Part shown: positions 1 through 64,000 of the stretch, in pieces | Numbering within the stretch: the stretch's first letter is position 1 | How the letters are laid out: the number at the start of each line of letters is the position of its first letter | From: Patescibacteria group bacterium | GTDB lineage: Bacteria; Patescibacteriota; Patescibacteriia; JBDRGY01 | Direction of reading: 5' to 3' | DNA length: 64,000 nucleotides | Assembly: GCA_043817315.1 (NCBI GenBank) | Contig: JBDRGY010000002.1 | Coordinates: forward strand, 1,046 to 65,045 | Notes under the pieces: generated by a model | What the model was told of the DNA's origin: nothing | Databases searched by the model: none | The model's input: only the letters and a program-made list of their open reading frames with translations | Program-made: the position numbers and the translations under genes

Positions 1-3000
1 ACTGTTTCTGAGGCTGCTGAAGTAGCACCAGCGGTATCTTTGGCTTTTACCCGATAATAATAAGTTTTAGTGTTGTCTAGCCCGACATCCAGGTAACCAT
101 AGGTTTCTGTTTCAGCAATTTGAGTAAAGCTATCGTCATCATCTATTGATCTTTCGATAACATAAGCAATTTCCTCATCCGTGGCCTGAGCTCCGTATGA
201 GCTGGCTGAAGTCAAAGGGTCCCAGACAATAGTAATTGTATATGACTGTCTTTCTCGATTGGATGAATCAGTAATAATCATGCCCGTTGGCACAGGCGGG
301 GAAGCGGTATGTGCCTCAAAGTTGACCGAATCGTAATTGTCATAGTTAACATTACTGGCATCATCTACGGCTACTACGTAGAAAGTATTATCTCCTTGTT
401 GAGTGGCATAAGCCCCAGGACCTAAGGTGGTTTGAGTGGTGTAAGAAGTATTGGTTTCGGTGGGAGTCGAATTGACTGAGTAGAAATAACCCTCAATAGT
501 TACTCCTTCATCTACCGGAGCACCCCAGGTGAATTTGAATGAGTTGGTGGTGTTACTGGTTGGCGTAACCGCTAAGTTAGTAGGGGCTGATGGAGCATCT
601 TCTGTAGTAAAGGTGTAATCAGTGGAGTAGCCGGTATTGCTATCACTGTCTGTCCATTTGGTCCGGTAGTGGTAAACGGTATTGGGTTTTAAACCGACTA
701 GAGTTACTTCGTGAGAGGTGACTGAATCTGCTTGACCCTGTTCATTACCATAACTAGTGGTGGTCCCGTATTCCACGAAGGAGGATCCTTCTCTATCAGT
801 CAGCCATTCCACTACCGCTGATTGAATCCTAGTTGCTGCTCCAGGGTTTCCCACCAAATTAGGCGGTTCATAGTACCTGCCCCTGGCTTGTTCACACACT
901 TCTGTCGATAATGCTGAAGTGGCTTCGGCGTTGTCTACTGCGGTAATCCGATAACAATACCAAGCATTTTGGGTTAAACCGGTGTCTAGATAACCGGTTC
1001 CGGTTACTTGAGATATTTCGGCATAGGTATCACTGTCATCTTCTGACCGATTAACGTTGTAATGGTCTACCGTACCAAAAGAAGGAGTATTCCAGGTCAC
1101 AGTTAAAGAATAGGTCTCTAGTTCTTGACTAGAGGTGTCAGTCACAATCACTCCTTGAGGAATACCTGGGGCGGTAGTGGTGGCCGTAAAATCGACTGAG
1201 GAATAGGCTGTCCATTCAATATTATCCACTTCATCAATGGCTACTACGTAGAAAGTGTTTAACCCTTGTCTGGTGGCAAAAGCACCTGACACTTCTGTAC
1301 TGGTTGTGTAGGTGGAATTGTCAGCGGTTGGTTCCTGGTTGACTGAGTAGTAATAACCGGCAATATCATTTTCATGGGTGTCTGGTTCATTCCAGGAAAG
1401 GGTAAATGAGTTAGTGGTTGAAATTTCCGGATCAACGGCTAAATCAGTCGGTTCTGATGGAGCAGAAGCAGACCAGTAGTATTGGACAGAAGTGTAAGAT
1501 GAATTAACATTACCAGCTACGTCCTTTGATCTGACATAAAACTTATTAATACCTTCCTGGTAAGCTTCGATGGAAGATATTGTAGTCTCTGAAATACAAG
1601 TGTCAGTCGCTCCAGCTACTCCTGTTTTGTAGCAATACTGATCAATGCCGGAATGGGCGTCGGAGCCGGCTGACCAGAGAAAGGTAAAATTGTCTTGGTT
1701 ATTAGTATAGCCAGCCGGGTCAGCGGCTACCACTCCGGGGTTAGTGGGCTCTGTACCGTCGTATTTGTAAATAAAAGCAGCCCAAGCTGAATCAGTTACC
1801 TGGCCAGCCGCGTCTCTGGCTTTGATTCTTAAATAGTAAGTAGTGCCATCTACCAAGGAGGAAGCAGTATAGGTGGCTGTGGTTCTAAGAGTTCCTGAAG
1901 TCGGTTCACAATCTACTGCCCCAAAGCACACCCAATACCCGGCATAACCTCCTGACATACCAGAATCACTATCATCATCTCCTGACCAGGTGAAATACGG
2001 TCCGGTGTGGTTGTACCATGTGTCTGTGGTAATGGCATCACCCCCGTTTTCCGAATAGCCATTGACTGTATCTGGATTAGTGGGATCATCCATATCCTTC
2101 ATGTAGTCAAACTGGTAGTCAGCTACCGATGGATTGGAAACACCATCACTACTAGTCAAAGTAATTTTCACTTGAATATATCTATTGGTGATATCACCAA
2201 CTAGGGCCACCATTTCAGTCCTTGTTTTAGTTTTAGTTCCTGATGAAGTATAAGTATCAATAGTGGTCCAAGAAGACCAGCCCGTACTGCCATCTGCGCT
2301 ATGTCTCATTTCAAACTTAGCAGAAGTATTGACTGGAGTAGTCACATTGGTTGTAAAGGCAGTGGAACCTCCAGCACTACCGTCTCCCCAGGTGTAGATG
2401 TATTGGGCATCCAGATTTTGGGAAGTATAGGTGCCGGGGGATTGGAGGGAGGCCAACTCACTGCCCAAAGAAGTGGAAGGCTCTGTAGACATAATTTTAT
2501 GAGCTTGAAAATCATCGAATCTTGCTATACCGGGGTAATGAGAAAATCCAGGATAACCCGAGGCGAAATTAGAATTTGTATCAGTCACCGTAAGTTCCCA
2601 ACTGCCGGGTTCAGCCTGCCCCACTTCCCACACCTTCATTTTCAAATCGTAATTAATAAATTGAACCTTAAAATAGTATTGAGTTTCTACCACATTAACT
2701 GGTGCTGCTGTGCTAGTCATTAGTTGCCAGGCTGCACCTACTCTTCTGTATAAATACAAGTTACTACTCCATCTTCCAACCATATAAGAATTGTTGGCGT
2801 CTTGATATCTGCCGCTAGATGCTAAAAGTTTGTGGCTAGTATCAAACACTTCTCCGGTTACTTTAAATATCTGTTCGTAGTCTGCCAATGTACCGACAGA
2901 GGTGTTCCAGAACGCGTACCAGTTGCTATTAACATCAACCCTATACTCACCGCCAACAACTGTAGCTGATGCCAAGGTTCCTGCCATCGATGCACTTGTC

Positions 3001-3677
3001 CAACCATCTGCATTTCCATCTTCAAAATCATCCCAAAAAGCAAAAACTCCGGTTCTGTCCACTGGAGGACTGACTGCAGAATCATTACCATAATACATAT
3101 AATAATCCGTATCAGTAGACGAGGCCGGAATAGCCGCTTGGGTTTTTAACTGAATTGTTGTATCTGATTGATTCCATGATTCTCCGTCAGCTAATACTCG
3201 ATCAAGTTCGTTGTTGGCACCGCCATCCCAGTAGACAATTCTAATATCATCTCCGGAGACCAATGATTTACTGTTGGTAACTAAGTCATCATGATCTAAT
3301 TCCAGGGAAACAGTATAGTCTGTCGCCATTTCCGATCCAATATTATTGGTAACGGTGATTTGTTTGCGAAAACTATAGGAACCGTTCCACCAATTTGATC
3401 CTCCGTCACCATTGATTTCGATGGCATCACCGGTAACCGTAATATCATCCAATGTGCCTAAGTTCCAATCAGCATCTGATGTAATGGTGACTGAACCGGC
3501 TTGAGGAGCGGCCAGGATAATCGGCCATTGAACTATGGAAACTACAAGGGCTAATAACAAAAATACCGAAATCACCAGCTGAATTCGGTATCTTATTTGG
3601 TAAACTCGAAGTCTATGCAAGGCTTGCTGCAACCTTGTTTTTAACTCGCTAATTTGCGATGTCGGATTTCTCCGCAT
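1..3677 (-). CDS. Giant membrane-anchored surface protein, paralog 3. Only the N-terminal >=1225 aa are present; the C-terminus lies beyond the left window edge.
   Basis: Absent from the ORF track because it has no stop inside the window. My translation of the minus strand from the ATG at 3677 (MRRNPTSQISELKTRLQQALHRLRVYQIRYRIQLVISVFLLLALVVSIVQW...) stays open to position 1. The N-terminus, the FN3-like modules (NTTNSFKFTWGAPVDEGVTIEGYFYSVN...) and the DNA (541-600 vs 5581-5640) are paralogous to the 1688-aa neighbour. The N-terminal part looks DUF2341/LamG-like (YSFRKQITVTNN...DYTVSLELDHDDL...GDDIRIVYWDG). Confidence 0.85.
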   Translation of the reverse strand, partial: MRRNPTSQISELKTRLQQALHRLRVYQIRYRIQLVISVFLLLALVVSIVQWPIILAAPQAGSVTITSDADWNLGTLDDITVTGDAIEINGDGGSNWWNGSYSFRKQITVTNNIGSEMATDYTVSLELDHDDLVTNSKSLVSGDDIRIVYWDGGANNELDRVLADGESWNQSDTTIQLKTQAAIPASSTDTDYYMYYGNDSAVSPPVDRTGVFAFWDDFEDGNADGWTSASMAGTLASATVVGGEYRVDVNSNWYAFWNTSVGTLADYEQIFKVTGEVFDTSHKLLASSGRYQDANNSYMVGRWSSNLYLYRRVGAAWQLMTSTAAPVNVVETQYYFKVQFINYDLKMKVWEVGQAEPGSWELTVTDTNSNFASGYPGFSHYPGIARFDDFQAHKIMSTEPSTSLGSELASLQSPGTYTSQNLDAQYIYTWGDGSAGGSTAFTTNVTTPVNTSAKFEMRHSADGSTGWSSWTTIDTYTSSGTKTKTRTEMVALVGDITNRYIQVKITLTSSDGVSNPSVADYQFDYMKDMDDPTNPDTVNGYSENGGDAITTDTWYNHTGPYFTWSGDDDSDSGMSGGYAGYWVCFGAVDCEPTSGTLRTTATYTASSLVDGTTYYLRIKARDAAGQVTDSAWAAFIYKYDGTEPTNPGVVAADPAGYTNNQDNFTFLWSAGSDAHSGIDQYCYKTGVAGATDTCISETTISSIEAYQEGINKFYVRSKDVAGNVNSSYTSVQYYWSASAPSEPTDLAVDPEISTTNSFTLSWNEPDTHENDIAGYYYSVNQEPTADNSTYTTSTEVSGAFATRQGLNTFYVVAIDEVDNIEWTAYSSVDFTATTTAPGIPQGVIVTDTSSQELETYSLTVTWNTPSFGTVDHYNVNRSEDDSDTYAEISQVTGTGYLDTGLTQNAWYCYRITAVDNAEATSALSTEVCEQARGRYYEPPNLVGNPGAATRIQSAVVEWLTDREGSSFVEYGTTTSYGNEQGQADSVTSHEVTLVGLKPNTVYHYRTKWTDSDSNTGYSTDYTFTTEDAPSAPTNLAVTPTSNTTNSFKFTWGAPVDEGVTIEGYFYSVNSTPTETNTSYTTQTTLGPGAYATQQGDNTFYVVAVDDASNVNYDNYDSVNFEAHTASPPVPTGMIITDSSNRERQSYTITIVWDPLTSASSYGAQATDEEIAYVIERSIDDDDSFTQIAETETYGYLDVGLDNTKTYYYRVKAKDTAGATSAASET

Positions 3678-3773
3678 GGTTGAATCTATTTTTGTTTTCT
3701 TTGGATTAAATACCAAAATACAACGCTCTCGCTATTTAAAGCGAGTCGTCATTGGCGTTCTATATTATATCAC

Positions 3774-3805
3774 AAAAAGGGGCTTAAGTCAAAGTCCCCT
3801 TTTTA
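3774..3805 (-). terminator. Hairpin terminator between giant paralogs 2 and 3
   Basis: AAAAGGGG...CCCCTTTT hairpin directly after the stop at 3825. On the minus strand it is followed by a TATAAT-like box ahead of the 3677 start. Confidence 0.5.
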
Positions 3806-3824
3806 TCTTTTTCCCTATACTTAG

Positions 3825-6800
3825 CTAAAACAAATTTCCCATATTACTCATCCAAGAGAAAGTATCAGACAGATTATCTATTACGATTTGTAAAAATGAT
3901 TCTCTCTTTCTGGAGGTTAGGACAGAGTAGCTATCAGATAGGGTTTCATTGTCTGCTTTATCAGTTGCCACAACGCGGAAATGGTAGGTTCTGGCTGGTT
4001 CCAGGTCTTTGATTACCATGATGTGGTCAATCACTAGTTCTGGATTTACATCGGTTGATCCGGTGTAAGTGGAAGAAGAAAGTCCTTCTCCGTATTCCAA
4101 TTGGGAAGAAGTTGGTTCATTGGTCATCCAGGAGACAATAATCTGGACTGAAGCGGTATCACCAGACCCCACAGTATTAGCCTCATATCTAACATCAGAA
4201 ATAATAGGCGGCGTAGTATCTTCTAAAGTGGTAAAGGATTCTTCGGGGGAAACTGCTTCGTAACCGAATTGATCCCTGCCCCTGACTGTAAACTGGTAGG
4301 TGGTGGCATCTTCCAGTCCAAAGACCAGGACACTGTGATCAGTTACCAGGGCGGTATTGCCTTGAGTTTTGGAAGGTGTGTCTTCATTACCGTATTCCAC
4401 CTCTGAAGTAGTGGGTACGTTGGTGGTCCATTTGACTTCGGTCTGGCCTTCAGCCTTGTTTTCTGATGACACACTTAAAACTCTGGGGAAAGTAAGGGTG
4501 GTAAAAGCATAATCCCCTGATTCCGGTGCATTGTCGGTAGCATCTAAACCAGTAGGCCGAAAATGATAAGTGGTTCCGTCACTTAAGCCTGACAATTTCA
4601 AGGTGTGAGATAGGGTTGAAGAACCGGTAGTGTCGTAAACTACGGAGCCATAATCTGTAGTGGTGCCATAATCAATCAGTGAAGTTGTTTCTTTATTGGT
4701 TTTCCAGGAGATAGTGGCTTCATATAGTTTAATATCACTAACCACAACTTCAGAAACCCGGGGCGCTTCCAGGGTGGTTAAGCTACTGATCGAGGACAGG
4801 GCAATGTTTCCGTCAATATCCCGAGAACGAATACGGTAATAATATTTGGTCTCAGCATTTAGACCCTCCAAAACTACAGTGTGGTCGTCACTCTCTTCAA
4901 TGGTTCCCTGCTCTTCGCCCAAATCTTCAGTCAAGCCATATTCAGCGTGAGAATCCGCCTCTCGGTCTGTTTCCCAAGTAATAGTGGCTGTAAAGGAATC
5001 AGGAGTGACTGTGGGGCCAGCTGAAATCGTAGGCGGCGTCCGGTATCTGCCCTCTGGAATCTCGGAAACTACAGTGGAGGCAGCAGATTGAGCTCCGGCA
5101 TTGTCTTTGGCCGTTACTTTATAGTAATAAGTGGTTTCATTAGATAAACTGGTATCGATGTAGGCAATCGATTGAGTTTCGCTGATATCTTCAAAGGTCT
5201 TATTGTCAGTCGAGCGTTTGATTATATAAGCTACCTCTTCACCTTCACCAGAACTTATAGTAGTCGGTGGGTCCCAAGTTAGGGTCAGCATATACTTTTC
5301 AGTGTATCTGTCAGACGAATCAATGATTAACATATTGGTGGGAGCACCCGGCGCCGCCGTATTAGCCTCGAACTCTATGCTGGCATGATTGTCGTAGTTG
5401 ATGTTACCGGCATCATCGATAGCTACTATGTAAAAAGTGTTAGTACCTTGTTGGGTGGCATAAGGTCCCGGGCCTAAAGTGGTCTGGGCAGTGTAGGAAG
5501 AGTTGGTTACACTTGGCTCCTGATTAATTGAATAGTAGTAGCCCTCTATGGTTACCCCTTCATCAACCGGTTCCCCCCAGGTGAATTTGAAAGAGTTGGT
5601 GGTGTTACTGGTAGGGGCAACTGCCAGGCTAGTTGGAGCTGATGGGGCATCCGCTGTTTCAAAGGTGTAATCACCAGAATAGCCGGTATTGTCGTCCTCA
5701 TCAGTAAACTTTACTCTGTAATGATATGTGGTATCCGGTTCCAAACCGATCAGGTTAACACTGTGAGAGGATAGATGATCATCCTGGCCGGCTTCGCTAC
5801 CATAGGCTGTGGTTTCCCCATATTCCACGAATGAAGAACATTCTCTGTCTGTTAACCATTCAATAGTGGCTGATTGGATCCTGGTTTCTGCCCCTGGGTT
5901 ACCGACCAGGCTGGGAGCTTCATAATATCTGCCTCTAGCTTGTTCACAGACTTCGCTGGAAGCTGCTGAGGCTGCCTCGGCGTTGTCGGTGGCTTTAATC
6001 TGGTAGCAATACCAGGCATTCTGGGTTAAACCGGTATCCAGATAACCGGTTCCTGTTACTTGGGATATTTCGGTGTAAGTATCCCCGCCATCATCTGATC
6101 TTTCTACTTTGTAGTGATCAATTCCTCCGCCTACTTGATCCGGTTCTTCCCAGGTAACGGTTAGTCTAAAGGTGCCTTGTTCTCTGTTAGAAGAATCAGT
6201 GACGATAATTCCGGTAGGAATACCGGGGGCTGAGGTTGAGGCTGTAAATTCTATGGAAGAATAGGAACTCCAGTTCTTATTGCCGGCAGTATCTACTGCC
6301 ACCACGTAGAAAACATTAGCCCCTTGCTGGGTGGCAAAAGCATCTGGGCCAATGGTGGTTTGGGTGGTGTAAGTAACATTGTTAGCGTTAGGAATAGCGT
6401 TAATAGCGTAGTAATAACCAGCTATAGTAGTATCATGGCTGGCTGGTTCCAGCCAGGAGAAAGTAAAGGAATTAGTGGTATTAGAGGCTGGATCTACTTG
6501 TAGATTCTGAGGTTCTGATGGAGCGTTGGCTGAATAATAATAGTTTACTGAAGTGTAGTAATCAAGCAGATTTCCAGCCACATCTTTGGACCTGACGTAA
6601 AAAACATTAGTGCCTTCCTGGTAAGAGGTGATTCCAGAGACAGTGGTTTCCGCAATACAGGTATCGGTGGCAGCCGGTGCCCCTGTTTTGTAGCAGTATT
6701 CACCAATGCCGGAATGGGCATCGGAGCCGGCATTCCAAGTAAAAGAATAACTATCTTCACTGGAAAAACCAGCTGGGTTGGGTAGGATCCCAGAGGGGTT

Positions 6801-8891
6801 GCCGGGGTCAGTGGCGTCGTATTTGAAAGTGAAGGCGGTCCAGGTTGCTACGGCTTTATTTCCGGCAACATCCTGAGTTTTAATCCTTAAATAGTAGGTG
6901 CCTGATGACGAAGGAGCAGCAGTATAATTGGCATCAGTAGAATAACTACCAGCAGTGGGATCACAACTAACTGCCCCAAAACACACCCAATAACCGTGGA
7001 CTCCAGATGGATTACCCTCTGGTCCGGCTGCATCAGCTGCTCCTGCCCATGTAAAATACGGTCCGGTGTGGTTGTACCAAGTGGCCGTAGTAATGGCATC
7101 GCCTCCGTTTTCGGAATAACCATTGATGGTGTCTGGATTGGTTGGCGGGGTAACATCAGAAGGGGTAAAAGCAATGGAATTATCTTCAAAGATTGGAGTG
7201 TTTCCTCCAGAGGGCGTTAAGGTCAACTGATACTGGACATACTGCTCTGTGTCAGTCACGCAGCTGTTGGCGCTCATATCTGAACCGCTTCCTATTGCCG
7301 TGCAAGTTGAAAAATCTGGAGCACCGAACATCACCGCGCTGTCAGAAGTGCGCACTTTGACTGCCACGGTACCTGAGCCCGAAGAATTATAAGCAAGATT
7401 GCCCCAGTCAGCTGAGAATTCAGTGTTAAAAATATTAGAGGTGAGTGTCCCTGTTGATTCATAATCTGATAGACTAAAATCATCGACGTAAACTGTTTTA
7501 CTAGCCTTCACCTGCACTCCATAAGTACGACTAGAAGCAGCCCCGGTTACAGTACCGGTTAGTTTGTACCAACCACCAGCATCGGCAGTGAAGGCTGTGG
7601 TCACAGTTGAGCCGTTGGCATAAAGCTCCACGTCAGCATCAGTTACTTCCGAGCCGTCAGTATAGGCGTAGGCTACTAAAGTATAAGAATTTGTATCTCC
7701 TACATTAACATTCTGTAAAAGTTCCACGGTATTTGTTCCAGAAACTACCTTGGCTGATCCTGCTCCATTTCTTTTGGTGTCGGTATCCAAAGTAAGGGTA
7801 CTGCCCAAGTTAAACTTGTTAGCCAAGAAGTTTTCCACCCCGTGGCGGTCTGCGGCTGAGATCACTTCGTCATAAATCATAAATTCAGCTATACGTCCGT
7901 TAAGATTCCAGGTACCATCGGCCCATTTGCCGATGGCTAGCCGCGGACTGGAAAAAGTGGCCTGGGAACCAATGGCGCTGACGGACTGCGATACACCATT
8001 AAACCAAAGAAAATGGCGGTTTCCAGTATTAGAAACTTGCTGGGAAAAAATCTGGAACCCCGAATCTATATTGGGACCATTGGCCACACCACCGTTGTAA
8101 TAGTTATAGTAGTCATCAGCGGTTCCTCCAGGAGCGTAGCGGGAGATAGACGATCCATTACTTGGACTGGCTGGATTGTAAATGAAGTATAGGTAATCGT
8201 AATTACTAGACGGCTGATTGGTGTAGTCAAACGAGGCCACTGAGATAACAGTGATATCAGTGATCGAAGCAATAGAAGTTAAGTCCACATAAAGCACTTC
8301 TCCGTTGCCAGCTGTATCAACGTCTGGCGAAAATTGGAGAACCGCTCGGCTATTCAACTCATCTGTTTCATAAGTCGGTCGGCGGCTGGCTGACGTTTGG
8401 GAAGCGTCGTTATTGCTGCTCGATTGGTCTCCCCAAACCTGGACGGTCTGTCCGTCTGTGGCCAGGGTTGAACCATTGTCATTATAGGCTTCAGCGTCTG
8501 CTCGCCCATAAAACTCTAAACCGCTGATAGTGGTCGGATCTATGCCCAGCCAGCTGTCTAGATCACTAGAATCATCAACGCCTGTATCAGAAAATTCCTC
8601 AGTGGCTGATACTGATACCTGCCCGGCCGTGGTAGTAGCATCAATATTTGATCCTGAAGCGTATTCGTCTACGGTCGAAGAGCCTACGCCACCACTCCAA
8701 TCAGTCTGCGTCCAGGGTGAATCGGCTGCTCGGGTAAACGGCCATTGGGTAACCAGTACAACTATAACCAATACTAAAAATACCGAGATTATCATTTGGA
8801 TTCGGTACTTAACCCGGTAAATTCTAAGCCTAGCTAAAGCCTCTTTTAGCTGCTTCCTTAAATCAGAGGTTTTACTCTGTCTGGATTTCAT
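3825..8891 (-). CDS. Giant surface protein, paralog 2 (1688 aa). It has a basic N-terminal tail, a single TM anchor, a LamG-like lectin domain, many FN3-like / purple-acid-phosphatase-N-like beta-sandwich modules, and a conserved C-terminal motif.
   Basis: Single 5-kb ORF with TM segment RIQMIISVFLVLVIVVLVTQW. LamG-like signature ...LNGRIAEFMIYDEVISAADRHGVENFLANKF. Internally duplicated ~100-aa modules (NTTNSFTFSWLEP...GYYYAINA...TQQGANVFYVVAVDTAGN and NTTNSFKFTWGEP...GYYYSINQ...TQQGTNTFYIVAIDDAGN). Repeated T.EW.T......VEYG.T..YG....H.V.L.GL...T.Y.FR units. Confidence 0.9.
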   Translation of the reverse strand: MKSRQSKTSDLRKQLKEALARLRIYRVKYRIQMIISVFLVLVIVVLVTQWPFTRAADSPWTQTDWSGGVGSSTVDEYASGSNIDATTTAGQVSVSATEEFSDTGVDDSSDLDSWLGIDPTTISGLEFYGRADAEAYNDNGSTLATDGQTVQVWGDQSSSNNDASQTSASRRPTYETDELNSRAVLQFSPDVDTAGNGEVLYVDLTSIASITDITVISVASFDYTNQPSSNYDYLYFIYNPASPSNGSSISRYAPGGTADDYYNYYNGGVANGPNIDSGFQIFSQQVSNTGNRHFLWFNGVSQSVSAIGSQATFSSPRLAIGKWADGTWNLNGRIAEFMIYDEVISAADRHGVENFLANKFNLGSTLTLDTDTKRNGAGSAKVVSGTNTVELLQNVNVGDTNSYTLVAYAYTDGSEVTDADVELYANGSTVTTAFTADAGGWYKLTGTVTGAASSRTYGVQVKASKTVYVDDFSLSDYESTGTLTSNIFNTEFSADWGNLAYNSSGSGTVAVKVRTSDSAVMFGAPDFSTCTAIGSGSDMSANSCVTDTEQYVQYQLTLTPSGGNTPIFEDNSIAFTPSDVTPPTNPDTINGYSENGGDAITTATWYNHTGPYFTWAGAADAAGPEGNPSGVHGYWVCFGAVSCDPTAGSYSTDANYTAAPSSSGTYYLRIKTQDVAGNKAVATWTAFTFKYDATDPGNPSGILPNPAGFSSEDSYSFTWNAGSDAHSGIGEYCYKTGAPAATDTCIAETTVSGITSYQEGTNVFYVRSKDVAGNLLDYYTSVNYYYSANAPSEPQNLQVDPASNTTNSFTFSWLEPASHDTTIAGYYYAINAIPNANNVTYTTQTTIGPDAFATQQGANVFYVVAVDTAGNKNWSSYSSIEFTASTSAPGIPTGIIVTDSSNREQGTFRLTVTWEEPDQVGGGIDHYKVERSDDGGDTYTEISQVTGTGYLDTGLTQNAWYCYQIKATDNAEAASAASSEVCEQARGRYYEAPSLVGNPGAETRIQSATIEWLTDRECSSFVEYGETTAYGSEAGQDDHLSSHSVNLIGLEPDTTYHYRVKFTDEDDNTGYSGDYTFETADAPSAPTSLAVAPTSNTTNSFKFTWGEPVDEGVTIEGYYYSINQEPSVTNSSYTAQTTLGPGPYATQQGTNTFYIVAIDDAGNINYDNHASIEFEANTAAPGAPTNMLIIDSSDRYTEKYMLTLTWDPPTTISSGEGEEVAYIIKRSTDNKTFEDISETQSIAYIDTSLSNETTYYYKVTAKDNAGAQSAASTVVSEIPEGRYRTPPTISAGPTVTPDSFTATITWETDREADSHAEYGLTEDLGEEQGTIEESDDHTVVLEGLNAETKYYYRIRSRDIDGNIALSSISSLTTLEAPRVSEVVVSDIKLYEATISWKTNKETTSLIDYGTTTDYGSVVYDTTGSSTLSHTLKLSGLSDGTTYHFRPTGLDATDNAPESGDYAFTTLTFPRVLSVSSENKAEGQTEVKWTTNVPTTSEVEYGNEDTPSKTQGNTALVTDHSVLVFGLEDATTYQFTVRGRDQFGYEAVSPEESFTTLEDTTPPIISDVRYEANTVGSGDTASVQIIVSWMTNEPTSSQLEYGEGLSSSTYTGSTDVNPELVIDHIMVIKDLEPARTYHFRVVATDKADNETLSDSYSVLTSRKRESFLQIVIDNLSDTFSWMSNMGNLF

Positions 8892-8894
8892 TTA

Positions 8895-11800
8895 TTAAAA
8901 CAAATTGCCGATGTTTCCTAACCAGGAGAAAGTCTGTTCTAGGTTGGAGATAACTATCTGCAAGAAAGATTCTCTGGCCCTGGAAGTTAACACTGAATAA
9001 TCGTCCGATTTAGTTTCGTTTCCAGCTTTATCTACAGCTATTGTTCTAAAATGGTAAGTTCGGGCCGGCTCCAGGTCGGGTATAATCATCAAGTGATCCT
9101 GCACCAGTTCCGGATTAATATCGGTCGAAGCTGAATATGAAGTTGACCCCAGCCCCTCCCCAAAATCAGCCGCGGTAGTGGTTGGCTCATCAGTTCTAAA
9201 GGAGACAATAATCTGAATTCTGGCTGCATCACCCGATCCCACTGTATTGGACTCATACTTGACGTGAGAAATGGTAGGCGGCGTAGTATCCTCTAAGGTT
9301 CTAAAGTTGTTTTCTACTGAAACGGCCTCGTAGCCGAATTGGTCGCGGCCCCGAACCACAAAATTGTAAATAGTTGCATCATTTAAGCCAAAAAGCAAGA
9401 CGGAGTGATCGGTTACCAGGGCAGTATTACCTTGAGTTTTGGACGGTTCATTTTCATTGTAGTATTCCACTTCCGAAGTAGTGGGCACATTGGTGGTCCA
9501 CCTAATCTCTGTTTGACCTTCGGCTTTGTTTTCCGAGGTAACATCAGACACTCGCGGAAAGGTTAGGGTAGTAAAGACATAATTATCCGAATTAAATTTA
9601 TTGCCGGAAGCATCTTCTGCATAAACTCTCAAATTATAGGTGGTTCCGTCTGCTAATCCTGTCAGTTTAATAGTGTGAGTAAAGCTAGTAGAGCCAGAGG
9701 TGTCAGTGTAGGTTAAACCATAATCCGTAGTAGTCCCATATTGAATCTGGGTAGTCGTTTCTTTATTAGTTTTCCAGGAAATTGTCGCTTCATACAACCT
9801 AATATCAGTAATCTCCATTTCCGATACCCGCGGCGCTTCTAGAGTAATAAATGAGGTTACGTCGGAATAGGCTTCATTTTCATCTCGGTCAATGGATTTT
9901 ACCTGGTAGTAATAAGTAGTTTCTGGATCTAAACCGGTAATCGTCACCGAATGATCATCAATTAAGTCAGAAGTTCCCTGTTCTCGATCATAATCTGTAG
10001 CCGAAGTTCCAAACAGGACAAAGGAGGAGGCCGGTCTTTCTGTTTTCCAGGTGACGGTGGCCGCAAAGGAATCAGGTACTATGGCCGGTCCAGCTGTAAT
10101 TTCCGGCGGAGTGGTATAACGACCGTCAGCTATTTCTTCAACTGGATCAGTGGCCGCTGAAGCGGATCCGGCTTTGTCAGCTGCTTTTACCTTGTAAAAA
10201 TATAATGTCTCAAATTCTAAATCAGTATCGATATAGGCAGTAGATTTGGTGGTGGCAATAACCTCATAGTCATTGTCCTCTTCAACCGCTCTATATATTG
10301 TATAGGTAATTTCTTCTTCCAGATCTTCTTCGACTGCATCTTTTACGATTCCAGAGGCACTGGGAGGATCAACCGAATTCCAACTGACCATTATTCGATA
10401 TTCTTTATCGGCCCGGTTGGAGACATCAAAGACTTCAGGATTAAGAGGAGCATCCGGCGGGATGGTATGAGCTTCAAAATCCACTACCGCATAATTGGCA
10501 TAATTTACATTACCGGCATCATCAGTGGCCACTACGTAGAAATTATTTATTCCCTGTTGAGTGGCTGCCGCAATCGGGCCTACTTCCGTATGAGTAGTAT
10601 AATAGACATTATCTTCGTTGGGCGGGGCATTAATACTGTAGTAATAACCTCCGACCGTAATTCCCTCGTCTACCGGCTCGGCCCAAGAGAAAGTGAAGCG
10701 ATTAACCATGTTTGATTCCGGATCAACTGCCAGATTGACCGGAGCGGAAGGGGCACCCAAGGTGGTTACTTCGTATATGGCTGATTCCCCGGTATTTCCA
10801 TCTTGGTCCACCCAGACTAATTTATAGTAATAAAGGGTGTCCGGTGATAGTCCAGTGACTAAAACCTCATGCTCGTCAACCAACTCTGAGGTGCCGGTTT
10901 CTTCTCCCAAACCTTCAGTCGTTCCGTATTGGACAAAAGAGGTAGCCGGATGAGGAATAACATTACCCAAACGATCTTGATCTGGCAAAGTCAGCCACTC
11001 GACCAAAACGGACCTGATGTAAGGAGTTACCGTCGGCTGACCGGACATAGTTGGGGCAAATTTAAATTTACCTTCCGGCTTAATACTTTCTACTGCCGAA
11101 TTACCGGAAGCGGCATTCCCACTGCCAACCGCTCTGATGAAATAACTATAGGTAATGGTGTTGTCCAAACTGGTATCTAAATAACCCAAAGTGGTAGTTG
11201 TAGCAATGTTGGTGTAATTATCTGGGGGATCAGCTACTGTGGATGGATTCTCACAATCTTCCTCACAACGATAAACTTTAAAGTTCTCGGCATTGGCCGT
11301 TTCATCCCAAGTCAGAGTGACTGAATATTTTTGAGTGGAACGATCAGAGGAGTCAGTCGCCTGCAAACTGGCTGGCGGATCTGGAGCAGTAGAAGTGAAG
11401 TCATAAGTTGTAGAGGTATAATTATCGTAATCAATGTTATTAATCACATCAGCTGCCACCAGATATAAAGTATTAGTCCCTTGTTGGGTAGCCGCTGAAA
11501 AACCAGGTAATAATCTGTTGTCAGTCTGATAGGCCGAGGTCCAACCACCGTCCGGACTGGGGGTAGTATTGCCGGCCGTATTGGTACCACAATTTTCGGC
11601 GCTAGGTAATTCATTGATTGTGAAACAATAACGTAAAATTTCATTAACATCACAAGGAGTCTGACCCAAACAGGTAGCCGGTAAGCTCCAGGAAAAGGAA
11701 AAAGTGTTATTGTTTGTGGCTGAAGTAGGCGTCGCCACTAAATTTTGCGGGGCTGTTGGCGGACTACCGGCATAGTAATAAGTAGTAGTGGCATAAGAAG

Positions 11801-14800
11801 AATAGTTGCCCGCCTCATCCAGGGCTCTAACATAGAAAATATTACCTCTGGTTCGATAAGCGGTAATTTCGGTTATGTGATTGTCATCAATGCAGGTATC
11901 AACAGCGCCGGGGGCCCCGGTTTTATAACAATAATACTCAACCCCGGAACCACCGCCATCAGTTGACACGTCCCAAGAAAAATCAAAGTCATTAGTTGAG
12001 GTGTAACCCGAGGGTGTGGCCGATACGTCAGATGGGTTAGAGGGATCAATAATATCTAATTTATAGGTAAAAGTATTAGTCGGATTAGTAGTGATATTAC
12101 CGTTATTATCGACAGTTTTTATTATCAAATAATAAGTATCGGAGGTGAGGGCAGAGGCCGCCTGGGTAGCTGCATTCCAGGAACCGTCATTGCCGGAGGC
12201 TGAATATAAATTAGTGCCGGAAACATAAGCCAGGTTAGTGGGATCGCTGGCATCATCAACCGGATCTTTGCCGCTGTCATTCCCAAAATAGACATAAAAT
12301 CCTGACAATCCAATTCCGCCGGCATTATCTGCGCCGGTCCATTCAAAGTAAGGTGTAGCGTCATTAACCCAAGTATCAGTCGCAATCTCTGTTCCCCCAT
12401 CTTCGGTATAGCCGGTTGCTGAAGTCGGGTTGGTTGGGGCCGTTCCGTCAGTATAATAACTCCAAGTTAGATCATCGACCGTCGGTGAATAAAGTTGGTC
12501 AGTCACAAAATAAATTCTAACTTGTCCATACTGAGCCACGGTAGAATCAATGCTGTAATAATTAGTGCTACTAATTTCCCGATTATTGGAAACCGCTGTC
12601 CAGTCCCCCCAATTGACGTCATCTTCATCATCAGCGCAGCCGGCATTAGAACAAGTTCTAGTTTCTATACTAATAGAAGTATTAGCCGGTTCGGTTACAT
12701 TGACCGTTAGTCCTCCGTAGCCATAAACCCCAGCCTCAAAATCCAGAATTTCTGAAGTCCAATAACCGTTACCCTCAAAACCGGTGCTGGAAGTGGCCAC
12801 CACGTAACGTTCCATTGAAGTGGTATATTCTCCGCGGAAACCCAAGACCACATTATTGCCGGTCATTACCAGGTCACCGTATTCGAAGAAAGAAGTTGTG
12901 TCTCGTGTACTCCAACTATCTTCCGAGATGTCATAAACGTACATTTCATTGCCATTGGGCTCATCACCGCGCGGGATTAAAATATTTCCCTGACCGTCCG
13001 GCACGCAGGCATCGCCGTAGCGCATATTACCCGGAGCCAATGACAGAGTACCGGCCACGTCCCAAGTTTGTGAACCGATATTAAATCGATAGATATCGTC
13101 TTGATTGTTACCACGCACCATATAAATATAACCATCTCCGCCGTTAGCAGCACAACCACCAGTATAAACAGTTCCGGGGATAGCCGAGGCAACTGTCTCC
13201 CAGATATCTGTATCAATTGTGTACTTATAAAATTCTGTGGTGTTGGCGCCTCGGGCCGTATAGATAGTATTGGTTCCATCAAACACCAAATCCGATCCGT
13301 AATTAGTTTCGTTAGCCGCCGTATTGGTGTTATCCAATCTAGTCCACTTATCATCATTTATATCGTAGCGCCAAAAGGTTCCTTCATTTTCCGTTAAGCC
13401 GCTTTCTCCCGGTAATAGATAGACTCCATCATATTGGTCACTGCTATGATTTATATATTGGGCTGACGCTCCCGGTCTAACCCGCATAGGTGCATTGGCT
13501 CTGCGCTTCCAAACATCATTGGCGATATCATAAGACCACCACTCATTGGAATTACCGCCCCTGGCCACATACAGCATATCGTTATCATTATCATAAGCCA
13601 CGGCTCCGTAGTAAAAACCATAGTTGGTATATGTATGAGGCAAGGTCGGAGTTTTCCAGCGATTTTCAGAAACGTCATAGGCCAGCAGGGCATAATCAAC
13701 CTGATAGCCCCGAATGGTGTACATGGTGTCATTAGAAGGAACGTAAACCAGGTTGCCAGCCCCTCCCTGGTATTGAGTAGTCGGCAAATCATCCAACCAT
13801 TCCCAGTTTTCATTGGCAATGTCATAACGCAGAAAACCGTTAGCTGCATAACCCCGCACTAGGTAAAAATAACCATCCAAATAATAGGCGGAGGCACCAT
13901 AATGGGTCCAGATGGGCACGCTTTTTTCATAAGACCAGGTGTTGGCCGAGACCCTATAGGAATAAAAATCGGTATCGCCATAACCTCTGGTGGCATACAG
14001 ACAGCCACCTTCGTCACTGCAATAATCACCATTGGGCACATATACTAAAGTACCGCCATAATAAACCAATTGGTCAAAACCGGTCAGCTGAGTCCAATCA
14101 TCAGCCGTTTCTCCTTCTCCGACATCGGTAATAATGTTGTATTTCCAGAACTCATTGGTGGCATCTCCCCTGGTGGCATAAATAGCATTGGCGCCATCAT
14201 AGGCCAGTTGACTACCATAATAGATTTGGGACCCTTCGAAATCACTCAGGTCTGTCCAGGTGCCGGCATTAACGTTGTAGCGGCGGAAAGTGGCGGTGTT
14301 GTTACCGCCGGTGGCAAAAACACAACCTGCCGAATCGGCACAATAGGTACCGGTTGGCACATAGACCATACTGGCGCCACCGTAAACCCCCGATCCGTAA
14401 TTGGCCAGTTGAGAATAAGTTTTATCGGCTACCGAGTAAGCGTAAAATTCCTGGCGGTTGTAACCGCGGAACATAAAAATGGTGTCATCGCCGTCATAGG
14501 ACAATCCCGATCCGTAGTAACCGCCGACATTATTGGCCACCCAGGGAATGGGTGCTTCGTTGGTCCAGATGCCGTTGCTGACTGAATCCAAAGTCAGGCT
14601 GGTCCCGGATTCAGCCGCCGTATTGATATTGGTCTCCAAAGTTCCGGTCGCTTGGAAATCGGCCTGGACCGTCCAGGTATTGGTACCGGCCGGAGAAATA
14701 CCGTTATAGGTATAAGTAAAGATAGTCTCTACATCATCCGTATTGCCGGCATCATCCTTGGCCGCCACCCGCAAATAATAAGTACTGCTGTTGGTCAGAT

Positions 14801-17800
14801 CGGTATTGACTTCGTAAGTGGTTCCGGTTTGAAAATAATCTTCGGAACTGGTCGGATCGTGAGAGGCGTTGGTAGTCCAGGACAAGTAATACCCGGCCAA
14901 GCCTGATTCGGCGTCCACAGCCCCGGTTAGTTCGAAGTAAGGATTAATATAATAGTAGGAATTGCCGGTGGTTAAAGCAGTTCCCTTGGTTGAATCAGCG
15001 TAACCGACCACAGTCGGGTTAGTCGGATTGACTGAATCCTTTTCGTAGTTAATCGTAAATTCAGAAACAGTTGGAGTATTATCGTCATCCGAATTTAAAA
15101 CCACTTTGACCTGAATATAACGATTAGCCGAAGAACCAATGGTGGTGCCGGAAACTTGAGTCCAGTCCTCCCAGGAAACTTGGTCATCAGAAGTCCTGGT
15201 GTAGTAGTCAATTGTACTACCCCCCGGCTCTAAATCAGTGGCCGTAAAACTGTTAAACGAGGTAGCGTAAGTCAGATCGTAAGTCGGAGAAATCCAACTG
15301 GCTGTGGGAATGTAATCATCAGAATCGGTAGTAAATTTATAAATGGAATTGGTATCAAACCCTCGGCGAATGTACATGGTATCAGTGGCATCATCATGAG
15401 CCATGCCAATGCCACGGACAAAATTATCAGGAGTATCACTGGCCCGGCTCCAACTATCTCCCGAGATGCTGTAGCGCCACATAGAGGTGCCGAAATTGCC
15501 GGTAATGGCGTAGATACTGTCATCTCCGTCATAGGCCAACACTGCGTTGTAATAGGAACCTTCCGGTAAGTCGGCCAATTCGGTGAAGTCATCGCCAACC
15601 GGATCGTATTCGTAAAATTGAGCCCGATAATAACCGGCTAGCATATACACTTTGTTGCCATCGTTGGTTATTCCTGCACCATAATAAGCGGTCACCGGTA
15701 GATCTTCTGTAGTCCAACTGCCATCATAATGATAAATATCGTCAGTATTGTTGCCTGCCTGAATATAGACGTCACCATCACCAAAACAGGTGATTCCCCC
15801 TCCTTCTTCCACCGCTCCCGGCATACTGCCAATACTGGACCAGCCTCCGGCATCATTGCTGATGTCATAACTGTAAAAATTAGTTGTGTTAATACCCCTG
15901 GTCAAATACAGTTCTCCATTGCCGTCATAACACAGCGAGCCGCCCCGGCTGATATTGGCTAAGCCGGTCGAGGTCATGGTGTTCCAGGCTCCATCGGCAA
16001 TATCATAACGATAGAAAATGGTGGTATTTCTACCCTGGGCCATAAACAAACACCCGGTGGCATCAGAACAACCGTCTTCACTGTTGGGCACAAAGGTGAT
16101 CAGATCGCTGTCGTAATCATTGCTGGCAATAGCCGGGGTGGCAATAGAGTCCCAAGCCCCGGCAGTAATGTCATAACGCAAGAATTCCGGCCGGTTGATT
16201 CCGGGCAGAGCATATATATAGCCGTCAAAGTAGAGGAGAGTACCGCCTTCATCAACCGTTAACCCCCCCGGCATATCCGGCGGATTATCAAGATCTTCCT
16301 GCCATTCCTGGTCAGCAATATCGTACATCATAAACTCGTCATTGTTGTAACCGGTCATGGCGTAGATATTTCCGTTGACAGCGTCAACCGCCATGGAACT
16401 GCCGTAGCTAATCCGGCCGCTGTTGCCCAGGGTGGTCGGTACATTGGCAAAATTGTAAGACCATTGAGCCAGGCTGATATCATAACGGAAAAACTCGCGA
16501 TTGTTGCTGCCCCGAAAAGCGTAGATACAACCGGTCTCACAATAAACCGGACTAGTGCCATAAGAAACCGCTGAATAGACCAAGGGGTGGCCGTTGCCGG
16601 TATAAATCTGATAAGGATAGGGAATTGAAGAAATGGTGTCGTTCCAAGTATCAGTGGCAATGTTGTATGACCAAAACCCGTCCCGGCTGTTACCTTGCGT
16701 GGCGTACAGTTTACCGTTATTGCCACTGACCAGATCCGAACCCAAACCCCAGATGTCCGGCGCATCGCTTAATTGGGTCCAAATATTATTGGCAATATCA
16801 TAGCGAAACAGAAAGGGCACGCCGTTGGTGTCGTCCGAACCGTCCTGCCCGTTGATGGCATAAATATAACCGTCATAATAAGCTAGCGAGCCTCCGTAAT
16901 AGAAACCGGTTGGCGCATCAATCAGTAATTTCCAGATATTTAACTCCGGATTATAACGAAAGAAGCCCGGTTGGTTGCCACCCACGATCATGTAGATGTA
17001 AGTACCATCAGTGGTTAAATCTGCTCCATAATTGGCGCCTTCGTAAGTATAGATGCCATAGCCACGCTGATTGGTGGGATAACCCGGAGTATCTGCACTC
17101 CAAGAACCAACTCCGCCACTGGCAATTTGCAGATCACCAGAGGTTGTGGTCATGTCTAGTTGGTTAGGATAATATTGCCCGGCTTGCCACTCGGTTTGGG
17201 AAGAGACTGTGTAGGTAGCTGCCGTAGCGTGTACCAACAGTTGCTGAATTGATCCGGCCACTAGGGTGCCAATAATCAAAATTACAAAAATCGAAATAGG
17301 AGAAAAGTGCCACCACTTCTTTTTTCTAAGAACAATTAAAGGTTTTATTTTACTTTTTTCTTTTTTACGACGTTGCTGGGCCGATTTGCTAATTGCCTTT
17401 TGCCAACTGGCATGTTTTTGGGAAATTCTACCCGGGATAGCTATTATTGTTTTTATAAATCCAGTAGTTAATCCAATAACCCGCCGCCATCTGGCCTGAT
17501 TTACCTTTTTGGTAGTTTGAATGTCTTTTTTAAGATATCTCTTGGCTTTCAACTGACGGGCTCTAACGACACTTTTAACTTGCTCTCGTTTTTTAACCGG
17601 TTTAACAAAAATACTGGCTGTCTTCTCAAAGCCAGAACGCATAAGCTGGGGAATTTCTAATTTATCTTTTAGATTGAAAGAGTATTTAAAACCCTTGGGA
17701 CGACTAAAAACTTTACCGGAGTAACTGTTTCCTCCAGTTTTTTTGGACGTTTTCCCCAGAAATCTACGTGTCCCCATAGATTTCAACTTGTTTTTTTGGT

Positions 17801-17813
17801 TTGTATTTTTCAC
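8895..17813 (-). CDS. Giant surface protein, paralog 1 (2972 aa). It has a ~165-aa Lys/Arg-rich cytoplasmic N-terminus, a single TM, about 24 Kelch-like propeller blades in two blocks, FN3-like modules, and the same C-terminal region as paralog 2.
   Basis: Single 8.9-kb ORF with TM WHFSPISIFVILIIGTLVAGSIQQLL. I counted ~24 recurrences of the blade motif (F/W/M)(F/Y/W)(R/S/K)Y(D/N)I....W (FFRYNPELNIWKLL, LFRYDIANNIWTQL, FWRYDINDDKWTRL and others). The C-terminal ~700 aa align with paralog 2. The stop lies 3 nt before the paralog 2 start, so the two look like an operon. Confidence 0.9.
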   Translation of the reverse strand: MKNTNQKNKLKSMGTRRFLGKTSKKTGGNSYSGKVFSRPKGFKYSFNLKDKLEIPQLMRSGFEKTASIFVKPVKKREQVKSVVRARQLKAKRYLKKDIQTTKKVNQARWRRVIGLTTGFIKTIIAIPGRISQKHASWQKAISKSAQQRRKKEKSKIKPLIVLRKKKWWHFSPISIFVILIIGTLVAGSIQQLLVHATAATYTVSSQTEWQAGQYYPNQLDMTTTSGDLQIASGGVGSWSADTPGYPTNQRGYGIYTYEGANYGADLTTDGTYIYMIVGGNQPGFFRYNPELNIWKLLIDAPTGFYYGGSLAYYDGYIYAINGQDGSDDTNGVPFLFRYDIANNIWTQLSDAPDIWGLGSDLVSGNNGKLYATQGNSRDGFWSYNIATDTWNDTISSIPYPYQIYTGNGHPLVYSAVSYGTSPVYCETGCIYAFRGSNNREFFRYDISLAQWSYNFANVPTTLGNSGRISYGSSMAVDAVNGNIYAMTGYNNDEFMMYDIADQEWQEDLDNPPDMPGGLTVDEGGTLLYFDGYIYALPGINRPEFLRYDITAGAWDSIATPAIASNDYDSDLITFVPNSEDGCSDATGCLFMAQGRNTTIFYRYDIADGAWNTMTSTGLANISRGGSLCYDGNGELYLTRGINTTNFYSYDISNDAGGWSSIGSMPGAVEEGGGITCFGDGDVYIQAGNNTDDIYHYDGSWTTEDLPVTAYYGAGITNDGNKVYMLAGYYRAQFYEYDPVGDDFTELADLPEGSYYNAVLAYDGDDSIYAITGNFGTSMWRYSISGDSWSRASDTPDNFVRGIGMAHDDATDTMYIRRGFDTNSIYKFTTDSDDYIPTASWISPTYDLTYATSFNSFTATDLEPGGSTIDYYTRTSDDQVSWEDWTQVSGTTIGSSANRYIQVKVVLNSDDDNTPTVSEFTINYEKDSVNPTNPTVVGYADSTKGTALTTGNSYYYINPYFELTGAVDAESGLAGYYLSWTTNASHDPTSSEDYFQTGTTYEVNTDLTNSSTYYLRVAAKDDAGNTDDVETIFTYTYNGISPAGTNTWTVQADFQATGTLETNINTAAESGTSLTLDSVSNGIWTNEAPIPWVANNVGGYYGSGLSYDGDDTIFMFRGYNRQEFYAYSVADKTYSQLANYGSGVYGGASMVYVPTGTYCADSAGCVFATGGNNTATFRRYNVNAGTWTDLSDFEGSQIYYGSQLAYDGANAIYATRGDATNEFWKYNIITDVGEGETADDWTQLTGFDQLVYYGGTLVYVPNGDYCSDEGGCLYATRGYGDTDFYSYRVSANTWSYEKSVPIWTHYGASAYYLDGYFYLVRGYAANGFLRYDIANENWEWLDDLPTTQYQGGAGNLVYVPSNDTMYTIRGYQVDYALLAYDVSENRWKTPTLPHTYTNYGFYYGAVAYDNDNDMLYVARGGNSNEWWSYDIANDVWKRRANAPMRVRPGASAQYINHSSDQYDGVYLLPGESGLTENEGTFWRYDINDDKWTRLDNTNTAANETNYGSDLVFDGTNTIYTARGANTTEFYKYTIDTDIWETVASAIPGTVYTGGCAANGGDGYIYMVRGNNQDDIYRFNIGSQTWDVAGTLSLAPGNMRYGDACVPDGQGNILIPRGDEPNGNEMYVYDISEDSWSTRDTTSFFEYGDLVMTGNNVVLGFRGEYTTSMERYVVATSSTGFEGNGYWTSEILDFEAGVYGYGGLTVNVTEPANTSISIETRTCSNAGCADDEDDVNWGDWTAVSNNREISSTNYYSIDSTVAQYGQVRIYFVTDQLYSPTVDDLTWSYYTDGTAPTNPTSATGYTEDGGTEIATDTWVNDATPYFEWTGADNAGGIGLSGFYVYFGNDSGKDPVDDASDPTNLAYVSGTNLYSASGNDGSWNAATQAASALTSDTYYLIIKTVDNNGNITTNPTNTFTYKLDIIDPSNPSDVSATPSGYTSTNDFDFSWDVSTDGGGSGVEYYCYKTGAPGAVDTCIDDNHITEITAYRTRGNIFYVRALDEAGNYSSYATTTYYYAGSPPTAPQNLVATPTSATNNNTFSFSWSLPATCLGQTPCDVNEILRYCFTINELPSAENCGTNTAGNTTPSPDGGWTSAYQTDNRLLPGFSAATQQGTNTLYLVAADVINNIDYDNYTSTTYDFTSTAPDPPASLQATDSSDRSTQKYSVTLTWDETANAENFKVYRCEEDCENPSTVADPPDNYTNIATTTTLGYLDTSLDNTITYSYFIRAVGSGNAASGNSAVESIKPEGKFKFAPTMSGQPTVTPYIRSVLVEWLTLPDQDRLGNVIPHPATSFVQYGTTEGLGEETGTSELVDEHEVLVTGLSPDTLYYYKLVWVDQDGNTGESAIYEVTTLGAPSAPVNLAVDPESNMVNRFTFSWAEPVDEGITVGGYYYSINAPPNEDNVYYTTHTEVGPIAAATQQGINNFYVVATDDAGNVNYANYAVVDFEAHTIPPDAPLNPEVFDVSNRADKEYRIMVSWNSVDPPSASGIVKDAVEEDLEEEITYTIYRAVEEDNDYEVIATTKSTAYIDTDLEFETLYFYKVKAADKAGSASAATDPVEEIADGRYTTPPEITAGPAIVPDSFAATVTWKTERPASSFVLFGTSATDYDREQGTSDLIDDHSVTITGLDPETTYYYQVKSIDRDENEAYSDVTSFITLEAPRVSEMEITDIRLYEATISWKTNKETTTQIQYGTTTDYGLTYTDTSGSTSFTHTIKLTGLADGTTYNLRVYAEDASGNKFNSDNYVFTTLTFPRVSDVTSENKAEGQTEIRWTTNVPTTSEVEYYNENEPSKTQGNTALVTDHSVLLFGLNDATIYNFVVRGRDQFGYEAVSVENNFRTLEDTTPPTISHVKYESNTVGSGDAARIQIIVSFRTDEPTTTAADFGEGLGSTSYSASTDINPELVQDHLMIIPDLEPARTYHFRTIAVDKAGNETKSDDYSVLTSRARESFLQIVISNLEQTFSWLGNIGNLF

Positions 17814-17995
17814 AAATACAACGTTAATTAACCAACTTCCACCTTTTTCAAAAAAGCTGGTTAATTCTTTATCATTATATCATTATTTCTGTATTTAGTC
17901 AACTAGGTAAAAATTGACCATTCCTGTTTAGACAGCCGATTTTTAGCAATCCCCCAGGTCTGCTATACTATAGGTATTAATCCTAAATATATCCT

Positions 17996-18148
17996 ATGAA
18001 TAACCAAAAAGAGAAAAAGAAAGTAAGCGTTAAAACCAGCAAAAAACTGGGCATTTCTACTAAAGTACTGCTCGGCTTAGGAGTTCTTTGTGCTTTTGCC
18101 ATCGTTACTGTCGGTATTATTAGCATGTTAGCGGAACGAGCCCGCTAG
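17996..18148 (+). CDS. Possible small membrane protein (50 aa)
   Basis: ATG-to-TAG ORF below the track cutoff: MNNQKEKKKVSVKTSKKLGISTKVLLGLGVLCAFAIVTVGIISMLAERAR. It has a basic N-terminus and one hydrophobic helix. No homology evidence. Confidence 0.3.
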   Translation: MNNQKEKKKVSVKTSKKLGISTKVLLGLGVLCAFAIVTVGIISMLAERAR

Positions 18149-18379
18149 GGTAAAAACATTGACTTTTGCCCGATTCTGTGCTAAAATAAAGGTAGGAATT
18201 AAGAAATAAAAATGAAAAACAAAAACGAAATCCAAAGCGAAAAGTTTGTTTTTGACAACTATTTGGTTGTTGAAAGGTATTCAGTAACCACACCGTGGTA
18301 TGAAAACGTTTGGCAATTAATGATTGAGACTCCCAAGCGTTTTTTTCTTAGTTTATTCTAGATCCCTTTTCCAAAAACC

Positions 18380-19420
18380 ATGCATATAGACGAATTATTT
18401 AAGATTGCCGTAAAAAAAGGAGCCTCTGACCTGCATTTAGTGGCCAATATGCCCCCTGTTTTAAGGATGGATGGAGAATTAACAGAAATCCCGGACAAGA
18501 GCCCTCTCTCTTCCGAGGAAACCAAGGCTTTGGTTTTTGATATTCTAACTGACAGGCAAAGGGAGAAATTCATCGCTGAAAGAGAACTGGATATGTCTTA
18601 TGAGATAAAAGGAGTATCTCGTTTCAGGGTCAATGTTCACTGGGAAAGAGATAATGTCGGGCTGGTAGCTCGCGTTATTTCCTCTAAAATCCCCAGCATG
18701 GAAGAGGTAATGATGCCCGAAATAGTTTACGAACTTTGCCGTTTGAAACAGGGTATGATCCTCTTAACCGGGCCTACTGGCTGCGGCAAGTCAACTTCTT
18801 TAGCAGCCATGGTCAACTTGATAAATAATGAGCGCCGTTGTCATATCGTTACTCTTGAAGATCCTATTGAATTTTTATTTACATCCAGTAAAAGTGTAGT
18901 GAAACAGCGTCAGATGGGCACTGACTTTCTCTCTTTTGCCCAAGCCTTAAAAAGAGTAGTCAGGCAGGACCCCAATGTTATTATGGTTGGCGAGATGCGA
19001 GACTTAGAGACAATTGCTGCCGCTATTACCTTGGCAGAAACCGGTCACCTGGTCTTGGCCACCCTACACACTTACAACGCTTCCCAAACTATTGACCGTA
19101 TCATTGACGTCTTCCCGCCCCATCAGCAAACCCAAGTCAGACTACAGTTATCTCTGTTTTTAAGAGGTATTATTTCCCAACAGCTCCTACCAAAATTGAG
19201 GGGCGGCAGAATCGCCTCTCGTGAAATTCTAATTAACTCCCCAGCTATTGCTAATCTAATTAGAGAAAACAAAATCGCTCAAATAAAAACGGTAATCCAG
19301 ACTTCGGTTGACAGGGGCATGTTTACCATGGACCAAGGCATCCGTGATTTGTTTGAAAAAGGCTTGATTAGAGAAGACGTGGCCACTGCTCACATGGTCA
19401 ATCCGGAAATGCTACGGTAA
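18380..19420 (+). CDS. pilT: Type IV pilus retraction ATPase PilT
   Basis: 346 aa. Walker A GPTGCGKST, VGEMRDLETI, TGHLVLATLHT, and an N-terminus MHIDELFKIAVKKGASDLHL typical of the PilT/PilU family. Confidence 0.9.
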   Translation: MHIDELFKIAVKKGASDLHLVANMPPVLRMDGELTEIPDKSPLSSEETKALVFDILTDRQREKFIAERELDMSYEIKGVSRFRVNVHWERDNVGLVARVISSKIPSMEEVMMPEIVYELCRLKQGMILLTGPTGCGKSTSLAAMVNLINNERRCHIVTLEDPIEFLFTSSKSVVKQRQMGTDFLSFAQALKRVVRQDPNVIMVGEMRDLETIAAAITLAETGHLVLATLHTYNASQTIDRIIDVFPPHQQTQVRLQLSLFLRGIISQQLLPKLRGGRIASREILINSPAIANLIRENKIAQIKTVIQTSVDRGMFTMDQGIRDLFEKGLIREDVATAHMVNPEMLR

Positions 19421-19509
19421 ATTATTATTAAAAGGTCCGGCCAATTTTGGCTGGATTTTTGTTTTGCCTTGATGCTAAAAAGATTATATGATATAGTCAT
19501 CTGACTTAA

Positions 19510-19586
19510 GCGCCCGTAGCTCAATTGGATAGAGCGCTTGGCTTCGGACCAAGAGGTTGGGGGTTCGACTCCCTCCGGGCGTACCA
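19510..19586 (+). tRNA. tRNA-Arg(TCG), CCA encoded
   Basis: Hand-folded cloverleaf: GCGCCCG/CGGGCGT acceptor (G1-U72), D arm GCTC..GAGC, anticodon stem CTTGG/CCAAG with loop CTTCGGA, T arm GGGGG TTCGACT CCCTC, then ACCA. Confidence 0.9.
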
Positions 19587-19599
19587 GCCAGAAAATTAG

Positions 19600-19675
19600 G
19601 CGCCCATAGCTCAATTGGTAGAGCGCCTGCCTCTTAAGCAGGGTGTTGCAGGTTCGAGTCCTGCTGGGCGTACCA
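19600..19675 (+). tRNA. tRNA-Lys(CTT), CCA encoded
   Basis: Acceptor GCGCCCA/TGGGCGT, anticodon stem CCTGC/GCAGG with loop CTCTTAA, T arm GCAGG TTCGAGT CCTGC, then ACCA. Confidence 0.9.
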
Positions 19676-19694
19676 CAATATTTAACGAAGAATA

Positions 19695-20156
19695 ATGAAC
19701 AGGGAAAGATCCATTGAATCATCCCATGGAGTTGAGGATGAGAAGGAGCCCTGTTTTTATCATGGAACGACCGAGCCAAATATTGACGAATTTGAACCAA
19801 GAAAGCGCTTAACGCCTGGCGGCGTAGATCATTAAGAACAGCCAGCTGCCATCTACGCCGGTGATAATCCGGCCTTTGCAGCTGGGCATTCTATTCCCTG
19901 GTCTAGTGAAGAGGGATTTAAATTGGGTTTTGAAAATGATCAAGTTGTTTTTTGTGTACCAAAAGAGCATAAGCATCGCCTTGACCACAAAGTATTCATA
20001 TATCAACTACCAAGAGAGGGGTTTTCTCTAACTCGGGGAGAGGGCACGGGGCATTCTTTTCAGACAGAGAAAAAAGTAAAACCACTTATGGTTCAAGAAT
20101 TTGGTACAGTCACCGAAGCCATTGAGTATTTTGGGGGTACCGTAATTATTGAATAA
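19695..20156 (+). pseudogene. 154-codon reading frame interrupted by one in-frame TAA (19833-19835). Possible minimal H-Y-E ADP-ribosyltransferase-like protein.
   Basis: ATG at 19695 opens MNRERSIESSHGVEDEKEPCFYHGTTEPNIDEFEPRKRLTPGGVDH, followed by TAA. The same frame continues EQPAAIYAGDNPAFAAGHS... into the track ORF 19923..20156, which ends ...TVTEAIEYFGGTVIIE. I checked that the frame is continuous: 19836 to 19923 is 87 nt. Confidence 0.5.
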
Positions 20157-20196
20157 GGTATTCTATTTTTAAAACACTTTGGCAGCAAAGAGTTTT

Positions 20197-21021
20197 TCAA
20201 TTTATTATTGAGTTTTTAGTGCCTCTACCAACATTTAATCTGGTAATCCAAAGCGATACTAAAAAAATCGGTACTAAGACAATCAAAAAAGGAAATGAGG
20301 TTGTCGAACCGGGAATATACTTCTGAATTAATAAAGCAATTGGCAGGGAAAGGCTAAGAATTAAAGCTGACCAAATTACAACTTTTTGGGAAAAACGTTT
20401 AGTCAGAATAAGAATGGCTAATAACAAAAAGACGACATCTCCAGCCCCCAGGCTGATATCCCCCACTTTAACCAGTAAGCTAAATATCAATGGTCGAACT
20501 TGAGCTTCTGCTTGAGGAACAACAGGGATAAGCCAAACGAAAATGGCGTCTAGGCCTGCCATAATTAGTAATAGGGAAATCCAAATCCAATCATTAATCT
20601 TCAATCTCTTATATACTAGGGCCGCAGCGGCCATCAAGGCCAGGATTAAAAGAAGATTGTTGAGATATTCTGATTGGGTCAAATATACAATTAGTAGAAT
20701 AACTTGGGATAGTAAGGTGGCCAGCAGAATCGCTCTGGAGGCGCCGTGATGTTTTATTAATACTAAGAAGAAGAAGATGATATTAAGCCACAGTAACAGA
20801 ACGGCTATCAATGATTCAACTGGCGAACTAGGGTTTAGCAAAAAAAGATTTATTACTGTTATAAGAAACGGGGCAAGTAAAAACCCATTAACTCGCCTGT
20901 CTTGCTCTGTCGCTTTTTGAACCTCTTTAATGTTCAATTTACTAAAATAAAAAGAGGCCACTATTAACATCGTTAGAATTAAAAGGGTAAAAACCAATAT
21001 AGCCATATACTCATTATCCAA
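20197..21021 (-). CDS. Polytopic intramembrane aspartyl protease, GxGD type (presenilin / signal-peptide-peptidase-like)
   Basis: 274 aa with about 8 hydrophobic helices. MAGLDAIFVW corresponds to the YD motif position, ISLGAGDVVFL is a GxGD motif, and SFPFLIVLVP sits at the PAL-motif position. Confidence 0.55.
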   Translation of the reverse strand: MDNEYMAILVFTLLILTMLIVASFYFSKLNIKEVQKATEQDRRVNGFLLAPFLITVINLFLLNPSSPVESLIAVLLLWLNIIFFFLVLIKHHGASRAILLATLLSQVILLIVYLTQSEYLNNLLLILALMAAAALVYKRLKINDWIWISLLLIMAGLDAIFVWLIPVVPQAEAQVRPLIFSLLVKVGDISLGAGDVVFLLLAILILTKRFSQKVVIWSALILSLSLPIALLIQKYIPGSTTSFPFLIVLVPIFLVSLWITRLNVGRGTKNSIIN

Positions 21022-21096
21022 TAGTTTTGCAGAGGATACAAGCCAAGAAAATTCAAAAATGTTATAATAAATAAACTTAATATTAACTAAAAAACC

Positions 21097-21855
21097 ATGG
21101 AATTCATATGGCCAATTATCGTCATCGTGGTCATCATCCTCTTTATCAGCATCCGGCAGATCAACCAGTACCAGCGAGGAGTGATGTTCACTTTCGGAAA
21201 ATACACCGGGACCAAGGAACCGGGGTGGAGACTGGTTATTCCCATTTTTCAGATGATGAAACGGGTGGATATTCGGGTTTCAGTTGTCGACGTACCGGAT
21301 CAGGACGCTATTACCAAAGACAACGTTACCATTAAGGTAAATGCCGTACTCTATTACAAAGTAAGTGACGTCAGGGCAGCTATTATTGAAGTGGAAAACT
21401 TTCACTATGCCGTTTCCCAGTTGGCTCAAACTACCATGAGAGATATCGTCGGTGAAACTGATTTGGATAGTTTACTGACCAATCGTGAGGAAATTTCCGG
21501 TAAGATTCAAAGTATTGTTGATAAGGCCACCGATCCCTGGGGCATTAAAGTGGTAGCAGTGGAACTAAAGCATATTGAGCTGCCCGAAGAAATGAGAAGA
21601 ACTATCGGTAAACAAGCTGAAGCCGAAAGAGAAAAAAGATCGGTCATTATTAAGGCCGAAGGTGAGGTAATCGCCGCCGACAACATGGCAAAGGCCGCAA
21701 AAATAATGGGGGAGGCACCAGGGTCCCTCCATTTGAGAACTCTGCAATCAATTAACGACCTGTCTTCTGATCAATCCAATACTGTAATTTTTGCCATTCC
21801 GCTAGAAGTGCTGCGCGCCTTGGAGGGTGTAGTCAAAAAATTCGGACCGAAATAA
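21097..21855 (+). CDS. SPFH/band-7 (stomatin/prohibitin-like) membrane protein
   Basis: N-terminal TM followed by the typical band-7 core (QYQRGVMFTFGKY...DNVTIKVNAVLYYKV...TMRDIVGETDLDSLL...AEAEREKRSVIIKAEGE). Confidence 0.85.
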   Translation: MEFIWPIIVIVVIILFISIRQINQYQRGVMFTFGKYTGTKEPGWRLVIPIFQMMKRVDIRVSVVDVPDQDAITKDNVTIKVNAVLYYKVSDVRAAIIEVENFHYAVSQLAQTTMRDIVGETDLDSLLTNREEISGKIQSIVDKATDPWGIKVVAVELKHIELPEEMRRTIGKQAEAEREKRSVIIKAEGEVIAADNMAKAAKIMGEAPGSLHLRTLQSINDLSSDQSNTVIFAIPLEVLRALEGVVKKFGPK

Positions 21856-21867
21856 AGTATAAAATTA

Positions 21868-21903
21868 CAAAATCCCCAATCGTCCTCGGCTGGGGATTTT
21901 TTT
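21868..21903. terminator. Bidirectional hairpin terminator between the SPFH gene and hup
   Basis: AAATCCCCA...TGGGGATTT followed by a T-run, with an A-run on the other side. Confidence 0.6.
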
Positions 21904-21920
21904 ATCTTGAAAAACCTAGA

Positions 21921-22196
21921 TTATTTTAAAGCTTCTTTTAAATTTTTACCTGCTTTGAATTTGGGTATGGTTACAGTGGGGATTTGGATTCTTTCAGATG
22001 GATTCTGGGGATTGACGCCCATCCTGGCCTCTCTTCTTTTCGCCATGAATGTGCCAAAACCGGTCAAGGTAACTTCACCTCCTGATTTTAGGGTGTCCAT
22101 GACAATTTGTTCAAAACTATCCAAGACATCCTCCACTTGCTTTTTAGATAATCCGGCCTTTTCGGCAATTCTATCGGCCAATTCCGCTTTATTCAT
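21921..22196 (-). CDS. hup: DNA-binding protein HU
   Basis: 91 aa. MNKAELADRIAEKAGLSKKQVEDVLDSF...GFGTF...R.ARMGVNPQNP...IP....PKFKAGK is the classic HU/IHF fold signature. Confidence 0.9.
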   Translation of the reverse strand: MNKAELADRIAEKAGLSKKQVEDVLDSFEQIVMDTLKSGGEVTLTGFGTFMAKRREARMGVNPQNPSERIQIPTVTIPKFKAGKNLKEALK

Positions 22197-22227
22197 GAAC
22201 CCTCACCTCCTTTCAAAATTAGTTATA

Positions 22228-23034
22228 TTAAACTGTCGTTTCTTTATCGGCTCGCTCGATTTTTGTGGTCTTCTTGGTTTTGGGATCAACCTCTAGATAA
22301 ACTGCATTAATAACGGCTTTGCCTTCTTCGGGAATTTCAAAAGTGTAATTTACAGAGTCTAGAAACATCTTGATAACGTTTTCTTTGTCTACTCCAATCA
22401 CCGAATCCAGGGCTCCTATCATGCCGATATCGGAAACATATCCGGTGCCTTCTTTTAAAATCTTCTGGTCAGCAGTTCCAATGTGGGTATGAGTACCCAT
22501 GACCGCTGAAGCTCTACCGTCTAAGTAATGCCCTAGGGCGTTTTTCTCCGAGGTGGCTTCAGCGTGAAAATCAACTATCACAGCGGCAAACTTGGGCCAA
22601 TCTTTTTCCAGTTGTTCAAATATTTCATCAAACTTGCGAAAGGGGCAATCGAAGCTTTCTGTGAAAAAAACTCTACCTATTAAGTTTATCACAAGTACTT
22701 TTTTCGTGCCAACGTCTATCACCTTGTGACCAAATCCGGGTACATTTGGCGGATAATTGGCCGGACGCAGCACCTTACTGCCCTCTTCCATGACAATATC
22801 TCCCACCTCTTTTTTTCTCCAGATATGATTGCCTGAAGTAAACAAATCAAAACCAAGTTCTTCCATTTCTGCTAATGTTTTTTTAGTCACCCCTTTGCCG
22901 TGTGCCAGATTCTCCACATTTAGCAACATCAAATCAGGATCATATTGTTCCCGGTATTCTGGCACTACTTTAGTTAGTGCCGCTCTGCCTATCTTGCCGA
23001 CCACGTCGCCAAAAAACAATATTTTTAGTTTCAT
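22228..23034 (-). CDS. ymdB: YmdB-family metallophosphoesterase (2',3'-cyclic-nucleotide phosphodiesterase-like)
   Basis: MKLKILFFGDVVGKIGR..., NVENLAHGKG, GNH. It lies immediately downstream of rny, as in Firmicutes. Confidence 0.8.
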   Translation of the reverse strand: MKLKILFFGDVVGKIGRAALTKVVPEYREQYDPDLMLLNVENLAHGKGVTKKTLAEMEELGFDLFTSGNHIWRKKEVGDIVMEEGSKVLRPANYPPNVPGFGHKVIDVGTKKVLVINLIGRVFFTESFDCPFRKFDEIFEQLEKDWPKFAAVIVDFHAEATSEKNALGHYLDGRASAVMGTHTHIGTADQKILKEGTGYVSDIGMIGALDSVIGVDKENVIKMFLDSVNYTFEIPEEGKAVINAVYLEVDPKTKKTTKIERADKETTV

Positions 23035-23067
23035 ATGTACCTTTCTAGGGCGAGTTATTTCGCCAGA

Positions 23068-24600
23068 TTATCTTGCGTAATCAATTACTCTGGTTTCTCT
23101 AATGACATTTACTTTAATTTCGCCAGGATATCTCAATTCCTCTTCGATTTTCTTAGCCACTTCTTTGGCCAATTTTATAGCTCCCAGATCATCAATCTCA
23201 TTGGGCATCACAAACACTCTGACTTCTCGTCCTGCCTGGATAGCATAAGACTTCTCAACTCCTGGGAAGGAGGTGGCTACTTTCTCCAGTTCATCTAAGC
23301 GCTGCAAATACTGTTCGTAGGTGTCTTTTCTGGCCCCTGGCCTGGATCCGGAAATAGCATCAGCTACTTTTACAATAATACCTTCCAGGGTAGTGGGGTG
23401 ATCCTCGTGATGTTCCACGATCGGTTTTATAATCTCTTCGGGTAGTCCAAATTTCTTGGCAATGTCCCGACCAATTTCAGGATGAGTGCCCTGTACTTCA
23501 TGGTCTACTGCCTTTCCTATATCATGTAACAGTCCGGCCTTTTTAGCGACTGCCGCATTGGCTCCTAGCTCCTCGGCCAATAAGGCAGAGAGGTTGGCCA
23601 CTTCAACGGAGTGACGCAGTACGTTTTGGCCATAGGAAGTACGATATTTGAGCCGACCCAAGATTCTGACTAGCTTAGGATCGATGCCGGTTACTCCCAC
23701 TTCGTACGTGGCATCTTCACCGGCTTTTCGAATATCCTGAGCCAATTCTTTTTTGGATATCTCGATGGCCTCTTCAATCTTGGAAGGATGAATGCGTCCA
23801 TCAGCTATTAGTTTGTCCAAGGCTCTTTTAGCCAAGTGGCGACGGATGGGACTAAACCCAGAGATAACGATAGCTTCAGGAGTATCGTCTACCACAATCT
23901 CTACTCCGGTTAGCTGTTCAATAGCCTTGATGTTTCTTCCTTCACGGCCGATAATCCTTCCCTTCATGTCATCAGAGGGCAGAGAAACTATGGTTGTAGT
24001 AGTCTCGGCTGCATGTGAGGTGACACAGCGCTGAATAGCAGTGGTTAATAAATCTCGGGCCTTGATGTCGAATACTTCTTGGTTTTCTCTCTCTAACTTG
24101 CGAATGCGTTCCACTAAATCCTCTTTCATTTCTTTCTCGGTCATTTCCATCAATTCATTTTTAGCGTCCTCCTTGGACATCGAAGCTACCGTTTCTAATT
24201 TTTTGATCTGGTCTTGTTGAATTTCTAATACTTTCTTCTTTATTGACTCTACTTGTCGGGCTTTGTCATATACTTTCTGCTGGCGGTTCTCCAGGTCTAA
24301 CAACTTCTGATCAAATAAACTTTCTCTTTTTTCTAAACGATTTTGCAGAGATTTTAATTCTCGGCGCCTGGCCGCTTCTTCCTTTTTGGCCTCCTCAATC
24401 ATGGTGATGGCTTTGTCTTTGGCTCGTAATAAAATCTCTCTTTCTTTTGACCGGGCGTCATCAACTATTTTTTTGGCTTTAGCGTCTGCTGAATCAATTT
24501 GCCGTGCCGCCATCGATTTTCTCACCCAGTAACCGATAATCATACCACCTGGCACAGCCAGTGCCAGAAAGATGATGTACAACAGATTTAGTTCATTCAT
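23068..24600 (-). CDS. rny: Ribonuclease Y
   Basis: 510 aa. N-terminal TM, long coiled coil, KH domain (GRIIGREGRNIKAIE) and HD domain (LLHDIGKA). Confidence 0.9.
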   Translation of the reverse strand: MNELNLLYIIFLALAVPGGMIIGYWVRKSMAARQIDSADAKAKKIVDDARSKEREILLRAKDKAITMIEEAKKEEAARRRELKSLQNRLEKRESLFDQKLLDLENRQQKVYDKARQVESIKKKVLEIQQDQIKKLETVASMSKEDAKNELMEMTEKEMKEDLVERIRKLERENQEVFDIKARDLLTTAIQRCVTSHAAETTTTIVSLPSDDMKGRIIGREGRNIKAIEQLTGVEIVVDDTPEAIVISGFSPIRRHLAKRALDKLIADGRIHPSKIEEAIEISKKELAQDIRKAGEDATYEVGVTGIDPKLVRILGRLKYRTSYGQNVLRHSVEVANLSALLAEELGANAAVAKKAGLLHDIGKAVDHEVQGTHPEIGRDIAKKFGLPEEIIKPIVEHHEDHPTTLEGIIVKVADAISGSRPGARKDTYEQYLQRLDELEKVATSFPGVEKSYAIQAGREVRVFVMPNEIDDLGAIKLAKEVAKKIEEELRYPGEIKVNVIRETRVIDYAR

Positions 24601-24695
24601 AGTTTTATTTCCTTATTTTGACCTTTATTTTTATAGTAATTGGCAAATAAATAAGACCGAGGAACTCGGTCATTTATTAAGTTTTATTAGCAAAT

Positions 24696-25271
24696 CTAGG
24701 AGATGATCTTGTCTATCAGCCCGTATTTCTTAGCCTCTTCCGCTGTCATAAAAAAATCTCTGTCAGTGTCTTCTTCAATTTTCTTTAAGGGTTGTCCTGT
24801 GTGGTGAGCTAATATCTTGTTTAAACGATCACGGATTTTCAAAATATGCTCTGCTCTAATTTTAATGTCTTGGGCTTGTCCTTCTGCTCCGCCCATAACC
24901 TGATGCAGGAGTACTTCTGAATTGGGCAAGGTAAATCTTTTACCCTTCTGGCCGGCTGATAAGAGCACTGCTCCCATTGAACCGGCTAGACCGACACAGA
25001 TAGTCACCACGTTTGGTTTAACATACTGCATGGTGTCATAGATAGCCATCCCGGCAGTGACCGAACCGCCAGGAGTGTTGACATAGAGTTTTATATCTTT
25101 ATTTTTGTCTTCCGATTCTAAAAAAAGAAGTTGAGCAATTACCGTATTGGCTACATTGTCATCTATCAAATCACCTAAAAAGATTATTCTCTCTTTTAAA
25201 AGTCGAGAATAAATATCATAGGCGCGCTCCCCTCTTGTAGATTTTTCTATTACTGTGGGTATTAATCTCAT
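24696..25271 (-). CDS. clpP: ATP-dependent Clp protease proteolytic subunit
   Basis: 191 aa. ERIIFLG..I....[20 protein letters not shown]-like [23 protein letters not shown]. Confidence 0.9.
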
Positions 25272-25277
25272 AGGGAT

Positions 25278-26249
25278 TTAGACAATTTGCCAACCGTTTG
25301 CTGTTTCTTTCAGCTTTCCTTTTACGGTAAATCCAGCTGCTTTTTTATGCCCTCCACCACCAAACATTGTAGCAATCTTTGAAACATCTATCAAGTCATC
25401 GGTGGATCGCAGACTACCTTTGATCTTACCGCCGGGTACTTCCCGCAAAACCAGCACTGCTTTGGTGTCAGACAGATTATTTAGGAAATTAGCTACTCCT
25501 TCGGTGCCCTCGTCGTCTGTTTGGCATTCCTCCAGGTCCTTTTGGGTGATGATAGTGGTGATAAAACCAGTTTCTTGATTCTTCTTCAATCGAGAGAGGG
25601 CCCTGCCCCACAGTTTGAGAGTACTTATTTGTTTATTTTTCAGAACATGAGTTACTATTTTTTTGAGGTCAGCTCCCTGAATCAAAAGTTTGGAAGCGCT
25701 ACGTAGCGAAGCAATGTTGGTGGCCGGATTAGTAAAGGCGCCAGTGTCCAGCAAGATGCCCGTTAGTAGGCAAGTAGCCATTTCTTTATCAACACTAATT
25801 CTCAGGTCGTCGAAATAATTGAAAAGGATTTCCGAAGTGGAAGAGGCTCCCGGATCAACCAAGTTTAGATCGCCAAACATCTGATTAGTATGGTGGTGAT
25901 CGATATTTACCAGCAAGGGCCGACGATAGGTAAATTCTTTAAAATACTCTTGCACTCCGGCATACATCAAATCACCAGAATCTAAGACCAGAATTGTATC
26001 GTAAATATCTTGAGAGAAAATCTGTGGATTGGTTTCTACCGACTCCACGAAAGGCAGAAAATCAAACTGGCCCGAGGGACAATCCAGGGCAAATAAGGTG
26101 TGTTTTCTCTTTTCCCTCTTTAAGTAGTTGGCTAATGATAAACCAGCTCCGATAGCATCACCATCCGGATTCTGATGAATAACCAAAAGGATGTTTTTTG
26201 ATCTATCAATATTATAGTTTATCTCTTTGTGAATACGGGAAAAATCCAT
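25278..26249 (-). CDS. DHH/DHHA1 phosphoesterase (NrnA-like oligoribonuclease / pAp phosphatase)
   Basis: 323 aa. HQNPDGDAIGA, DHHHTN and C-terminal GGGHKKAAG motifs. Confidence 0.8.
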   Translation of the reverse strand: MDFSRIHKEINYNIDRSKNILLVIHQNPDGDAIGAGLSLANYLKREKRKHTLFALDCPSGQFDFLPFVESVETNPQIFSQDIYDTILVLDSGDLMYAGVQEYFKEFTYRRPLLVNIDHHHTNQMFGDLNLVDPGASSTSEILFNYFDDLRISVDKEMATCLLTGILLDTGAFTNPATNIASLRSASKLLIQGADLKKIVTHVLKNKQISTLKLWGRALSRLKKNQETGFITTIITQKDLEECQTDDEGTEGVANFLNNLSDTKAVLVLREVPGGKIKGSLRSTDDLIDVSKIATMFGGGGHKKAAGFTVKGKLKETANGWQIV

Positions 26250-26280
26250 ATATTACCTGGTAAATTTTCAACAGACCAGT

Positions 26281-26622
26281 TTAACGGGATTTCTTTTGTT
26301 TGTCAAGGATGCGAAAAATGCGGTCGGCTTTTTCTTCTGAAGTATCGATTTTAAAAGCAATCTTAGGTACAAATTTTAAGTGCAGTTTTTTAAACAAGAG
26401 TGATTGAATATTGAAAATATCGGAGTTTACTAAATCGAGTGCCGCCTTGCGATAAGTTATGGGTAGGACCGAGAGCCAGATAGTACAGTTTTTTAGATCA
26501 GGAGCCGTGTCCACTTTTTCTACAGTTACCAAATACTCCCGGGGAAACTCAATCTCCTTTAGCACGATCACATTAAACTGTTGCCGGATCAGTTCGTTGA
26601 TCCGGTCGGTTCTTATGCTCAT
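26281..26622 (-). CDS. rbfA: Ribosome-binding factor A
   Basis: 113 aa. R..R...LI...........P......VT...V....DL..C.IW.S motif pattern. Overlaps the infB stop by 1 nt. Confidence 0.8.
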   Translation of the reverse strand: MSIRTDRINELIRQQFNVIVLKEIEFPREYLVTVEKVDTAPDLKNCTIWLSVLPITYRKAALDLVNSDIFNIQSLLFKKLHLKFVPKIAFKIDTSEEKADRIFRILDKQKKSR

Positions 26623-28607
26623 TAAAGTTCCAATTTTTTGGCTAACTTTTGTTCTTGGTAGACTGTTAGCTTATCTCCCTCGGTAATGTCAGTAAAGCCG
26701 GATAGCCGTAACCCAAACTCATTGCCCTCTTTGACTTCGTCAACATTCTTCTTTTGAATCTGCAGCTGAGTAATCTTACCTTCTCCCAGTGGTTCTTTTC
26801 TGCGGAAGGCCTCGAATTTGGTCTTAGATAAAATTTTACCCTTAATTACCCGGCCACCCACAATGGCACTGTTTTTGTCTTTACGAAATACCGCTAATAT
26901 TTCTAGCTTGCCTAAATCTTCGCGCACCACTTCGTGCTCTAATAGTTCTTCCAGCCTATCTTTGGCTTCATCAATTAATTTATAAATAACCGAGAAAGTT
27001 TTTAAGTTCTCGTATTTGCGGCCGCGAATGACCTCTTGAGCCTCATTGGTAAAGGCAACGTGAAAACCGTAGAGATGGGCATCAGTAGTATCTGCCTGAA
27101 TAATATCCTGGCCCGAGATATTGCCTAATCCTTTTTTAACCACGTTGACCGCTACCTGGTCTGTTTTCAATTTTCGCAAAGAATTTATTATTGCTTCTAG
27201 GGAACCCAAAGTATCTGCTTTGATAATCAGATTCAGGTATGTAATTTTCGATTTTTTATTGGTTGACTTCTGGGGCATTATCTTTACCTGTTCCTTGATC
27301 ACTCTTAGTTTCTCTTTCTGTTGCTCCTTCAGCCCTCTCTTTAGTAATTTCTGATCTTCGATCACATGAAGAATGTCTCCCACCTTGGGACATCCCTTCA
27401 GGCCTATTATCTTGACCGGTTGGGCCGGTTCTGCTTCTTTGATGGTTTTTCCATTATGGTCATTCAATGATTTTATTTTTCCGGCTATCTCTCCTACCGA
27501 GACCAGGTCACCCCGACGCAGGGTACCGGTGTTGATCACGACCGTGGCCACGGCCCCTTCGCCTTTATCGATATGTGACTCAATAACGATACCGACTGCT
27601 TCCCTTTTGGGATTGGCTAGCAACTTATCTTTTTCCATGTCGGCTACCAACAATATCATATCCAGGAGTTCGTCCAGACCTTTCTTTTCTTTGGCCGAAA
27701 CCTCCTGACAGACTATCTTGCCTCCCCACTCTTCGGGATTTAAATCCTTTTGAGTCAACTGTTGTTTAACTTTTTGACAGTCAGCCTCTGGTTTATCAAC
27801 TTTATTAATGGCAACTAGCAGGGGGATTTTTGCTTTATTGATGATATCGATTGCCTCATCGGTTTGGGGCTTAATCCCATCATCCGCCGCAATAACTAAA
27901 ACGGCAATATCGGCGACTTTGGCTCCTCGGGAACGCATTTTATTAAAAGCTTCATGCCCGGGTGTGTCTATAAATGTAATCTTTTTACCCTTATGTTCTA
28001 CCTGATAGGCACCAATATGCTGAGTAATTCCTCCACTCTCTTGGGCCACTACGTTAGTTTCCCTGATAGCATCCAGCAGAGCTGTTTTTCCGTGATCCAC
28101 GTGTCCCAGCACTACTACAGTTGGTGGTTTGGGCTTAAGTCTGGAGGAATCATCCTTTAAAAGCTTAGCCAGGCTATCGTCCTGCATTTCCTCGTCAATG
28201 GTAGATTCCTCTTTAGCCAAAACGGCATCATAGCCCAAGTCTTCGGTAATAATGGCTGCTGTCTCAAAATCAATTTCTTCATTTTGAGAAGAGGCAATTC
28301 CGTTTTTCATTAAAATTCCCAATAAATCAACTACAGTCATGTCCAGTTTTTCGGCAAAGTCTCGGATAATTATCCTGCTGGGTAGATTTATCTTTTCGCC
28401 CTGGCTCAATTCTACAGCTTCCTCTTCCTCTTCCTCGGCTTCTTTTTTTAGACTAACTTTACCCTCAAGAGCTTCGTAAATTTTTTGAGCTTGTCTGTCG
28501 TCAATTTTTATGGCTCGGCGGCCCACATCAAAACCTAGCTCTTCGATTTCGTCAAAAAGTTGTTTCTTGGTAATTTTTAATTTTCTGGCTAGTTCGGTTA
28601 CGTTCAT
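26622..28607 (-). CDS. infB: Translation initiation factor IF-2
   Basis: 661 aa. G domain [21 protein letters not shown]. The C-terminal domains are typical of IF-2. Confidence 0.95.
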
Positions 28608-28712
28608 AGGTAAGTTATTTTACTTGCTTGCTGGCTGCCAGTCAAGGCCCAAACTTTTCAAAAAATCGCCAGACATGCGGCGACTCTTTCAAATAATGAA
28701 AATAGTCGAAGT

Positions 28713-29474
28713 CTAAAACATCCTTTTCTTTCCAACAATAATTTTTAATTTTTTAGGTGCTACTTCGATAGAAACCGGGGTCTTGGTTATTTTCTGGCCA
28801 TCGGCCAATACGGTGACTGAGTCAGCTCGGCTGACTATTTTCAACCGGCGGGCCGGGAATACGCTTTTCTTGGAATCTGATTTCAACCAGCGGCCCAACA
28901 GCCCCCTGGGTTCATCTTTAGAGGTAATCACTGTTTCTAAAATTCCGTCTTGGGGATTGGAGGCGGCTCCTTTTTCTGATAAATAGTCGAAATTGCAAAT
29001 TTGTACGTAACTATTTTGGGAGGTTGGGGTCACCCAGTAACGACCGTCGCATTCTATAGAAACTGCTCCCGAGGGAACTTCAACCGATGACAGAAAGAAA
29101 TGTTTGTTGATCTTGCCAATATCTATCTGCTCACACAAACGAGCCGAGAGAACATCACAAGCCTTTTCATCGTGAGGAATGTCCAGGATCTGGGCAATCT
29201 TACTTTTGGTATCAACCGGTATATAACCTATGGTAGCGGGTTTGCCAGCCACGATTTTAATAACATCGAATAAGGTCTGATCATTTCCGACAGCCACTAT
29301 TGTCTCCGCTCCTTTTCTAAGTCCATCATCGATGGTCTCTTTCATGTTTTTGAGGAGCGTCATCTTTGCTGTCCGTCCGTTTAAACTCAAATCTGCCAAA
29401 CGAGCCTCTATCCGGTTTAAAACGGGCTCGTATTTCTTGTCGTTTAAATAGGAATCGTAAATGTAGAGATACAT
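28713..29474 (-). CDS. Diacylglycerol-kinase-catalytic-domain-like protein (YegS/LCB5 family) with a degenerate nucleotide motif
   Basis: 253 aa. The overall DAGK_cat layout is present, but AVGNDQT replaces the canonical GGDGT. Confidence 0.45.
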   Translation of the reverse strand: MYLYIYDSYLNDKKYEPVLNRIEARLADLSLNGRTAKMTLLKNMKETIDDGLRKGAETIVAVGNDQTLFDVIKIVAGKPATIGYIPVDTKSKIAQILDIPHDEKACDVLSARLCEQIDIGKINKHFFLSSVEVPSGAVSIECDGRYWVTPTSQNSYVQICNFDYLSEKGAASNPQDGILETVITSKDEPRGLLGRWLKSDSKKSVFPARRLKIVSRADSVTVLADGQKITKTPVSIEVAPKKLKIIVGKKRMF

Positions 29475-29492
29475 AAATCGCCAAAGCGCCCG

Positions 29493-29918
29493 CTATTTTT
29501 TATTGTTGTTACGTCCTTTTTGATTGTTGGTCCTGGGGTCAATCTCCATGTCCTCTTTAACATCTGCTTCAGAAACCATCATGCACTTACCGTTAAATTG
29601 AGCTCCAGCGGCAATAGAAATTACTTTTGTTTCCAGGTTACCGATCAGTTTGGCGGTCTCAGCCAATTCGATTTTTTCCCTGGCTTTCACATTGCCTCTA
29701 ATTTGACCCGACAGGTGGATATTTTCTGCTGCCACGTCGGCCTTTATCTTGGCACCGGATCCTACTCTTAAGTTCTTGGCAGTTCGTAGGGTGCCCTGGA
29801 CTTCGCCCTCCACTACCACATCACCCTTACCATAAAAATTTCCTTCTACCTTAACCGAGGGTCCGATTAAGGTTTCTGTTTCTTTTAATTCGCGGTCATC
29901 TTTGGGAAAAATTGCCAT
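29493..29918 (-). CDS. Bactofilin (polymer-forming cytoskeletal protein)
   Basis: 141 aa. Beta-helical repeat core LIGPSVKVEGNFYGKGDVVVEGEVQGTL....L.V...AKIKADV.AENI.L.G.I.GNV.A...IEL...AKL.GN. Confidence 0.8.
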   Translation of the reverse strand: MAIFPKDDRELKETETLIGPSVKVEGNFYGKGDVVVEGEVQGTLRTAKNLRVGSGAKIKADVAAENIHLSGQIRGNVKAREKIELAETAKLIGNLETKVISIAAGAQFNGKCMMVSEADVKEDMEIDPRTNNQKGRNNNKK

Positions 29919-30051
29919 AATTTTGGTCCTTTTTTGAAAAAAATGCTAATTGGTAATCTAATCTTAGGCAAAATATGGGAAAATGTAAAGGAAATCTTGT
30001 TGTATGAGGCTTATTATTATAAACTAAAGACAAGATTATTAGATTATTCTC

Positions 30052-30216
30052 ATGTCTGAAGAAGAAATTAACCCAACCTACCTAAAAAGGGATTTGATCT
30101 TTACTCTGATTTTGTCTCTGGTTGTGGTCATGATTTTCGCCGGCCTGGTATTGATGGAGAGCAGTACCGGCCAAATCAGCCAAGTTGCCCACAAATTGAT
30201 GAATTACTTGATATAG
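30052..30216 (+). CDS. Possible small membrane protein (54 aa)
   Basis: ORF below the track cutoff: MSEEEINPTYLKRDLIFTLILSLVVVMIFAGLVLMESSTGQISQVAHKLMNYLI. One TM helix. No homology evidence. Confidence 0.3.
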   Translation: MSEEEINPTYLKRDLIFTLILSLVVVMIFAGLVLMESSTGQISQVAHKLMNYLI

Positions 30217-30297
30217 CTCTATTTTACGAAGCTTATTTTTGGCTATTATTAGGTAAAAGTCTGCATATTTTTTCTAATATTGACGTTTTGCTGACAA

Positions 30298-30317
30298 GAT
30301 GTTCCACGTGGAACATC
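30298..30317. promoter_or_regulatory. Perfect 20-bp palindrome GATGTTCCACGTGGAACATC upstream of tRNA-Arg(CCT)
   Basis: Read directly. It has a CACGTG core. A related palindrome GTTTCACGTGAAAC lies at 37225-37238. Confidence 0.4.
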
Positions 30318-30349
30318 ATCTGTATTTTTAGCTAAGGTTAGGCAAATTT

Positions 30350-30421
30350 GCCCTTGTAGCTCAATGGATAGAGCAGATCCGTCCTAAGGATAAGATGGGG
30401 GTTCGATTCCCTCCAAGGGCA
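30350..30421 (+). tRNA. tRNA-Arg(CCT), no encoded CCA
   Basis: Acceptor GCCCTTG/CAAGGGC, D arm GCTC AATGGATA GAGC, anticodon loop GTCCTAA, T arm GGGGG TTCGATT CCCTC. Confidence 0.8.
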
Positions 30422-30501
30422 TATTACAGCGAATTCTTAAGGTCTTGAGCCGTATGAAAGGCCGAAATCCCGCCGATTGGCGGGGCCTCTCGGGAGACCA
30501 T

Positions 30502-30539
30502 GGGCCGTTAGCTCAGTTGGCTAGAGCGTCACTTTCGCA
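30502..30539 (+). other. 5' fragment of a tRNA-Ala(CGC)-like gene (positions 1-37: acceptor 5' strand, D arm, anticodon stem 5' strand and CGC loop) with no matching T arm downstream
   Basis: GGGCCGT TA GCTC AGTTGGCTA GAGC G TCACT TTCGCA. It is followed at once by the GC-rich bracket motif CCCGCCTATCGGAGTGCGG. Confidence 0.6.
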
Positions 30540-30556
30540 CCCGCCTATCGGAGTGC

Positions 30557-30628
30557 GGGCCAGTAGCTCAGTGGTAGAGCACTGCATTCGCATTGCAGGG
30601 GTCAGGGGTTCGACTCCCCTCTGGTCCA
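30557..30628 (+). tRNA. tRNA-Ala(CGC), no encoded CCA
   Basis: GGGCCAG/CTGGTCC acceptor with G3-U70, anticodon stem CTGCA/TGCAG with loop TTCGCAT, T arm AGGGG TTCGACT CCCCT. Confidence 0.9.
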
Positions 30629-30802
30629 TTTCCGCACGGCGGGCAGGTGGCGAAAGTCGCCCCGCTTTTTGGCGGAGCACGGCACCAAATCAAAAAAATG
30701 CCTAAAATCAGCCAAATTTTGGCTTGATTGTTTTTACAAAATGTGTTAGAATTAAGTTGTCCTTAATTTAGAAAAAATCCAAATTGAAAGGGGGTGAACT
30801 AA

Positions 30803-31492
30803 ATGGATACTTTTACATCATGGGGAGACGCCCTAAATAACTCATTAGATAATATCTGGACAGGTTTCCTTGATTTTCTGCCCAAATTCGTAGGGGCAGT
30901 TTTAATCTTCGTAATTGGCTGGATCGTTTCAGTTCTGATCGGAAATTTGGTATCAAGAGTAGTCAAATACCTTTGGGTAGATCGCCTATTACAAAGAATT
31001 AAGGTTAAGGAGGCAGTAGAAAAAGCCGGTATAAAGGTTGATATTGCCAAAAGTATGGGGTTGATAGTTAAGTGGTTTTTGATCTTTGTTTTTCTAACTG
31101 CCGCTACTGATGTTGTGGGTTGGACTGAAGTTACTCTGTTTTTGCGTAAATTCGTCGGTTATCTGCCAAATGTGATTATTGCCGTCATCATCTTCACCTT
31201 GGGCTTAATGTTTGCTAATTGGGTCCAAAGTGTGGTCAAAAAGTCAATTTCCGCCTATAAATTGCTCTCTCCTGAATTAGTATCAGCCATAGCTAAGTGG
31301 TCCATCGTTGTTTTCAGTCTGCTGGCCGCCTTAATCCAGTTAAGGGTCGCTCCTTCACTATTACAAACCTTATTCACAGGTATTGTTGCCATGATCGCTA
31401 TTGCCGGAGGCCTGGCTTTTGGCTTGGGTGGCAAGGAATATGCCCGGAACCTTTTAGAAAAAGTCCAAAAAGACGTCCATCCTAAAGAATAA
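30803..31492 (+). CDS. Multi-pass membrane protein with repeated conserved TM-helix units (MscS-N-terminal-like)
   Basis: 229 aa. Repeats of the ...LPKFVGAVLIFVIGWIVS... / ...LPNVIIAVIIFTLGLMFANWV... type. RBS GGGGGTG lies upstream. Confidence 0.45.
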   Translation: MDTFTSWGDALNNSLDNIWTGFLDFLPKFVGAVLIFVIGWIVSVLIGNLVSRVVKYLWVDRLLQRIKVKEAVEKAGIKVDIAKSMGLIVKWFLIFVFLTAATDVVGWTEVTLFLRKFVGYLPNVIIAVIIFTLGLMFANWVQSVVKKSISAYKLLSPELVSAIAKWSIVVFSLLAALIQLRVAPSLLQTLFTGIVAMIAIAGGLAFGLGGKEYARNLLEKVQKDVHPKE

Positions 31493-31560
31493 AGACTAAA
31501 AACGCTTGCTAGTATTTCTCTTTTTAAGCTATAATCTTTCTAGTAAGCGTTTTTGTTTAT

Positions 31561-31690
31561 GGGCCGGTCCCTAGGTCCCGCACTGCGGGACCGGGATCCC
31601 GATCACCAAAAGTGACTTAGGGATAGTTCAGTTTCCGCCAAAGGCGGACCAGCCTCTGGCTGGGGCTATCATCTCTTTGCGATAAAAAGT
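31561..31690 (+). other. Structured GC-rich segment that contains a split copy of the first 17 nt of the downstream tRNA-Ala(GGC)
   Basis: GGGCCGG plus a 56-nt stem-closed insert (TCCCTA...TAGGGA, with inner hairpins GGTCCCGC ACT GCGGGACC and TCAC CAAAA GTGA) plus TAGTTCAGTT. Further hairpins follow: CCGCC AAA GGCGG and CCAGCC TCT GGCTGG. Confidence 0.4.
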
Positions 31691-31707
31691 ATTATATTAA
31701 TCAATTT

Positions 31708-31891
31708 GGGCCGGTAGTTCAGTTAGCTAGAATGCCTCCATGGCATGCCTGCCCGCCAGGACCCATGGGCCGTTGGCTCAGTTGGTAGAGCGTCTCCATG
31801 GCATGGAGAAGGTCACCGGTTCGAATCCGGTCCGGTCCATAGGCTCTGGCAGGCGGGGAGGAGGTCAGGGGTTCGAGTCCCCTCCGGTCTA
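31708..31891 (+). tRNA. Interrupted outer tRNA-Ala(GGC). 5' part 31708-31746, 3' part about 31857-31891, with a ~110-nt intervening sequence at the 3' side of the anticodon loop.
   Basis: The two parts have complementary acceptor strands (GGGCCGG/CCGGTCT, with G1-U72 and G3-U70) and anticodon-stem strands (CCTCC/GGAGG), plus a canonical T arm AGGGG TTCGAGT CCCCT. Joined in silico they give a 74-nt cloverleaf. The D loop AGTTAGCTA lacks the usual GG. Confidence 0.5.
31767..31839 (+). tRNA. tRNA-Ala(GGC), complete, located inside the interruption of the outer tRNA-Ala(GGC)
   Basis: GGGCCGT TG GCTC AGTTGGTA GAGC G TCTCC ATGGCAT GGAGA AGGTC ACCGG TTCGAAT CCGGT CCGGTCC A. G3-U70 is present. There is one 7-66 mismatch. 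Confidence 0.85.
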
Positions 31892-31899
31892 TTTTTTAT

Positions 31900-31928
31900 T
31901 TGACCAACCGTTAAGCATTTGTTAAGTT
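31900..31928 (+). promoter_or_regulatory. Sigma70-like promoter (TTGACC-17-TAAGTT) within a recurring TTTTTATTTGAC module
   Basis: The same module lies at 36279-36307 (TTGACT-17-TAAGCT) and 37030-37058 (TTGACG-17-TAGCAT). Confidence 0.5.
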
Positions 31929-31967
31929 TATATACTTTAAGAGTTGCTCTTTCCCCAGGGAGGGCGT

Positions 31968-32462
31968 ATGCGCGAGATGATCGTGGAGACAGTTCCGGTT
32001 GTTCCGGACCTAGGCAATATGGGTTGCCCTGATTGGTTTCACCACCACGGCCGTAAGATGCGGTTAACTGTGGCCGATACGACCAAGCAAGTAGTGGTCA
32101 TATCTGCTTCAGCGGCCACCTTGACCATCTCTGTCAAGGAAGTAGGTAGGGGCGACGAGTGGTTTGTGGCCTGGGAAGTTGTCCAGTCGCAGCTGGCGAA
32201 GACCAACGGACGCGTTGTCATGTCCTGCGATGAATTGAGTGCTGCCTTCGGCATTGCCGATCATTCTTACCGATACGGTGGTTGGGTCATCGAAAGATTC
32301 GGCGGCGACTCTGCCAATCAAGGCCAGTACCTTCGCTACCAGGATTTTCTCAACATCCCTTGTCCCGGCACCGGGCATGATGGTGATCCCAACATCTCTG
32401 TGGAGCTGGATGACGAGATTAAGGATGCCATTCGTCAACTAGTCAGAGCCCGCATGGGCTAA
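31968..32462 (+). CDS. Hypothetical protein (164 aa from the ATG), G+C-rich relative to its neighbours
   Basis: Track ORF 31944..32462. I prefer the ATG at 31968 (MREMIVETVPVV...). It has its own promoter and a hairpin terminator near 32470-32500. I recognise no motifs. Confidence 0.6.
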   Translation: MREMIVETVPVVPDLGNMGCPDWFHHHGRKMRLTVADTTKQVVVISASAATLTISVKEVGRGDEWFVAWEVVQSQLAKTNGRVVMSCDELSAAFGIADHSYRYGGWVIERFGGDSANQGQYLRYQDFLNIPCPGTGHDGDPNISVELDDEIKDAIRQLVRARMG

Positions 32463-32568
32463 GAGAACAGAGCCGATTCCATTAATGGATTGGCTCTTTT
32501 AAATTGCCCGGCCCTGCACCGAATTTGGTGCGGGTTGACATTATTTCTAGCTGTGTTATTATATCAAT

Positions 32569-32585
32569 ATACCCCCTGGGGGTAT
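32569..32585. promoter_or_regulatory. CsoR-type operator palindrome ATACCCCC-T-GGGGGTAT overlapping a TTGACA-N16-TATTAT promoter
   Basis: Read directly. The -35 box is at 32535-32540 and the -10 near 32557-32562. The palindrome is of the GC-core TACCC...GGGTA type known for CsoR-family repressors. Confidence 0.6.
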
Positions 32586-32602
32586 GTGGATAACTATATT
32601 AT

Positions 32603-33145
32603 ATGGCTGTCTTAAGAAATTTCAGTATCAAATTTGTCGATATAATGATTGGTGTTGTTTTGGGTGTTGGTTTTCAGTGGTGGCCCGACCTCAAAGAGGT
32701 CTGGCAGTATCTAGCATTCCTGTTTGTTTACTTAAATTTAATCGATTATTGGATTGACTATTCCCCTACTATCAAGAAATTCCCCTTAAAGAGAGAGTTA
32801 GACGTCATCCTTCATACTTTTATAATTTTCTCCATGTTTTTCCTGATATTTAACACCAGTAATTCTTTGTCTGCCTTTTTATTAGCGTTCGTTCTTTACC
32901 GCATTCTAGATATTGTGTGGATCTGGAGAATGAAAACCGTTTACAGGGCAAGCGCTTATGATAAAAAATTTCTCAATTCCTGGGGTTTACAAGATATTTA
33001 CGAAGTAGCCTTCACCTTGCTCCTGCTATTGGCTTTCTGGATGTGGAAAGGACAGCCGTTGTATTATTTACTTATTTTTATCGCCTTGAGAGTGCTTACT
33101 AGAATTATGGCTAGCTTGCGTTATAAAAAAATATATTATTCTTAG
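32603..33145 (+). CDS. Hypothetical polytopic membrane protein (180 aa), putatively CsoR-regulated
   Basis: About 5 hydrophobic helices. It is preceded by the operator at 32569-32585 and followed by the csoR operator and gene. Confidence 0.6.
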   Translation: MAVLRNFSIKFVDIMIGVVLGVGFQWWPDLKEVWQYLAFLFVYLNLIDYWIDYSPTIKKFPLKRELDVILHTFIIFSMFFLIFNTSNSLSAFLLAFVLYRILDIVWIWRMKTVYRASAYDKKFLNSWGLQDIYEVAFTLLLLLAFWMWKGQPLYYLLIFIALRVLTRIMASLRYKKIYYS

Positions 33146-33150
33146 TGTAA

Positions 33151-33167
33151 ATACCCCTCCGGGGTAT
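33151..33167. promoter_or_regulatory. Second CsoR-type operator ATACCCC-TCC-GGGGTAT, directly upstream of csoR
   Basis: Read directly, 14 nt before the csoR start. Confidence 0.6.
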
Positions 33168-33180
33168 ATCCATAGCTAAT

Positions 33181-33420
33181 ATGTCCAAACAATCTCCTCT
33201 GATTAGTCAAATCAATCGCACTTGTGGCCAGCTGGAAGGCCTGGCCCGGTTAACTAAGGACAAAAGAGCTTGTCCTGAAGTGATAAACCAGTTTTTGGCG
33301 ATCAAGGCTGGTCTTAACCGCATCGGCATGTTAATTTTAAGTGACGAATATAAAAACTGTTCACTGAAAGACCGTAAAAGAATGGAAGTATTAATAAAAA
33401 ACATATTCAAAATTAAATAG
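33181..33420 (+). CDS. csoR: CsoR/RcnR/FrmR-family metal-sensing transcriptional repressor (DUF156)
   Basis: 79 aa. INRTCGQLEGLARLTKDKRACPEVINQFLAIKAGLNRIGMLILSDEYKNC matches the family pattern (R..G.L.G......D..C.....Q..A...AL........L..H...C). Candidate ligand residues are Cys31 and Cys59. Confidence 0.8.
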   Translation: MSKQSPLISQINRTCGQLEGLARLTKDKRACPEVINQFLAIKAGLNRIGMLILSDEYKNCSLKDRKRMEVLIKNIFKIK

Positions 33421-33434
33421 AAAGGTGATAAAAA

Positions 33435-33764
33435 ATGGCAGAAATGCAATTTACCGATGACAACTTCGAACAAGAAGTATTAAAGGAGGAAACCATGCCG
33501 GTCTTGGTAGATTTCTTCGCTACTTGGTGCCCGCCTTGCAAAATACTGGGCCCCATCATTGAAGAATTGGCCAAAGACTTTGAAGGCAAAGTAAAGATTG
33601 GCAAGATAGACGTGGATCAAAATAAAAAGTACGCGGCCCAATACGGTGTCCAGAGTATTCCAACAACTATCCTTTTTCAGAACGGGGAGGTCCTGGAAAC
33701 ATTGATGGGCTTACAGCAAAAGGACAAATTAGAAGAACTATTGAACAAACAGCTAAAAGCTTAA
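33435..33764 (+). CDS. trxA: Thioredoxin
   Basis: 109 aa. WCPPCK active site and VDFFATWC context. Confidence 0.95.
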   Translation: MAEMQFTDDNFEQEVLKEETMPVLVDFFATWCPPCKILGPIIEELAKDFEGKVKIGKIDVDQNKKYAAQYGVQSIPTTILFQNGEVLETLMGLQQKDKLEELLNKQLKA

Positions 33765-33774
33765 TTCTAAAACA

Positions 33775-33969
33775 ATGCCAATATTCGAATACCAATGTCG
33801 TGACTGCGATCTTAGCTTTGAAAAATTAGTTAAGGATTCGGACACCAAGGTCATCTGTCCCAATTGTAAAAAGACCAACAACCAGAAGCTGGTCTCCTCT
33901 TTCAGTTCCAAGCAACCCGGCTGTTCCGGCTGTGGCCATGATTGTTCGGCCTGCTCTAAAGATTTATAA
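33775..33969 (+). CDS. FmdB-family zinc-ribbon protein
   Basis: MPIFEYQCRDCDLSFE......CPNCK. A Cys-rich tail follows. Confidence 0.8.
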   Translation: MPIFEYQCRDCDLSFEKLVKDSDTKVICPNCKKTNNQKLVSSFSSKQPGCSGCGHDCSACSKDL

Positions 33970-33987
33970 GCAATAACAATAAATAAT

Positions 33988-34938
33988 ATGTATGATGTCA
34001 TAATAGTCGGTGCCGGGGCATCCGGTCTTACGGCTGCTATCTATGCCAGTCGCCGCAATTTAAAAACTTTAGTGATCTCCCAAGATATCGGTGGCCAGGC
34101 GGCCACTACTCCTGAAGTAGAAAATTATCCCGGGTTTGAGGAAATGACTGACGGTTTTGAATTGATGCAAAAATTTAAATCCCAAGCCGAGAAATTCGGT
34201 GCCGAAATAAAAACAGGCGAAGTAACCGGAATCGAGAGGCAAGAGCATAAGTTCATTGTAAAAACTCCGGTGGAAAATTTGGCGACGGAGTCAGTTGTTT
34301 TAGCTTTTGGTCTAACTCATCGTCATCTGGGCGTCCCAGGAGAAGAGAATTTAATTGGCAGAGGGGTAACTTACTGCGCCACTTGTGACGGTCCCCTTTT
34401 CCGAGACAAAACTATCGCAGTTGTCGGAGGTGGAGCTTCCGCCATGGAAACTGCCTTGTATATGTCAGAAATGGCTAAGCAGGTTTATCTGGTCCACCGA
34501 CGTGATCAATACCGTGGCGAAGAAGTGATGCTCAAACGATTAAATGAAGCCAAAAATATTGAGCAAGTATTAAATTCCCAAATTGAAGAAATTAAAGGCC
34601 AAGATAAAGTTGAGGCTATTACAGTCAAAAACAATGAAGGGATAGCTAGAGAAATAAAAGTTGACGGAGTTTTTGTGGAAATCGGCTTGGAAGTAAAATC
34701 AGAGTTTATCAAGGGGTTAGTGGACTTAGATGAGAAAAATCAGATCATAATTGACGCCATCAATCAAACCAATTGTCCTGGAATTTACGCTGCTGGGGAC
34801 GTCACCAATATAGTATATAAACAAATAGTCACTTCGGCCGGTGAGGGCGCTAAAGCTGCTTTGTCAGCCTATCAATACCTGCAAAAGAAGAAGGGGTTGC
34901 CCCCGCAAGTCGATTGGGGTAAAAAGAAAGAAAAATAA
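33988..34938 (+). CDS. trxB: Thioredoxin-disulfide reductase
   Basis: 316 aa. GAGASG FAD site, redox CATCDG, second GGGASA dinucleotide fold, GDV. Confidence 0.9.
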   Translation: MYDVIIVGAGASGLTAAIYASRRNLKTLVISQDIGGQAATTPEVENYPGFEEMTDGFELMQKFKSQAEKFGAEIKTGEVTGIERQEHKFIVKTPVENLATESVVLAFGLTHRHLGVPGEENLIGRGVTYCATCDGPLFRDKTIAVVGGGASAMETALYMSEMAKQVYLVHRRDQYRGEEVMLKRLNEAKNIEQVLNSQIEEIKGQDKVEAITVKNNEGIAREIKVDGVFVEIGLEVKSEFIKGLVDLDEKNQIIIDAINQTNCPGIYAAGDVTNIVYKQIVTSAGEGAKAALSAYQYLQKKKGLPPQVDWGKKKEK

Positions 34939-34940
34939 TA

Positions 34941-36218
34941 ATGAATTCTTTTAGTTCCACTAAAAATTCCATAAAAGAAGCAGCCCGAGTAATTGATTTG
35001 GATAACAATGTCCTGGAGCAGATCCTTTATCCTGACCGCATTATCCAGGTCAAAGTGCCTATTAAAAAAGACGATGGATCAATCAAGATTTATCAGGGCT
35101 ATCGAATTCAATACAATAACGCCCGTGGACCTTACAAGGGCGGTATTCGTTATCACCAGGATGTTAATTTGAACGAAGTGCAGGCCTTGGCCGCTTTAAT
35201 GAGTTTAAAAACTGCAGTAACCGGTATCCCCATGGGAGGTGGCAAGGGGGGCATCAAGGTTAATCCCAAAGAACTAAGTAAACCTGAATTGGAACAGCTG
35301 TCTCGTAATTTTATGCGGGCGCTCTTTGAACACGTTGGCCCCAAAAAGGATGTCTTAGCACCAGACGTTAATACCAACTCCACCATCATGAGTTGGATGA
35401 TGGATGAATATTCCCAAATGGTCGGACACAGTGAGCCAGCCGTCGTCACCGGAAAACCTTTATCGATTGGCGGTAGCGAGGGGAGAGAAGAGGCAACTGC
35501 CCTGGGCGGCTATTACATTATTAAACAACTGGTTAAGAAATATAAACTACAGCCTCAAAAAACCCGGGTGATTATCCAGGGGTTTGGCAATGTAGGTTAT
35601 AACTTGGCGGAAATTTTATTTAAGAAAAAATTCAGGCTGGTTGGTTTTTCTGATTCTCAAAGCGCTCTCTATTCCCAAGAAGGACTAAATCCCGACTCCA
35701 CCATGAGAAGTAAAAAGCATAAAGGCTATATTGATGACTGTTACCTGGCCGGTTCGGTCAAGGATTGCCGCCCCGAATCTGATCACCTAAAACATCATCT
35801 GCATATTACCAACAAGCAGTTACTAACTCAGCCTTGTGATCTTCTAATACCGGCGGCCTTGGGTGGGGTGATTGATTCCAGCAACGTGGGCCGGGTTAAA
35901 GCCAAATACATCGTGGAAATGGCCAACGGTCCCATCACCTTTGAGGCTGACCAAAGGTTGGCCAAGAAAAAAGTAGTGGTAATTCCTGACATCCTTTCCA
36001 ATGCCGGTGGCGTAACGGGATCATATTTCGAATGGCTGCAAAACATCCAGGGGCAATCTTGGACTAAAGCTCAGTTTAACAATAGACTAGAGCAAATTAT
36101 GAAAACTGCTTTTGATCAGGTTGATAAAATTGCTGCTCAATACCAAATCAGTATGCGAACCGCTGCTAACGTTCTGGCTCTGCAAAGAATCGGTCAAGCC
36201 ATCCAAGACAGGCAATAA
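34941..36218 (+). CDS. gdhA: Glutamate dehydrogenase (Glu/Leu/Phe/Val dehydrogenase family)
   Basis: 425 aa. GPYKGGIRYH, GGGKGG, GFGNVG motifs. Confidence 0.9.
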   Translation: MNSFSSTKNSIKEAARVIDLDNNVLEQILYPDRIIQVKVPIKKDDGSIKIYQGYRIQYNNARGPYKGGIRYHQDVNLNEVQALAALMSLKTAVTGIPMGGGKGGIKVNPKELSKPELEQLSRNFMRALFEHVGPKKDVLAPDVNTNSTIMSWMMDEYSQMVGHSEPAVVTGKPLSIGGSEGREEATALGGYYIIKQLVKKYKLQPQKTRVIIQGFGNVGYNLAEILFKKKFRLVGFSDSQSALYSQEGLNPDSTMRSKKHKGYIDDCYLAGSVKDCRPESDHLKHHLHITNKQLLTQPCDLLIPAALGGVIDSSNVGRVKAKYIVEMANGPITFEADQRLAKKKVVVIPDILSNAGGVTGSYFEWLQNIQGQSWTKAQFNNRLEQIMKTAFDQVDKIAAQYQISMRTAANVLALQRIGQAIQDRQ

Positions 36219-36231
36219 TATTAATAAAATG

Positions 36232-36276
36232 AGGTCCGTTGCTTGAGTAGTTCAGGCTCAACCGGGCCTATTTTTT
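36232..36276 (+). terminator. Hairpin terminator after gdh
   Basis: AGGTCCG..TTGAG ... CTCAA CCGGGCCT followed by TATTTTTT. Confidence 0.55.
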
Positions 36277-36278
36277 AT

Positions 36279-36307
36279 TTGACTAAATCGCTCATATAAA
36301 ATAAGCT
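36279..36307 (+). promoter_or_regulatory. Promoter TTGACT-17-TAAGCT (TTTTTATTTGAC module) for adk
   Basis: See 31900-31928. Confidence 0.5.
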
Positions 36308-36356
36308 ATCTTAAAGCTCATTAATAGTCACCCCACCCGCTCCAAGGAGGCAAACA

Positions 36357-36995
36357 GTGAATGTTGTGCTGTTGGGCAAACCGGGCTGTGGTAAGGGCAC
36401 CCAGGCTGAGATGATAATCGAGCCCCTGGGCCTCACCCATCTTTCTACGGGGAATATCTTCCGGGAACACCTGGCACAAGGAACGGAACTGGGCAACCGG
36501 ATAAGATCCATCATGGACGACGGGGAACTGGTAGACGATACTACTACCTGCCAAGTCGTTGCTGACTTCTTGGGACAGCATCAAGGTCAGTATATTCTCT
36601 TTGATGGTTTCCCCCGCACCGTGCCTCAGGCTGACTGGCTTGATAGTGAAGATGGAATTCCTCTTGACCTGATCATATTGATGGATCTACCTGATGAGGA
36701 AGTGATCAGGAGACTAACCTCCAGAAGACAGTGTCGCCAGTGCGGCAAGATCTACAACGTGCTGTTCTTTCCTCCCCAGAAAGAGGGAGTCTGTGACGTC
36801 TGCGGCGGAGAAGTCTATCAGCGTGATGATGACTCTGAGGAAGTGGCCCGCGAGCGGCTAGAGGAATTCTACGAGGAGACAGCCCCTCTAATCGACTACT
36901 ACCGTAATCAGGGCCGCTTGACTCCTGTTGATGCTTCTGGAAGCCGCGAGGAGACTAACGCCAAGATAGTCAGTTTACTGGAGGAAATCAAATAG
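36357..36995 (+). CDS. adk: Adenylate kinase with a zinc lid; stand-alone and G+C-rich
   Basis: GTG start with RBS AAGGAGG. GKPGCGKGTQ P-loop, lid CRQCG...CDVCGG, GFPRT. Confidence 0.9.
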   Translation: MNVVLLGKPGCGKGTQAEMIIEPLGLTHLSTGNIFREHLAQGTELGNRIRSIMDDGELVDDTTTCQVVADFLGQHQGQYILFDGFPRTVPQADWLDSEDGIPLDLIILMDLPDEEVIRRLTSRRQCRQCGKIYNVLFFPPQKEGVCDVCGGEVYQRDDDSEEVARERLEEFYEETAPLIDYYRNQGRLTPVDASGSREETNAKIVSLLEEIK

Positions 36996-37002
36996 CTCTC
37001 AT

Positions 37003-37028
37003 AGTCCCGATTCCATCGGGACTTTTTA
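37003..37028 (+). terminator. Hairpin terminator after adk
   Basis: AGTCCCGA TTCCA TCGGGACT followed by TTTTT. Confidence 0.7.
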
Positions 37029-37029
37029 T

Positions 37030-37058
37030 TTGACGAATCGCCTCAAATCAAATAGCAT
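37030..37058 (+). promoter_or_regulatory. Promoter TTGACG-17-TAGCAT (TTTTTATTTGAC module) for the small peptide gene
   Basis: See 31900-31928. Confidence 0.5.
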
Positions 37059-37130
37059 AGAAGATAGTTTCGCACAAGTTCTTTCCCAGCAGAAGTCACC
37101 TAAAGAAACCTCCACCAAAGGAGGTGTCTG

Positions 37131-37211
37131 ATGAAGAATTGGAGGATTTTTATTATCTTACTTCTGCTGCTATCATCAGGTGGCATTGCCACCGCAGGCC
37201 TGTTCATCTAG
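37131..37211 (+). CDS. 26-aa hydrophobic peptide (MKNWRIFIILLLLLSSGGIATAGLFI) with its own promoter, SD-sequestering hairpin and terminator
   Basis: Strong RBS AAAGGAGG 7 nt upstream. CCTCC (37109-13) can pair with the GGAGG of the SD (37120-24). A 10-bp terminator stem AGGCCTGTTC/GAACAGGCCT plus a T-run (37196-37225) overlaps the stop codon. Confidence 0.5.
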   Translation: MKNWRIFIILLLLLSSGGIATAGLFI

Positions 37212-37334
37212 AACAGGCCTTTTTGTTTCACGTGAAACGGTTTTTGGCCAAAAACATATATTCGTTATATAATCAAAAAACGCTCTTTTAAACAATTAGG
37301 GCAAAACAAGTTTCTTCAGCCACAAGGAGGAGAG

Positions 37335-38087
37335 ATGGATCTGGGCGACAGAGGCATTGATAGGGTCGAATTTCGGCTGCTGGAAGTAAGCAACGGTCAC
37401 AGCTCTGACTGGATGACTTTCTGTGACATCAGATCCTTGTCTGATTTCCTGGACCTGATGGAAGGCTGGCAGGAGTGGCTGGTTCCAGACATTCCCGATC
37501 TTGACCGCTTCCTGGTTTGGGTCTATTTCGAGGATGGAACCAAGCGCACTTTTGAAGTAACTGAGGCCTACGCCGCAGATTACACTAACGCTCCAGAAGA
37601 GGTCACCTACCCCATTTCCTCTGAGGCCTTCTACTTCTTGGCTCGGGCCGTTCAGACTCATAGTTTCAGCTCGCTGGCCAAGCTGTCTCTTGTTCGCTGT
37701 CTGAGCGCTACAACCAAGATAGAGGTCAATAACACTTGGACTTGCGATGACCCGCATGGCTGGAAACAACGCCGAGGCAGCATCGAAGGCGATCTCTTGG
37801 GCCCTATCATCGAAGCCCTTAGGCCAGGCGACCCGGTCGGCTTTTTTATGGCCAGCCCCCAAGTTCCACATTACTGGATCAGCCTGTATGATGCCGACAA
37901 CCATCTCCTGGTTGACTTTCTGGTGTTGGATCGCCTCATCCATCTCGGCGGTCAAGCATCCGACTGGTTCTTCTTCGGCGCTGCTAACCTGCACACCTTA
38001 CTCGATGAAGTCATGCAAGGCTTCCCGGTAACATCAACCGATCTCGACGAAGTTATTGAAGCGCTGGCCCAATCAAGAAGTTACTAG
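37335..38087 (+). CDS. Hypothetical protein (250 aa), G+C-rich
   Basis: RBS AAGGAGGAGAG, TATAAT at 37268-73, strong terminator 38102-38152. The antisense ORF 37296..37994 is judged a shadow ORF. Confidence 0.65.
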   Translation: MDLGDRGIDRVEFRLLEVSNGHSSDWMTFCDIRSLSDFLDLMEGWQEWLVPDIPDLDRFLVWVYFEDGTKRTFEVTEAYAADYTNAPEEVTYPISSEAFYFLARAVQTHSFSSLAKLSLVRCLSATTKIEVNNTWTCDDPHGWKQRRGSIEGDLLGPIIEALRPGDPVGFFMASPQVPHYWISLYDADNHLLVDFLVLDRLIHLGGQASDWFFFGAANLHTLLDEVMQGFPVTSTDLDEVIEALAQSRSY

Positions 38088-38101
38088 ACTGTTCCTTTAG
38101 C

Positions 38102-38152
38102 TCCATCGAGCCTGCCTATCGGCAGACAGGCTGGTCTCGATGGAGTTTTTTA
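38102..38152 (+). terminator. Long hairpin terminator (CTCCATCGAG...CTCGATGGAG plus T6) whose loop carries a CCTGCCTATCGGCAG motif
   Basis: Read directly. The inner motif resembles the tRNA bracket motif CCCGCCTATCGG at 30540. Confidence 0.7.
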
Positions 38153-38171
38153 ATTTGCTATAATAAAGATA

Positions 38172-38774
38172 ATGACTTATCCTAATCGTCAACTAGAAAA
38201 CAAATTGGCTAAAAAGTATCAGCGAATCGCCGGAGTGGATGAAGCCGGTCGAGGTGCTCTGGCCGGACCAATTGTAGCTGGAGCCGTGATTATGCCCCGG
38301 AAAAGAATTTTAGGTATCAAAGACTCAAAGCTGCTTTCGCCCCAAAAACGCCAGATCCTTTTTAAAGAAATTAAAAAAGAAGCGATTGCCTGGGCCATTG
38401 GTTCTGTCTCCAATAAACAAATCGATAAGATCGGTATCGGCCGGGCCAATAAGCTGGCTATTCAAAAAGCAATTGGTAAATTGAATCCTAGACCAGATTA
38501 TGTTTTAATCGACGGTAATTTAAAAATCGATTCTAAGCTTCCCTACCGCTCAATTATTGATGGTGACTATAAAATCTATGTAATTGCCGCTGCTTCTATA
38601 TTGGCCAAAGTCTATCGGGACAATCTTCTCGTCAGCTATCATCGGAAATATCCTAAATATCAACTGTCCAGTCACAAGGGGTATGGCACCAAAACCCATC
38701 TGGTCCAGCTTAAAAAGCTGGGACCGAGTCAGCTGCACCGCCTCAGTTTCCTGTCAGGCCTTTTAAAAAGGTAA
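38172..38774 (+). CDS. rnhB: Ribonuclease HII
   Basis: 200 aa. GVDEAGRGALAGP, DSK.L, SAASILAK-like AAASILAKV. Confidence 0.9.
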   Translation: MTYPNRQLENKLAKKYQRIAGVDEAGRGALAGPIVAGAVIMPRKRILGIKDSKLLSPQKRQILFKEIKKEAIAWAIGSVSNKQIDKIGIGRANKLAIQKAIGKLNPRPDYVLIDGNLKIDSKLPYRSIIDGDYKIYVIAAASILAKVYRDNLLVSYHRKYPKYQLSSHKGYGTKTHLVQLKKLGPSQLHRLSFLSGLLKR

Positions 38775-38807
38775 AAAGTGTGCTATAATGTAAGTGAAAA
38801 TAAGCTT

Positions 38808-39362
38808 ATGACAGTCCAAGTATCCGGGGGAAACGAATTAATAAACCCCGAGAAAATTCTTAAGAAAATCAAAATAGGCTTCGGCGATAAAGTGGCTGAT
38901 TTCGGCTGTGGCGGAGCTGGTTTTTTTACTTTAGCTACAGCCAAAATGGTAGGACAAGACGGGATAGTCTATGCGGTTGATGTCCTTAAACCCGTCCTGG
39001 CCGCCATCGAAAGCAAGGCTTTCTTAAACGGTGTTAAAAATATCAAAACGATTTGGTCTAACTTGGAAGTTTACCAGGCCACTCACATTCCCGACCAAGC
39101 GGTTGACCTGGGGATGTTGATCAATGTTTTATTCCAAGGAACCAAGAAACTGGATATGCTCAAGGAGTGCGCTCGCATTGTTAAAAAGGGTGGACGGTTC
39201 GTAATCATCGATTGGAAGTCAATCGGAGCCCCCTTCGGACCCCCTGCCAAGATGCGGATACCCGAAGAGAAGATTAGGGAGATGACCAAGATGCTAAATC
39301 TCAAAGAAGAAGAATTCTTTGACGCGGGCACTTACCATTATTGCTTCATCTTCAGAAAATAA
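38808..39362 (+). CDS. Class I SAM-dependent methyltransferase
   Basis: Motif I VADFGCGGAGF. I prefer the ATG at 38808 (MTVQVSGG...) to the upstream GTG of the track ORF. Confidence 0.7.
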   Translation: MTVQVSGGNELINPEKILKKIKIGFGDKVADFGCGGAGFFTLATAKMVGQDGIVYAVDVLKPVLAAIESKAFLNGVKNIKTIWSNLEVYQATHIPDQAVDLGMLINVLFQGTKKLDMLKECARIVKKGGRFVIIDWKSIGAPFGPPAKMRIPEEKIREMTKMLNLKEEEFFDAGTYHYCFIFRK

Positions 39363-39410
39363 ATTTGTAATTTAGAAAGTTCAGCGACCAGCAATGGTCA
39401 TTTTTTTATT

Positions 39411-39788
39411 ATGAAGAACTATCGGCAAAATTTAGGCGACTGGGGTGAACAGCTAGCTGTAAAATATTTAGCGAAGCTCGGTTATCGGATATTGAATAGA
39501 AAGTGGCGCGTCCGGGAGGGCGAAATTGATTTGATCGCCCTGGAAGGGAATACTTTGGTTTTTATCGAAGTTAAAACCAGGCGTTCTCATCTTTTTGGCC
39601 TGGCTGTGGAATCTATCACCCCCGGGAAGCAGATGAAAATGATAAAAAGCATTCAGAAATACTTGGCTCAGCATATTAATGCCAAAAAGAGGCAAATTAG
39701 AATTGATGTTATCCTCATTGACCTTGATAAGAATTCAAAAATATATCTGACTCACATGAAAAATCCTGTCATTGACTGTCAGGAATGA
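39411..39788 (+). CDS. YraN-family endonuclease (UPF0102)
   Basis: 125 aa. GE..A..YL...GY.IL..N.R...GEIDLIA......VFIEVKTR. Confidence 0.8.
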   Translation: MKNYRQNLGDWGEQLAVKYLAKLGYRILNRKWRVREGEIDLIALEGNTLVFIEVKTRRSHLFGLAVESITPGKQMKMIKSIQKYLAQHINAKKRQIRIDVILIDLDKNSKIYLTHMKNPVIDCQE

Positions 39789-39876
39789 TACTTGCCAAAT
39801 ATTGACCTTTAATTTATACTAATAATGGACTAGTTTTTAAACTAGTCTTTTTTATTAAGTAATCAATTTAAATCTC

Positions 39877-41169
39877 ATGAAATCAGAAATATCAGCCGCC
39901 ATAAAACAAATATGTCAGGAAAAAAATATATCCTACGAATCGGTAATTGAGACTATCGAGGCAGCTTTGGCTGTGGCCTACCGCAAGGATTTTGGCGAAA
40001 AAGATCAGAATATTATTGTCAATTTTGACCCGGACACCAGTAAGTCTGATGTTTTTGACGTAAAAAAGGTGGTAGCTGACGAGGCTGAAGACTTAGAGAG
40101 CTTTGATCCCAAAGCAGAGATTATTTTAACCGAAGCTCAAAAAATCAAGAAAGGTGCCAAAATTGATGACGAGCTAAAAGAAAAGTTGGTACCACCGACT
40201 GATTACGGACGAATGGCCGCCCAGACCGCTAAGCAGGTTATCATCCAAAAGTTACGAGAGGCCGAAAGAGAAACACTTTACAATGAATATAAGTCCAAAG
40301 AGGGCGAGATCGTTACCGGAATAATCCAGGGCATTGAGGGCCGGGTGGTCTTGGTAGAGTTAGGGCATGCCACCGGTATTATGCCTCCTCAAGAACAGAT
40401 CCGCGATGAAAATTACCGATCAGGCCAAAGGATGAAAATATTTATCGTGTCGGTTAACGCTACTTCCAAGGGTCCGGAGATTATAGTCTCCCGCGCTCAT
40501 CCTGATATGGTAAAACGACTATTTACTCAGGAAGTGCCCGAAATCCAAAATGGGGCTATCGAAATCAAGGCCATTGGTCGAGAAGCTGGTTCTAGAACTA
40601 AAATAGCTGTGCGCTCCAACCAAGCCAACATAGATCCTATCGGATCCTGTGTTGGGCAAAGGGGTAGTCGTGTCCAAACTATTATTGGTGAACTGGGCGG
40701 AGAAAAGGTTGACATTGTCCAGTATGATGATGATCCGATTAAATTTATCGTTAATGCACTTTCTCCGGCAAAAATAATTTCGGTTAAGCTTGATCGCAAA
40801 GAAAAATCGGCAATAGCCGAAGTAAAAGAGGATCAACTCTCTTTAGCTATTGGCAAGGGGGGACAGAACGTTCGTTTATCCGCAAGAATATCCGGATGGA
40901 AAATTGATATTGTACCTGAAGGGGAGAAGAAACCGGCTAGAGCTGACAAAGATGATAAAAAAGATGAGGACAAAGAAGAAAAGGACAAAAAAGAAGATGA
41001 GTCGGAAAAGAAGACCGACAAGAAGGAAAAGAAAGAGACTAAGGAAGATGATGAACCGAAAAAAAAGAAGAAAGAGAAGGCGGAAAAGGAAGAAGAGGAA
41101 AAACCTAATCCCAAGAAAGAGGACAAAGAAGAAAAGGACAAAAAAGAAGAAGGCAAGAAAGGTAACTAA
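39877..41169 (+). CDS. nusA: Transcription termination/antitermination factor NusA with a Lys/Glu-rich C-terminal tail
   Basis: 430 aa. An S1 domain and two KH domains (IGSCVGQRGSRVQ, AIGKGGQNVRL), then about 90 aa of KE low complexity. Confidence 0.9.
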   Translation: MKSEISAAIKQICQEKNISYESVIETIEAALAVAYRKDFGEKDQNIIVNFDPDTSKSDVFDVKKVVADEAEDLESFDPKAEIILTEAQKIKKGAKIDDELKEKLVPPTDYGRMAAQTAKQVIIQKLREAERETLYNEYKSKEGEIVTGIIQGIEGRVVLVELGHATGIMPPQEQIRDENYRSGQRMKIFIVSVNATSKGPEIIVSRAHPDMVKRLFTQEVPEIQNGAIEIKAIGREAGSRTKIAVRSNQANIDPIGSCVGQRGSRVQTIIGELGGEKVDIVQYDDDPIKFIVNALSPAKIISVKLDRKEKSAIAEVKEDQLSLAIGKGGQNVRLSARISGWKIDIVPEGEKKPARADKDDKKDEDKEEKDKKEDESEKKTDKKEKKETKEDDEPKKKKKEKAEKEEEEKPNPKKEDKEEKDKKEEGKKGN

Positions 41170-41209
41170 TAAGTCTGATAAAACATAAATTTAAAAAGGA
41201 GAAACTAAG

Positions 41210-43183
41210 ATGCACCTAGGAATTATCGCCATCATTTTCGGACTAGCTGGTTTATTGGTCGCCTTGATCCTATTCTTTTTGGTCAAGAGGCAGCCGGCTG
41301 GGAATGAAACAATGAAAGACATTTCAGATCAAATCCATCAAGGAGCTATGGTTTTTCTGAAAAAAGAGTATTCAATCCTTTCAATTTTTATTATTGCAAT
41401 ATTTGTTTTGCTTTTCTGGAAAATCGGTCAGTGGACAGCTGTGGCTTATCTAACTGGATCGGTCTGTTCCATGATTGCCGGTTATTTCGGCATGCAGGCA
41501 GCCACCAAGGCCAATGTCAGAACCGCCCAAGCTGCTTCAACTGGCGATCAGGGCAGGGCCTTAACCACTGCCTTTACTGGCGGAGCGGTAATGGGTCTAT
41601 CAGTAGCTGCTTTGGGCATGTTAGGTTTGGGAATATATTATTATTTTTTTCGAGACAGCAATCCAGCCGTTTTATCCGGCTTTTCCATGGGAGCCTCATC
41701 AATCGCCTTATTCGCCAGGGTAGGTGGAGGAATTTTCACCAAATCAGCTGATGTCGGAGCTGATCTGGTCGGTAAGATAGAGGCCGGCATTCCCGAAGAT
41801 GATCCCAGAAATCCAGCTGTTATTGCCGACAACGTCGGTGATAATGTCGGTGATGTTGCCGGAATGGGAGCTGATATTTTTGAATCTTACGTCGGTTCCA
41901 TTGTAGCCACCATCGCTATCGCCGCCACTGCAGCTACTTATGCTGCTTTGAAGCTGGAATATATGGCCCTGCCACTCTGGGTAGTAATTACAGGGCTAGT
42001 GGCCTCTGTTCTGGGGATTCTTTCAGTCCGAGTGTTTAGTAAAATGAATCCTCAGACTGTTTTGCGGCTAGTAACTTATGTGGCAGCTTTGATCCTATTA
42101 ATCGTTTCTTATTTTATTGTGGATAAACTGGGTTTACCGGTGGGTGTTTTTTGGGCCATTCTATCCGGCACCATTGCTGGCATTGTGATCGGCTTATTAA
42201 CTGAGTTTTACACTTCAGGTAGTCCGGTTCGGAAAATCGCTAAAGCTTCGGAAACAGGTGCGGCCACCAATATCATCACCGGCCTAGCTGTCGGCATGGA
42301 AAGCGTAGTGGCGCCGGTCATTATTATCAGCGCTGCGGTTTTTATCTCTTTTCAGATGGCCGGTTTATACGGAATCGGTATTGCTGCCGTAGGAATGCTG
42401 GCCACAATCGGTGTCACCATGTCAGTGGATGCTTACGGCCCGATAGCTGATAATGCTGGCGGCATTTCAGAAATGGCACATCTGCCTCCGGAAACCAGAA
42501 AGGTAACTGATAAACTTGATTCTCTCGGCAATACCACAGCAGCTATTGGTAAGGGCTTTGCCATCGGTTCGGCTGCCCTGACTGCCTTGGCCTTGTTTTC
42601 TGCTTACACAACGGCTGTTGGCTTAGATAGTATTAATCTGACTGAAGCCACAGTGGTAGTCGGTTTATTTATTGGCGGCCTACTTCCCTTCTTTATTGCC
42701 TCTAGTACCATGACGGCCGTGGGCCGAGCCGCCTTTAAAATGGTTAATGAAGTCCGAAGACAGTTTAAAGAAATCTCCGGCTTAATGGAGGGAACGGCCA
42801 AACCAGACTCGGCTCGTTGTGTCTCTATTGCTGCCACGGGGGCTCTTAAAGAAATGATTATACCGGGCTTAGTTGCCATTATTGCGCCTGTACTAGTCGG
42901 CCTATTCTTGGGTAAAGCGGCCTTGGGCGGACTTCTGGCTGGCGCCACCCTGACCGGTGTATTACTGGCTTTGATGATGGCCAACGGAGGCGGTGCCTGG
43001 GACAATGCCAAGAAGTATATCGAGGCTGGTCACCATGGAGGTAAGGGGTCTGCTCCCCATAAAGCTGCAGTGGTTGGTGACACGGTTGGTGATCCCTTTA
43101 AAGACACCTCTGGCCCCTCAATGAATATTCTAATAAAGTTGATGGCAGTAGTGGCACTGGTTCTGGCCCCCCTCTTTATCTAA
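41210..43183 (+). CDS. hppA: Membrane-bound proton/sodium-translocating pyrophosphatase
   Basis: 657 aa. GGG(I)[41 protein letters not shown]. Confidence 0.95.
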
Positions 43184-43195
43184 AATAGTTTTCAT

Positions 43196-43852
43196 ATGGA
43201 AAAAACTTATCCTATCTTTAGACGCACTCTTGGTGCTGCCTTTATGTGGCGACCCGATGAGGTTGTTGGTTATGACAATATTCCAGCTAAAGGCCCCTTC
43301 ATTGTGGCTGTTAACCACATCAGTCATCTAGAGCCGTTTATGGTAGGTGCTCAGGTGGTCAAAAAAACTGACCAAAAAGTTCACTACATAGCTAAGCCAG
43401 AATACTGGAAATGGCCCGGTGCCAAACTGGCTGCTCAATATTCCGGGGCGGTAGTCTACGACAAAAAAGACAAGAAGGGTTGTCTGGACCCAGCCCTCAA
43501 TGTATTGAAGACTGGAGGAATAATGGCAATTTTTCCAGAGGGCACCAGAAATTTTGACTACGCCCTGCTGCGCGGCCATACCGGTGTTGCCAGGATGGTT
43601 TTGGGAGCTAAAGTTCCGGTACTGCCTGTTGGTTTTTTCGGACCCCACACCTACGGCTGGGACACTTTTATTCATCTGTTTTTTAAAGGAACCAAAATAA
43701 AGATTATTTTCGGTCAACTGATGCATTTTGATCAGCATTACGAAAAAAAGGTTACTAAAAAACTGCTTCAGGAAATTACCGATGAAGTTATGAGAGCCAT
43801 TGGCAAGTTGTGCCAAAAATCTTATCCTTATAAAGTAGACGTTTATAAATAA
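43196..43852 (+). CDS. plsC: 1-acyl-sn-glycerol-3-phosphate acyltransferase family protein
   Basis: 218 aa. NHISHLEP (an HX4D-type variant) and FPEGTR motifs. Confidence 0.75.
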   Translation: MEKTYPIFRRTLGAAFMWRPDEVVGYDNIPAKGPFIVAVNHISHLEPFMVGAQVVKKTDQKVHYIAKPEYWKWPGAKLAAQYSGAVVYDKKDKKGCLDPALNVLKTGGIMAIFPEGTRNFDYALLRGHTGVARMVLGAKVPVLPVGFFGPHTYGWDTFIHLFFKGTKIKIIFGQLMHFDQHYEKKVTKKLLQEITDEVMRAIGKLCQKSYPYKVDVYK

Positions 43853-43863
43853 CCAATAAAATT

Positions 43864-45315
43864 ATGGAAAAGTGGGCCAACTTACAAAAAATGCCCCTGG
43901 AAAAAATCCAGGCATTGCAAAACAAAAAACTAAAACGGTTTGTCCGGCATTTTGTCCCATATTCCCCCTACTACCGAGAATTGTTTATAAAAAATAACTT
44001 ATCCTTTTCTGACATCCAAACCACCGATGATTTGGTCAAGCTGCCCTTTACCACTAAAGAGGATTTAGCTCCTTCTGATGATGACCCTGGCCGTCCACGC
44101 AAGTTTATGCTACAGCCTGACGAAGAGCTAATTAAGAAATACGCTTCTAAGGGTGCTTTGCTAAAAATCCTGTGGCAAAAAATCACTAAACAGGATTACA
44201 AAAAAGCGCTGGAGTGGCAGTTTAAACCAATCCATTTACACTTTACGACTGGTCGTACGGCTAAGCCGACTGCTTTCGGTTATTCCGCTTATGACCTGGA
44301 GAATATCAAACAAGCCGGTGAAAGAATGTTTAACGTAGCTGGAGCAACCAGGGATATGACAAGCATTAACGGTTTTCCCTACTCTCCTCATTTAGCTTTC
44401 TGGCAAGCCTTTTTTGGCTTTACTCAAATCGGTTTAACTTCCTTGCAAACCGGCGGCGGCAAAGTGATGGGCACTCAAAAAATTATTGACGCGATCGAAA
44501 GTCTGAAGGCCAAATTGGTTGTCTTTATTCCTGGCTATGCTTATCACCTGATGCGGGAAGCAGCTTCTCAGCAAAAAGACTATTCTAATATTGAACTAGT
44601 TATTACTGGTGGTGAGAAATTAAGTCCTGGCTTCCGCGACAAAATTAGAGAATTCCTTCAGTCAATGGGATCGGCTAATCCTAAAATCTTAGCCACCTAT
44701 GCCATGACTGAAGGGAAAGTGGGCTGGATTCAGTGCCACGAGAAATCCGGCTATCATCTATATCCGGATATTGAATATTTTGAACTGGTTAACGAAGAGG
44801 GGCAGCGCGTTAAAGAAGGAGAAAAGGGCCAGATCGTTTACACCGCCCTTGATTGGCAAAGTTCCATGGTCTTGCGCTACAAAACTGGCGACTTAACCGA
44901 CAATATTGAAACTAACCCCTGCCCGCACTGCCAAAGAACCGTCCCCCGCATTAATCCAAATATTCAAAGATCATCTGAGTTCAAAGAATTCAAATTGGCC
45001 AAGGTTAAGGGCGAGCTGGTTAATTTGAATTTATTCATGCCTTTGATTTCCGGCTTGGCCGAAGTGGAAGAGTGGCAGGTAGAAATTAAAAAGAAAAATA
45101 ATGACCCCTTGGAGTTAGACGAAATTTACCTTTATGTCTCTCCCCGGCCTGGTGTTAATTGGGAATCATTTAAAACCAAGCTGGAGAAATTGGTTTATGC
45201 TGATATTGGGGTGGGCGTTATTATTGAACAGATGGATACCCAGGAAATTCTGGGGCGTCTAGGCATGGAAACCGAACTCAAAGAAAAGAGATTGCTGGAT
45301 TCCAGGCCACAATAA
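43864..45315 (+). CDS. Adenylate-forming enzyme, phenylacetate-CoA ligase / coenzyme F390 synthetase-like
   Basis: 483 aa. Family-typical FTTGRT(A)KP, ..GGEKLS, YKTGD motifs. Confidence 0.6.
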   Translation: MEKWANLQKMPLEKIQALQNKKLKRFVRHFVPYSPYYRELFIKNNLSFSDIQTTDDLVKLPFTTKEDLAPSDDDPGRPRKFMLQPDEELIKKYASKGALLKILWQKITKQDYKKALEWQFKPIHLHFTTGRTAKPTAFGYSAYDLENIKQAGERMFNVAGATRDMTSINGFPYSPHLAFWQAFFGFTQIGLTSLQTGGGKVMGTQKIIDAIESLKAKLVVFIPGYAYHLMREAASQQKDYSNIELVITGGEKLSPGFRDKIREFLQSMGSANPKILATYAMTEGKVGWIQCHEKSGYHLYPDIEYFELVNEEGQRVKEGEKGQIVYTALDWQSSMVLRYKTGDLTDNIETNPCPHCQRTVPRINPNIQRSSEFKEFKLAKVKGELVNLNLFMPLISGLAEVEEWQVEIKKKNNDPLELDEIYLYVSPRPGVNWESFKTKLEKLVYADIGVGVIIEQMDTQEILGRLGMETELKEKRLLDSRPQ

Positions 45316-45329
45316 ATAATATCTAAGAT

Positions 45330-45367
45330 AAAAAAATAGGACATCGATTGAACTCGATGTCCTTTTG
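45330..45367. terminator. Bidirectional terminator between convergent genes
   Basis: A-run, then GGACATCGA TTGAAC TCGATGTCC, then T-run. Confidence 0.7.
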
Positions 45368-45382
45368 TACCTCCTGGATTCG

Positions 45383-45880
45383 CTATCCAGCCATGGCCAG
45401 CTGGCCAGTAGATGCCTCTTTGAGGGCAAGCTCAGGACGGACTAGAACCTGACCCTCCGGGCAGATCTTGATATCCACCTTGCCTTCATTTGGCAAAGGG
45501 GTGATAGTACCGATCTGAGTACTGACATCTCCAGCCCCTTGGAAGACCCAAAGCAGATGGCCACCCGGGCCAACCTCCAGGCCCATGCCCAGGGACTCTA
45601 GTCTTTCCCGAAAGCTTTCAGGGATATCACCAATCAGCTGGAAAGAGTCTCCGGATATGACCAGCTCTCCCCTGGGATGGAAGTGCCACTCCACCTTGCC
45701 GTCATCCGATCGGGGGGTAACATTGCCGATCTGAGTGGTTATGTCCTGACCAACCGTCCGGATCGATATATGCTGACCTTTGTAGCCACGGGCGAACTCG
45801 ATTCCCCGTACCGTCAAGGAATCAGCCAGATCCGACATGCTGCCAACAAAGATGAAGTCCTGATCGCTGGACCAGCTCAT
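45383..45880 (-). CDS. Hypothetical protein (165 aa from the ATG) with an internal two-fold repeat; G+C-rich
   Basis: I prefer the ATG at 45880 (MSWSSDQDFIF...), which has a purine-rich RBS. The repeat is DITTQIGNVTPRSDDGKVEWHFHPRGELV / DVSTQIGTITPLPNEGKVDIKICPEGQVLV. Confidence 0.6.
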   Translation of the reverse strand: MSWSSDQDFIFVGSMSDLADSLTVRGIEFARGYKGQHISIRTVGQDITTQIGNVTPRSDDGKVEWHFHPRGELVISGDSFQLIGDIPESFRERLESLGMGLEVGPGGHLLWVFQGAGDVSTQIGTITPLPNEGKVDIKICPEGQVLVRPELALKEASTGQLAMAG

Positions 45881-45998
45881 TCTTTGCCCCCCTTTCCTTA
45901 GCCTGGACAATACTCCTTTTGGGACTTACCCATCTTAGCAGAAAATTTCAATTTGTCAAGTATACTTTGGTTCCAAAAAATGATAAAATTAAGCCAGC

Positions 45999-46538
45999 AT
46001 GACATTCATTTTCCAATGTATTTGGTATATGCTGCCGGCTGGTTTTGCCAACATGTCACCGGTACTGATGAAATTCGGGTTTAAGAAAATCGCCAAGCCA
46101 GTCGATGGCGGCCACACTTGGCACGGCAAGCCCATTTTGGGTAAAAGCAAAACTTGGCGCGGTTATCTTTTTGCTCCTATTTTCGGCCTGATCATGTTTG
46201 GTTTCCAGCAGTATCTGTATCAATTTGAAGCTATTCAAAGGCTTAGTTTTTTCAACTACCATGAGCAAACCATCTGGTTGGGTGCTTTGCTGGGCGCCGG
46301 AGCTATTTTGGGTGATTCTCTAAAAAGCTTCTTTAAAAGACGGGTCAATCTGCGCCCCGGGCAGAGCTGGATCCCCTTTGATCAGATAGATTACACCCTT
46401 GGGGGCCTGACTCTCGGAGCTATACTTTTCTGGCCTGGCTGGAATGTCTTTGGTACCGTTATCGGGGTTGGACTTTTTCTCCATATGATAGTAAATTTAA
46501 TTGGATATTCTATTAAACTACAAAAAACTAAACTATGA
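45999..46538 (+). CDS. CDP-archaeol synthase-like (DUF46/CarS family) integral membrane protein
   Basis: 179 aa. MLPAGFANMSPVL, GKSKTWRG, and GDSLKSFFKRR (a CDP-alcohol/cytidylyltransferase-type signature). The size fits CarS. Confidence 0.55.
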   Translation: MTFIFQCIWYMLPAGFANMSPVLMKFGFKKIAKPVDGGHTWHGKPILGKSKTWRGYLFAPIFGLIMFGFQQYLYQFEAIQRLSFFNYHEQTIWLGALLGAGAILGDSLKSFFKRRVNLRPGQSWIPFDQIDYTLGGLTLGAILFWPGWNVFGTVIGVGLFLHMIVNLIGYSIKLQKTKL

Positions 46539-47821
46539 AGTACGAAATCAAGAAATTGCCCAAAAACCAAGTTCAGATCGTTGTCGAAATTCCGGTCGAT
46601 GCTCATAAGCCGCATTTGGAAAAGGCGGCTCAGCTTTTAGTTAAAGATTCGAAAATATCAGGCTTCAGACCGGGCAAGGTGCCTTATGATATACTCAAGG
46701 AAAAATTGGGAGAGTCGGCAATATATCAAGAAGCGGCTCACCTGATAGTGGAAAAAACCTATCCTGATATCTGCCAAAAGGAAAAATTACTGACCGTGGC
46801 TTCTCCTAAAGTCGAGGTCATAAAAGTGGCTCCGGGCAATCCATTTATTTACAAAGTAATTGTCCCCTTGTTGCCCAGAGTGACACTGGGTGACTATAAG
46901 AAGTTTAAGTCCCAGAAGAATAAAGTTGAGGTAAAGCCTGAACAAGTGGAAAAGGTGTTGCAGGATTTACGTCAGATGCGCGCCACTGAAGTGGCTGCCG
47001 ACAAAGCCATCGCCAAGGGTGATAAAGCTGAAATTGATTTTCAAATTTTTATGGACAAAGTGGCTATTGAGGGTGGCCAAGGCAATAAGTTTGCCATGAT
47101 TGTTGGCGAGGGGTATTTTATCCCTGGATTCGAAGACCAATTGATTGGCATGACTAAGGGCCAAGAAAAAAAATTCCAGCTAACTTTTCCCAAGAATTAC
47201 TTCCAGAAGAATCTGGCCAACCGAGAAGGTGATTTTCAGGTAAAAGTGGTGGCCGTTTATGAAAGAAAGTTACCCGAGTTAAATGATAATTTTGCCAAGA
47301 CTGTCGGCAACAAATTTTTGTCATTTAATCACCTTAAGCAGGAGCTGACCAAGAATCTGGAGCAAGAGGAACAAAGAAAAGAAGATCAGCGTTTTGAATT
47401 GGCACTTTTGGAAGAAATTATCGGGCGCTCTCAGTTCGAAGAAATTCCGGAGATCCTGATTGAAGCAGAGTTGGATAAAATGATCGCTGAGTTGCGGGCC
47501 GAAATCGAAAGTCGTCAGTTAAAATTCGATGACTACCTCAAAAGCATTAAGCAATCCGTGGAAAACTTAAGGGGAGAATTCAACGACAAAGCCATAAAAA
47601 GAGTAAAAACTGCCCTGGTCAGTCGGGAAATTGCCGAAACAGAGGATATCGATGCCAACGACGAAGAAGTGGCAGCCGAGATCAATAAAACCATGCAACT
47701 CTACGCCGGTGATGAAGATATCAAAAAGCGCCTGGCCACTCCTCAGTATTTTACATATCTCAAGAACGTCATGATCAGTAAAAAAGTCTTTCAGTTCCTC
47801 GATAAATTGGCTTCAAAATAA
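46535..47821 (+). CDS. tig: Trigger factor
   Basis: 428 aa. N-terminal ribosome-binding GFRPGKVP, a central FKBP-like domain, and a helical C-terminal arm. Confidence 0.9.
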   Translation: MKYEIKKLPKNQVQIVVEIPVDAHKPHLEKAAQLLVKDSKISGFRPGKVPYDILKEKLGESAIYQEAAHLIVEKTYPDICQKEKLLTVASPKVEVIKVAPGNPFIYKVIVPLLPRVTLGDYKKFKSQKNKVEVKPEQVEKVLQDLRQMRATEVAADKAIAKGDKAEIDFQIFMDKVAIEGGQGNKFAMIVGEGYFIPGFEDQLIGMTKGQEKKFQLTFPKNYFQKNLANREGDFQVKVVAVYERKLPELNDNFAKTVGNKFLSFNHLKQELTKNLEQEEQRKEDQRFELALLEEIIGRSQFEEIPEILIEAELDKMIAELRAEIESRQLKFDDYLKSIKQSVENLRGEFNDKAIKRVKTALVSREIAETEDIDANDEEVAAEINKTMQLYAGDEDIKKRLATPQYFTYLKNVMISKKVFQFLDKLASK

Positions 47822-47826
47822 TAATT

Positions 47827-48669
47827 ATGAAGTTCGGCGCTCACGTTTCCATTGCGCACGGTATCCAATACGCTCCGCTAAATGCCAACCAGCTAGGCTG
47901 TGAGGTTTTTCAGATGTTCACTCGCCCTCCTCAGGGGGGTCCTGCGTCTAACTTAAACGAACAAGCCATTGAAGATTTTCTTACTAATTGCAGTAAGTTC
48001 CAGTTTACCGACTATTACGTTCATGCCCCTTACTATATAAACCTGGCATCTATAAAAAAGAATATCTATTTTGGTTCGATAGCTGCCATTCGCAAAGAAC
48101 TTGAAGTCGGCGCTAAAATTAAAGCTGAATACGTGATGTTCCATCCGGGCAGCGCCAAGGACGTTACCGAAAAAAAGGGCATCAAGATGGTGATAGAGGG
48201 CCTCAAGAAGATATTAGACGGTTACGACGGAGCTACAGAACTGTTAATCGAAAACTCGGCCGGGGCTGGTTCTGTGGTCGGTGACAAATTTGAGGAAATT
48301 GCCGAGATTATCCAGGAAGTCAATCATCCTAAATTAACCGGTGTTTGCCTGGATACTGCTCATTCTTTTGAATCCGGTTATGATTGGCAAGACAAAAAGG
48401 CAGTTGATAATACCTTGAAGAAGTTCGATAAAACCCTAGGGCTCTCTAAGTTAAAAATGATGCACGGTAATGATTCCAAAACAGTTATCGGCTCTCATTC
48501 GGACAGACATGAACATATCGGCCAGGGAGAAATCGGACTTGGGGGGTTTAAGGCTATTATCAAGCACTCTAAACTACAAAAGATCAATTTAGTTTTAGAA
48601 ACCCCGGCTGATCAAGGTGGTTACAAAACCGATTTAAAAATATTGAAAGACTTAAGGGCGGGCCAATGA
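47827..48669 (+). CDS. nfo: Deoxyribonuclease IV (endonuclease IV)
   Basis: 280 aa. MKFGAHVS, HAPY.INL, HPGS, ENSAG, D.H.F, H.NDS, LETP. Confidence 0.9.
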   Translation: MKFGAHVSIAHGIQYAPLNANQLGCEVFQMFTRPPQGGPASNLNEQAIEDFLTNCSKFQFTDYYVHAPYYINLASIKKNIYFGSIAAIRKELEVGAKIKAEYVMFHPGSAKDVTEKKGIKMVIEGLKKILDGYDGATELLIENSAGAGSVVGDKFEEIAEIIQEVNHPKLTGVCLDTAHSFESGYDWQDKKAVDNTLKKFDKTLGLSKLKMMHGNDSKTVIGSHSDRHEHIGQGEIGLGGFKAIIKHSKLQKINLVLETPADQGGYKTDLKILKDLRAGQ

Positions 48670-49196
48670 AAATACCCTTTTTCGTCACCTTGGGTTTTCC
48701 TGGCTCTGGAAAATCCACTTTAACCAAGGCGTTTATTAAGAAGCATCCTCAGTTTCAACCAATTTTTGTTTCCGATTTTTTCTTTAAAACTAATCTGATT
48801 AACAAAAAAGGGGTGGCTCAAGATAAAGATTATGTCAAAAAGGGCCACCGTTTTCTTTATCAGAGTATCCAGAAAATCACCCAACCAACTATTTTGGAAC
48901 TGGGAACCTCTTTGCCCTCATTTAACACCCAACAAATAAAGAAACTTAAAGATAAGCACCCCATAAAATTGAAAGTGCTTTTTTGTGTCTGCGATCCGGA
49001 AATTGCCCTCAAGCGACACCTTAAAAGACATCGCCCGGTCCCCTATAAACTAAAATATCTGAGAATTCGTTACCAGCGAGACTATCCTGGCGAATATCTG
49101 CGATATTGCAAGAAGCATAAACTTCCTTATCACATGATCGATACCACCAAGCCGGTGGCTGCTAACGTCAAAATCTGGGAAAGCTTGTTAAAATAA
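48666..49196 (+). CDS. P-loop NTPase / small-molecule-kinase-like protein
   Basis: 176 aa. Walker A GFPGSGKST. No further specific motifs. Confidence 0.5.
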   Translation: MKIPFFVTLGFPGSGKSTLTKAFIKKHPQFQPIFVSDFFFKTNLINKKGVAQDKDYVKKGHRFLYQSIQKITQPTILELGTSLPSFNTQQIKKLKDKHPIKLKVLFCVCDPEIALKRHLKRHRPVPYKLKYLRIRYQRDYPGEYLRYCKKHKLPYHMIDTTKPVAANVKIWESLLK

Positions 49197-49867
49197 TGTC
49201 CAATCAAATCCTCTTCATCATAATGTCCTTAATATCCCTGGGCTTTGTCCTTTTGGCTTTTCGTTTGGGCAAGGTCTATCTGATTGGCATGATTGTGGCT
49301 TGTGCTGTTTTAATGAACATTTTCGTGACCAAGGGAATGTATCTGTTCGGCTTGGCTGCTACCGGTGGCAATGTGTTATACGCTTCTATTTTTTTGGGCA
49401 CAGACTTGCTTTCAGAGCACTACGGCAAAAGAGCCGCTTACCAGGCAGTACTAACCGGCTTTTTAGCCTCGCTTTTCTTTTTAGTGACTTCGCAACTGAT
49501 TCTTAAATTCTCTCCGGCTGATTTCGACATAGCCCATAGCGCCTTAAAAACCATATTTACCTTAACTCCCCGGATCGTGACCGGTTCTATGGCGGCTTAT
49601 TTAATCTCCCAGAATCTTGATGTCTGGTTATTCCTAAAAATCAAGAAGAAAACCGGAGACAGGCATCTTTGGCTGCGCAATAACGGGTCCACTTTCGGCT
49701 CTCAGCTGATTGATTCCATTATTTTTACAGTAATCGCTTTCGCCGGAGTCTATCCCGACCTCTTACAACTAATCCTATTTACCTATATAATAAAGGTGGC
49801 GGTGGCTGTTTTGGACACGCCGTTTATTTATCTTTCTAAAAAGCTAAAACCAAAAGAGTTAAGATGA
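49196..49867 (+). CDS. Queuosine-precursor transporter family protein (YhhQ/DUF165)
   Basis: 223 aa, 6 TM. ...R..GST..SQLIDS.IF..IAF motif. Confidence 0.75.
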   Translation: MSNQILFIIMSLISLGFVLLAFRLGKVYLIGMIVACAVLMNIFVTKGMYLFGLAATGGNVLYASIFLGTDLLSEHYGKRAAYQAVLTGFLASLFFLVTSQLILKFSPADFDIAHSALKTIFTLTPRIVTGSMAAYLISQNLDVWLFLKIKKKTGDRHLWLRNNGSTFGSQLIDSIIFTVIAFAGVYPDLLQLILFTYIIKVAVAVLDTPFIYLSKKLKPKELR

Positions 49868-50337
49868 AACCAACCAGATCTCCCTACGCCGTGGCTAGGA
49901 AATCTAAAGTCCACGGCAAGGGCCTTTTTGCCAAAAAAGACATTTGGCCAGGTACCAAGATAATCGAATATGTCGGTAATAAAAATAAAAGCAGTCGCTG
50001 GGAAGATGATGACCATAGTGAAACTATTTATGTTTTCCAATTGAACCGGAAATACGATATCGACGGTGATGTCAACTGGAACACCGCCAAGTATATTAAC
50101 CATTCCTGTGATCCTAATAGTGAGGTCGATATAATAGATGATAGAATCTGGATTATTGCCATTAAAAAGATAAAAAAAGGCCAGGAAATTACCTACAACT
50201 ACGGATTTGACCTCAAAGACTGGCAGGAACATCCTTGTAGGTGTGGGGCTAAAAACTGCGTCGGTTACATCATCGATGATTACTACTGGCCCAAATTGCA
50301 CCGAAAAATTAAAAGGCATAATAAGAAGAAAAAATGA
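49864..50337 (+). CDS. SET-domain protein-lysine methyltransferase
   Basis: 157 aa. GKGLFA, NHSCDPN, EITYNYGF, and a post-SET C.CG...C.G. Confidence 0.85.
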   Translation: MKPTRSPYAVARKSKVHGKGLFAKKDIWPGTKIIEYVGNKNKSSRWEDDDHSETIYVFQLNRKYDIDGDVNWNTAKYINHSCDPNSEVDIIDDRIWIIAIKKIKKGQEITYNYGFDLKDWQEHPCRCGAKNCVGYIIDDYYWPKLHRKIKRHNKKKK

Positions 50338-51104
50338 AGTTAACTATTTTAGGCACTGGTACCTCTACCCCAACTAAAAAACGCAATTCCTCCGGATATT
50401 TCCTAAAGATTAAAAAGAAGAGTGTTTTGCTTGATTGTGGTAGTGGAATAACTAAACAAATGATGTTGGCCGGAAAAAAATACTGGGATATTGATTATAT
50501 CTTCATCACTCATTTACATGCTGACCATATTGCTGATTTGGGCTATCTGCTTCATGGTATTTACATCCGAAGTGACCACAGGGGCCATAAGCGGAATAAA
50601 AAACTAGAAATATATGGACCGCCTGGTTTTGCCAAATCGTATCAATACCAAAGAAAAGCTATTAGCTTCCCGGCGGGTAAAGAATCTTACGAAGTAAAGA
50701 TCTATGAAATCAAAAATAAGAAACTCAATTTTTCTAGTTTCTGCATCGAATCAAGGGAGGTTAAGCATGCACCGAATTTAACTTGTTTGGGCTATCGTTT
50801 TAAAGAAAGAGGTGGTAAAACTCTTGTTTATGGCGGTGATACTGGTTTTTGTAAGGGAATCGTTAAATTAGCAAAAAATGCAGACGCCCTTATTCTGCCT
50901 GTTTCTCTTCCTGAACACATTAAAACCTCCTACCACTTGATTCCCTCTGAAGTAGGGCAAGTTACCCAAGGAGCTAAAGCCAAAAAACTATATTTGACCC
51001 ACTTTTACCCTATTACTGAAAAATATGACGTAAAGAAAATTATCAAGAAATATTATAAAGGTCCAACTACAATAGCTAAAGATCTAATGGAGATTAGAAT
51101 CTAA
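50334..51104 (+). CDS. MBL-fold metallohydrolase (RNase Z/BN-like)
   Basis: 256 aa. LGTG....P...R..S......LLDCG.G, HLHADH. Confidence 0.6.
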   Translation: MKLTILGTGTSTPTKKRNSSGYFLKIKKKSVLLDCGSGITKQMMLAGKKYWDIDYIFITHLHADHIADLGYLLHGIYIRSDHRGHKRNKKLEIYGPPGFAKSYQYQRKAISFPAGKESYEVKIYEIKNKKLNFSSFCIESREVKHAPNLTCLGYRFKERGGKTLVYGGDTGFCKGIVKLAKNADALILPVSLPEHIKTSYHLIPSEVGQVTQGAKAKKLYLTHFYPITEKYDVKKIIKKYYKGPTTIAKDLMEIRI

Positions 51105-51872
51105 ATGCTCAACTTCACCAAAAATTTAGCCAAGGAGGCGGGCAAAATCCCCCGGAAGCACTGGGGCAAACTTAAATCCTATAAATACAAAAGGTCTAGA
51201 GATCTATTGACTATAGCTGACGTCGAGACCAATAAATTTATCGTCAATAAAGTACGCAAGCAGTATCCCGGTCATTCCATTATGGCTGAGGAGTCGGGTA
51301 AAATAATTAATCCGGGCGGTCAATATCTGTGGGTAATTGATCCCATTGACGGCACGGCCGCTTATTCCCGGGGCCTGCCTTATTTTGGCACCTCCATTGC
51401 CTTATTTAAAGACGGTCAGCCGTTTATCGGTGTTATTTATGACCCGCTGCTGGATGAACTTTTCTGGGCTCAGGACAAAAAGGGTGCGTATTTTAATGGT
51501 AAGAAAATCAAGCCGAGCAAAATAAGCATATTAAGCAGAGCAGTAATTGATACTGGTTTTCCTCACCAAAGAAAAAGTATACAGGGTCAGAAGCAACTGA
51601 AAAATACCGGTATTCTCTACAATAAAATTGAAAATTTTATCGTTAACACCTGTGCTGTTTCCGGATTATGTTATGTGGCTTGCGGCAGGTTGGAAGTATA
51701 CTACGAATACATTTTGAATCCTTGGGATTTCGCGGCCGGCGCTATCATCGTAGAACAAGCTGGTGGTAAAGTAACCACTCCAGAGGGTCGACCTTGGACT
51801 TTAAAAGACAAAAGAATCGTAGCCAGTAACGGTTTGATTCATAATAAATTTTTAAAACAATTAACCAAATAA
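51105..51872 (+). CDS. Inositol monophosphatase family protein (copy 1)
   Basis: 255 aa. EE, WVIDPIDGT, W D.AAG motifs. Confidence 0.8.
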   Translation: MLNFTKNLAKEAGKIPRKHWGKLKSYKYKRSRDLLTIADVETNKFIVNKVRKQYPGHSIMAEESGKIINPGGQYLWVIDPIDGTAAYSRGLPYFGTSIALFKDGQPFIGVIYDPLLDELFWAQDKKGAYFNGKKIKPSKISILSRAVIDTGFPHQRKSIQGQKQLKNTGILYNKIENFIVNTCAVSGLCYVACGRLEVYYEYILNPWDFAAGAIIVEQAGGKVTTPEGRPWTLKDKRIVASNGLIHNKFLKQLTK

Positions 51873-51873
51873 T

Positions 51874-52368
51874 ATGCAAGTAGCCATTTTATCCGATCTG
51901 CATGACAATTACACCGCCTGGCAGATTATCCTCAAACAAATACAACAACAAAAAATAGAAACTATACTTTATTGCGGCGATTTGGCCGCTCCCTCCATGC
52001 TTAAAAAAATGATTGAGGAATATGAGGGGCAAGTTCATCTGGTTTTTGGCAACGTGGCCGATCGGGAGACAGAAACTAAGATAGCCGGAACCTCGGATAA
52101 AGTCACTCATTACGGTGACCAAGCAGAGTTAGAAATCGATGGCAAAAAGATTGCTCTCAATCATTTTCCAGATAAAGGTAAAGAGTTGGCGGAGTCTGGT
52201 CAATATGATTATGTTTTTCACGGCCACAATCATCAACAGGCCCAAGCCGAGATTGGGAATACAACCCTTATTAATCCAGGAACTGCTGGCGGAATGTTTC
52301 AGTATCCCAGCTATGCTGTAGTTGATTTTTCTAACGATACGGTTGAGTTTAAGAATATTACTTTATAA
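51874..52368 (+). CDS. YfcE/MJ0936-family metallophosphoesterase
   Basis: 164 aa. SDLHDN, CGD, GN.D, GH.H motifs. Confidence 0.75.
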   Translation: MQVAILSDLHDNYTAWQIILKQIQQQKIETILYCGDLAAPSMLKKMIEEYEGQVHLVFGNVADRETETKIAGTSDKVTHYGDQAELEIDGKKIALNHFPDKGKELAESGQYDYVFHGHNHQQAQAEIGNTTLINPGTAGGMFQYPSYAVVDFSNDTVEFKNITL

Positions 52369-52380
52369 ACCTTGCGTGAG

Positions 52381-53148
52381 ATGAAAAAAACAGCGATCCA
52401 GGCAGCCAAACTAGCCGGAGACTATCTGGCCCAGAACTTCGCTAAAATCAGGCGATCACAGATTTCTGTTAAATCAGCCAGTCAAGTGGTTAGTCGGGCC
52501 GACACCGATGCAGAAAAGATAATTCTTAAGACAATCAGACGGAAGTTTCCCGATCATTCAATATATTCTGAAGAAATCGGCCATATTAAGAAAAAATCGG
52601 ATTATCAGTGGGTTATCGATCCCCTAGACGGTTCCACCAACTTCCTGATGCAAAATCCTTTTTTTGCCACCTCTATCGCCCTGCTTCACAAAGGAAGGGT
52701 TATTTTGGGCGTTGCCAATGCTCCTCTAATGAATCATTTTTATCTGGCGGAAAAAAACAAAGGTGCGTACCGCAACGGAAAAAAGATTAGAGTCTCCAAC
52801 AAGAAAAAGTTGTCGGAATCATTTTTAACCTTCTGTCACGGTAACTCGGTTAAAGACATTAAGCGCTCCATAAAAGTCTACCAAACTTTTAAACTGCTTT
52901 GTGCTGATATGCGGCAACTGGGTTCTGGTATTCTGGAATGTGGCATGGTCGCTTTCGGCTCAACCGAAGATATAATGACTCCTGGCGCTAATTTATACGA
53001 CGTGGCTGCTGGTGCTTTGATGGTAGAAGAGGCTGGAGGCCGGGTTACCGACTTTCAGGGTGATAAATGGAGCGTCAAATCAAAAGACATAGTCTGTTCC
53101 AATAGCCATATTCACAACCAACTGATAAAACACCTGAAGAAAATATGA
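52381..53148 (+). CDS. Inositol monophosphatase family protein (copy 2)
   Basis: SEE, WVIDPLDGSTNF, YD.AAG. I prefer the ATG at 52381 to the TTG at 52372. Confidence 0.8.
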   Translation: MKKTAIQAAKLAGDYLAQNFAKIRRSQISVKSASQVVSRADTDAEKIILKTIRRKFPDHSIYSEEIGHIKKKSDYQWVIDPLDGSTNFLMQNPFFATSIALLHKGRVILGVANAPLMNHFYLAEKNKGAYRNGKKIRVSNKKKLSESFLTFCHGNSVKDIKRSIKVYQTFKLLCADMRQLGSGILECGMVAFGSTEDIMTPGANLYDVAAGALMVEEAGGRVTDFQGDKWSVKSKDIVCSNSHIHNQLIKHLKKI

Positions 53149-53507
53149 TAATCTCCGGCAAGGTAGTTAAAGGATCCGGTCTTTCTACAAAAAAAGGTTT
53201 TCCTACGGCCAATATAAATATTCGTAGAAAATTTCCTAAATGGGTTTCTGTGGCCCAGGCTAAAGTTGGCGAAAAGACTTATCCAGGAATATTAATTGTG
53301 GGAGCCCCGACCCGACATATCAGAAAATTTCCCAAAATCGAATTTTTCTGCTTTTCCCAGAAATGCAAATTTTATGGCCAGTCAATTGAAATTAAAATAT
53401 TAAAGAAAATAAGGGGTACTAAGAAATTCGGTACTCCCAAGGAACTTCTTAAACAAATCAACCAAGACATTCATTTAGCTAAGAAGTATTTCAAAACCCA
53501 TGGATAA
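53145..53507 (+). CDS. Riboflavin kinase domain protein (monofunctional; no FAD synthetase domain)
   Basis: 120 aa. G.VV.G.G...K.GFPTANI.....G.Y.......E......YG..I.......IR....F....L..QI..D pattern of the RibF C-terminal domain. Confidence 0.65.
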   Translation: MIISGKVVKGSGLSTKKGFPTANINIRRKFPKWVSVAQAKVGEKTYPGILIVGAPTRHIRKFPKIEFFCFSQKCKFYGQSIEIKILKKIRGTKKFGTPKELLKQINQDIHLAKKYFKTHG

Positions 53508-54051
53508 TCTGACTAAAATCGCTGAAGAAGTAAATAAATGTCAAAAGTGTCCTCTGGCTAAAGACCGGACTAGGGCAGTGCCTGGTGACGGGTCTAAGAA
53601 ATCCGGCTTGATGTTTATTGGTGAGGGTCCAGGTCGCGAAGAGGACAAGCAGGGATTGCCTTTTGTGGGTACAGCTGGCAAATTTTTGGATGAGCTGCTT
53701 TCTGTGATAAAATTAGAAAGGAAAGAAGTTTTTATTGGTAATGTGGTAAAATGCCGTCCTCCGGGGAATAGAGACCCTTTGCCGGAAGAAATTGCCACCT
53801 GTTTACCTTATCTAGAAAGACAAGTTGAGGCCTTAAAGCCAAAATTGATCGTCCTGCTGGGTCGACATGCTATGTATCGTTTTTTGCCTGAGCAGCTAAA
53901 AATTTCTAAAGTTCACGGTAAGCCCTTCCGTCGCCACAATCAAGTCTATCTTCCCCTTTATCATCCTGCCGCCGCCTTGTATCACGGAAGTCTACGGGAA
54001 ACTATAATTAAAGATTTTAAAAAAATTCCTTTACTATTAAAAAAGATATAA
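53500..54051 (+). CDS. Uracil-DNA glycosylase, family 4
   Basis: 183 aa. C.KCPL, GEGPG..ED..G.PFVG.AG, HPAA. Confidence 0.85.
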   Translation: MDNLTKIAEEVNKCQKCPLAKDRTRAVPGDGSKKSGLMFIGEGPGREEDKQGLPFVGTAGKFLDELLSVIKLERKEVFIGNVVKCRPPGNRDPLPEEIATCLPYLERQVEALKPKLIVLLGRHAMYRFLPEQLKISKVHGKPFRRHNQVYLPLYHPAAALYHGSLRETIIKDFKKIPLLLKKI

Positions 54052-54052
54052 A

Positions 54053-54310
54053 ATGCCGCACAAAGCTCCGCCACCACATAAGCTGCCGGGCGAACCGCCC
54101 AAATTGCCTCATGAGCATCCCAAATTGCCTCCGCCTCATCACAAAAAAGGTAAGATTTTCTGGGCCTTTCTGACCGGTACCATTGCCACGGTCTTTGTAG
54201 GTTTTCTGCTCAGTCTGTTTGATATTTCTATAAATGTTATCCTGCCGGTCTTGGCTCCCATTTGGGTCGGTAGTATTACTCTGATATATACTATCACCAA
54301 AGAACACTAG
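54053..54310 (+). CDS. Small membrane protein with a Pro/His-rich N-terminus
   Basis: 85 aa. PPKLPHEHPKLPPPHH followed by two TM helices. Translationally coupled to udg. Confidence 0.5.
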   Translation: MPHKAPPPHKLPGEPPKLPHEHPKLPPPHHKKGKIFWAFLTGTIATVFVGFLLSLFDISINVILPVLAPIWVGSITLIYTITKEH

Positions 54311-54351
54311 GGCTTGATTTTTAAAAAATTTCTGCTAGAATAGCCTATACT

Positions 54352-54426
54352 GGCCACGTAGCCAAGTGGTAAGGCGGAGGTTTGCAAAACCTTTATTCGG
54401 CGGTTCGATCCCGCCCGTGGCCTCCA
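54352..54426 (+). tRNA. tRNA-Cys(GCA), CCA encoded
   Basis: GGCCACG/CGTGGCC acceptor, loop TTGCAAA, T arm GGCGG TTCGATC CCGCC, discriminator U73. Confidence 0.9.
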
Positions 54427-54427
54427 T

Positions 54428-54482
54428 CCTTCGACAAGCTCAGGATGAGCATTGGAGAAGGATGCCCTGAATTTATTGAAGG
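54428..54482 (+). repeat. 17-bp-arm hairpin between tRNA-Cys and the GIY-YIG start
   Basis: CCTTCGACAAGCTCAGG (54428-44) pairs with CCTGAATTTATTGAAGG (54466-82) at 15 of 17 positions, including two G-U pairs that work only in plus-strand RNA. The 3' arm ends 4 nt before the ATG and covers the only SD-like GAAGG. Confidence 0.6.
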
Positions 54483-54486
54483 GCAA

Positions 54487-54744
54487 ATGAAATATTACGT
54501 CTATATTTTAAAATGTGACGAGGAAAATTTATATACGGGATCGACTTGTGATTTGAAAAATCGGATTGAAAAGCATAAAAAAGGAGAAGGTGCTATATTT
54601 ACCAGAAACAGAAAATCGATTAAACTTGTATATAAAGAACTTTATAAAATAAGGGAGTTGGCTGAAAAAAGAGAAAAGCAGATAAAAGGGTGGTGCAGAA
54701 AAAAGAAGATAAATTTAATCAAATTTGGCCATCCTCTAGGGTAA
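54487..54744 (+). CDS. Small GIY-YIG nuclease-family protein (85 aa)
   Basis: MKYYVYILKCDEENLYTGSTCDLKNRIEKHKKG (GIY-YIG motifs YVYIL / LYTGST, R, E). The longer track ORF overlaps tRNA-Cys and is rejected. Confidence 0.85.
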   Translation: MKYYVYILKCDEENLYTGSTCDLKNRIEKHKKGEGAIFTRNRKSIKLVYKELYKIRELAEKREKQIKGWCRKKKINLIKFGHPLG

Positions 54745-54753
54745 ATAGAATCT

Positions 54754-54827
54754 GCGGATGTCGTATAATGGTTATTATTCATCCTTGCCAAGGATGAGAT
54801 GGCGGTTCGATTCCGCTCATCCGCTCC
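54754..54827 (+). tRNA. tRNA-Gly(GCC), CCA encoded
   Basis: GCGGATG/CATCCGC acceptor, stem CATCC/GGATG with loop TTGCCAA, T arm GGCGG TTCGATT CCGCT. Confidence 0.9.
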
Positions 54828-54854
54828 ATTTTTTAAAAGCCACTTAAGATAAAT

Positions 54855-54941
54855 GCCGCGGTGGCGGAATCGGTATACGCGCTGGACTTAAAATCCAGTG
54901 GTGGCAACACCTTGAGAGTTCGAGTCTCTCCCGCGGCACCA
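54855..54941 (+). tRNA. tRNA-Leu(TAA), long variable arm, CCA encoded
   Basis: GCCGCGG/CCGCGGC acceptor, stem CTGGA/TCCAG with loop CTTAAAA, variable arm TGGTGGCAACACC, T arm GAGAG TTCGAGT CTCTC. Confidence 0.9.
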
Positions 54942-54988
54942 AAATTAAAAACAACCCTGAAATTAGCGGGCTGTTTTTTTATCTATTG

Positions 54989-55516
54989 TTATTTTAGTAT
55001 TTCTACCTTTAAAATCTTAGCACCCCAGGCCTTGGCTTCGGCCTTGCTATGAACCCACATATCAAATAGATACTGGGAGGTATGTCTTTCATGCAATCTA
55101 TCTTGAATCACAAATATCTTATCGCCGAATTGGTCCGGGAATCGGACCTTAGTGCCAAATGGCAAATACTGATGCGCCATTATCCCGTTGGCCGTTCGTT
55201 CGCCAGAGGCAGTGACAAAGGGATCGCCTGAAGTTTCGTCCGGGGAAGATGAATAGGCAGTTACTGTGGTCCAAAAGGTTTTCTTGACCTCATATTCTTT
55301 GGCGGGGATGTCGGGCAAGGCTTCAATTGGAGACATGTTGATTTCTCTGCAGATCAGCTGGGCGTCGTCATAAACCAGGCTCAATTCGGGCTGAGTAGCA
55401 ATAGAATATTGGGGCAGCCAAACAGAAACAAAAGAAACCAACGAAATAATAACAACATAGGTTGCTAATCCGTTGGTTTTGCTTCCCCCTTGAGAAATAT
55501 GCCTCTGAAATCTCAT
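54989..55516 (-). CDS. 3D-domain (MltA/RlpA-like double-psi beta-barrel) cell-wall protein with an N-terminal signal anchor
   Basis: 175 aa. VTAYSSSPDETSGDPFVTASGER...G..A......FGTKV.. is typical of the 3D domain. Confidence 0.75.
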   Translation of the reverse strand: MRFQRHISQGGSKTNGLATYVVIISLVSFVSVWLPQYSIATQPELSLVYDDAQLICREINMSPIEALPDIPAKEYEVKKTFWTTVTAYSSSPDETSGDPFVTASGERTANGIMAHQYLPFGTKVRFPDQFGDKIFVIQDRLHERHTSQYLFDMWVHSKAEAKAWGAKILKVEILK

Positions 55517-55829
55517 AGGTTAACCAATTTAAAATCCCCTTTATTTTGGGGAGTAATTTACATAATAACACGGCTATTTTGCCCTGTCAAGGGATAAAAA
55601 AGGCCTGGAAATCCGCTTCTTCTTTGGTCGTTTTTAAGACTTGTTCTTGATTCCTTTTCCCACCAACCAGATAACTACTATTAAGACAATTGCTGCTGTT
55701 ACCCAAGCCCACCAGTAGTCGATAATTATTTCTTCCATCTTTTTTTGTCGATTACTTTTTTATTTATTAGAGCGAGTGACCCCGCTGTTGGCGGGGCGTC
55801 TTCGGCTCGCTTGTATAACCTGTTCAGTA

Positions 55830-55901
55830 AGCGGGTGAGCGGAATCGAACCGCCGTCTTCAGGTTGGAAACCTGACATAATAGCCACTATACTACACCCG
55901 C
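55830..55901 (-). tRNA. tRNA-Gly(TCC), no encoded CCA
   Basis: Minus strand: GCGGGTG TA GTAT AGTGGCT ATTAT G TCAGG TTTCCAA CCTGA AGAC GGCGG TTCGATT CCGCT CACCCGC T. Confidence 0.9.
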
Positions 55902-55955
55902 CCGCCCAATTCCTGGAACCTACATCTTTCTAGATAAGTTACAAGAATTGGGCGG
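55902..55955 (-). repeat. Perfect 12-bp inverted repeat (CCCGCCCAATTC / GAATTGGGCGGG, 30-nt loop) between the GIY-YIG stop and tRNA-Gly(TCC); its last base is tRNA position +1
   Basis: Read directly on the minus strand: CGCGCCCGCCCAATTC ttgtaacttatctagaaagatgtaggttccag GAATTGGGCGGG CGGGTGTAG. Confidence 0.7.
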
Positions 55956-55962
55956 GCGCGCC

Positions 55963-56220
55963 TTAACGAGACGCTAGATAATTTTTTAAGTTTTTCTTAA
56001 TAAATCTTCTCCCCCAGCCACTTTTATAGTATCTTTCTCTCTGGAGGGCATCTTGCTTGCTCAGGAAAGCTTCGCAATAAATTAACTTCAGTGGTAAGTG
56101 GGGCTGGGTTGAATAAGTTGACCCTTTATTGTGTTCTTTGACTCTCTTCTTTAGATTCTTGGTGAATCCTATATATAACCTGCCATTTTTCTCACTTTGT
56201 AGAATGTACACGTAATACAT
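55963..56220 (-). CDS. Small GIY-YIG nuclease-family protein (85 aa)
   Basis: MYYVYILQSEKNGRLYIGFTKNLKKRVKEHNKG...E. Confidence 0.85.
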   Translation of the reverse strand: MYYVYILQSEKNGRLYIGFTKNLKKRVKEHNKGSTYSTQPHLPLKLIYCEAFLSKQDALQRERYYKSGWGRRFIKKNLKNYLASR

Positions 56221-56247
56221 CTGGGTTTAACGAATAATTAAACCCCG

Positions 56248-56586
56248 TCATTTCTTCTTTTTAGGTTGCCAAAGATACTTATCTAAATCTACATAATAGT
56301 TACCTTCTTTTTCTTTTACCTTCACCCCTTCCTTGATTAGAAGATAGGCCTGTTCCTGGGCCGGGTGAGCTAAATTGACAATACTGATTCGACCCTCCCG
56401 ATTAATCACTCTTTGCCAAGGAACAACCTTGGACTTGGCACCCACCACTTCGTGTAAAGCCCAGCCCACCATCCGGGCGGATCGTGGTGAACCGATAAGG
56501 GCGGCAATTTGTCCGTAGGTGGCTACTTTGCCCTTGGGTACTTTTTTGACCATCTGATAAACATGTTGGTAGAAATTCTGGGCCAT
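56248..56586 (-). CDS. MGMT-family DNA-binding protein lacking the acceptor cysteine (alkyltransferase-like, ATL)
   Basis: 112 aa. VP.GKV.TYGQIA...G.P...R.VG.AL....VPWQRV. The PWQRV replaces the PCHRV active site. Confidence 0.7.
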   Translation of the reverse strand: MAQNFYQHVYQMVKKVPKGKVATYGQIAALIGSPRSARMVGWALHEVVGAKSKVVPWQRVINREGRISIVNLAHPAQEQAYLLIKEGVKVKEKEGNYYVDLDKYLWQPKKKK

Positions 56587-56630
56587 CTTTGTTTAATAAT
56601 ACTACCCGAAAAAAATATATTTTTCAACCC

Positions 56631-58307
56631 CTACTCAATCAAGCGATAGAGATTAACCGCTTGATTGTCTTCCTCAATACCTAAAAGTGGCCAGGACTGG
56701 ATCAGTTCGAAGTTGTCAAAAATTGGATCACCATTTTTTTCCGATTCAGCAATCTCGGCCAGATGCTTACCCCAGATAGCCGGGCCCTGGTCTCCAGTTT
56801 TGGTAATCAGGTAATCAGCTTCAGTGATTACCTCTTGCCAGTCAGTACTTCTTATTCGACTGCTCAAGGCATAATCAACTTGATAATCATGATTAAAAGA
56901 TTCTAACTCCAACAAACGTCCCCAGTATTGAACGGGCTGACCCGACAAAAAGATACTGTTGGGCACTACAGCTATTTTAATCAGATTATGTTCAGATTTA
57001 TTTTGCTGCAAATCAGTTTTTAGGGCTGATGCTACCACCTCAAGGTTGTTGTGATATTGAGTGGGATAAGTAAAACCGTAGCGGACGTCAGAATAGGTTA
57101 CATTTTTATAACCATATTCTTCAGATAACGCCAATTTCTCATAAATGTTGTCTGAAAAGGATTTCACCCCCCAAGAAGTTTCTGTCCAGACAAATACACC
57201 CATTGTCAAGATCAAACCAATGCCTACATGGCGCCAGATTCGATTAACTTTCCAGAAAGAAGTAGCGGCTAAAATAGCTAAAGCCGGAAAAACCGGCAAA
57301 AAGTATCGAGACTCTTTAGAATAAAACAAAAAAGTCATAATTAGATAAGGTACAACGATCCAAGCTAACAAGAACCAGCCGTTTTTGACTCGGTTCTTGA
57401 TAAAGAAAAACAAACCGACCAGAGACCAAGCCGCCAAGGGCCAAGTCAGACTGTTTACAGTCTTGCGAACGTAATAACCGATATTATCTAAGCTAAATAA
57501 ATCTTCGGTGGGCACTGAAAAAATATTCTGCCTTGTTGCTTGGGCTGATTTCCAGATATCCTTAGCGTGAGTCAAATACCAAGGAGCAATCAGGGTTAAG
57601 ATTATAGCAATAAGAATAACTAAATTAATTTTTTTTGTTTTTCTACTTTCTTTATCTTTAAACGATTTTATTAAAATATATATCAAGGGGCCCAAAATGA
57701 AAACGACAGCTGTCCATTTAGTTAATATGGCCAAGGCAGTGGCCAGTCCGAATAAAATTGACCATTTTCTACTTTTAAAACCGTTTGATTTTATCAAGGC
57801 GGCCAACGAAGCCATTGTCATAGCTGTTAAAGGAAAATCCAAATCGTAAATCCGACTGAAATGGGCCAGCAACGGATAAAACAAAGAAATGGCTAGGGCC
57901 AAAATAGCTAGCCAGCGGTTTTTTAATAAGTAATGGGCGATGCCATAAACTGAAAGAATGTAGATTAATAACCAAAATAATAGAGAAATCTGGGGAATAT
58001 CAAAATGTCTACCGCCTATCAAGAAAAAAGTGCCGGTTACTATATAGCTAAATGGGGGATAAATAGTATCCAAATTTAATATAGTTCTGGGCTTGAAATT
58101 GGCCATCAATTCTGAAATCTGTAGGCTGCGTTGGGAGTGGCCCGCAATATCCCACAGGGGTGGACTTTGATCTTGAACCACCCAGACTATATTGACCAGC
58201 ACCGCTGCCAAAGCCACCAGCCCTAAAATTAAAAAAGAAAACCATTTTTCGCGGTACCAAATACTGATGGTTTCCTTTTTGGGTTCAGCTCTATTGTCGA
58301 TATCCAT
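56631..58307 (-). CDS. GT39/ArnT-like (PMT_2) polytopic glycosyltransferase
   Basis: 558 aa. About 11 TM helices in the N-terminal two thirds and a soluble C-terminal domain. The early loop motif (PPLWDIAGHS) fits GT-C enzymes. Confidence 0.65.
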   Translation of the reverse strand: MDIDNRAEPKKETISIWYREKWFSFLILGLVALAAVLVNIVWVVQDQSPPLWDIAGHSQRSLQISELMANFKPRTILNLDTIYPPFSYIVTGTFFLIGGRHFDIPQISLLFWLLIYILSVYGIAHYLLKNRWLAILALAISLFYPLLAHFSRIYDLDFPLTAMTMASLAALIKSNGFKSRKWSILFGLATALAILTKWTAVVFILGPLIYILIKSFKDKESRKTKKINLVILIAIILTLIAPWYLTHAKDIWKSAQATRQNIFSVPTEDLFSLDNIGYYVRKTVNSLTWPLAAWSLVGLFFFIKNRVKNGWFLLAWIVVPYLIMTFLFYSKESRYFLPVFPALAILAATSFWKVNRIWRHVGIGLILTMGVFVWTETSWGVKSFSDNIYEKLALSEEYGYKNVTYSDVRYGFTYPTQYHNNLEVVASALKTDLQQNKSEHNLIKIAVVPNSIFLSGQPVQYWGRLLELESFNHDYQVDYALSSRIRSTDWQEVITEADYLITKTGDQGPAIWGKHLAEIAESEKNGDPIFDNFELIQSWPLLGIEEDNQAVNLYRLIE

Positions 58308-58326
58308 TCTTGATTTATCAATCCAA

Positions 58327-58403
58327 CTGGTCGGGGATGCCGGACTTGAACCGGCGGCCTCCTGCTCCCAAAGCAGGCGCGCTAGCCAACTGCGCCAATC
58401 CCC
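58327..58403 (-). tRNA. tRNA-Pro(TGG), CCA encoded
   Basis: Minus strand: CGGGGAT TG GCGC AGTTGGCTA GCGC G CCTGC TTTGGGA GCAGG AGGCC GCCGG TTCAAGT CCGGC ATCCCCG A CCA. Confidence 0.9.
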
Positions 58404-58404
58404 G

Positions 58405-58770
58405 CTATTTTTTATACCGTTTCTCGTTGGTCCTATATCCTGTATCGGAAGTCCAGTTTAGAAATATTCTTTTTTTAAAACCGCCTTTCTTGGTCATATT
58501 TTTCCGGCGGGCAGTCTTAATCTGTTTGTCGGTGATCTTCTTAACCTTTTTAATCTCCTCGATAACTTCTATTACATCAGCTAATTCGTCAGTTAATTCT
58601 TGTTTGGATTTTGCGGCAGTTAGCCCACTGGCCTCTTCTTCCACTTTCTGGATCAATTTTGCTTCATACTCTTTTTTCTTCAATATCCGATAGAAACCAG
58701 TGCCTCCGGATTTTTCAATCTTTTCCGGAATTTTATCGCGAATCAACTTGTTATAGTAAATTTTTTTCAT
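58405..58770 (-). CDS. MazG-like / phosphoribosyl-ATP pyrophosphohydrolase-like NTP pyrophosphatase
   Basis: 121 aa. YNKLIRDKIPE...E...KL.EE..E......EL.DELADV.EV. pattern. Confidence 0.5.
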   Translation of the reverse strand: MKKIYYNKLIRDKIPEKIEKSGGTGFYRILKKKEYEAKLIQKVEEEASGLTAAKSKQELTDELADVIEVIEEIKKVKKITDKQIKTARRKNMTKKGGFKKRIFLNWTSDTGYRTNEKRYKK

Positions 58771-58781
58771 TCACTTGTCTG

Positions 58782-60008
58782 CTATTTCATAGTATCAGCC
58801 TCGGCTCTTTCAGTCACTGGAATCTCCATTAAAACAACGGCTCTATGTCTACCATTTTCTTCTTGAGTTCCTACTTGTGTAACACTTGCAGAAGAAATGT
58901 TGGTATCATAAAGCAAGTTGCCGTCTGGGGTCTTTACTCCCCCTTGATATTTAGCAATTTCTCCTCTAGCCTGCATCGTTGCTCTATCAACAGCAATCTG
59001 AAAATCACCTGAAGTCATACTTTTTACCACTAATAATTTTCCATCTTTTTCAAAAACCTTATCAATATTATCCCATAGCCAGTCCTCATCAATATCTACA
59101 CCACTCTCTAGTCTCTCAACGTCAATAGTGATCGGTTCATAAACTCTTTCTGCTTCTTTTGCTGCCGCTTCTGATTCAAGCACTGGTGGTTTTAATCCTT
59201 CTTCTCCTATTTCAGTTTGAGCTGCTGATCTGAAGGTGACTTCATTAACCATTTGTTCAAGACCATACTGTAAACTCTTAACTCTAAGGTCTGGGTTGTC
59301 CTCATTTTCCATCATGTACTTAGCGTATTCTATCATCTGGTCACAACTTGCTCTAAATCTGGTTTCTTGGCCGTGCGTTTCAGCTGAAGCAATACCTGCC
59401 TTTATCATGTTGTCCAATAACACTTTTCCTTCTTCCTGAGTTAATCCGTCAATCTCTCCCATTTGAGGTATATATTCTCCGATTACTGACTTCACCGCCT
59501 CGACATCTAAATCAGTTGGCTCTGCCTCTGCTTGTTCTCCTGGAGCGATCTCTTCACCTGCCTCTGAGATTTCTTCTTCGCCTTCACCCTCTTCTGGTTG
59601 ATCTTCATCTCCTGCCTCATATCCACTTCCTGTTTCAGCAGCTGTGGCTACACCAGCAGCTACTCCCAACACCATTGCCGCTAAAACAACAGTTTTAACA
59701 GTCTTACCAAATTTACCCTTCGCTGCTCCACGCAGTTTGCTCAATGCTGATGAAACCTTTTCTTCCACTTCATCTCCAACTTCTTCAGGCGTTCTGCCTT
59801 CAGCATCGATGTCTAATTCATCTAATAACCCTTTAACTGCTTCTTGTTGGGGGCCTAATTGCTCGGCCATCCTTGCTTTGGCATATTGTTCCATGACCAC
59901 CTGTCCTTCAACTGCTTCAGCTAAGGCAGCTGGGTCTATCTCAGGAGTTCCTTCTGTTTCATTGGCTATTTGTTCTTTAACCTCCGATGGGACTTCTCCT
60001 CTTCTCAT
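58782..60008 (-). CDS. Hypothetical highly acidic protein with one internal TM helix
   Basis: 408 aa. TVKTVVLAAMVLGVAAGVATAA is followed by a Glu/Gly-rich stretch. No recognisable domain. Confidence 0.6.
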   Translation of the reverse strand: MRRGEVPSEVKEQIANETEGTPEIDPAALAEAVEGQVVMEQYAKARMAEQLGPQQEAVKGLLDELDIDAEGRTPEEVGDEVEEKVSSALSKLRGAAKGKFGKTVKTVVLAAMVLGVAAGVATAAETGSGYEAGDEDQPEEGEGEEEISEAGEEIAPGEQAEAEPTDLDVEAVKSVIGEYIPQMGEIDGLTQEEGKVLLDNMIKAGIASAETHGQETRFRASCDQMIEYAKYMMENEDNPDLRVKSLQYGLEQMVNEVTFRSAAQTEIGEEGLKPPVLESEAAAKEAERVYEPITIDVERLESGVDIDEDWLWDNIDKVFEKDGKLLVVKSMTSGDFQIAVDRATMQARGEIAKYQGGVKTPDGNLLYDTNISSASVTQVGTQEENGRHRAVVLMEIPVTERAEADTMK

Positions 60009-60030
60009 AATATTTTAGGTTAATAATAGA

Positions 60031-60284
60031 TGGTGCCGAGGGGCAGAATCGAACTGCCGACGCAAGGATTTTCAGTCCTTCGCCCCGCCCGCCGAACAAC
60101 GGCGAACTTGGAAGTAATCTACCTTTGGTGCCTGGGGCCAGAATCGGACTGGCGACGCAAGGATTTTCAGTCCTTCGCTCTACCACTGAGCTACCCAGGC
60201 TTCAAAGACAGACTACAAATTTCTTTTTCAATCAACTATATTCGCTCGGCGTTGCGGACAGGTCTACCACTGAGCTACCTCGGC
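60031..60284 (-). tRNA. Interrupted outer tRNA-Phe(GAA). 5' part 60284-60263 (positions 1-23), 179-nt insert 60262-60084, 3' part 60083-60031 (positions 24-76 including CCA).
   Basis: The 5' part is GCCGAGG TA GCTC AGTGGTA GA. The 3' part is GC G AAGGA CTGAAAA TCCTT GCGTC GGCAG TTCGATT CTGCC CCTCGGC A CCA. The acceptor pairing GCCGAGG/CCTCGGC is perfect and all loops are canonical. The insert ends form a 9-bp helix (CCTGTCCGC / GCGGGCGGG, with 2 G-U pairs). Confidence 0.55.
60126..60200 (-). tRNA. tRNA-Phe(GAA), complete, nested inside the outer tRNA-Phe insert; its T loop is non-canonical
   Basis: GCCTGGG TA GCTC AGTGGTA GAGC G AAGGA CTGAAAA TCCTT GCGTC GCCAG TCCGATT CTGGC CCCAGGC A CCA. 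The T loop reads TCCGATT, so the near-invariant U55 is C. Confidence 0.75.
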
Positions 60285-60356
60285 TAATTTTAAAAAAAAA
60301 CCTATTTGCTATATCAGTTTAGCCGACCAAGGGCAAAAAGTCAACTAGAAAAACTC

Positions 60357-61979
60357 CTATTTTGGGGAATATTTATAGATTCTAACGTAATCACCCTTAA
60401 GCAAATCTACCCGGCAAGTTCTTAAAACCGAAAAGTCGTTACTGTATAAAAGCTGTTCGGGAGTGTATTCCGGGTTAGGTTCTACGGCGTAGATTAATTC
60501 GTTTTGGGAGGTTAGTTGCTGGTACTGTTCCGCCGCCCAGACAAAGTTGGGTTCGGGATCGGGGAAACCAGCCTCCTGAAGAATGCGACCGTGTACCCCT
60601 CCGGAAATGATGAAGTGGGTCGCTCCTTGCTTTTCATATTCTTCTCGGTCTCGCACAGTTAAATTGGGAACCTTTTCGGTAATATATTTATCAGCAGGCA
60701 AATCCGGGGTATACGGTTCTACTACAAATTCAGTACCTTCCGGCATTTCCCGTAATATATATTGGCGTGCTTTCTCAATAGTGTAGTCATCCGCCCAACC
60801 GTACATGGTCCGAGCTAAGCGCCAGGCAGGGGCAGCAAATATGATTATACAGATTAAAACCGCTAACCAGCGGCGGCGACTACAATACTTAAAAATATAA
60901 TCAAGACCGGCTGCTCCCATGATAAATAAGATAGTAACCGCCGGGATCAACCATCTGGCCCAGTGCAGATTAAGAACGGACAGCAATAAAATGTAGCTGA
61001 TGACGCTGATTAACAGAAAGAAAAACTTAAATTCACGCTGGCTATATTTCTTTTTGATTATCTTGTAGCAAATAAAAAATATAATTGCTAGGGTTATCAA
61101 AAATAGAAAGGTGCCCAGTTGCCAGTGTAGAGTATCTATGGTATACCATTTTAAATTGCCCCAAAAACCAAGATCATCATGACCTCCGTGCTCCGTCCGG
61201 TTTTCAATTACCAGATGATAAAGCACACGGTGGAAATTCAAAAATAAAAACGGCCCGGTGACAAAGCTAGCCACAATAGCTGCAAAACCACTGGCCAGCC
61301 AGTTCTTGATAAACAGTTTCTTCTGACGCCACAACCAAACAAATATCATGATTAGTGGCACTACAAAAAATAGAGAAGGATATTTAGTAGCCGCGGCCAC
61401 TCCCAGGCTGGCTCCGACCCCCAGATACCAACCAATTTTGGCCGGCTGATCGATCAAGCGGAAGACAAAAAACAACATCAGCATCAAGAAAAAAGTTTGG
61501 ATAATGTCTGGTCGGATTATATGTGAGTGGTCCACCAGAAAAAATGAGGTGGCCACCAGAATTGCAGCTATAATTCCTGTTCTTTTATTCCAGTGCTTAC
61601 CGACAAAGTAGGCCAACAAAACAGTAGCCGCTCCCAAGAGAGCAGGTAACATCCGGCCGGCTGTCTGAAAAATGGTGGTAAATAACTGGTAGTTTTGGGA
61701 AGCGGCTAAGGCAGTCTCGTGAGCTTGGTTAACAAAAAAGTTAATAATTCTAAAAATAAAACCCATGCCATAGATCAGGGACTGGGCAGGAGCACCAAAC
61801 CAGCCGGGGTTTAAAGCACCGTTGGCAATATTGAGGGCCGGTTCTACGAAAAATTCTTCATCCACCAAATAAAGCCGGGGTAATCCAAAACTGATAAAGA
61901 CCAAACGCAAAATCAGGCCAATTAAAAAAATCGCCATTAGTATGATGAATATCTTGCTGGGCTTGCGAATATGTTTCAT
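60357..61979 (-). CDS. GT39/ArnT-like polytopic glycosyltransferase (second copy)
   Basis: The track ORF starts at a GTG (62003) inside a tRNA fragment. I prefer the ATG at 61979 (MKHIRKPSKIFIILM...). About 12 TM helices plus a C-terminal soluble domain. Confidence 0.65.
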   Translation of the reverse strand: MKHIRKPSKIFIILMAIFLIGLILRLVFISFGLPRLYLVDEEFFVEPALNIANGALNPGWFGAPAQSLIYGMGFIFRIINFFVNQAHETALAASQNYQLFTTIFQTAGRMLPALLGAATVLLAYFVGKHWNKRTGIIAAILVATSFFLVDHSHIIRPDIIQTFFLMLMLFFVFRLIDQPAKIGWYLGVGASLGVAAATKYPSLFFVVPLIMIFVWLWRQKKLFIKNWLASGFAAIVASFVTGPFLFLNFHRVLYHLVIENRTEHGGHDDLGFWGNLKWYTIDTLHWQLGTFLFLITLAIIFFICYKIIKKKYSQREFKFFFLLISVISYILLLSVLNLHWARWLIPAVTILFIMGAAGLDYIFKYCSRRRWLAVLICIIIFAAPAWRLARTMYGWADDYTIEKARQYILREMPEGTEFVVEPYTPDLPADKYITEKVPNLTVRDREEYEKQGATHFIISGGVHGRILQEAGFPDPEPNFVWAAEQYQQLTSQNELIYAVEPNPEYTPEQLLYSNDFSVLRTCRVDLLKGDYVRIYKYSPK

Positions 61980-61993
61980 TCCTTTGGCGATTA

Positions 61994-62034
61994 TGGTGGG
62001 CACGGATGGATTCGAACCATCGACCTCGTCATTA
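61994..62034 (-). other. 3' fragment of tRNA-Ile(GAT), positions 36-76 including CCA
   Basis: Minus strand: T AA TGACG AGGTC GATGG TTCGAAT CCATC CGTGCCC A CCA, directly after the bracket motif ...CCGTACGGCGGGCAGG. Confidence 0.65.
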
Positions 62035-62074
62035 CCTGCCCGCCGTACGGATACACGTATTAATCATCTACTGC

Positions 62075-62151
62075 TGGTGGGCACGGATGGAGTTGAACCA
62101 TCGACCTCGTCATTATCAGTGACGCGCTCTAACCAACTGAGCTACGTGCCC
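62075..62151 (-). tRNA. tRNA-Ile(GAT), complete, CCA encoded
   Basis: GGGCACG TA GCTC AGTTGGTTA GAGC G CGTCA CTGATAA TGACG AGGTC GATGG TTCAACT CCATC CGTGCCC A CCA. The leader CTACTGCTGG pairs with the trailer CCAGCAGTAG, extending the acceptor helix by 10 bp. Confidence 0.9.
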
Positions 62152-62232
62152 CCCAGCAGTAGACAAAAATAAACTTCCTATTGGTTGGGTTAATGTAAAA
62201 GTTCTTTGAGGCACCGTACTCCGGCAGGCGGG

Positions 62233-62379
62233 TCAGTGACCCCGCAACTAGGTTCGTTACACTCGCCAGTGCGGGGCAGGCGCGCTTTCCTATTTGGTGC
62301 TTACAGTAAGTTGGTGCGCTCCCCGTCCGACTGTCTGGCGTCAGTCAAGCTGACGGGTAGCTAACTGAGCTACGTGCCC
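62233..62379 (-). other. tRNA-Ile-derived 5' fragments (positions 1-21 at 62379-62358; positions about 24-35 at 62245-62233) separated by a 112-nt GC-rich structured segment
   Basis: GGGCACG TA GCTC AGTTAGCTA, then nested helices (GTCAG/CTGAC; GCCAG..CGGGG.GCGC...GCGC..CCCCG..CTGGC), then GCGGGGTCACTGA (compare the inner tRNA GCGCGTCACTGA). Confidence 0.45.
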
Positions 62380-62448
62380 AAACTAAAAAGGATTTTCAAT
62401 ATCCAAGTATATACCAATTTATCAGAAAAACTTAGTTTTGACAAGTGT

Positions 62449-63096
62449 TTATAGTCCGGACTTTTCTTCCGGTCTTTCCTGTAAACTGGCGTCAAAAATA
62501 AAGCGATTGAGAATTATGTGCCACTTATCCTTTACTTGCGGCCACTCTGTTTTTATGCCGGAAAAGCGCTTAACTACCACCACCAGTAACAAGCCGATAA
62601 AGACCCAGCCCTGCCAATAAGGAAGCCTAAAGATAACCACAGCTACTGGTAGGCAGGAGAAAAACAAAATCATGGGAATGGGTGTATGTTTGGTTATTAT
62701 CCAAAAAATGATAAAAATTATGAAGCAGTAGAGAAAGGCTTTGGGCGCTAACACGGCAGCCAGGCCAAGGCCAGCTCCACCTCCTCGTCCTTCTCCCCGT
62801 TTTAAGAAAATTGACCAGTTGTGCCCGACCACCCCCAGTACACCACCAATTGCTCCTATCATCGGCCAGCCCAGATAATTGCCGATGAGCACCGGCAAGA
62901 CTCCTTTGGAAATATCCAGAGCCCCGGAAATGATCGCCGGCCCTACTCCGGCTGTCCGGGCTACATTGGACCCGCCCATTTTTCGCCAACCATGTTCGGT
63001 GACATCGATACCTTTGAATATTTTGCCGGCGAAAAAACCAAAAGACATAGCTCCCCAAAGGTAACAAGTGATCAAAAATATTATCTGCCAAATCAT
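62449..63096 (-). CDS. plsY: Glycerol-3-phosphate acyltransferase PlsY
   Basis: 215 aa. ...GSGN.GATN..R-like GGSNVARTAG, D..KG..PV, GH..S.FL.F.GG.G. Confidence 0.85.
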   Translation of the reverse strand: MIWQIIFLITCYLWGAMSFGFFAGKIFKGIDVTEHGWRKMGGSNVARTAGVGPAIISGALDISKGVLPVLIGNYLGWPMIGAIGGVLGVVGHNWSIFLKRGEGRGGGAGLGLAAVLAPKAFLYCFIIFIIFWIITKHTPIPMILFFSCLPVAVVIFRLPYWQGWVFIGLLLVVVVKRFSGIKTEWPQVKDKWHIILNRFIFDASLQERPEEKSGL

Positions 63097-63284
63097 GCAT
63101 TAACTATATCACAAGATAAGAAACTATCCAGGCTCCTGGCCCAATATGGACACCCCTAGCAGGGGTCATGCCACTTTCGCCGATTTCTCCAACCGGTAAG
63201 TCTTTCTTGAGAGAGAAACAGTTGGCTCTAAGGTCAATCAGATTTTAGTCTCTGTGTAGCCATTGGCCATGGGGAAATTGTATC

Positions 63285-63313
63285 AAAAAAAGCCGATTTA
63301 AATAAATCGACTA
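63285..63313 (-). terminator. Hairpin terminator downstream of the 16S rRNA 3' end
   Basis: Minus strand: GTCGATTT ATTT AAATCGGC followed by T7. Confidence 0.55.
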
Positions 63314-63451
63314 ATTTTCTGCCTTTAGCAGCTAAATGGTAACAGAAAGGAAACGTTTTCCCTCCGCCTAAGGCGGGGGGCCGACCTATCTCTAGGTAAA
63401 GAGATTGGATAAAGTGCCGAATTCGGGCACTCTATCAATTATTCTCCCTAG

Positions 63452-64000
63452 AAAGGAGGTGATCCATCCACAGCTTCCGCTACGGATGCCTTGTTACGAC
63501 TTCGTCCCTATTATCGATCCTACCTTCGGCCCAGTAAACTGGGACTTCGGGTATTACCGACTCTCTTGACGTGACGGGCGGTGTGTACAAAACCCGAGAA
63601 CGTATTCAACGCGCCGTGGCTGATGCGCGTTTACTAGTGATTCCAGCTTCATGAGGTCGAGTTTCAGACCTCAATCCGAACTGAGACTAGGTTTGATGGG
63701 ATTAGCTCCACGTTACCGTTTCGCAAGACCCATTGTTACTAGCCATTGTAGCACGTGTGTCGCCCAGGGCGTCAGAGGACCATGCTGATCTGACGTCATC
63801 CCTTCCTTCCTCCCCCTTAAAGGGGGCAGTCTGACATGAACAATTTAACATATCACAGGGGTTGCGCTCGTTTCCGGACTTAACCGTACATCTCACGACA
63901 CGAGCTGACGACGACCATGCAGCACCTGTCACTAGGCTCCTTTGCAGGCACATTCTCCTTTCGGTGAATTTCCTAGGATGTCAAGCCCTGGTAAGGTTTC
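63452..64000 (-). rRNA. 16S rRNA, 3' terminal ~550 nt; the gene continues beyond the right window edge
   Basis: The minus strand ends ...GGATCACCTCCTTTC (anti-SD). Universal blocks are present: AAGTCGTAACAAGGCATCCGTAGC, TTGTACACACCGCCCGTCA, CAACGAGCGCAACCCC. Confidence 0.95.

Follow-up and report, generated by a model that had tools for sequence, protein, structure and literature searches.

The three giant genes at the start of this window (the whole 64-kb stretch of DNA analysed) are members of a large family of giant exported proteins specific to Patescibacteria, and we read them as part of a Patescibacteria-wide cassette, in which the giant gene or genes are followed by an ABC ATPase and a MacB_PCD/FtsX permease. 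The overall explanation towards which we lean is that the proteins are adhesin-like fibrils whose C-terminal helix would be handled by a type VII 'mechanotransmission' ABC system. The source of the DNA, a Patescibacteria MAG, is in line with the kind of organism proposed in the first-pass annotation, namely a cell-surface-dependent and possibly episymbiotic one.

Features by position in the window:
<1-3677, minus strand: G3, at least 1225 aa, an open frame cut by the window start
3764..3792, minus strand: promoter-like site upstream of G3 with extended -10, TTGACT-N17-(TG)TATAAT, 11/12
3825-8891, minus strand: G2, 1688 aa, ATG start, NCBI MFH1597791.1
3828..3902, minus strand: C-terminal tail of G2, ...SRKRESFLQIVIDNLSDTFSWMSNMGNLF, a family-conserved amphipathic helix, muH 0.40
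8895-17813, minus strand: G1, 2972 aa, GTG start, from the ORF call
8898..8969, minus strand: C-terminal tail of G1, ...SRARESFLQIVISNLEQTFSWLGNIGNLF, with the same motif as the G2 tail
17247..17813, minus strand: K/R-rich N-terminal region and single hydrophobic helix of G1, 50 K+R vs 6 D+E
17874..17902, minus strand: promoter-like site upstream of G1, TTGACT-N17-(TG)TATAAT, 11/12
18380..19420, plus strand: pilT, divergent neighbour of the PilT/PilU family, NCBI MFH1597794.1

Parts of the proteins by residue:
G1: basic region 1-170; hydrophobic helix 171-189; Kelch-like blades, 12 in 257-840 and 11 in 1095-1641 (23 in total), each block followed by a beta-sandwich and an FN3-like module; stalk of 11 FN3-like modules 1789-2948; C-terminal helix tail ~2949-2972
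G2: basic N-terminus and helix 1-55; SPWTQTDWSGG module 56-118; head of a ConA/LamG-like jelly roll 119-372, a CBM-like jelly roll 373-480 and a beta-sandwich 481-578; stalk of eleven FN3-like modules 579-1663; amphipathic C-terminal helix 1666-1685
G3: basic N-terminus and helix 1-56; DUF2341-containing head ~57-527; first 7 FN3-like modules 528-1225

The co-oriented genes had been estimated to fill about 28% of the window, with 3 nt between the first two; the ORF calls give 27.8%, and the gap between G1 and G2 measures 3 nt. The start codon of G1 is uncertain, with candidates at GTG 17813, ATG 17777 and ATG 17642. The proposal that the third gene has its own terminator and promoter holds for the promoter-like site, but the hairpin in the G2-G3 gap (3779-3798), which overlaps that site, was called by the scan on the plus strand only (7 pairs, including G-T) and is weak on the coding strand because about four G-C pairs, read by eye, are found there.

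Paralogy of the three genes is confirmed by colinear protein alignments, in which G1 1670-2972 matches G2 468-1688 at 46% identity and G2 548-1272 matches G3 497-1223 at 63%. An independent metagenome ORF likewise runs colinear with G1, at 54% identity over 2560 alignment columns. On the other hand, the high DNA identity between modules that had been judged by eye is not borne out, since paralogous stretches are about 69% identical and their longest exact common run is 26 nt; the pair quoted for it, 541-600 and 5581-5640, is out of register by 12 nt, with the 20-mer at 541 and 5593. The view of the repeats as substrates for recombination and size variation survives only on an evolutionary scale: module number has shifted, with 2-3 modules of G2 absent from most orthologues, whereas current recombination is disfavoured by these short identical runs, by a colinear stalk and by a duplicated three-module unit inside G2 for which no DNA similarity between the copies was found.

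Each protein starts, as first described, with a Lys/Arg-rich stretch and one hydrophobic helix (KD19 2.2-2.7). The stretch before the helix is 30, 31 or 170 residues long with 8-50 K+R against 1-6 D+E, and hydropathy of the full available sequences of G1, G2 and G3 revealed no further hydrophobic segments. After the helix comes a conserved A-x-A-like site whose Ala is nearly invariant, so the helix may belong to an extended signal peptide that is cleaved off and not to a membrane anchor. The three proteins are very probably extracytoplasmic.

In Pfam searches, which the first-pass annotation had proposed as a check, the FN3 and Pur_ac_phosph_N models scored above cut-off in all three proteins, Kelch in G1 and DUF2341 in the G3 segment (27.2 bits vs 23.4). 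The quoted beta-sandwich motifs do recur within and between genes, but LamG in G2 falls under its cut-off (19.7 vs 27.6 bits) and is supported at fold level only. The AF2 model of G2 1-580 (pLDDT 82) gave Foldseek matches to lectin-like jelly rolls with E down to 1.5e-6, including a trans-sialidase lectin domain, neurotoxin Hc, CBM22 and the S. sanguinis PilC lectin module, and the model of G2 1281-1688 (pLDDT 90.6) consists of four FN3 domains and the terminal helix, resembling the FN3 strings of fibronectin and LAR. The stalk of about 11 FN3-like modules is colinear among phylum-level relatives, across classes, and would form a rod of roughly 35-40 nm if extended. Neither SLH or other wall-binding domains nor RTX repeats were matched in the domain search of G1-G3. 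Such modular proteins with lectin-like or propeller heads fit an adhesin-like role, and to this extent the earlier suggestion of adhesin-like or host-contact proteins stands; they would lie at the cell surface and adhere.

The family is broad, with 375 related loci in species-representative genomes. All 106 homologues, where named, are Patescibacteria or unclassified 'bacterium', and their heads are interchangeable (Kelch, VCBS/FG-GAP, LamG, DUF2341, RCC1). The C-terminal tail has a conserved hydrophobic face and an invariant Phe; its profile matched 1003 protein clusters, lying at the extreme C-terminus in 148 of the best 150 matches. The G2 tail helix is not a transmembrane segment (KD19 < 1) and appears in the AF2 model with moderate confidence only.

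Of the 72 related loci with downstream DNA, 67 show linkage of the last giant gene with an ABC ATPase and a MacB_PCD/FtsX permease; the ATPase lies at most 600 nt downstream in 60 of them, 0.9-3 kb downstream in 6 and divergently upstream in 1. In L001 and L004 the called ABC_tran and MacB_PCD/FtsX genes follow the giant gene by 0-3 nt, in L088 the ATPase ORF starts 88 nt downstream, and in L027, one of the six at 0.9-3 kb, a histidine kinase intervenes before it. The closest G3 relatives (59-65% identity) keep the order giant gene, ABC, MacB, and L091 reads G1-like gene, 3-nt gap, G3 orthologue, ABC, MacB. Arrays of 2-4 giant genes are accompanied by a single pair. The relatives' ATPases score best with LolD/FtsE/MacB models and the permeases with MacB/LolCE/FtsX models, and none of these genes reaches an NCBIfam equivalog cut-off. 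In cultured Southlakia a similar MacB pair is present but does not adjoin a giant gene.

The G3 orthologue in L091 has 1682 aa with its tail, from which about 460 aa of G3 would lie beyond the window. The ABC pair of this genome is predicted from the relatives to follow just past window position 1, outside the window.

The tail and the ABC pair occur together: all four tail-less relatives (4/4), a separate Microgenomates-like group, have no ABC neighbour (Fisher p = 1e-4, confounded by phylogeny), and tail class follows permease size class, as lineage alone would likewise predict. Because a gene order with gaps of 0-3 nt persists between lineages that share only 30-40% identity and disappears in just those relatives that lack the tail, we infer that giant gene and ABC pair are coupled, and the tail may contact the ABC system directly. 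A dedicated extracytoplasmic partner is characteristic of type VII ABC systems (PMC12646458, PMC5985334).

Sortase-anchored Gram-positive adhesins of the MSCRAMM type combine an N-terminal export signal, an N-terminal ligand-binding head, a stalk of repeated Ig/FN3-like modules and a short C-terminal element. G1-G3 share this order of parts, including a short conserved element at the C-terminus by which the protein could be held on the cell, but they lack LPXTG, a C-terminal transmembrane segment and a basic tail, and the conserved neighbour in relatives is a MacB/FtsX-type ABC pair instead of a sortase. Type VII systems with dedicated partners include FtsEX-EnvC/PcsB/CwlO, MacAB-TolC, LolCDE-LolA and YbbAP-TesA (PMC12646458, PMC5985334, PMC7668044). 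In the relatives, too, genes for a MacB_PCD+FtsX permease and an ATPase of the LolD/FtsE/MacB class adjoin that of an exported partner. Known partners bind by way of helical elements, and the conserved helix at the end of the giant proteins might make contact in a similar manner. However, where known partners are hydrolase activators, adaptors or carriers, here the partner gene encodes an FN3 fibril of 1400-3000 aa with a lectin or propeller head, and the relatives' genes miss all equivalog cut-offs. Type 1 secreted giant adhesins of diderms such as LapA and SiiE (T1SS-type ABC exporter, membrane fusion protein and TolC; RTX or BIg repeats; PMC6272769) likewise pair a giant repetitive adhesin gene with an ABC system and carry a functional C-terminal signal, but they have no N-terminal Sec signal, whereas our proteins have an N-terminal signal helix and no RTX match and the cassette permease is MacB-fold.

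Within the CPR, Vampirococcus lugosii encodes predicted membrane proteins of 1392-4163 aa with fibronectin, integrin, PKD and WD40-type domains, proposed to act in host recognition and attachment (PMC8080830). The likeness is one of description, very large CPR membrane or surface proteins with fibronectin domains, and that paper describes neither a family-wide tail nor a link to ABC genes; the term 'ABC transporter' is absent from its text (0 occurrences). Pam pili, found in Saccharimonadia and Microgenomatia, are also surface appendages built on Ig-like folds and restricted to the CPR, but they are polymers of small pilins assembled by donor-strand exchange with membrane-anchored chaperones, and neither giant proteins nor a MacB pair are described there (bioRxiv 10.64898/2026.03.03.709456).

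The array had been presented next to an orphan pilT, and a functional link would make the proteins N-terminally membrane-anchored adhesins working with type IV pili, their modules recombining for size variation. The neighbour is a genuine PilT/PilU member (TIGR01420, 437.7 bits vs 319.1) that diverges from G1, one hydrophobic helix stands near the N-terminus of every protein, the heads are lectin-like and the module count of G2 is unlike that of its orthologues. We nevertheless regard this account as very unlikely. No other pilus gene was found in the 64-kb window, as first reported, nor a pilin-type signal in the giant proteins; the conserved A-x-A site permits cleavage, and the limited DNA identity between paralogues and the diverged G2 duplicate speak against recombination. 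Of 80 related loci only one has a T2SSE-type ATPase inside 10 kb, and that match is weak; since the adjacency is not conserved in relatives, where the MacB/FtsX-type pair is the conserved neighbour, we judge pilT to stand outside the system.

The ABC system might instead act catalytically, drawing the amphipathic helix out of the outer leaflet in the way that LolCDE, HrtBA or YbbAP extract hydrophobic substrates, and so releasing fibrils to the wall or medium or completing export. Type VII systems commonly pull hydrophobic moieties out of the membrane (PMC12646458), and one pair per array and a tail with a hydrophobic face and invariant Phe would suit this; but the tail's low hydropathy and moderate helix confidence leave membrane insertion unsupported, anchoring fits the synteny equally well and nothing obvious would retain a released protein on the cell, so we consider extraction doubtful. 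A structural role in the envelope of an ultra-small cell, or an S-layer-like one, in place of adhesion, with the pair a transporter of unrelated function (envelope or antimicrobial peptide) left nearby by ancestral gene order, seems improbable. It would agree with a stalk conserved and colinear across classes, with so widespread a family and with the frequent role of MacB-type pumps in drug or peptide efflux (PMC5985334), but heads swapped between paralogues and lineages are expected of binding specificity and not of a lattice, wall-binding domains are absent from the domain search, and the tight gene order that disappears with the tail points to coupling.

In the adhesin-like fibril explanation, a Sec-type signal or anchor helix at the N-terminus, together with its long basic leader, would direct export across the membrane by Sec. 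The ABC system would recognise the C-terminal helix on the membrane's outer face and hold, or handle in an ATP-dependent manner, the membrane-proximal end of the fibril, one pair serving all paralogues of an array, while the N-terminal head would project outward to bind glycans or proteins of a host or other surface. An uncleaved N-terminal helix would put the heads beside the membrane and the tail at the distal end, a poor fit to such docking. The main new result is that these giant proteins are linked in relatives to a MacB/FtsX-type ABC system, not to pilus genes.

Positions 1-17813 of the window are occupied by three minus-strand reading frames, G1, G2 and G3, the last of which is cut by the window start. 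The reading frames together with protein alignments confirm the first-pass annotation in treating them as co-oriented giant paralogues. The main outcome of our analysis of this array is a cassette seen in relatives and predicted here, with an ABC ATPase and then a MacB_PCD/FtsX permease downstream of one or more giant genes. The features of the array itself are as follows.

8895-17813, minus strand: G1, 2972 aa, GTG start
3825-8891, minus strand: G2, 1688 aa (NCBI MFH1597791.1)
From 3677 and off the window start, minus strand: G3, at least 1225 aa
17874-17902, minus strand: promoter-like site upstream of G1, TTGACT-N17-(TG)TATAAT, 11/12, near-identical to the G3 site
3764-3792, minus strand: promoter-like site upstream of G3, TTGACT-N17-(TG)TATAAT, 11/12, extended -10

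Residues 1670-2972 of G1 align colinearly with residues 468-1688 of G2 (46% identity), and G2 548-1272 aligns with G3 497-1223 at 63% identity. Common to the three proteins is a beta-sandwich followed by tandem FN3-like modules, which number 11 in G2 (residues 579-1663), 11 in G1 (1789-2948, with one extra module at 926-1039) and seven in G3 up to the window edge. The fn3 model (PF00041) scores 71.2, 98.8 and 55.8 bits in G1, G2 and G3 (Pfam gathering cut-off 25), and Pur_ac_phosph_N (PF16656) scores 81.2, 114.9 and 32.1 bits (cut-off 30). The AF2 model of G2 1281-1688 (pLDDT 90.6) presents four FN3 domains followed by a 20-residue terminal helix, and resembles the FN3 strings of fibronectin and LAR (E 1e-12 to 1e-13). 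The FN3 and Pur_ac_phosph_N modules named for checking are thus supported by Pfam matches above cut-off in all three proteins and, in G2, by the predicted fold. The matches to the phosphatase family involve non-catalytic N-terminal domain models only; with no Metallophos or PhoD catalytic match in G1-G3, a purple acid phosphatase or PhoD enzyme was rejected. A toxin or enzyme cargo was rejected as well: none of the proteins yielded a catalytic or toxin domain.

The heads differ between the paralogues. A Kelch domain, one of those named for checking, is present above cut-off in G1 only (Kelch_6, 78.3 bits, cut-off 25.3), where an HMM built from the protein's own repeats recovers 23 Kelch-like blades. 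They form two blocks, 12 in residues 257-840 and 11 in residues 1095-1641. DUF2341 (PF10102) is recovered in the segment of G3 spanning residues 50-240, at 27.2 bits against a gathering cut-off of 23.4 (23.0 bits for the full-length sequence), and the G3 orthologue at the related locus L091 reaches 59.3 bits. G2 has no significant Pfam head domain. The LamG-like module expected in the array fails by Pfam score in G2 (Laminin_G_3, PF13385, segment 19.7 bits, E 0.001, cut-off 27.6) and stands at the level of fold, and PF13385 is present in some homologues. The AF2 model of G2 1-580 (pLDDT 82) consists of jelly rolls with a concanavalin-like fold, which Foldseek matches (probability 1.0, E 1.5e-6 to 1e-4) to a trans-sialidase lectin domain, clostridial neurotoxin Hc, CBM22 and the lectin module of S. 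sanguinis PilC.

All three N-termini carry a K/R-rich stretch and then a single hydrophobic helix, as had been read for each gene, and no second hydrophobic segment occurs in G1, G2 or G3. Right after this helix the family shares the motif A-(A/S)-x-SPWTQTDWSGG, with a nearly invariant Ala, which looks like a signal-peptidase site. The basic leader reaches 170 aa in G1 and is similar in several homologues; leaders of this length could represent either extended signal peptides or genuine cytoplasmic tails. Neither Pfam nor NCBIfam has a model for the SPWTQTDWSGG module or for the C-terminal tail, and the NCBIfam scan for one returned only spurious sub-threshold matches to CbhB, MXAN_2561 and OmpL47.

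G1 and G2 are separated by 3 nt, the distance already reported for two neighbouring giant genes, and the G2-G3 spacer measures 147 nt. The same promoter-like motif upstream of G1 and of G3 suggests that the array is transcribed as two units under similar promoters, one of G1-G2 and one from G3 onward. Of the promoter and terminator attributed to G3, the former is matched by the promoter-like site; as to the latter, the hairpin in the spacer is called on the plus strand only, and its coding-strand form looks weak. A Shine-Dalgarno search of the G1 start region found no SD-like motif upstream of any candidate start. Between G1 and the divergent pilT gene lies a 50-aa ORF (17996-18148, plus strand) whose product has a basic N-terminus and a single hydrophobic helix; the NCBI numbering (...791 for G2, ...794 for pilT) leaves room there for one annotated gene besides G1.

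DNA identity between the paralogues is about 69%, with a longest exact common run of 26 nt, and the pair quoted as highly identical (541-600 and 5581-5640) is 12 nt out of register; the high identity between modules reported earlier does not hold. A three-module unit is duplicated in G2 (residues 787-1082 and 1079-1380; window 5646-6530 and 4752-5657), and its copies, like those in G3, share 44-45% amino acid identity and no detectable DNA similarity, the duplication in both genes being old. Module number has changed over evolutionary time: modules 4-5 of G2 are missing in most orthologues. Because of the 69% identity and the dissimilar DNA of the duplicate, the repeats are no good substrate for ongoing homologous recombination, contrary to what had been proposed. 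Repeat collapse or chimeric assembly is unlikely, given exact repeats of at most 26 nt and architectures reproduced elsewhere: those of G1 and G3 are colinear in independent metagenome contigs, and G1 440-2972 aligns with an ORF of L091 over 2560 columns at 54% identity.

Gene calls at three homologue loci place ABC_tran and MacB_PCD/FtsX genes immediately next to one or more giant genes; in two of these loci, L001 and L004, the gaps are 0-3 nt. A neighbour count was made on the 72 of the best 80 loci whose downstream DNA extends to 1.5 kb or more. ABC ATPase and MacB_PCD/FtsX permease are linked to the giant genes in 67/72, including the closest loci, L088 and L091. The positions of the ABC ATPase were:

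Within 600 nt downstream of the last giant gene, then the permease: 60/72 loci
0.9-3 kb downstream of the last giant gene: 6/72 loci, including L027
Divergent upstream: 1/72 loci
Convergent and adjacent: 1/72 loci (L005)

At L088 (65% identity to G3) and L091 (59%) an ABC ATPase and a 416-aa MacB_PCD+FtsX permease follow; in L091 a Kelch-type gene resembling G1 stands 3 nt before the G3 orthologue, which is of DUF2341 type and 1682 aa long. The best models are LolD/FtsE/MacB for the ATPase and MacB/LolCE/FtsX for the permease, all below equivalog cut-offs. No ABC or MacB match was found anywhere in the window. G3 is cut about 460 residues short of its expected end, and this, together with the gene order of relatives, leads us to predict that the cassette continues just past position 1. 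In L027, genes for a 709-aa sensor kinase of PAS/HisKA type and for two receiver-domain proteins (12518-15394) lie between giant gene and ABC pair, an insertion judged by spacing to recur in L029, L031, L062 and L076, which hints at two-component control of the cassette in this subset. Separately, one contig (L011) carries two giant gene/ABC ATPase/MacB permease cassettes, at 1-4386 and 9740-16641. At L085 (3822-19262), the tail-less relative P0070 lies, with no ABC/MacB neighbour, inside a conjugation/T4SS-like cluster of relaxase, TraG/VirB4-like ATPases, TrbC-like pilin, PrgI-like protein, M23 peptidase and resolvase genes.

The second conserved element is the C-terminal tail. A large subset of the family ends in (I/L)T(P/G)(K/R)A(T/S)(D/E)xxLxLVIxNLxxxF(G/S)(F/W), and the closest relatives of G3, at L088 and L091, carry the same tail type (VLTSRKRESFLQLVISNLEETFSW). 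The terminal helix of G2 is amphipathic (muH 0.40) and not transmembrane; KD19 maxima of the tail, 0.46-0.72, are below transmembrane level. A 42-position tail profile matched 1003 cluster representatives (50% identity clusters, E ≤ 1e-3) among 1.84 billion, and in 148 of the best 150 matches, in proteins as long as 3194 aa, the tail stands at the extreme C-terminus.

With G2 as query, a database search gave 106 homologous proteins, whose named sources are Patescibacteria (Woese-, Curtiss-, Levy- and Blackburnbacteria), the others being labelled just 'bacterium'. On the same stalk they bear interchangeable heads: Kelch, FG-GAP/VCBS, LamG, DUF2341, RCC1 or FGE-sulfatase. Scanning species-representative genomes confirmed 375 loci. 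The best 80 of these are titled Saccharibacteria, Microgenomates/Woesebacteria, Pacebacteria, Dojkabacteria, WWE3 and Nomurabacteria, plus doubtfully labelled MAGs, and 9 of the 80 have tandem giant-gene arrays. TM6, Gammaproteobacteria, Pseudomonadales or Bdellovibrionales appear in the titles of L072 (CP011212.1) and of several TPA MAG loci; these labels may be unreliable, because the genes there are laid out exactly as in Pacebacteria or Saccharibacteria loci.

The pilT neighbour (18380-19420, plus strand; NCBI MFH1597794.1) belongs to the PilT/PilU family (TIGR01420, 437.7 bits over residues 3-338, cut-off 319.1). A functional link between it and the array finds no support, with a pilT-like gene within 10 kb of giant genes in only one of the best 80 loci, and there by a weak match. 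Since this linkage is not conserved and no class III prepilin signal (G|F-T-L-x-E) occurs in any frame of the window, we rejected a type IV pilus component or pilus-associated adhesin. The other genes of the window are housekeeping (RNase Y, ClpP, IF-2, NusA, trigger factor, H+-PPase), with 13 tRNAs and the 3' part of 16S rRNA. Two PMT-family (dolichyl-phosphate-mannose protein mannosyltransferase-like) membrane glycosyltransferases (56631-58307 and 60357-62003, minus strand), which could glycosylate envelope proteins, flank a tRNA cluster. Two tRNA-Phe(GAA) genes stand in tandem 22 nt apart (60031-60103 and 60126-60200, minus strand), the first scoring 29.0 bits, exactly the Rfam tRNA threshold. 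The spacer from the 16S rRNA 3' end to tRNA-Ile (62151-63452, minus strand) is unusually long at about 1.3 kb and holds ORFs of 157-215 aa (62449-63100). A CDP-archaeol synthase-like gene (CarS-like, PF01864; 45999-46538, plus strand) adjoins acyltransferase and AMP-binding enzyme genes in this bacterial genome.

An adhesin-like role of G1-G3 is plausible from their domain architecture. With Gram-positive wall-anchored adhesins they share the order of export signal, variable binding head, repeat stalk and short conserved C-terminal element; on the other hand, the LPXTG motif and C-terminal transmembrane segment of those adhesins are absent. Sortase anchoring was rejected, as the last 80 residues of the giant proteins contain no LPx[TSA][GAS] motif and the tail is not transmembrane. 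A type 1 secretion (RTX/LapA-type) adhesin was rejected for lack of an RTX match and for the N-terminal signal helix, and the relatives' ABC neighbour differs in being of MacB_PCD+FtsX type; an SLH-anchored S-layer protein was rejected with no SLH or cell-wall-binding Pfam match in G1-G3. The Pam pili of CPR, a different system in which small PamA/B-type donor-strand pilins and PamC/D chaperones form one operon, are set apart by the preprint's description alone. The essential (Tn-seq) 'FN3' and 'VCBS' proteins of Southlakia, SEML1_0890 and SEML1_0891, measure merely 196 and 566 aa and fall outside the family; no giant gene adjoins its MacB pair SEML1_0053/0054.

Type VII ABC systems (FtsEX-EnvC, LolCDE-LolA, MacAB-TolC, YbbAP-TesA) each have a dedicated partner or substrate, with which they act on the membrane's outer face (PMC12646458, PMC5985334). 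Based on this partner logic, and on the adhesin-like order of parts lacking an LPXTG or transmembrane anchor, we propose that the C-terminal helix would be the element recognised by the co-encoded ABC system. The latter would anchor or handle the fibril at its membrane-proximal end, with the lectin or propeller head pointing outward, and a single ABC pair would be shared by all paralogues in an array. This coupling is a proposal drawn from synteny, co-occurrence and architecture. The ABC system might instead extract or release the tail, the giant proteins might form an envelope scaffold, or the linkage to the ABC genes might be mere conserved gene order. In tail-less relatives that keep the N-terminal module and FN3 repeats, the ABC neighbour is absent in 4/4 (tail versus ABC neighbour, Fisher p = 1e-4, a comparison confounded by phylogeny). 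Helix recognition is one part of a broader and doubtful reading, to which we give the lesser chance: a hitherto undescribed Patescibacteria surface machine in which a MacB/FtsX-type ABC mechanotransducer would be coupled via the tail to giant, interchangeable FN3 fibrils with lectin or propeller heads, so that cytoplasmic ATP hydrolysis would anchor, actuate or release attachment organelles.

Patescibacteria make up a large share of bacterial diversity, and how they recognise and hold their hosts is a central open question, on which work has so far centred on type IV pili. Giant surface proteins with fibronectin-type domains have been proposed for host attachment in CPR bacteria such as Vampirococcus (PMC8080830). 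Adhesin-like giant proteins were expected; the conserved tail and type VII ABC cassette appear undescribed. We found the tail and the link to ABC genes described neither in Pfam or NCBIfam nor in the searchable literature, whose incomplete coverage leaves novelty unproven, and literature searches returned no paper joining Patescibacteria with MacB, FtsX or fibronectin.

The giant family is very widespread, combining a conserved rod and swappable binding heads, and it is tied to a dedicated ABC system, one of the mechanotransmission class. If there is no true coupling, these are ordinary large adhesin-like proteins. If there is, it would represent a new, testable envelope system in which type VII ABC transporters have a partner of a new kind, and the tail would also give an annotation handle, since its helix is covered by no Pfam or NCBIfam model. 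The surface machine, if true, would give ultra-small monoderm bacteria a sortase-independent, ATP-driven means of mounting adhesins on their hosts and controlling them.

Follow-up and report, generated by a model that had tools for sequence, protein, structure and literature searches.

Organization of the locus

The window analysed here, a stretch of 64,000 nucleotides from a contig of a Patescibacteria group bacterium, carries on the forward strand a frame of 154 codons at 19695-20156, composed of 46 sense codons, a TAA at 19833-19835, 106 sense codons and a second TAA at 20154-20156. Translation reproduced the coordinates given in the first-pass annotation for this frame and its lone internal stop. 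Upstream lies a PilT-like gene (18380-19420; Pfam T2SSE, E=1.5e-42), on the 3' side of which a pattern scan found a terminator-like hairpin at 19431-19460 (+) with a 13-pair stem and then a T-run. Two overlapping sigma-70-like promoter matches at 19464-19497 (+; 9/12 each, one with an extended -10 TG) are followed by the genes of tRNA-Arg (anticodon tcg; 19510-19586, +; Rfam tRNA, 69.7 bits) and tRNA-Lys (anticodon ctt; 19600-19675, +; Rfam tRNA, 73.4 bits). ARAGORN and Rfam agree on both tRNAs, and the frame begins directly after the pair, as had been noted, with a spacer of 19 nt between the end of tRNA-Lys and the ATG. No promoter-like site was found by pattern scan in the interval from tRNA-Lys to the ATG, and the matches at 19464-19497 are probably the promoter of one transcription unit of tRNA-Arg, tRNA-Lys and the frame.

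The frame encodes the features of a small protein with a predicted ADP-ribosyltransferase (ART) fold, and the motifs named in the first-pass annotation are present as described. Codons 1-46 (19695-19832, +) cover a disordered N-terminus and the strand beta1 with the Y-H-G-T motif, in which His23 (19761-19763, +) belongs to FYHGT. Codons 48-153 (19836-20153, +) run from beta2 to a C-terminal helix. They include Tyr54 (19854-19856, +), which lies on beta2 within AIYAGDNPAFAAGH, 31 residues after His23; a helix, NPAFAAGH (+), which follows beta2 in the model; a beta hairpin plus helix at residues 76-97 (+), an insertion relative to the rifampin ADP-ribosyltransferase Arr; the near-invariant Tyr103 on beta5 (20001-20003, +); a loop with Phe110 and Thr113 (+; Thr113 at 20031-20033), the latter aligned with Asp84 of Arr; and Glu144 (20124-20126, +) in the C-terminal helix, within AIEYFGG. 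The natural TAA at 20154-20156 (+) has the same position as the stop of an intact 153-aa allele, P0001.

Between the PilT (MFH1597794) and slipin (MFH1597796) genes there is a single protein accession, most likely that of a 274-aa membrane protein on the other strand. Since this accession fits the opposite-strand protein, no protein was called for the ART-fold frame. The 46-aa and 77-aa fragments of the frame were both absent from a collection of 15 billion sequences, and an exact look-up in the contig index returned no record for the adjacent PilT and slipin proteins.

Some further features of the window were recorded. Two adjacent giant frames at 3825-8891 (-) and 8895-17813 (-) encode 1,688 and 2,972 aa with many Kelch, FN3 and purple-acid-phosphatase-N-like repeats, probably as large surface proteins; the pair takes up about 14 kb, or 22%, of the window. 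The 3' part of a 16S rRNA gene lies at 63452-64000 (-) and no 23S gene follows; instead come a PlsY-like gene (G3P_acyltransf; 62449-63096, -), tRNA-Ile(gat) at 62075-62151 (-) and a PMT-family glycosyltransferase gene at 60357-62003 (-), so the rRNA genes of this genome appear unlinked at this site. Of the tandem tRNA-Phe(gaa) genes at 60031-60103 (-) and 60126-60200 (-), the latter is canonical; in the former the acceptor is shortened on its 5' side and the D-arm is aberrant. The score of this copy, 29.0 bits, equals the Rfam gathering threshold, and it is probably a degenerate duplicate.

Evidence for a genuine gene

A search with the repaired protein, in which the internal stop is bridged, returned three full-length intact homologs that span both sides of the stop: P0001 (153 aa; 99% identity, E=7e-100), P0002 (83%, E=5e-83) and P0003 (55%, E=2e-39). 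Homologs covering both sides of the stop argue against a chance ORF; as judged from these alignments, 19695-20156 is a genuine gene with a predicted product of 153 aa. The comparison with the 83% ortholog (contig L026) gave 51 synonymous and 26 nonsynonymous codon differences, divided as 20 and 8 before codon 47 and 31 and 17 after it, plus codon 47 itself. Because synonymous changes are in excess in both halves, both have evolved as coding sequence, and the codon pattern indicates that the gene is under long-term purifying selection.

The single base at position 19833

P0001 is encoded on three ENA contigs (L001-L003), which were independently assembled from three samples at a coverage of 1.8-3.5x. 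Over 2,149, 1,435 and 549 aligned bases, respectively, the only internal difference between these contigs and the window is position 19833, which is T in the window and G in all three contigs, giving GAA (Glu) at codon 47. Apart from this, only three bases mismatch, all in the final 10 aligned positions at one end of L001. A fourth ENA contig (L027; 2,674 nt) is 100% identical to window positions 21893-24566. In about 4.8 kb of unique sequence compared, the nonsense base is therefore the lone internal difference from the population sequence. Exact-pattern scans of GTDB species genomes and JGI metagenomes, with N allowed at 19833, gave no match to the site. Codon 47 is AAA (Lys) in the 83% ortholog, its column falls in a variable, indel-prone loop of the 36-sequence family alignment, and residues 41-50 (mean pLDDT 64) are the sole internal low-confidence block of the AlphaFold2 model. 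On these sequence comparisons and the predicted structure, the TAA is a single G-to-T transversion in what should be a variable surface loop, which bears out the proposal of a nonsense mutation or sequencing error.

As to which of these two it is, we have a slight preference for a true nonsense allele of very recent origin, fixed or dominant in the sample of the MAG, a reading that we regard as modestly favoured. The preference is drawn from the lack of any other kind of decay, and from the general experience that substitution errors in short-read consensus are rare and strain-level single-nucleotide variants are common. The other explanation is a base-call or consensus error at 19833, in which case the organism would have GAA and an intact 153-aa gene of the Glu-less ART fold; it is a serious possibility, though it falls somewhat short of being probable. 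It would account for the G in all three independent contigs over the site and for a lone internal difference in about 4.8 kb, it agrees with a gene that has no further signs of decay and is apparently under long-term purifying selection, and G-to-T is a known class of oxidative-damage artefact. Against an error stand the rarity of consensus substitution errors beside strain-level variants and the absence, in a mechanical scan of the window, of other obviously broken genes such as an error-prone assembly would give.

If the nonsense allele is real, translation as written would end at 46 residues, with beta1 and His23 kept and Tyr54 and about 70% of the fold lost; TAA is a normal stop and the commonest in the window, so the gene as written would yield only this fragment. 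Downstream of the stop, translation could restart in frame only at a TTG (19923), and the resulting 77-aa C-terminal piece would lack both motifs. The window copy is therefore a null allele, provided that the T is real. Truncation may also be found elsewhere in the family: a locus in a Parachlamydiales MAG (L023, 4869-5213) and one on a metagenome contig (L054, 3001-3156) match the N-terminal 55-60 residues or so only, even though the contig continues, and may be truncated or decayed family copies.

For annotation, the locus is to be treated as a one-base null allele or a base-call error, and marked as a pseudogene or corrected, not as a case of recoding. Comparison of a MAG with independent assemblies can resolve such in-frame stops without reads.

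Readthrough and recoding

It had also been suggested, as the less likely option, that the TAA is a readthrough or recoding site; programmed readthrough, a suppressor tRNA or recoding would then give a full-length protein. Two observations could be cited for it: the 101 nt from the stop form a structure of greater stability than shuffled controls (MFE -34.6 kcal/mol, z = -3.0), and the stop sits in a loop that tolerates any residue, insertions and deletions. However, the hairpin downstream of the stop is also present in the otherwise identical population sequence, behind an ordinary GAA. In the 83% ortholog, where the codon is AAA, the corresponding stretch folds differently and has z = -0.9. 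The hairpin was therefore rejected as a recoding-stimulating element. No family member that was fetched needs a stop at codon 47.

The use of TAA in the window argues in the same direction. Among the 50 window frames of at least 150 codons, TAA closes 27, TAG 14 and TGA 9; all three codons end long frames and therefore all three stops are in normal use, in agreement with the earlier remark that TAA otherwise serves as a stop here. There is no UUA anticodon among the 13 tRNAs of the window and thus no suppressor tRNA in it. The stop is neither conserved in orthologs (GAA or AAA), nor reassigned, nor accompanied by a conserved stimulatory element, and we consider recoding so improbable that it can be set aside.

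Protein family and its relation to DUF6886

In Pfam, the repaired protein did not match any ART family, and the only family that matches along most of its length is DUF6886 (PF21820), at 20.1 bits (20.6 for the intact allele) against a gathering cutoff of 27 bits. The match runs through the stop: residues 22-144 align with positions 1-130 of the profile, which has 164. Among 137 divergent relatives, 72 match DUF6886, the best with E=3.7e-9. These profile scores make the protein family look like a remote sister of DUF6886, or else a subfamily on its fringe. For DUF6886 itself no function is assigned and no papers were found in a literature search with the terms DUF6886 and PF21820.

A profile search recovered 36 proteins (E 1e-88 to 6e-28), nearly all of them "hypothetical proteins" of about 150 aa from Patescibacteria MAGs, and an exhaustive HMM search of 1.84 billion representatives recovered 182 at E<=1e-3. 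Most of the 137 relatives aligned are standalone and intact. In species-representative genomes the distribution is patchy, with members in several CPR lineages, Chlamydiae, Verrucomicrobia, a Woesearchaeote, a myxobacterium and a Rhodospirillales MAG. The homologs of a Saccharibacteria MAG (L017) and a Taylorbacteria MAG (L018) are 85% identical, which is high across CPR classes; this identity and the patchy distribution would fit horizontal transfer or mis-binning. Domain fusions are rare (a protein kinase in P0037, a peptidase M23 in P0061) and mutually inconsistent, and therefore provide no functional lead. The repaired protein had no match in NCBIfam, the PDB (phmmer), PADLOC or PHROGs, and profile searches of PDB sequences with the 36- and 137-sequence alignments gave no significant match. 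The family is a small one, mostly of Patescibacteria (CPR), with members of about 150 aa, here a cytoplasmic protein of 153 aa, and with DUF6886 as its distant kin.

Predicted fold and motifs

The AlphaFold2 model, built on the 36-sequence alignment, has a pLDDT of 86.5 and a pTM of 0.79, with the core above 94. It contains the split beta-sheet of the NAD+-binding ART fold, and its fold matches are almost all ART-fold proteins, namely Tpt1, Arr, toxins and PARPs. In the Foldseek search of the PDB, Arr took ranks 1 and 2 (prob 0.99 and 0.96; about 131 aligned columns; TM 0.41-0.44); in BFVD the best matches were uncharacterised proteins (E=2e-7), with phage Arr-like and PolyVal ARTs lower. As nearly all the matches are ARTs, the ART-like fold proposed earlier is supported for the predicted structure, and a minimal ART fold is supported at moderate scores.

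The motifs agree with this in part. In the 137 relatives, the positions conserved in at least 90% are His23, Tyr54, Ala55, Ala62, Tyr103 and Phe110. His23 lies on strand 20-25 of the model; 129 of 134 relatives have His here, and equally many (129 of 134) have Ser or Thr at position 25, so that the family has H-x-[S/T] on beta1. Tyr54, on strand 52-56, aligns with Tyr49 of Arr; 124 of the 137 relatives have Tyr at this position and the other 13 have Phe. In known ARTs, motif 1 is a His (or Arg) on beta1, usually in H-x-[S/T], that contacts the NAD+ ribose, and H-x-[S/T] on beta1 together with an aromatic residue on beta2 are the NAD+-contacting signatures (PMC8120803).

The H-Y-E signature claimed in the first-pass annotation therefore holds for the nearly invariant His and Tyr and fails for the Glu. 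No conserved Glu, Asp or Gln was found at any position of the 137-relative alignment; the acidic positions are E116 (59 of 114), E144 (70 of 133, with Lys in 20), E73 (96 of 137) and E34 (83 of 135). Glu144, proposed as the catalytic residue, is Glu in 53% of the relatives and lies in the C-terminal helix 139-145 of the AF2 model, not at the start of a strand. Of the H-Y-[E/D/Q] clade signature, the family has the Tyr of motif 2 on beta2 and not the conserved acid or Gln of motif 3. The third catalytic position was assigned from a weak profile alignment (24% probability) and the order of secondary structures, and on this basis position 113 is opposite Asp84 of Arr, with T in 52, L in 29 and I in 10 relatives. 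Arr is an H-Y-D enzyme whose catalytic Asp84 stabilises the oxocarbenium transition state; in Tpt1 and CC0527, both H-H-h, the third position is hydrophobic (PMC8120803; PMC13246000). With Thr, Leu or Ile opposite Asp84, plus H-x-[S/T] and Tyr, the family can be read as "H-Y-h", and from its alignments it looks like a Glu-less minimal ART between the Arr and Tpt1 types, not an H-Y-E enzyme.

By analogy with known ARTs, the intact protein would bind NAD+ through H-x-[S/T] (His23, Thr25) and Tyr54. The acceptor of the ADP-ribose would be a small molecule or a nucleic-acid end that offers a reactive phosphate or hydroxyl, as with Tpt1 and Arr, a proposal made because the catalytic Glu or Asp is missing; a protein side chain, the acceptor of a classical H-Y-E toxin, would not be expected. 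Alternatively, the intact protein may merely bind NAD+ or ADP-ribose and carry out no catalysis. What this adds is a fold-level assignment for an uncharacterised, mostly CPR, DUF6886-related family as a predicted minimal ART with an NAD+-binding His and Tyr and no catalytic acid, and it points to NAD+ binding and ADP-ribosylation of RNA ends or small molecules, away from protein-toxin assays.

Gene neighbourhood and possible roles

The gene had been labelled toxin-like, and the corresponding explanation would be a classical H-Y-E toxin of the diphtheria-toxin/PARP type, in a toxin-antitoxin or polymorphic system, whose nonsense mutation relieves self-toxicity. The Y-H-G-T and Y-A-G motifs do resemble those of diphtheria toxin; diphtheria toxin, the Rhs ART toxins TreX, TreTu and RhsP2 and the RES toxins are among the fold matches; and the patchy taxonomic distribution suggests horizontal transfer. 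But the family has no conserved Glu, Asp or Gln, and Glu144 is poorly conserved and helical. Nor was a partner gene found when an adjacent immunity or antitoxin gene was looked for: all-against-all BLAST detected no recurring neighbour family within 3 kb at 16 genome loci, and hence no antitoxin or immunity candidate, and the immediate neighbours fall into unrelated Pfam families (LysE, SDR, SPFH, IGPS, YgjP, aminotransferase, T4SS coupling protein, DEAD/ASCH). No PADLOC match and no evident secretion or delivery domain were seen, and the relatives are mostly standalone and intact. The toxin label is not borne out, nothing supports a toxin-antitoxin or polymorphic-toxin role, and we regard it as very unlikely.

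A same-strand tRNA lies 15-45 nt upstream of the ART-fold gene in several lineages, and its identity varies. Besides the window (19600-19695, Lys(ctt)), such loci were L031 (398 to about 504, Lys(ctt)), L026 (1-43, a tRNA 3' end), L029 (1186-1379, Cys and Leu(taa)) and L017 (4864-4992, Ser(tga)); the gap is wider, 280-360 nt, in L028 (1831-2332) and L012 (1773-2206). The arrangement occurs at about 5 of 45 loci, which go back to about 3 independent events, versus about 2 of 54 (~4%) other genes of the window, and tRNA adjacency was rejected as a family trait, being at most a weak enrichment over the 45 loci. In the window, a PMT-like gene (56631-58307, -) starts about 20 nt after a same-strand tRNA-Pro and a 408-aa frame (58782-60008, -) about 20 nt after a same-strand tRNA-Phe, and therefore tight packing of genes behind tRNAs seems general in this genome. 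In the Patescibacteria MAG STD1_130 (L010, 2837-5459, the same as L004/L005, 1849-4471), CYTH, NUDIX, AAA_33 kinase and HIT genes are tightly packed on one strand with the ART-like gene last, a cluster of nucleotide/RNA-end chemistry seen at one locus only.

A broader idea is that DUF6886-like proteins form an unrecognised, CPR-enriched clade of Glu-less ARTs, with H-x-S/T, Tyr and a hydrophobic third position, whose substrates, like those of Tpt1, would be RNA or tRNA ends or nucleotides. The tRNA adjacency with its probable co-transcription, the STD1_130 gene run and Tpt1 as best structural match would fit it, and we hold it to be unlikely. Overall, the first interpretation of the locus is partly supported: the gene is a new member of the known ART superfamily with a one-base defect of an ordinary kind, and neither the point defect nor the fold assignment will surprise specialists.

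Comparison with known systems

Compared with the H-Y-E ARTs of the diphtheria toxin/PARP type, the family lacks the conserved catalytic Glu, the delivery or regulatory domains and an immunity partner. ART-PolyVal (PF18760) was matched weakly by 7 of the 137 relatives (E about 0.01, all sub-threshold); unlike the ARTs embedded in polyvalent proteins, members of the family are standalone, and none matched PHROG.

The RNA 2'-phosphotransferase Tpt1/KptA belongs, with its C-terminal NAD+-binding domain, to the H-H-h clade, in which the second motif is His, whereas the family has Tyr or Phe. In Tpt1, three residues (R-H-R) of the catalytic R-H-R-R tetrad sit on an N-terminal winged-helix lobe (PMC8120803); the family is without this lobe and does not show the two-lobed R-H-R-R organization. 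The family profile did align "FLYHGS...ePrkR" with "FLYHGTP...LKPMKRQ" of Tpt1, which was not significant (E=1.9). The weak sequence links to Tpt1 and to Arr agree with the fold matches.

Arr (PF12120; PDB 2HW2, 9IAF and 9IBA) has no significant sequence similarity to the family: the window protein, the intact allele and the relatives gave no Pfam match to PF12120, and the 36-sequence profile, when aligned by hhalign to individual Arr sequences, reached a probability of <1%. A local, low-stringency profile-profile alignment to the Arr profile, with Arr sequences checked against PDB entries 9IBA and 2HW2, was collinear over 121 columns (E=8e-4, probability 24%). This weak alignment pairs His23 with His19, Tyr54 with Tyr49 and Thr113 with the catalytic Asp84, and leaves residues 76-97 as an insertion. 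Relative to Arr, the family thus has an extra beta-hairpin and helix (residues 76-97) and a non-acidic Thr, Leu or Ile opposite Asp84, and its standalone gene arrangement resembles that of Arr.

Follow-up and report, generated by a model that had tools for sequence, protein, structure and literature searches.

Archaeal tRNA introns can hold another RNA gene, as in the case of the box C/D RNA in the tRNA-Trp intron. Small GC-rich palindromes, such as the Rickettsia palindromic elements and the GC clusters of yeast mitochondria, have invaded the genes of reduced, AT-rich genomes and are tolerated in the host products. In Patescibacteria, group I introns are found in the anticodon loops of tRNA genes, including at position 35/36, according to a survey of tRNA introns (PMC13011429). 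The free-standing GIY-YIG homing endonuclease SegB of T4 sits in a tRNA gene cluster (PMC2330249), and host genes that are split by an endonuclease gene have been termed "fractured genes" (PMC2677866). The locus described here, in which a tRNA gene is split by a small insert containing a complete tRNA gene, lies in a window of 64,000 nucleotides, which is the whole stretch analysed (a Patescibacteria group bacterium, GCA_043817315.1, contig JBDRGY010000002.1, positions 1,046 to 65,045); all coordinates are those of the window. We put at roughly 0.8 the probability that this locus is the gene-replacement scar of a tRNA-carrying mobile element in a tRNA-Ala(CGC) gene. Its features are as follows:

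30349–30422, forward strand: cargo-like tRNA-Arg(CCT) (ARAGORN and Rfam, 63 bits)
30469–30484, forward strand: GC hairpin CCCGCC-GATT-GGCGGG, a putative collapsed or miniature element end adjoining the outer tRNA-Arg relic
30485–30501, forward strand: putative decayed 3' end of the outer tRNA-Arg(CCT), GCCTCTCGGGAGACCA plus T (from its position and from comparison with GATTCCCTCCAAGGGCACCA at 2777–2800 of the relative L003)
30502–30539, forward strand: 5' half (positions 1–37) of the resident, outer tRNA-Ala(CGC), a pseudogene piece (match to the L003 tRNA)
30540–30549, forward strand: left terminal repeat CCCGCCTATC (family consensus CCCGCCTGCC)
30550–30556, forward strand: subterminal arm GGAGTGC, whose GTGC, extended by the GG that opens the cargo, is paired to CCGCAC (30632–37)
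30557–30628, forward strand: cargo, a complete tRNA-Ala(CGC) (ARAGORN; Rfam RF00005, 70.1 bits, E = 3e-13, threshold 29)
30629–30647, forward strand: right arm, with TTT, subterminal CCGCAC and terminal repeat GGCGGGCAGG (30638–47)
30648–30687, forward strand: decayed 3' half of the outer tRNA-Ala(CGC), with T38, the anticodon-stem 3' strand GGCGA, AAGTC, a ruined T arm, ACGGCAC and CA
30710–30733, forward strand: terminator-like hairpin AGCCAAATTTTGGCT, then a T run (consensus scan only), the probable end of the tRNA transcription unit

The insertion (30540–30647) measures 108 bp and lies at position 37/38, in the anticodon loop of the native tRNA-Ala(CGC); it contains no ORF and has some 35–36 nt outside the cargo tRNA, which is in the same orientation as the split gene. 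This cargo, recognised as a tRNA by both programs, has G3:U70 and A73 and, judging from its sequence, is presumably functional. The sequence-only reading had placed the local hairpin at 30469–84, a 38-nt tRNA 5' fragment at 30502–39, the 5' arm at 30540–58 and the complete tRNA-Ala(CGC) at 30557–30628, and all of these were recovered there, as were two small hairpins (about 30648–61 and 30662–75). The 3' arm that it had placed at 30632–43 is present, and extends 4 nt further, with GGCGGGCAGG, to 30647. [quoted passage not shown] It had also noticed that the trailer could pair with the fragment's anticodon. Indeed, GCGAAAGT (30650–57) is the exact complement of ACTTTCGC (30531–38), but this complementarity is explained by ancestry, because GCGA is the 3' strand of the old anticodon stem and because the loop T-CGC-A of tRNA-Ala(CGC) repeats the stem sequence TCGCA. 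ARAGORN called the inner tRNA-Ala(CGC) and did not report the outer tRNAs, even in its intron mode. In the minimum-energy fold, the acceptor strand of the 5' fragment pairs with ACGGC.ACC of 30648–30687.

The tRNA-Arg(CCT) upstream most likely arrived as cargo too, in an earlier event of this type: both here and in L003 it is followed by a 3' relic of an outer tRNA-Arg, and this tRNA-Arg(CCT) is also nested in L001 and L006. The assignment of 30485–30501 to the tRNA-Arg 3' end is the weakest annotation at the locus. Where the window has the GC hairpin, L003 reads GGCGGATCCGCCCCTGGCGGG followed directly by GATTCCCTCCAAGGGCACCA. A single instance of CCCGCC..GGCGGG within 30 nt exists in the window, where 0.03 would be expected, so that its presence exceeds chance, and GC hairpins of 15–17 nt resembling it recur in outer relics.

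The state before insertion is preserved in L003, where the gene order is the same, the neighbouring protein is 78% identical and tRNA-Ala(CGC) is uninterrupted. The informative comparison with this empty site is the alignment of the joined outer halves and not that of the whole locus, which misleads because MAFFT matched the tRNA of L003 to the inner gene. The 5' half at 30502–39 is identical to that of L003 at 35 of 38 positions, and two of the three changes are in the anticodon stem (TCGCA to TCACT), which now opposes TCACT to GGCGA. In the 3' half, the T arm has been replaced by GCCCCGCTTTTTGGCGGAGC and the acceptor strand has lost 2 nt. ARAGORN finds no tRNA in the joined halves (30502–39 and 30648–87), which do not make a functional tRNA. 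In L001, the cargo tRNA-Ala(CGC) is identical to that of the window at 72 of 72 positions, while its arms have drifted in sequence and no 5' fragment is left; the arms would therefore not be needed once the element is fixed. L002 has only diverged remnants of the 3' arm and no 5' arm, and L003 has no arms. Conservation of fragment and arms with compensatory changes, as expected of a selected structure, is the opposite of what these relatives show. In L004 (protein 51% identical) and at the locus L130, tRNA-Ala(CGC) is split after TTCGCA by inserts with ends of the same kind. The filled and empty sites in the four close relatives do not fit one insertion event in a simple way.

The ends can also be followed from site to site. 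The consensus left 10-mer bounds the insert in a tRNA-Ile gene of the window (62232–62223) and that of L130, whilst L004 has CCCGCCCCCC; CCGYRC-GGCGGGCAGG is present in the tRNA-Ile insert (62050–62035) and in L004, with diverged copies in L001 and L002. In place of the subterminal arm, the tRNA-Ile element has GGAGTACGG / CCGTAC, a compensatory G:C to A:T change. The suggestion that the locus is a decayed version of tRNA-in-tRNA arrangements at 31708 and 60031 is right and has comparative support; the same or variant inserts split the genes for tRNA-Ala(GGC), tRNA-Phe and tRNA-Ile(GAT):

31708–31891, forward strand: outer tRNA-Ala(GGC) nest (5' half 31708–47, outer 3' half 31858–91)
31748–31857, forward strand: element of the tRNA-Ala(GGC) nest, CCTGCCCGCC...GGCAGGCGGG, with cargo tRNA-Ala(GGC) at 31767–31839
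60031–60284, reverse strand: outer tRNA-Phe nest (5' part 60284–63, 3' part 60083–31)
60262–60084, reverse strand: element of the tRNA-Phe nest, with cargo tRNA-Phe at 60200–60126
61994–62379, reverse strand: outer tRNA-Ile(GAT) nest, in four pieces with three inserts
62357–62322 and 62315–62241, reverse strand: inserts of the tRNA-Ile nest without cargo
62232–62035, reverse strand: insert of the tRNA-Ile nest with cargo tRNA-Ile at 62151–62075, its ends arranged as in the target

At least 4 of the 12 tRNAs in the 64-kb window are nested. The orthologue of the outer tRNA-Ala(GGC) (31708–31891) is uninterrupted in L001 and L002. Excision in silico of the Ala(GGC), Phe and Ile inserts yields outer tRNAs that ARAGORN recognises and that have the anticodon of the cargo. 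The outer tRNAs of these three nests are intact or nearly so, that of tRNA-Ile despite three insertions, which counts against replacement.

The terminal inverted-repeat consensus of the family is CCCGCCTGCC...GGCGGGCAGG, an imperfect repeat with a short subterminal helix after each end. A member is recognised by CCYGCCYGCC...GGCRGGCRGG ends, a co-oriented tRNA, a position in the loop of a tRNA with the same anticodon and the lack of a duplication. The target shows each of these: its ends match the pattern at 8/10 positions on the left and 10/10 on the right, Ala(CGC) lies within Ala(CGC) at 37/38, and the halves abut exactly. A metagenome scan found at least 120 loci, with at least 114 unique elements that contain a co-oriented tRNA; the pattern demanded ends that were almost perfect and, between them, a T loop, so this sample is biased towards young, cargo-bearing copies. 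Their habitat and the loci in named genomes point to Patescibacteria as the probable hosts. Among the matches listed, the exact 10-mer is present on the left in 93 of the 114 elements and on the right in 97, about 30 different anticodons are represented in the cargo, and the insertions are concentrated in three places, with 18 in the D region, 14 in the anticodon loop and 6 in the T loop. More than 100 inserts are bounded by the same 10–16-nt ends, and their typical size is about 109 bp. When 109 elements, again among the matches listed, are excised exactly, 48 leave an outer tRNA, and in 38 of these 48 scorable cases the outer anticodon is that of the cargo. That exact excision restores normal tRNAs, for the 14 anticodon-loop inserts and for those of the window as well, means that no target-site duplication is made. 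In unselected loci of relatives, the nested share is about a tenth.

The 10-mers are swapped with respect to the majority arrangement in the target, in the tRNA-Ile insert, in L004 and in L130, and two end arrangements are what is expected of a DNA element inserted in either orientation. Pairing of a subterminal arm with its true partner is only marginally more stable than with a swapped one (−4.8 versus −4.0 kcal/mol, p = 0.025), and the subterminal segment AT-nGCC / GGC-GAT is largely conserved as sequence. No target consensus exists among at least 100 insertion sites. Flanking stems of at least 5 bp accompany 21% of insertion sites as against 2.7% of controls, a signal that comes mostly from the tRNA arms; hairpin loops as a general target were rejected, as many intergenic cargo-free copies have no flanking stem. 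These cargo-free copies are 29–77 nt long and lie between genes or in the loops of outer halves that are already dead; among the copies examined, none was found inside an otherwise intact stand-alone tRNA. When folded, a 36-nt cargo-free copy contains T.G and C.A mismatches. Recursive nesting, with two to five layers, is seen at L093, L128, L159 and L172.

Inner and outer tRNA genes differ by 15–35%. Among the matches listed, 293 of 309 tRNAs (95%) have the T-loop motif GTTCRANYC, whereas no more than 53 of 108 outer 3' parts (49%) do; its frequency in random 75-nt windows is 1.7%. This decay of the outer halves suggests that insertion most likely kills the resident gene and that the cargo replaces it. 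At the target, the ancestor would have had a plain tRNA-Ala(CGC) gene immediately downstream of tRNA-Arg(CCT). A non-autonomous mobile DNA element of 108 bp, of which the GC-rich arms are the ends in this model, would have entered the anticodon loop between positions 37 and 38 without leaving a target-site duplication. The resident tRNA-Ala(CGC) would have been inactivated and the cargo tRNA would have assumed the decoding of GCG codons, after which the outer halves would have been free to drift, as their anticodon-stem mutations, lost T arm and acceptor deletion suggest. The element probably moved as DNA, either by transposition of the hairpin-forming element or by break-induced copying into the loops of tRNA genes. 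The rule that cargo equals target may exist because only those insertions survive that bring a working copy, a filter which presumes that most tRNA genes are single-copy in these small genomes.

Another possibility, which we consider unlikely, is that the inserts are a new kind of protein-dependent bacterial tRNA intron, in which the GC helix marks the splice sites and of which the target would be a bearer that has decayed through redundancy. The paired ends of the insert would draw the two exons together, insertion is exact and removal gives a perfect tRNA, and the D-, anticodon- and T-loop sites, with several inserts in the outer tRNA-Ile, resemble the multi-intron tRNAs of archaea; moreover, introns are abundant in Patescibacteria (PMC13011429). 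The outer halves would be excised and rejoined, for example by a double-strand-specific endonuclease and an RtcB-type ligase, with the second tRNA freed by RNase P and RNase Z. However, about half of the outer 3' parts have no T-loop motif despite near-perfect element ends, and a functional outer gene would not require the shared anticodon that is seen in 38 of 48 cases. Nor does such an intron account for the lack of cargo-free copies in otherwise intact stand-alone tRNAs, or for ends that are kept as sequence, not as structure alone, and that also occur swapped and in intergenic positions. By inspection, the geometry is not that of a bulge-helix-bulge, and L001 has kept its cargo unaltered although its arms are decaying. 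On this comparative evidence, it is therefore unlikely that the outer halves are spliced, and we prefer replacement by a mobile element.

The other option of the sequence-only reading was a leader-trailer structure, for processing or regulation, that resembles half a tRNA; selection would then have acted on the expression of tRNA-Ala(CGC). In its favour, the locus folds significantly better than its shuffled versions (z = −2.8), and the leader pairs with the trailer so as to enclose the tRNA. But the "mimic" is the orthologue of a real tRNA gene, the plain one of L003, its anticodon stem carries point mutations and its T arm is missing. The same or a similar tRNA occurs without the 5' fragment in L001, where the arms are decaying although the inner tRNA is identical, without the 5' arm in L002 and without arms in L003. 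Furthermore, some 30 unrelated tRNAs lie between these same ends, which also bound intergenic copies without cargo, so that this explanation is very improbable. Hardly any more can be said for a tandem duplication of tRNA-Ala followed by deletions, or for the footprint of a tyrosine-integrase island in the anticodon loop, neither of which would involve a dedicated element. The anticodon and T loops of tRNA genes are classical integrase targets (Williams 2002), which favours the footprint. L014 has an exact 61-nt 3' duplicate of tRNA-Leu without GC ends, which reveals that other mechanisms of tRNA duplication exist in these genomes. Yet the outer halves abut without overlap and hence leave no att-like direct repeats, the 15–35% difference between inner and outer genes means that they are not recent duplicates, more than 100 inserts with a size of about 109 bp share the same 10–16-nt ends, and the genes near the locus do not include an integrase; the neighbours encode IF-2, a DAG-kinase-like protein, a bactofilin and an MscS-like protein.

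Other candidates were tried and rejected. A group I intron has no Rfam match in the window at the gathering threshold, nor one with E <= 10 in 30300–30760, and the insert is too short for such an intron, which has a conserved core (P3–P9) and usually 200 nt or more. A bulge-helix-bulge intron was set aside on inspection: instead of two 3-nt bulges around a 4-bp helix, the junctions show a terminal helix of 6–10 bp and loops that are asymmetric. The 16S rRNA is a bacterial one. An integrase island would have left a direct repeat of the tRNA 3' segment and an integrase gene, and there is neither. An IS200/IS605 or REP-RAYT element does not fit ends that pair with each other rather than forming separate hairpins, nor the lack of a target consensus, and no Y1 transposase was detected among the 28 window ORFs scanned. 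A GIY-YIG homing cassette at the target is not compatible with a 108-bp insert without an ORF. A phage origin was discarded after viral contigs had been scanned for each end arrangement: one scan was empty, and the other hit four sites by chance, all of them within a single GC-rich phage sequence that lacks a tRNA.

How the element is mobilised leads to the question of the enzyme. In the 1.27 Mb examined, no transposase or nuclease gene was found between family ends, and the search for an autonomous copy, as an ORF between family ends up to 6 kb apart, yielded only nested or adjacent small elements. In 1.22 Mb, there are 15 GIY-YIG ORFs of about 85 aa, 11 of which lie within 100 nt of a tRNA, and in at least 7 of the 15 the halves of a cognate tRNA flank the ORF together with its adjacent tRNA. 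The nearest solved structures are those of UPF0213 proteins and SLX1. In the window, genes for such an 85-aa GIY-YIG protein lie at 55966–56226 and 54487–54744. These GIY-YIG and tRNA inserts are without the family's 10-mer ends. A small SLX1/UPF0213-like GIY-YIG nuclease is a candidate source of the breaks. A doubtful but more far-reaching proposal is that Patescibacteria host a selfish class of elements that home into essential tRNA genes with a working copy of the gene they destroy, in an autonomous form (a minimal SLX1-like GIY-YIG gene fused to a tRNA) and a miniature inverted-repeat form. In its boldest version, the match of cargo and target would be more than a filter on survival: the nuclease would be guided to the corresponding tRNA gene by the cargo, either as tRNA or as gene, for example via an R-loop or an extruded cloverleaf; this would amount to a nuclease consisting of the catalytic domain only and programmable by tRNA.

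The family that invades the tRNA genes of the ultra-small Patescibacteria is large and, as it appears, undescribed. A full-text literature search returned no account either of one tRNA gene lying inside another or of these repeats, and the terms "pseudogene", "inverted repeat" and "duplicat" are absent from the text of the 2026 survey of Patescibacteria tRNA introns (PMC13011429). If the replacement reading is true, a sizeable share of the tRNA genes in some ultra-small bacteria would be second-, third- or later-generation replacements, and a selfish element would survive in an essential gene by bringing a spare, rather than by splicing, as introns and inteins do, or by rebuilding an end, as integrases do. 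It would provide a route for the horizontal exchange and turnover of tRNA genes, and would account for tRNA fragments and for "missing" or odd tRNA calls in metagenome-assembled genomes; for annotation, caution is needed in that tRNA finders report the inner gene only. The small structure-specific GIY-YIG nucleases become candidates with a testable role, and the conserved mismatched hairpin ends may define a new substrate of transposition or recombination.

Among known systems, the MITEs and the REP/REPIN repeats resemble this family in being about 30–200 bp long, non-coding, present in many copies and bounded by terminal inverted repeats that form a hairpin, with intergenic cargo-free copies as a further likeness. 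Compared with the definition of a MITE, the family has terminal inverted repeats, small size, no ORF and multiple copies but no target-site duplication, and as regards an autonomous relative, no ORF lies between such ends in 1.27 Mb. Unlike MITEs and REPINs, the family has no target-site duplication and no partner transposase or RAYT gene that could be found, and it combines a strong preference for tRNA loops with a complete tRNA that matches the destroyed gene and with recursive nesting in its own cargo.

Integrative elements and prophages likewise insert into tRNA genes, frequently at the anticodon or T loop, and avoid lethality by means of imported tRNA sequence. They bring the 3' part only, regenerate a chimeric gene, leave a direct repeat, span kilobases and encode an integrase, whereas this family brings a whole tRNA in about 109 bp and leaves the resident as two non-overlapping dead halves. 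Group I introns, as in the survey of Patescibacteria (PMC13011429), share the anticodon loop of bacterial tRNAs, the phylum, the exact insertion and the absence of duplication; here, by contrast, there is no ribozyme core, the D and T loops are also targeted and the outer halves decay, which indicates that neutrality comes from the replacement gene and not from splicing. The introns and split tRNAs of archaea are similar in their inserts in the D arm, anticodon and T arm, in there being several per tRNA, in their GC-rich helices and in the functional RNA inside; this family differs in its bacterial host, in lacking a bulge-helix-bulge, in the conserved sequence of its ends and in outer halves that are not maintained.

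T4 SegB and the fractured genes resemble the GIY-YIG and tRNA inserts in that a GIY-YIG protein is associated with tRNAs and in that a host gene is split while its function is kept by another route. The GIY-YIG proteins of these loci differ from the SegB type in having about 85 aa, a catalytic domain only and an SLX1/UPF0213-like character. In contrast to fractured genes, rescue here is by a duplicate tRNA and not by split inteins or co-conversion, and the target locus is without an endonuclease gene. Finally, whereas the GC palindromes of Rickettsia and of yeast mitochondria carry no gene, the elements of this family inactivate their target and replace it.

The tRNA-Ala(CGC) locus at 30445-30690 is an old copy from a large family of mobile elements, each of which brings a tRNA gene with it and puts it in place of another. 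The features that a sequence-only reading had listed there are all present, at the coordinates it gave. The complete tRNA-Ala(CGC) at 30557-30628 is called by both ARAGORN and Rfam (70.1 bits) and has the G3:U70 pair and the A73 that define alanine identity; CCA is not encoded. Upstream of it, the 38 nt at 30502-30539 are unmistakably the 5' half of a tRNA, with the acceptor strand, the D arm, one anticodon-stem strand and a TTCGCA loop. The region folds more stably than its shuffles (z = -2.8), and CCCGCC...GGCGGG, at most 30 nt apart, is seen a single time in the window, where 0.03 occurrences would be expected. It had been claimed that the fragment has no 3' partner downstream; in fact, the partner is 30648-30687, as revealed both by the minimum-energy fold, in which GGGCCGU of the fragment pairs with ACGGC.ACC, and by the close-relative contig L003.

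Next to the locus, the MscS-like protein (30803-31492) matches one from a Patescibacteria metagenome-assembled genome at 100% identity, and its homologues, with 77-80% identity, lie on three contigs with a conserved gene order (IF-2, DAG-kinase-like, bactofilin, tRNA-Arg(CCT), tRNA-Ala(CGC), MscS-like, tRNA-Ala(GGC)). In L003, tRNA-Ala(CGC) is plain and uninterrupted: 35 of its first 38 positions equal the window fragment, and its 3' half (T-TGCGA-AGGTC-T arm-ACGGTCC-ACCA) aligns with 30648-30687 (T-GGCGA-AAGTC-ruined T arm-ACGG--C-ACCA). In the window, then, an old tRNA-Ala(CGC) gene has been cut exactly at 37/38 by 108 bp (30540-30647), and the proposal of a decayed tRNA-in-tRNA was correct. 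This outer gene, to judge from its sequence, is dead: its anticodon-stem strands are unpaired (TCACT vs GGCGA), its T arm is lost, and ARAGORN finds no tRNA in the joined halves. The complementarity between GCGAAAGT and ACTTTCGC, to which the sequence-only reading had drawn attention, exists and is mostly explained by ancestry from the old anticodon stem, because GCGA is the former 3' strand of that stem and the loop T-CGC-A repeats the stem TCGCA. In L001, another close relative, the inner tRNA-Ala(CGC) is identical to that of the window (72/72), the 3' arm has diverged (TCGTACAGTGGGCAG) and no 5' fragment is found at this locus; L002, a third relative, is at a similarly late stage. The arms are therefore not required for tRNA expression, and the alternative of a regulatory leader-trailer mimicking half a tRNA falls.

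Upstream of the target, the hairpin at 30469-30484 and the GCCTCTCGGGAGACCA that follows it correspond in L003 to ...GGCGGG joined to GATTCCCTCCAAGGGCACCA, which marks them as the putative end of an earlier insertion into tRNA-Arg(CCT) and the 3' relic of that gene. Just 5' of tRNA-Arg(CCT) lies a perfect palindrome, GATGTTCCACGTGGAACATC (30298-30317), whose core TGTTCCACGTGGAACA is conserved in place in L001, L002, L003 and L006 and in L097 occurs close to a tRNA; a role as operator or promoter element is possible.

Further nests, in which an outer tRNA gene is split by an insert with its own cargo tRNA, occur in the window, the last of them absent from the earlier list:
31708-31891, tRNA-Ala(GGC) nest, insert 31748-31857
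60284-60031, minus strand, tRNA-Phe nest
62379-61994, minus strand, tRNA-Ile(GAT) nest

These inserts, like that of the target, all end in variants of two 10-mers. In the target and tRNA-Ile inserts, the arrangement is 5' CCCGCCTGCC-GGAGTRCGG ... CCGYAC-GGCGGGCAGG 3' (the left end of the target being CCCGCCTATC), and their inner helices differ in a compensatory manner (GTGCGG/CCGCAC in the target vs GTACGG/CCGTAC in tRNA-Ile). In the Ala(GGC) insert, the two 10-mers are swapped, 5' CCTGCCCGCC ... GGCAGGCGGG 3'; the Phe insert shows the swapped order too, in variant form (CCTGTCCGCA ... GGCGGGCGGG). Relative to the cargo, the ends are thus turned round. Excision in silico yields ARAGORN-positive tRNA-Ala(GGC), tRNA-Phe and tRNA-Ile. 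The orthologue of the outer tRNA-Ala(GGC) is uninterrupted in L001 and L002; in L003, the inner gene and arms are as in the window and the outer gene is far more decayed.

Forty nt upstream of the present outer tRNA-Ala(GGC), 31620-31668 is what remains of the 5' end of an even earlier tRNA-Ala(GGC) (GGGATAGTTCAGTT...GGCTA). It is homologous to L003 and its D loop contains two GC hairpins of 15 nt; the layers at this locus thus number three or more. In the outer tRNA-Ile, the D arm contains two more inserts, cargo-free (62357-62322 and 62315-62241, minus strand), one of which includes a 29-nt AT-rich piece between repeated AGCGC. At 55765-55960 (minus strand), a tRNA-Gly(TCC) has upstream a 64-nt GC-ended palindrome (55897-55960) and downstream a 3' remnant of an earlier Gly(TCC) gene, with the hairpin CCCCGCCAACAGCGGGG in place of the T arm; this is probably another, older replacement. 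Elsewhere in the window, the adjoining tRNA-Arg(TCG) and tRNA-Lys(CTT) at 19510-19675 (plus strand) have nearly identical acceptor and D arms (GCGCCCGTAGCTCAATTGG vs GCGCCCATAGCTCAATTGG), a likeness that suggests recent duplication with anticodon change, or gene conversion. On the minus strand of 62449-64000, 16S rRNA has its 3' end at 63452; next come, in this order, a PlsY-like ORF (62449-63096) and the tRNA-Ile nest. The window has no 23S rRNA, so the rRNA genes appear unlinked. At 3825-17813 (minus strand), two giant ORFs of 1688 aa and 2972 aa stand one directly after the other.

Beyond the window, 80 unselected Patescibacteria loci around the MscS-like gene contained nests in L004, L006 and L075, of which L004 has tRNA-Ala(CGC) split at 37/38, the same site as in the target. 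A metagenome scan for the majority arrangement gave at least 120 loci, a sample biased by the search pattern towards near-perfect, presumably young ends, and with taxonomy inferred; it includes at least 114 unique elements with a co-oriented tRNA. Among the matches listed, the cargo has about 30 anticodons (Arg, Thr, Val, Ile, Leu, Pro, Gln, Gly, Cys, Asn, Ala, Trp), the modal element length is 109 bp, the 10-mers are exact at 93 of 114 left and 97 of 114 right ends, and the terminal repeat is often 16 nt (CCTGCCCGCC-AT-nGCC / GGC-GAT-GGCAGGCGGG). Of the 109 elements among the matches listed, 48 gave, on exact excision, an outer tRNA that spans the junction, with the anticodon of the cargo in 38 of these 48; most of the mismatches inspected by eye are due to a further small hairpin in the outer anticodon loop (e.g., L114, L188) or a misplaced boundary (L129, L165). 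Since exact excision works, anticodon loops included, there is no target-site duplication. The junctions in the matches listed cluster at three places, with 18 in the D loop or the 3' strand of the D stem, 14 in the anticodon loop and 6 in the T loop at 56/57, and their flanks share no sequence. Outer and cargo genes, again among the matches listed, are typically 65-87% identical, which means that the cargo is, as a rule, foreign to the gene whose place it takes.

The T-loop motif GTTCRANYC is present in 293 of the 309 ARAGORN tRNAs of the data set (95%) and, among the matches listed, in 53 of 108 outer 3' parts (49%) vs 1.7% of random windows, a loss seen despite a scan that favours near-perfect, presumably young ends. 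Moreover, no cargo-free copies were found in otherwise intact stand-alone tRNAs. Together with the shared-anticodon rule, these observations say that insertion would inactivate the resident gene, the cargo then keeping the cell alive. A minority view, which we consider improbable, is that the outer halves are spliced; its best argument is the outer tRNA-Ile of the window, whose four exons, despite three inserts, still join as a perfect tRNA-Ile.

Elements are also nested recursively: L093, L128, L159 and L172 have two to five layers, with an element copy at the same site within the cargo tRNA of another. In L093 (2371-2976), a 70-nt unit made up of the 5' end of the element and the 5' part of the cargo occurs in five identical copies, followed by a core tRNA-Arg(CCT) and two 3' units; this is recursive nesting of an extreme kind or, in part, an artefact of assembly. 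Copies without cargo, 29-77 nt long (e.g., the 36-nt CCTGCCCGCAATGCTACGCATAGCGTTGCAGGCGGG), are intergenic or lie in loops of outer halves already bearing a cargo insert, above all in the T loop at 56/57. Tiny GC hairpins (TCCGCC-NNN-GGCGGA and similar) recur in outer relics, in D loops or replacing T arms; instances from the window include:
30469-30484, tiny GC hairpin
31634-31663, tiny GC hairpins
55780-55796, tiny GC hairpin

A second insertion family, with ends TCCCGATTT...AAATCGGGA, occupies tRNA-Ala(TGC) relics in L206 (560-1460); one copy has a GIY-YIG ORF, the others are 58-98 nt, and CCCCGTTATTCAACGGGG hairpins lie in T loops. In L014 (2478-2769, minus strand), an exact 61-nt copy of the 3' part of tRNA-Leu(CAG) lies 147 nt downstream without GC-rich ends; here the tRNA duplication is of another, att-like type.

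As to movement, we infer a DNA element recognised through its ends, because the end sequence is conserved while the interiors vary, both end arrangements occur and intergenic copies exist. The two 10-mers are conserved, imperfect inverted repeats of each other, T and C being exchanged at positions 3 and 7, so either single strand folds with one T.G and one C.A mismatch, which recalls substrates recognised in folded single-stranded form. In the 1.27 Mb examined, no ORF was found between such ends. One lead is a pair of small proteins encoded in the window beside tRNA genes:
54487-54744, plus strand, GIY-YIG protein (PF01541) of about 85 aa, immediately 5' of tRNA Gly-GCC
55966-56226, minus strand, GIY-YIG protein (PF01541) of about 85 aa, immediately 5' of tRNA Gly-TCC

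In 1.22 Mb, an iterative search turned up 15 ORFs of this kind, of which 11 lie no more than 100 nt from a tRNA. Among solved structures, UPF0213 proteins and the structure-specific nuclease SLX1 are the closest to them. The ORF and its adjoining tRNA are flanked by cognate outer-tRNA halves or one-sided relics in L159 (Lys-CTT), L196 (Val-TAC), L091 (Trp-CCA), L107, L188, L206 (Ala-TGC) and L097 (Ala-GGC), and in L159 and L107 the stop codon of the ORF is U8-A9-G10 of the tRNA. Such loci have the look of autonomous "nuclease plus rescue tRNA" cassettes. As CCTGCCCGCC ends are absent from them, their tie to the repeat-bounded family is hypothetical. The course of events that we favour, as a proposal, would be a break or single-strand insertion at the exposed loops of heavily transcribed tRNA genes, then copying or transposition of the element into the break and, finally, survival only where the cargo corresponds to the gene that the insertion destroyed.

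Apparently, the family has not been described before: no description of the tRNA-in-tRNA arrangement was found in the open-access full-text literature, and a term search of a 2026 survey of Patescibacteria tRNA introns (PMC13011429) gave no mention of it. In form, the elements resemble miniature inverted-repeat and REPIN-type repeats but have no target duplication and, in the 1.27 Mb examined, no partner transposase between their ends; in logic, they resemble tRNA-targeting integrative elements but have no direct repeat and, near the target locus, no integrase gene. In position, they are like group I introns, without the ribozyme core (Rfam), and archaeal introns, without the bulge-helix-bulge motif. 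On the GIY-YIG side, the nearest precedents are T4 SegB (PMC2330249) and "fractured genes" (PMC2677866).
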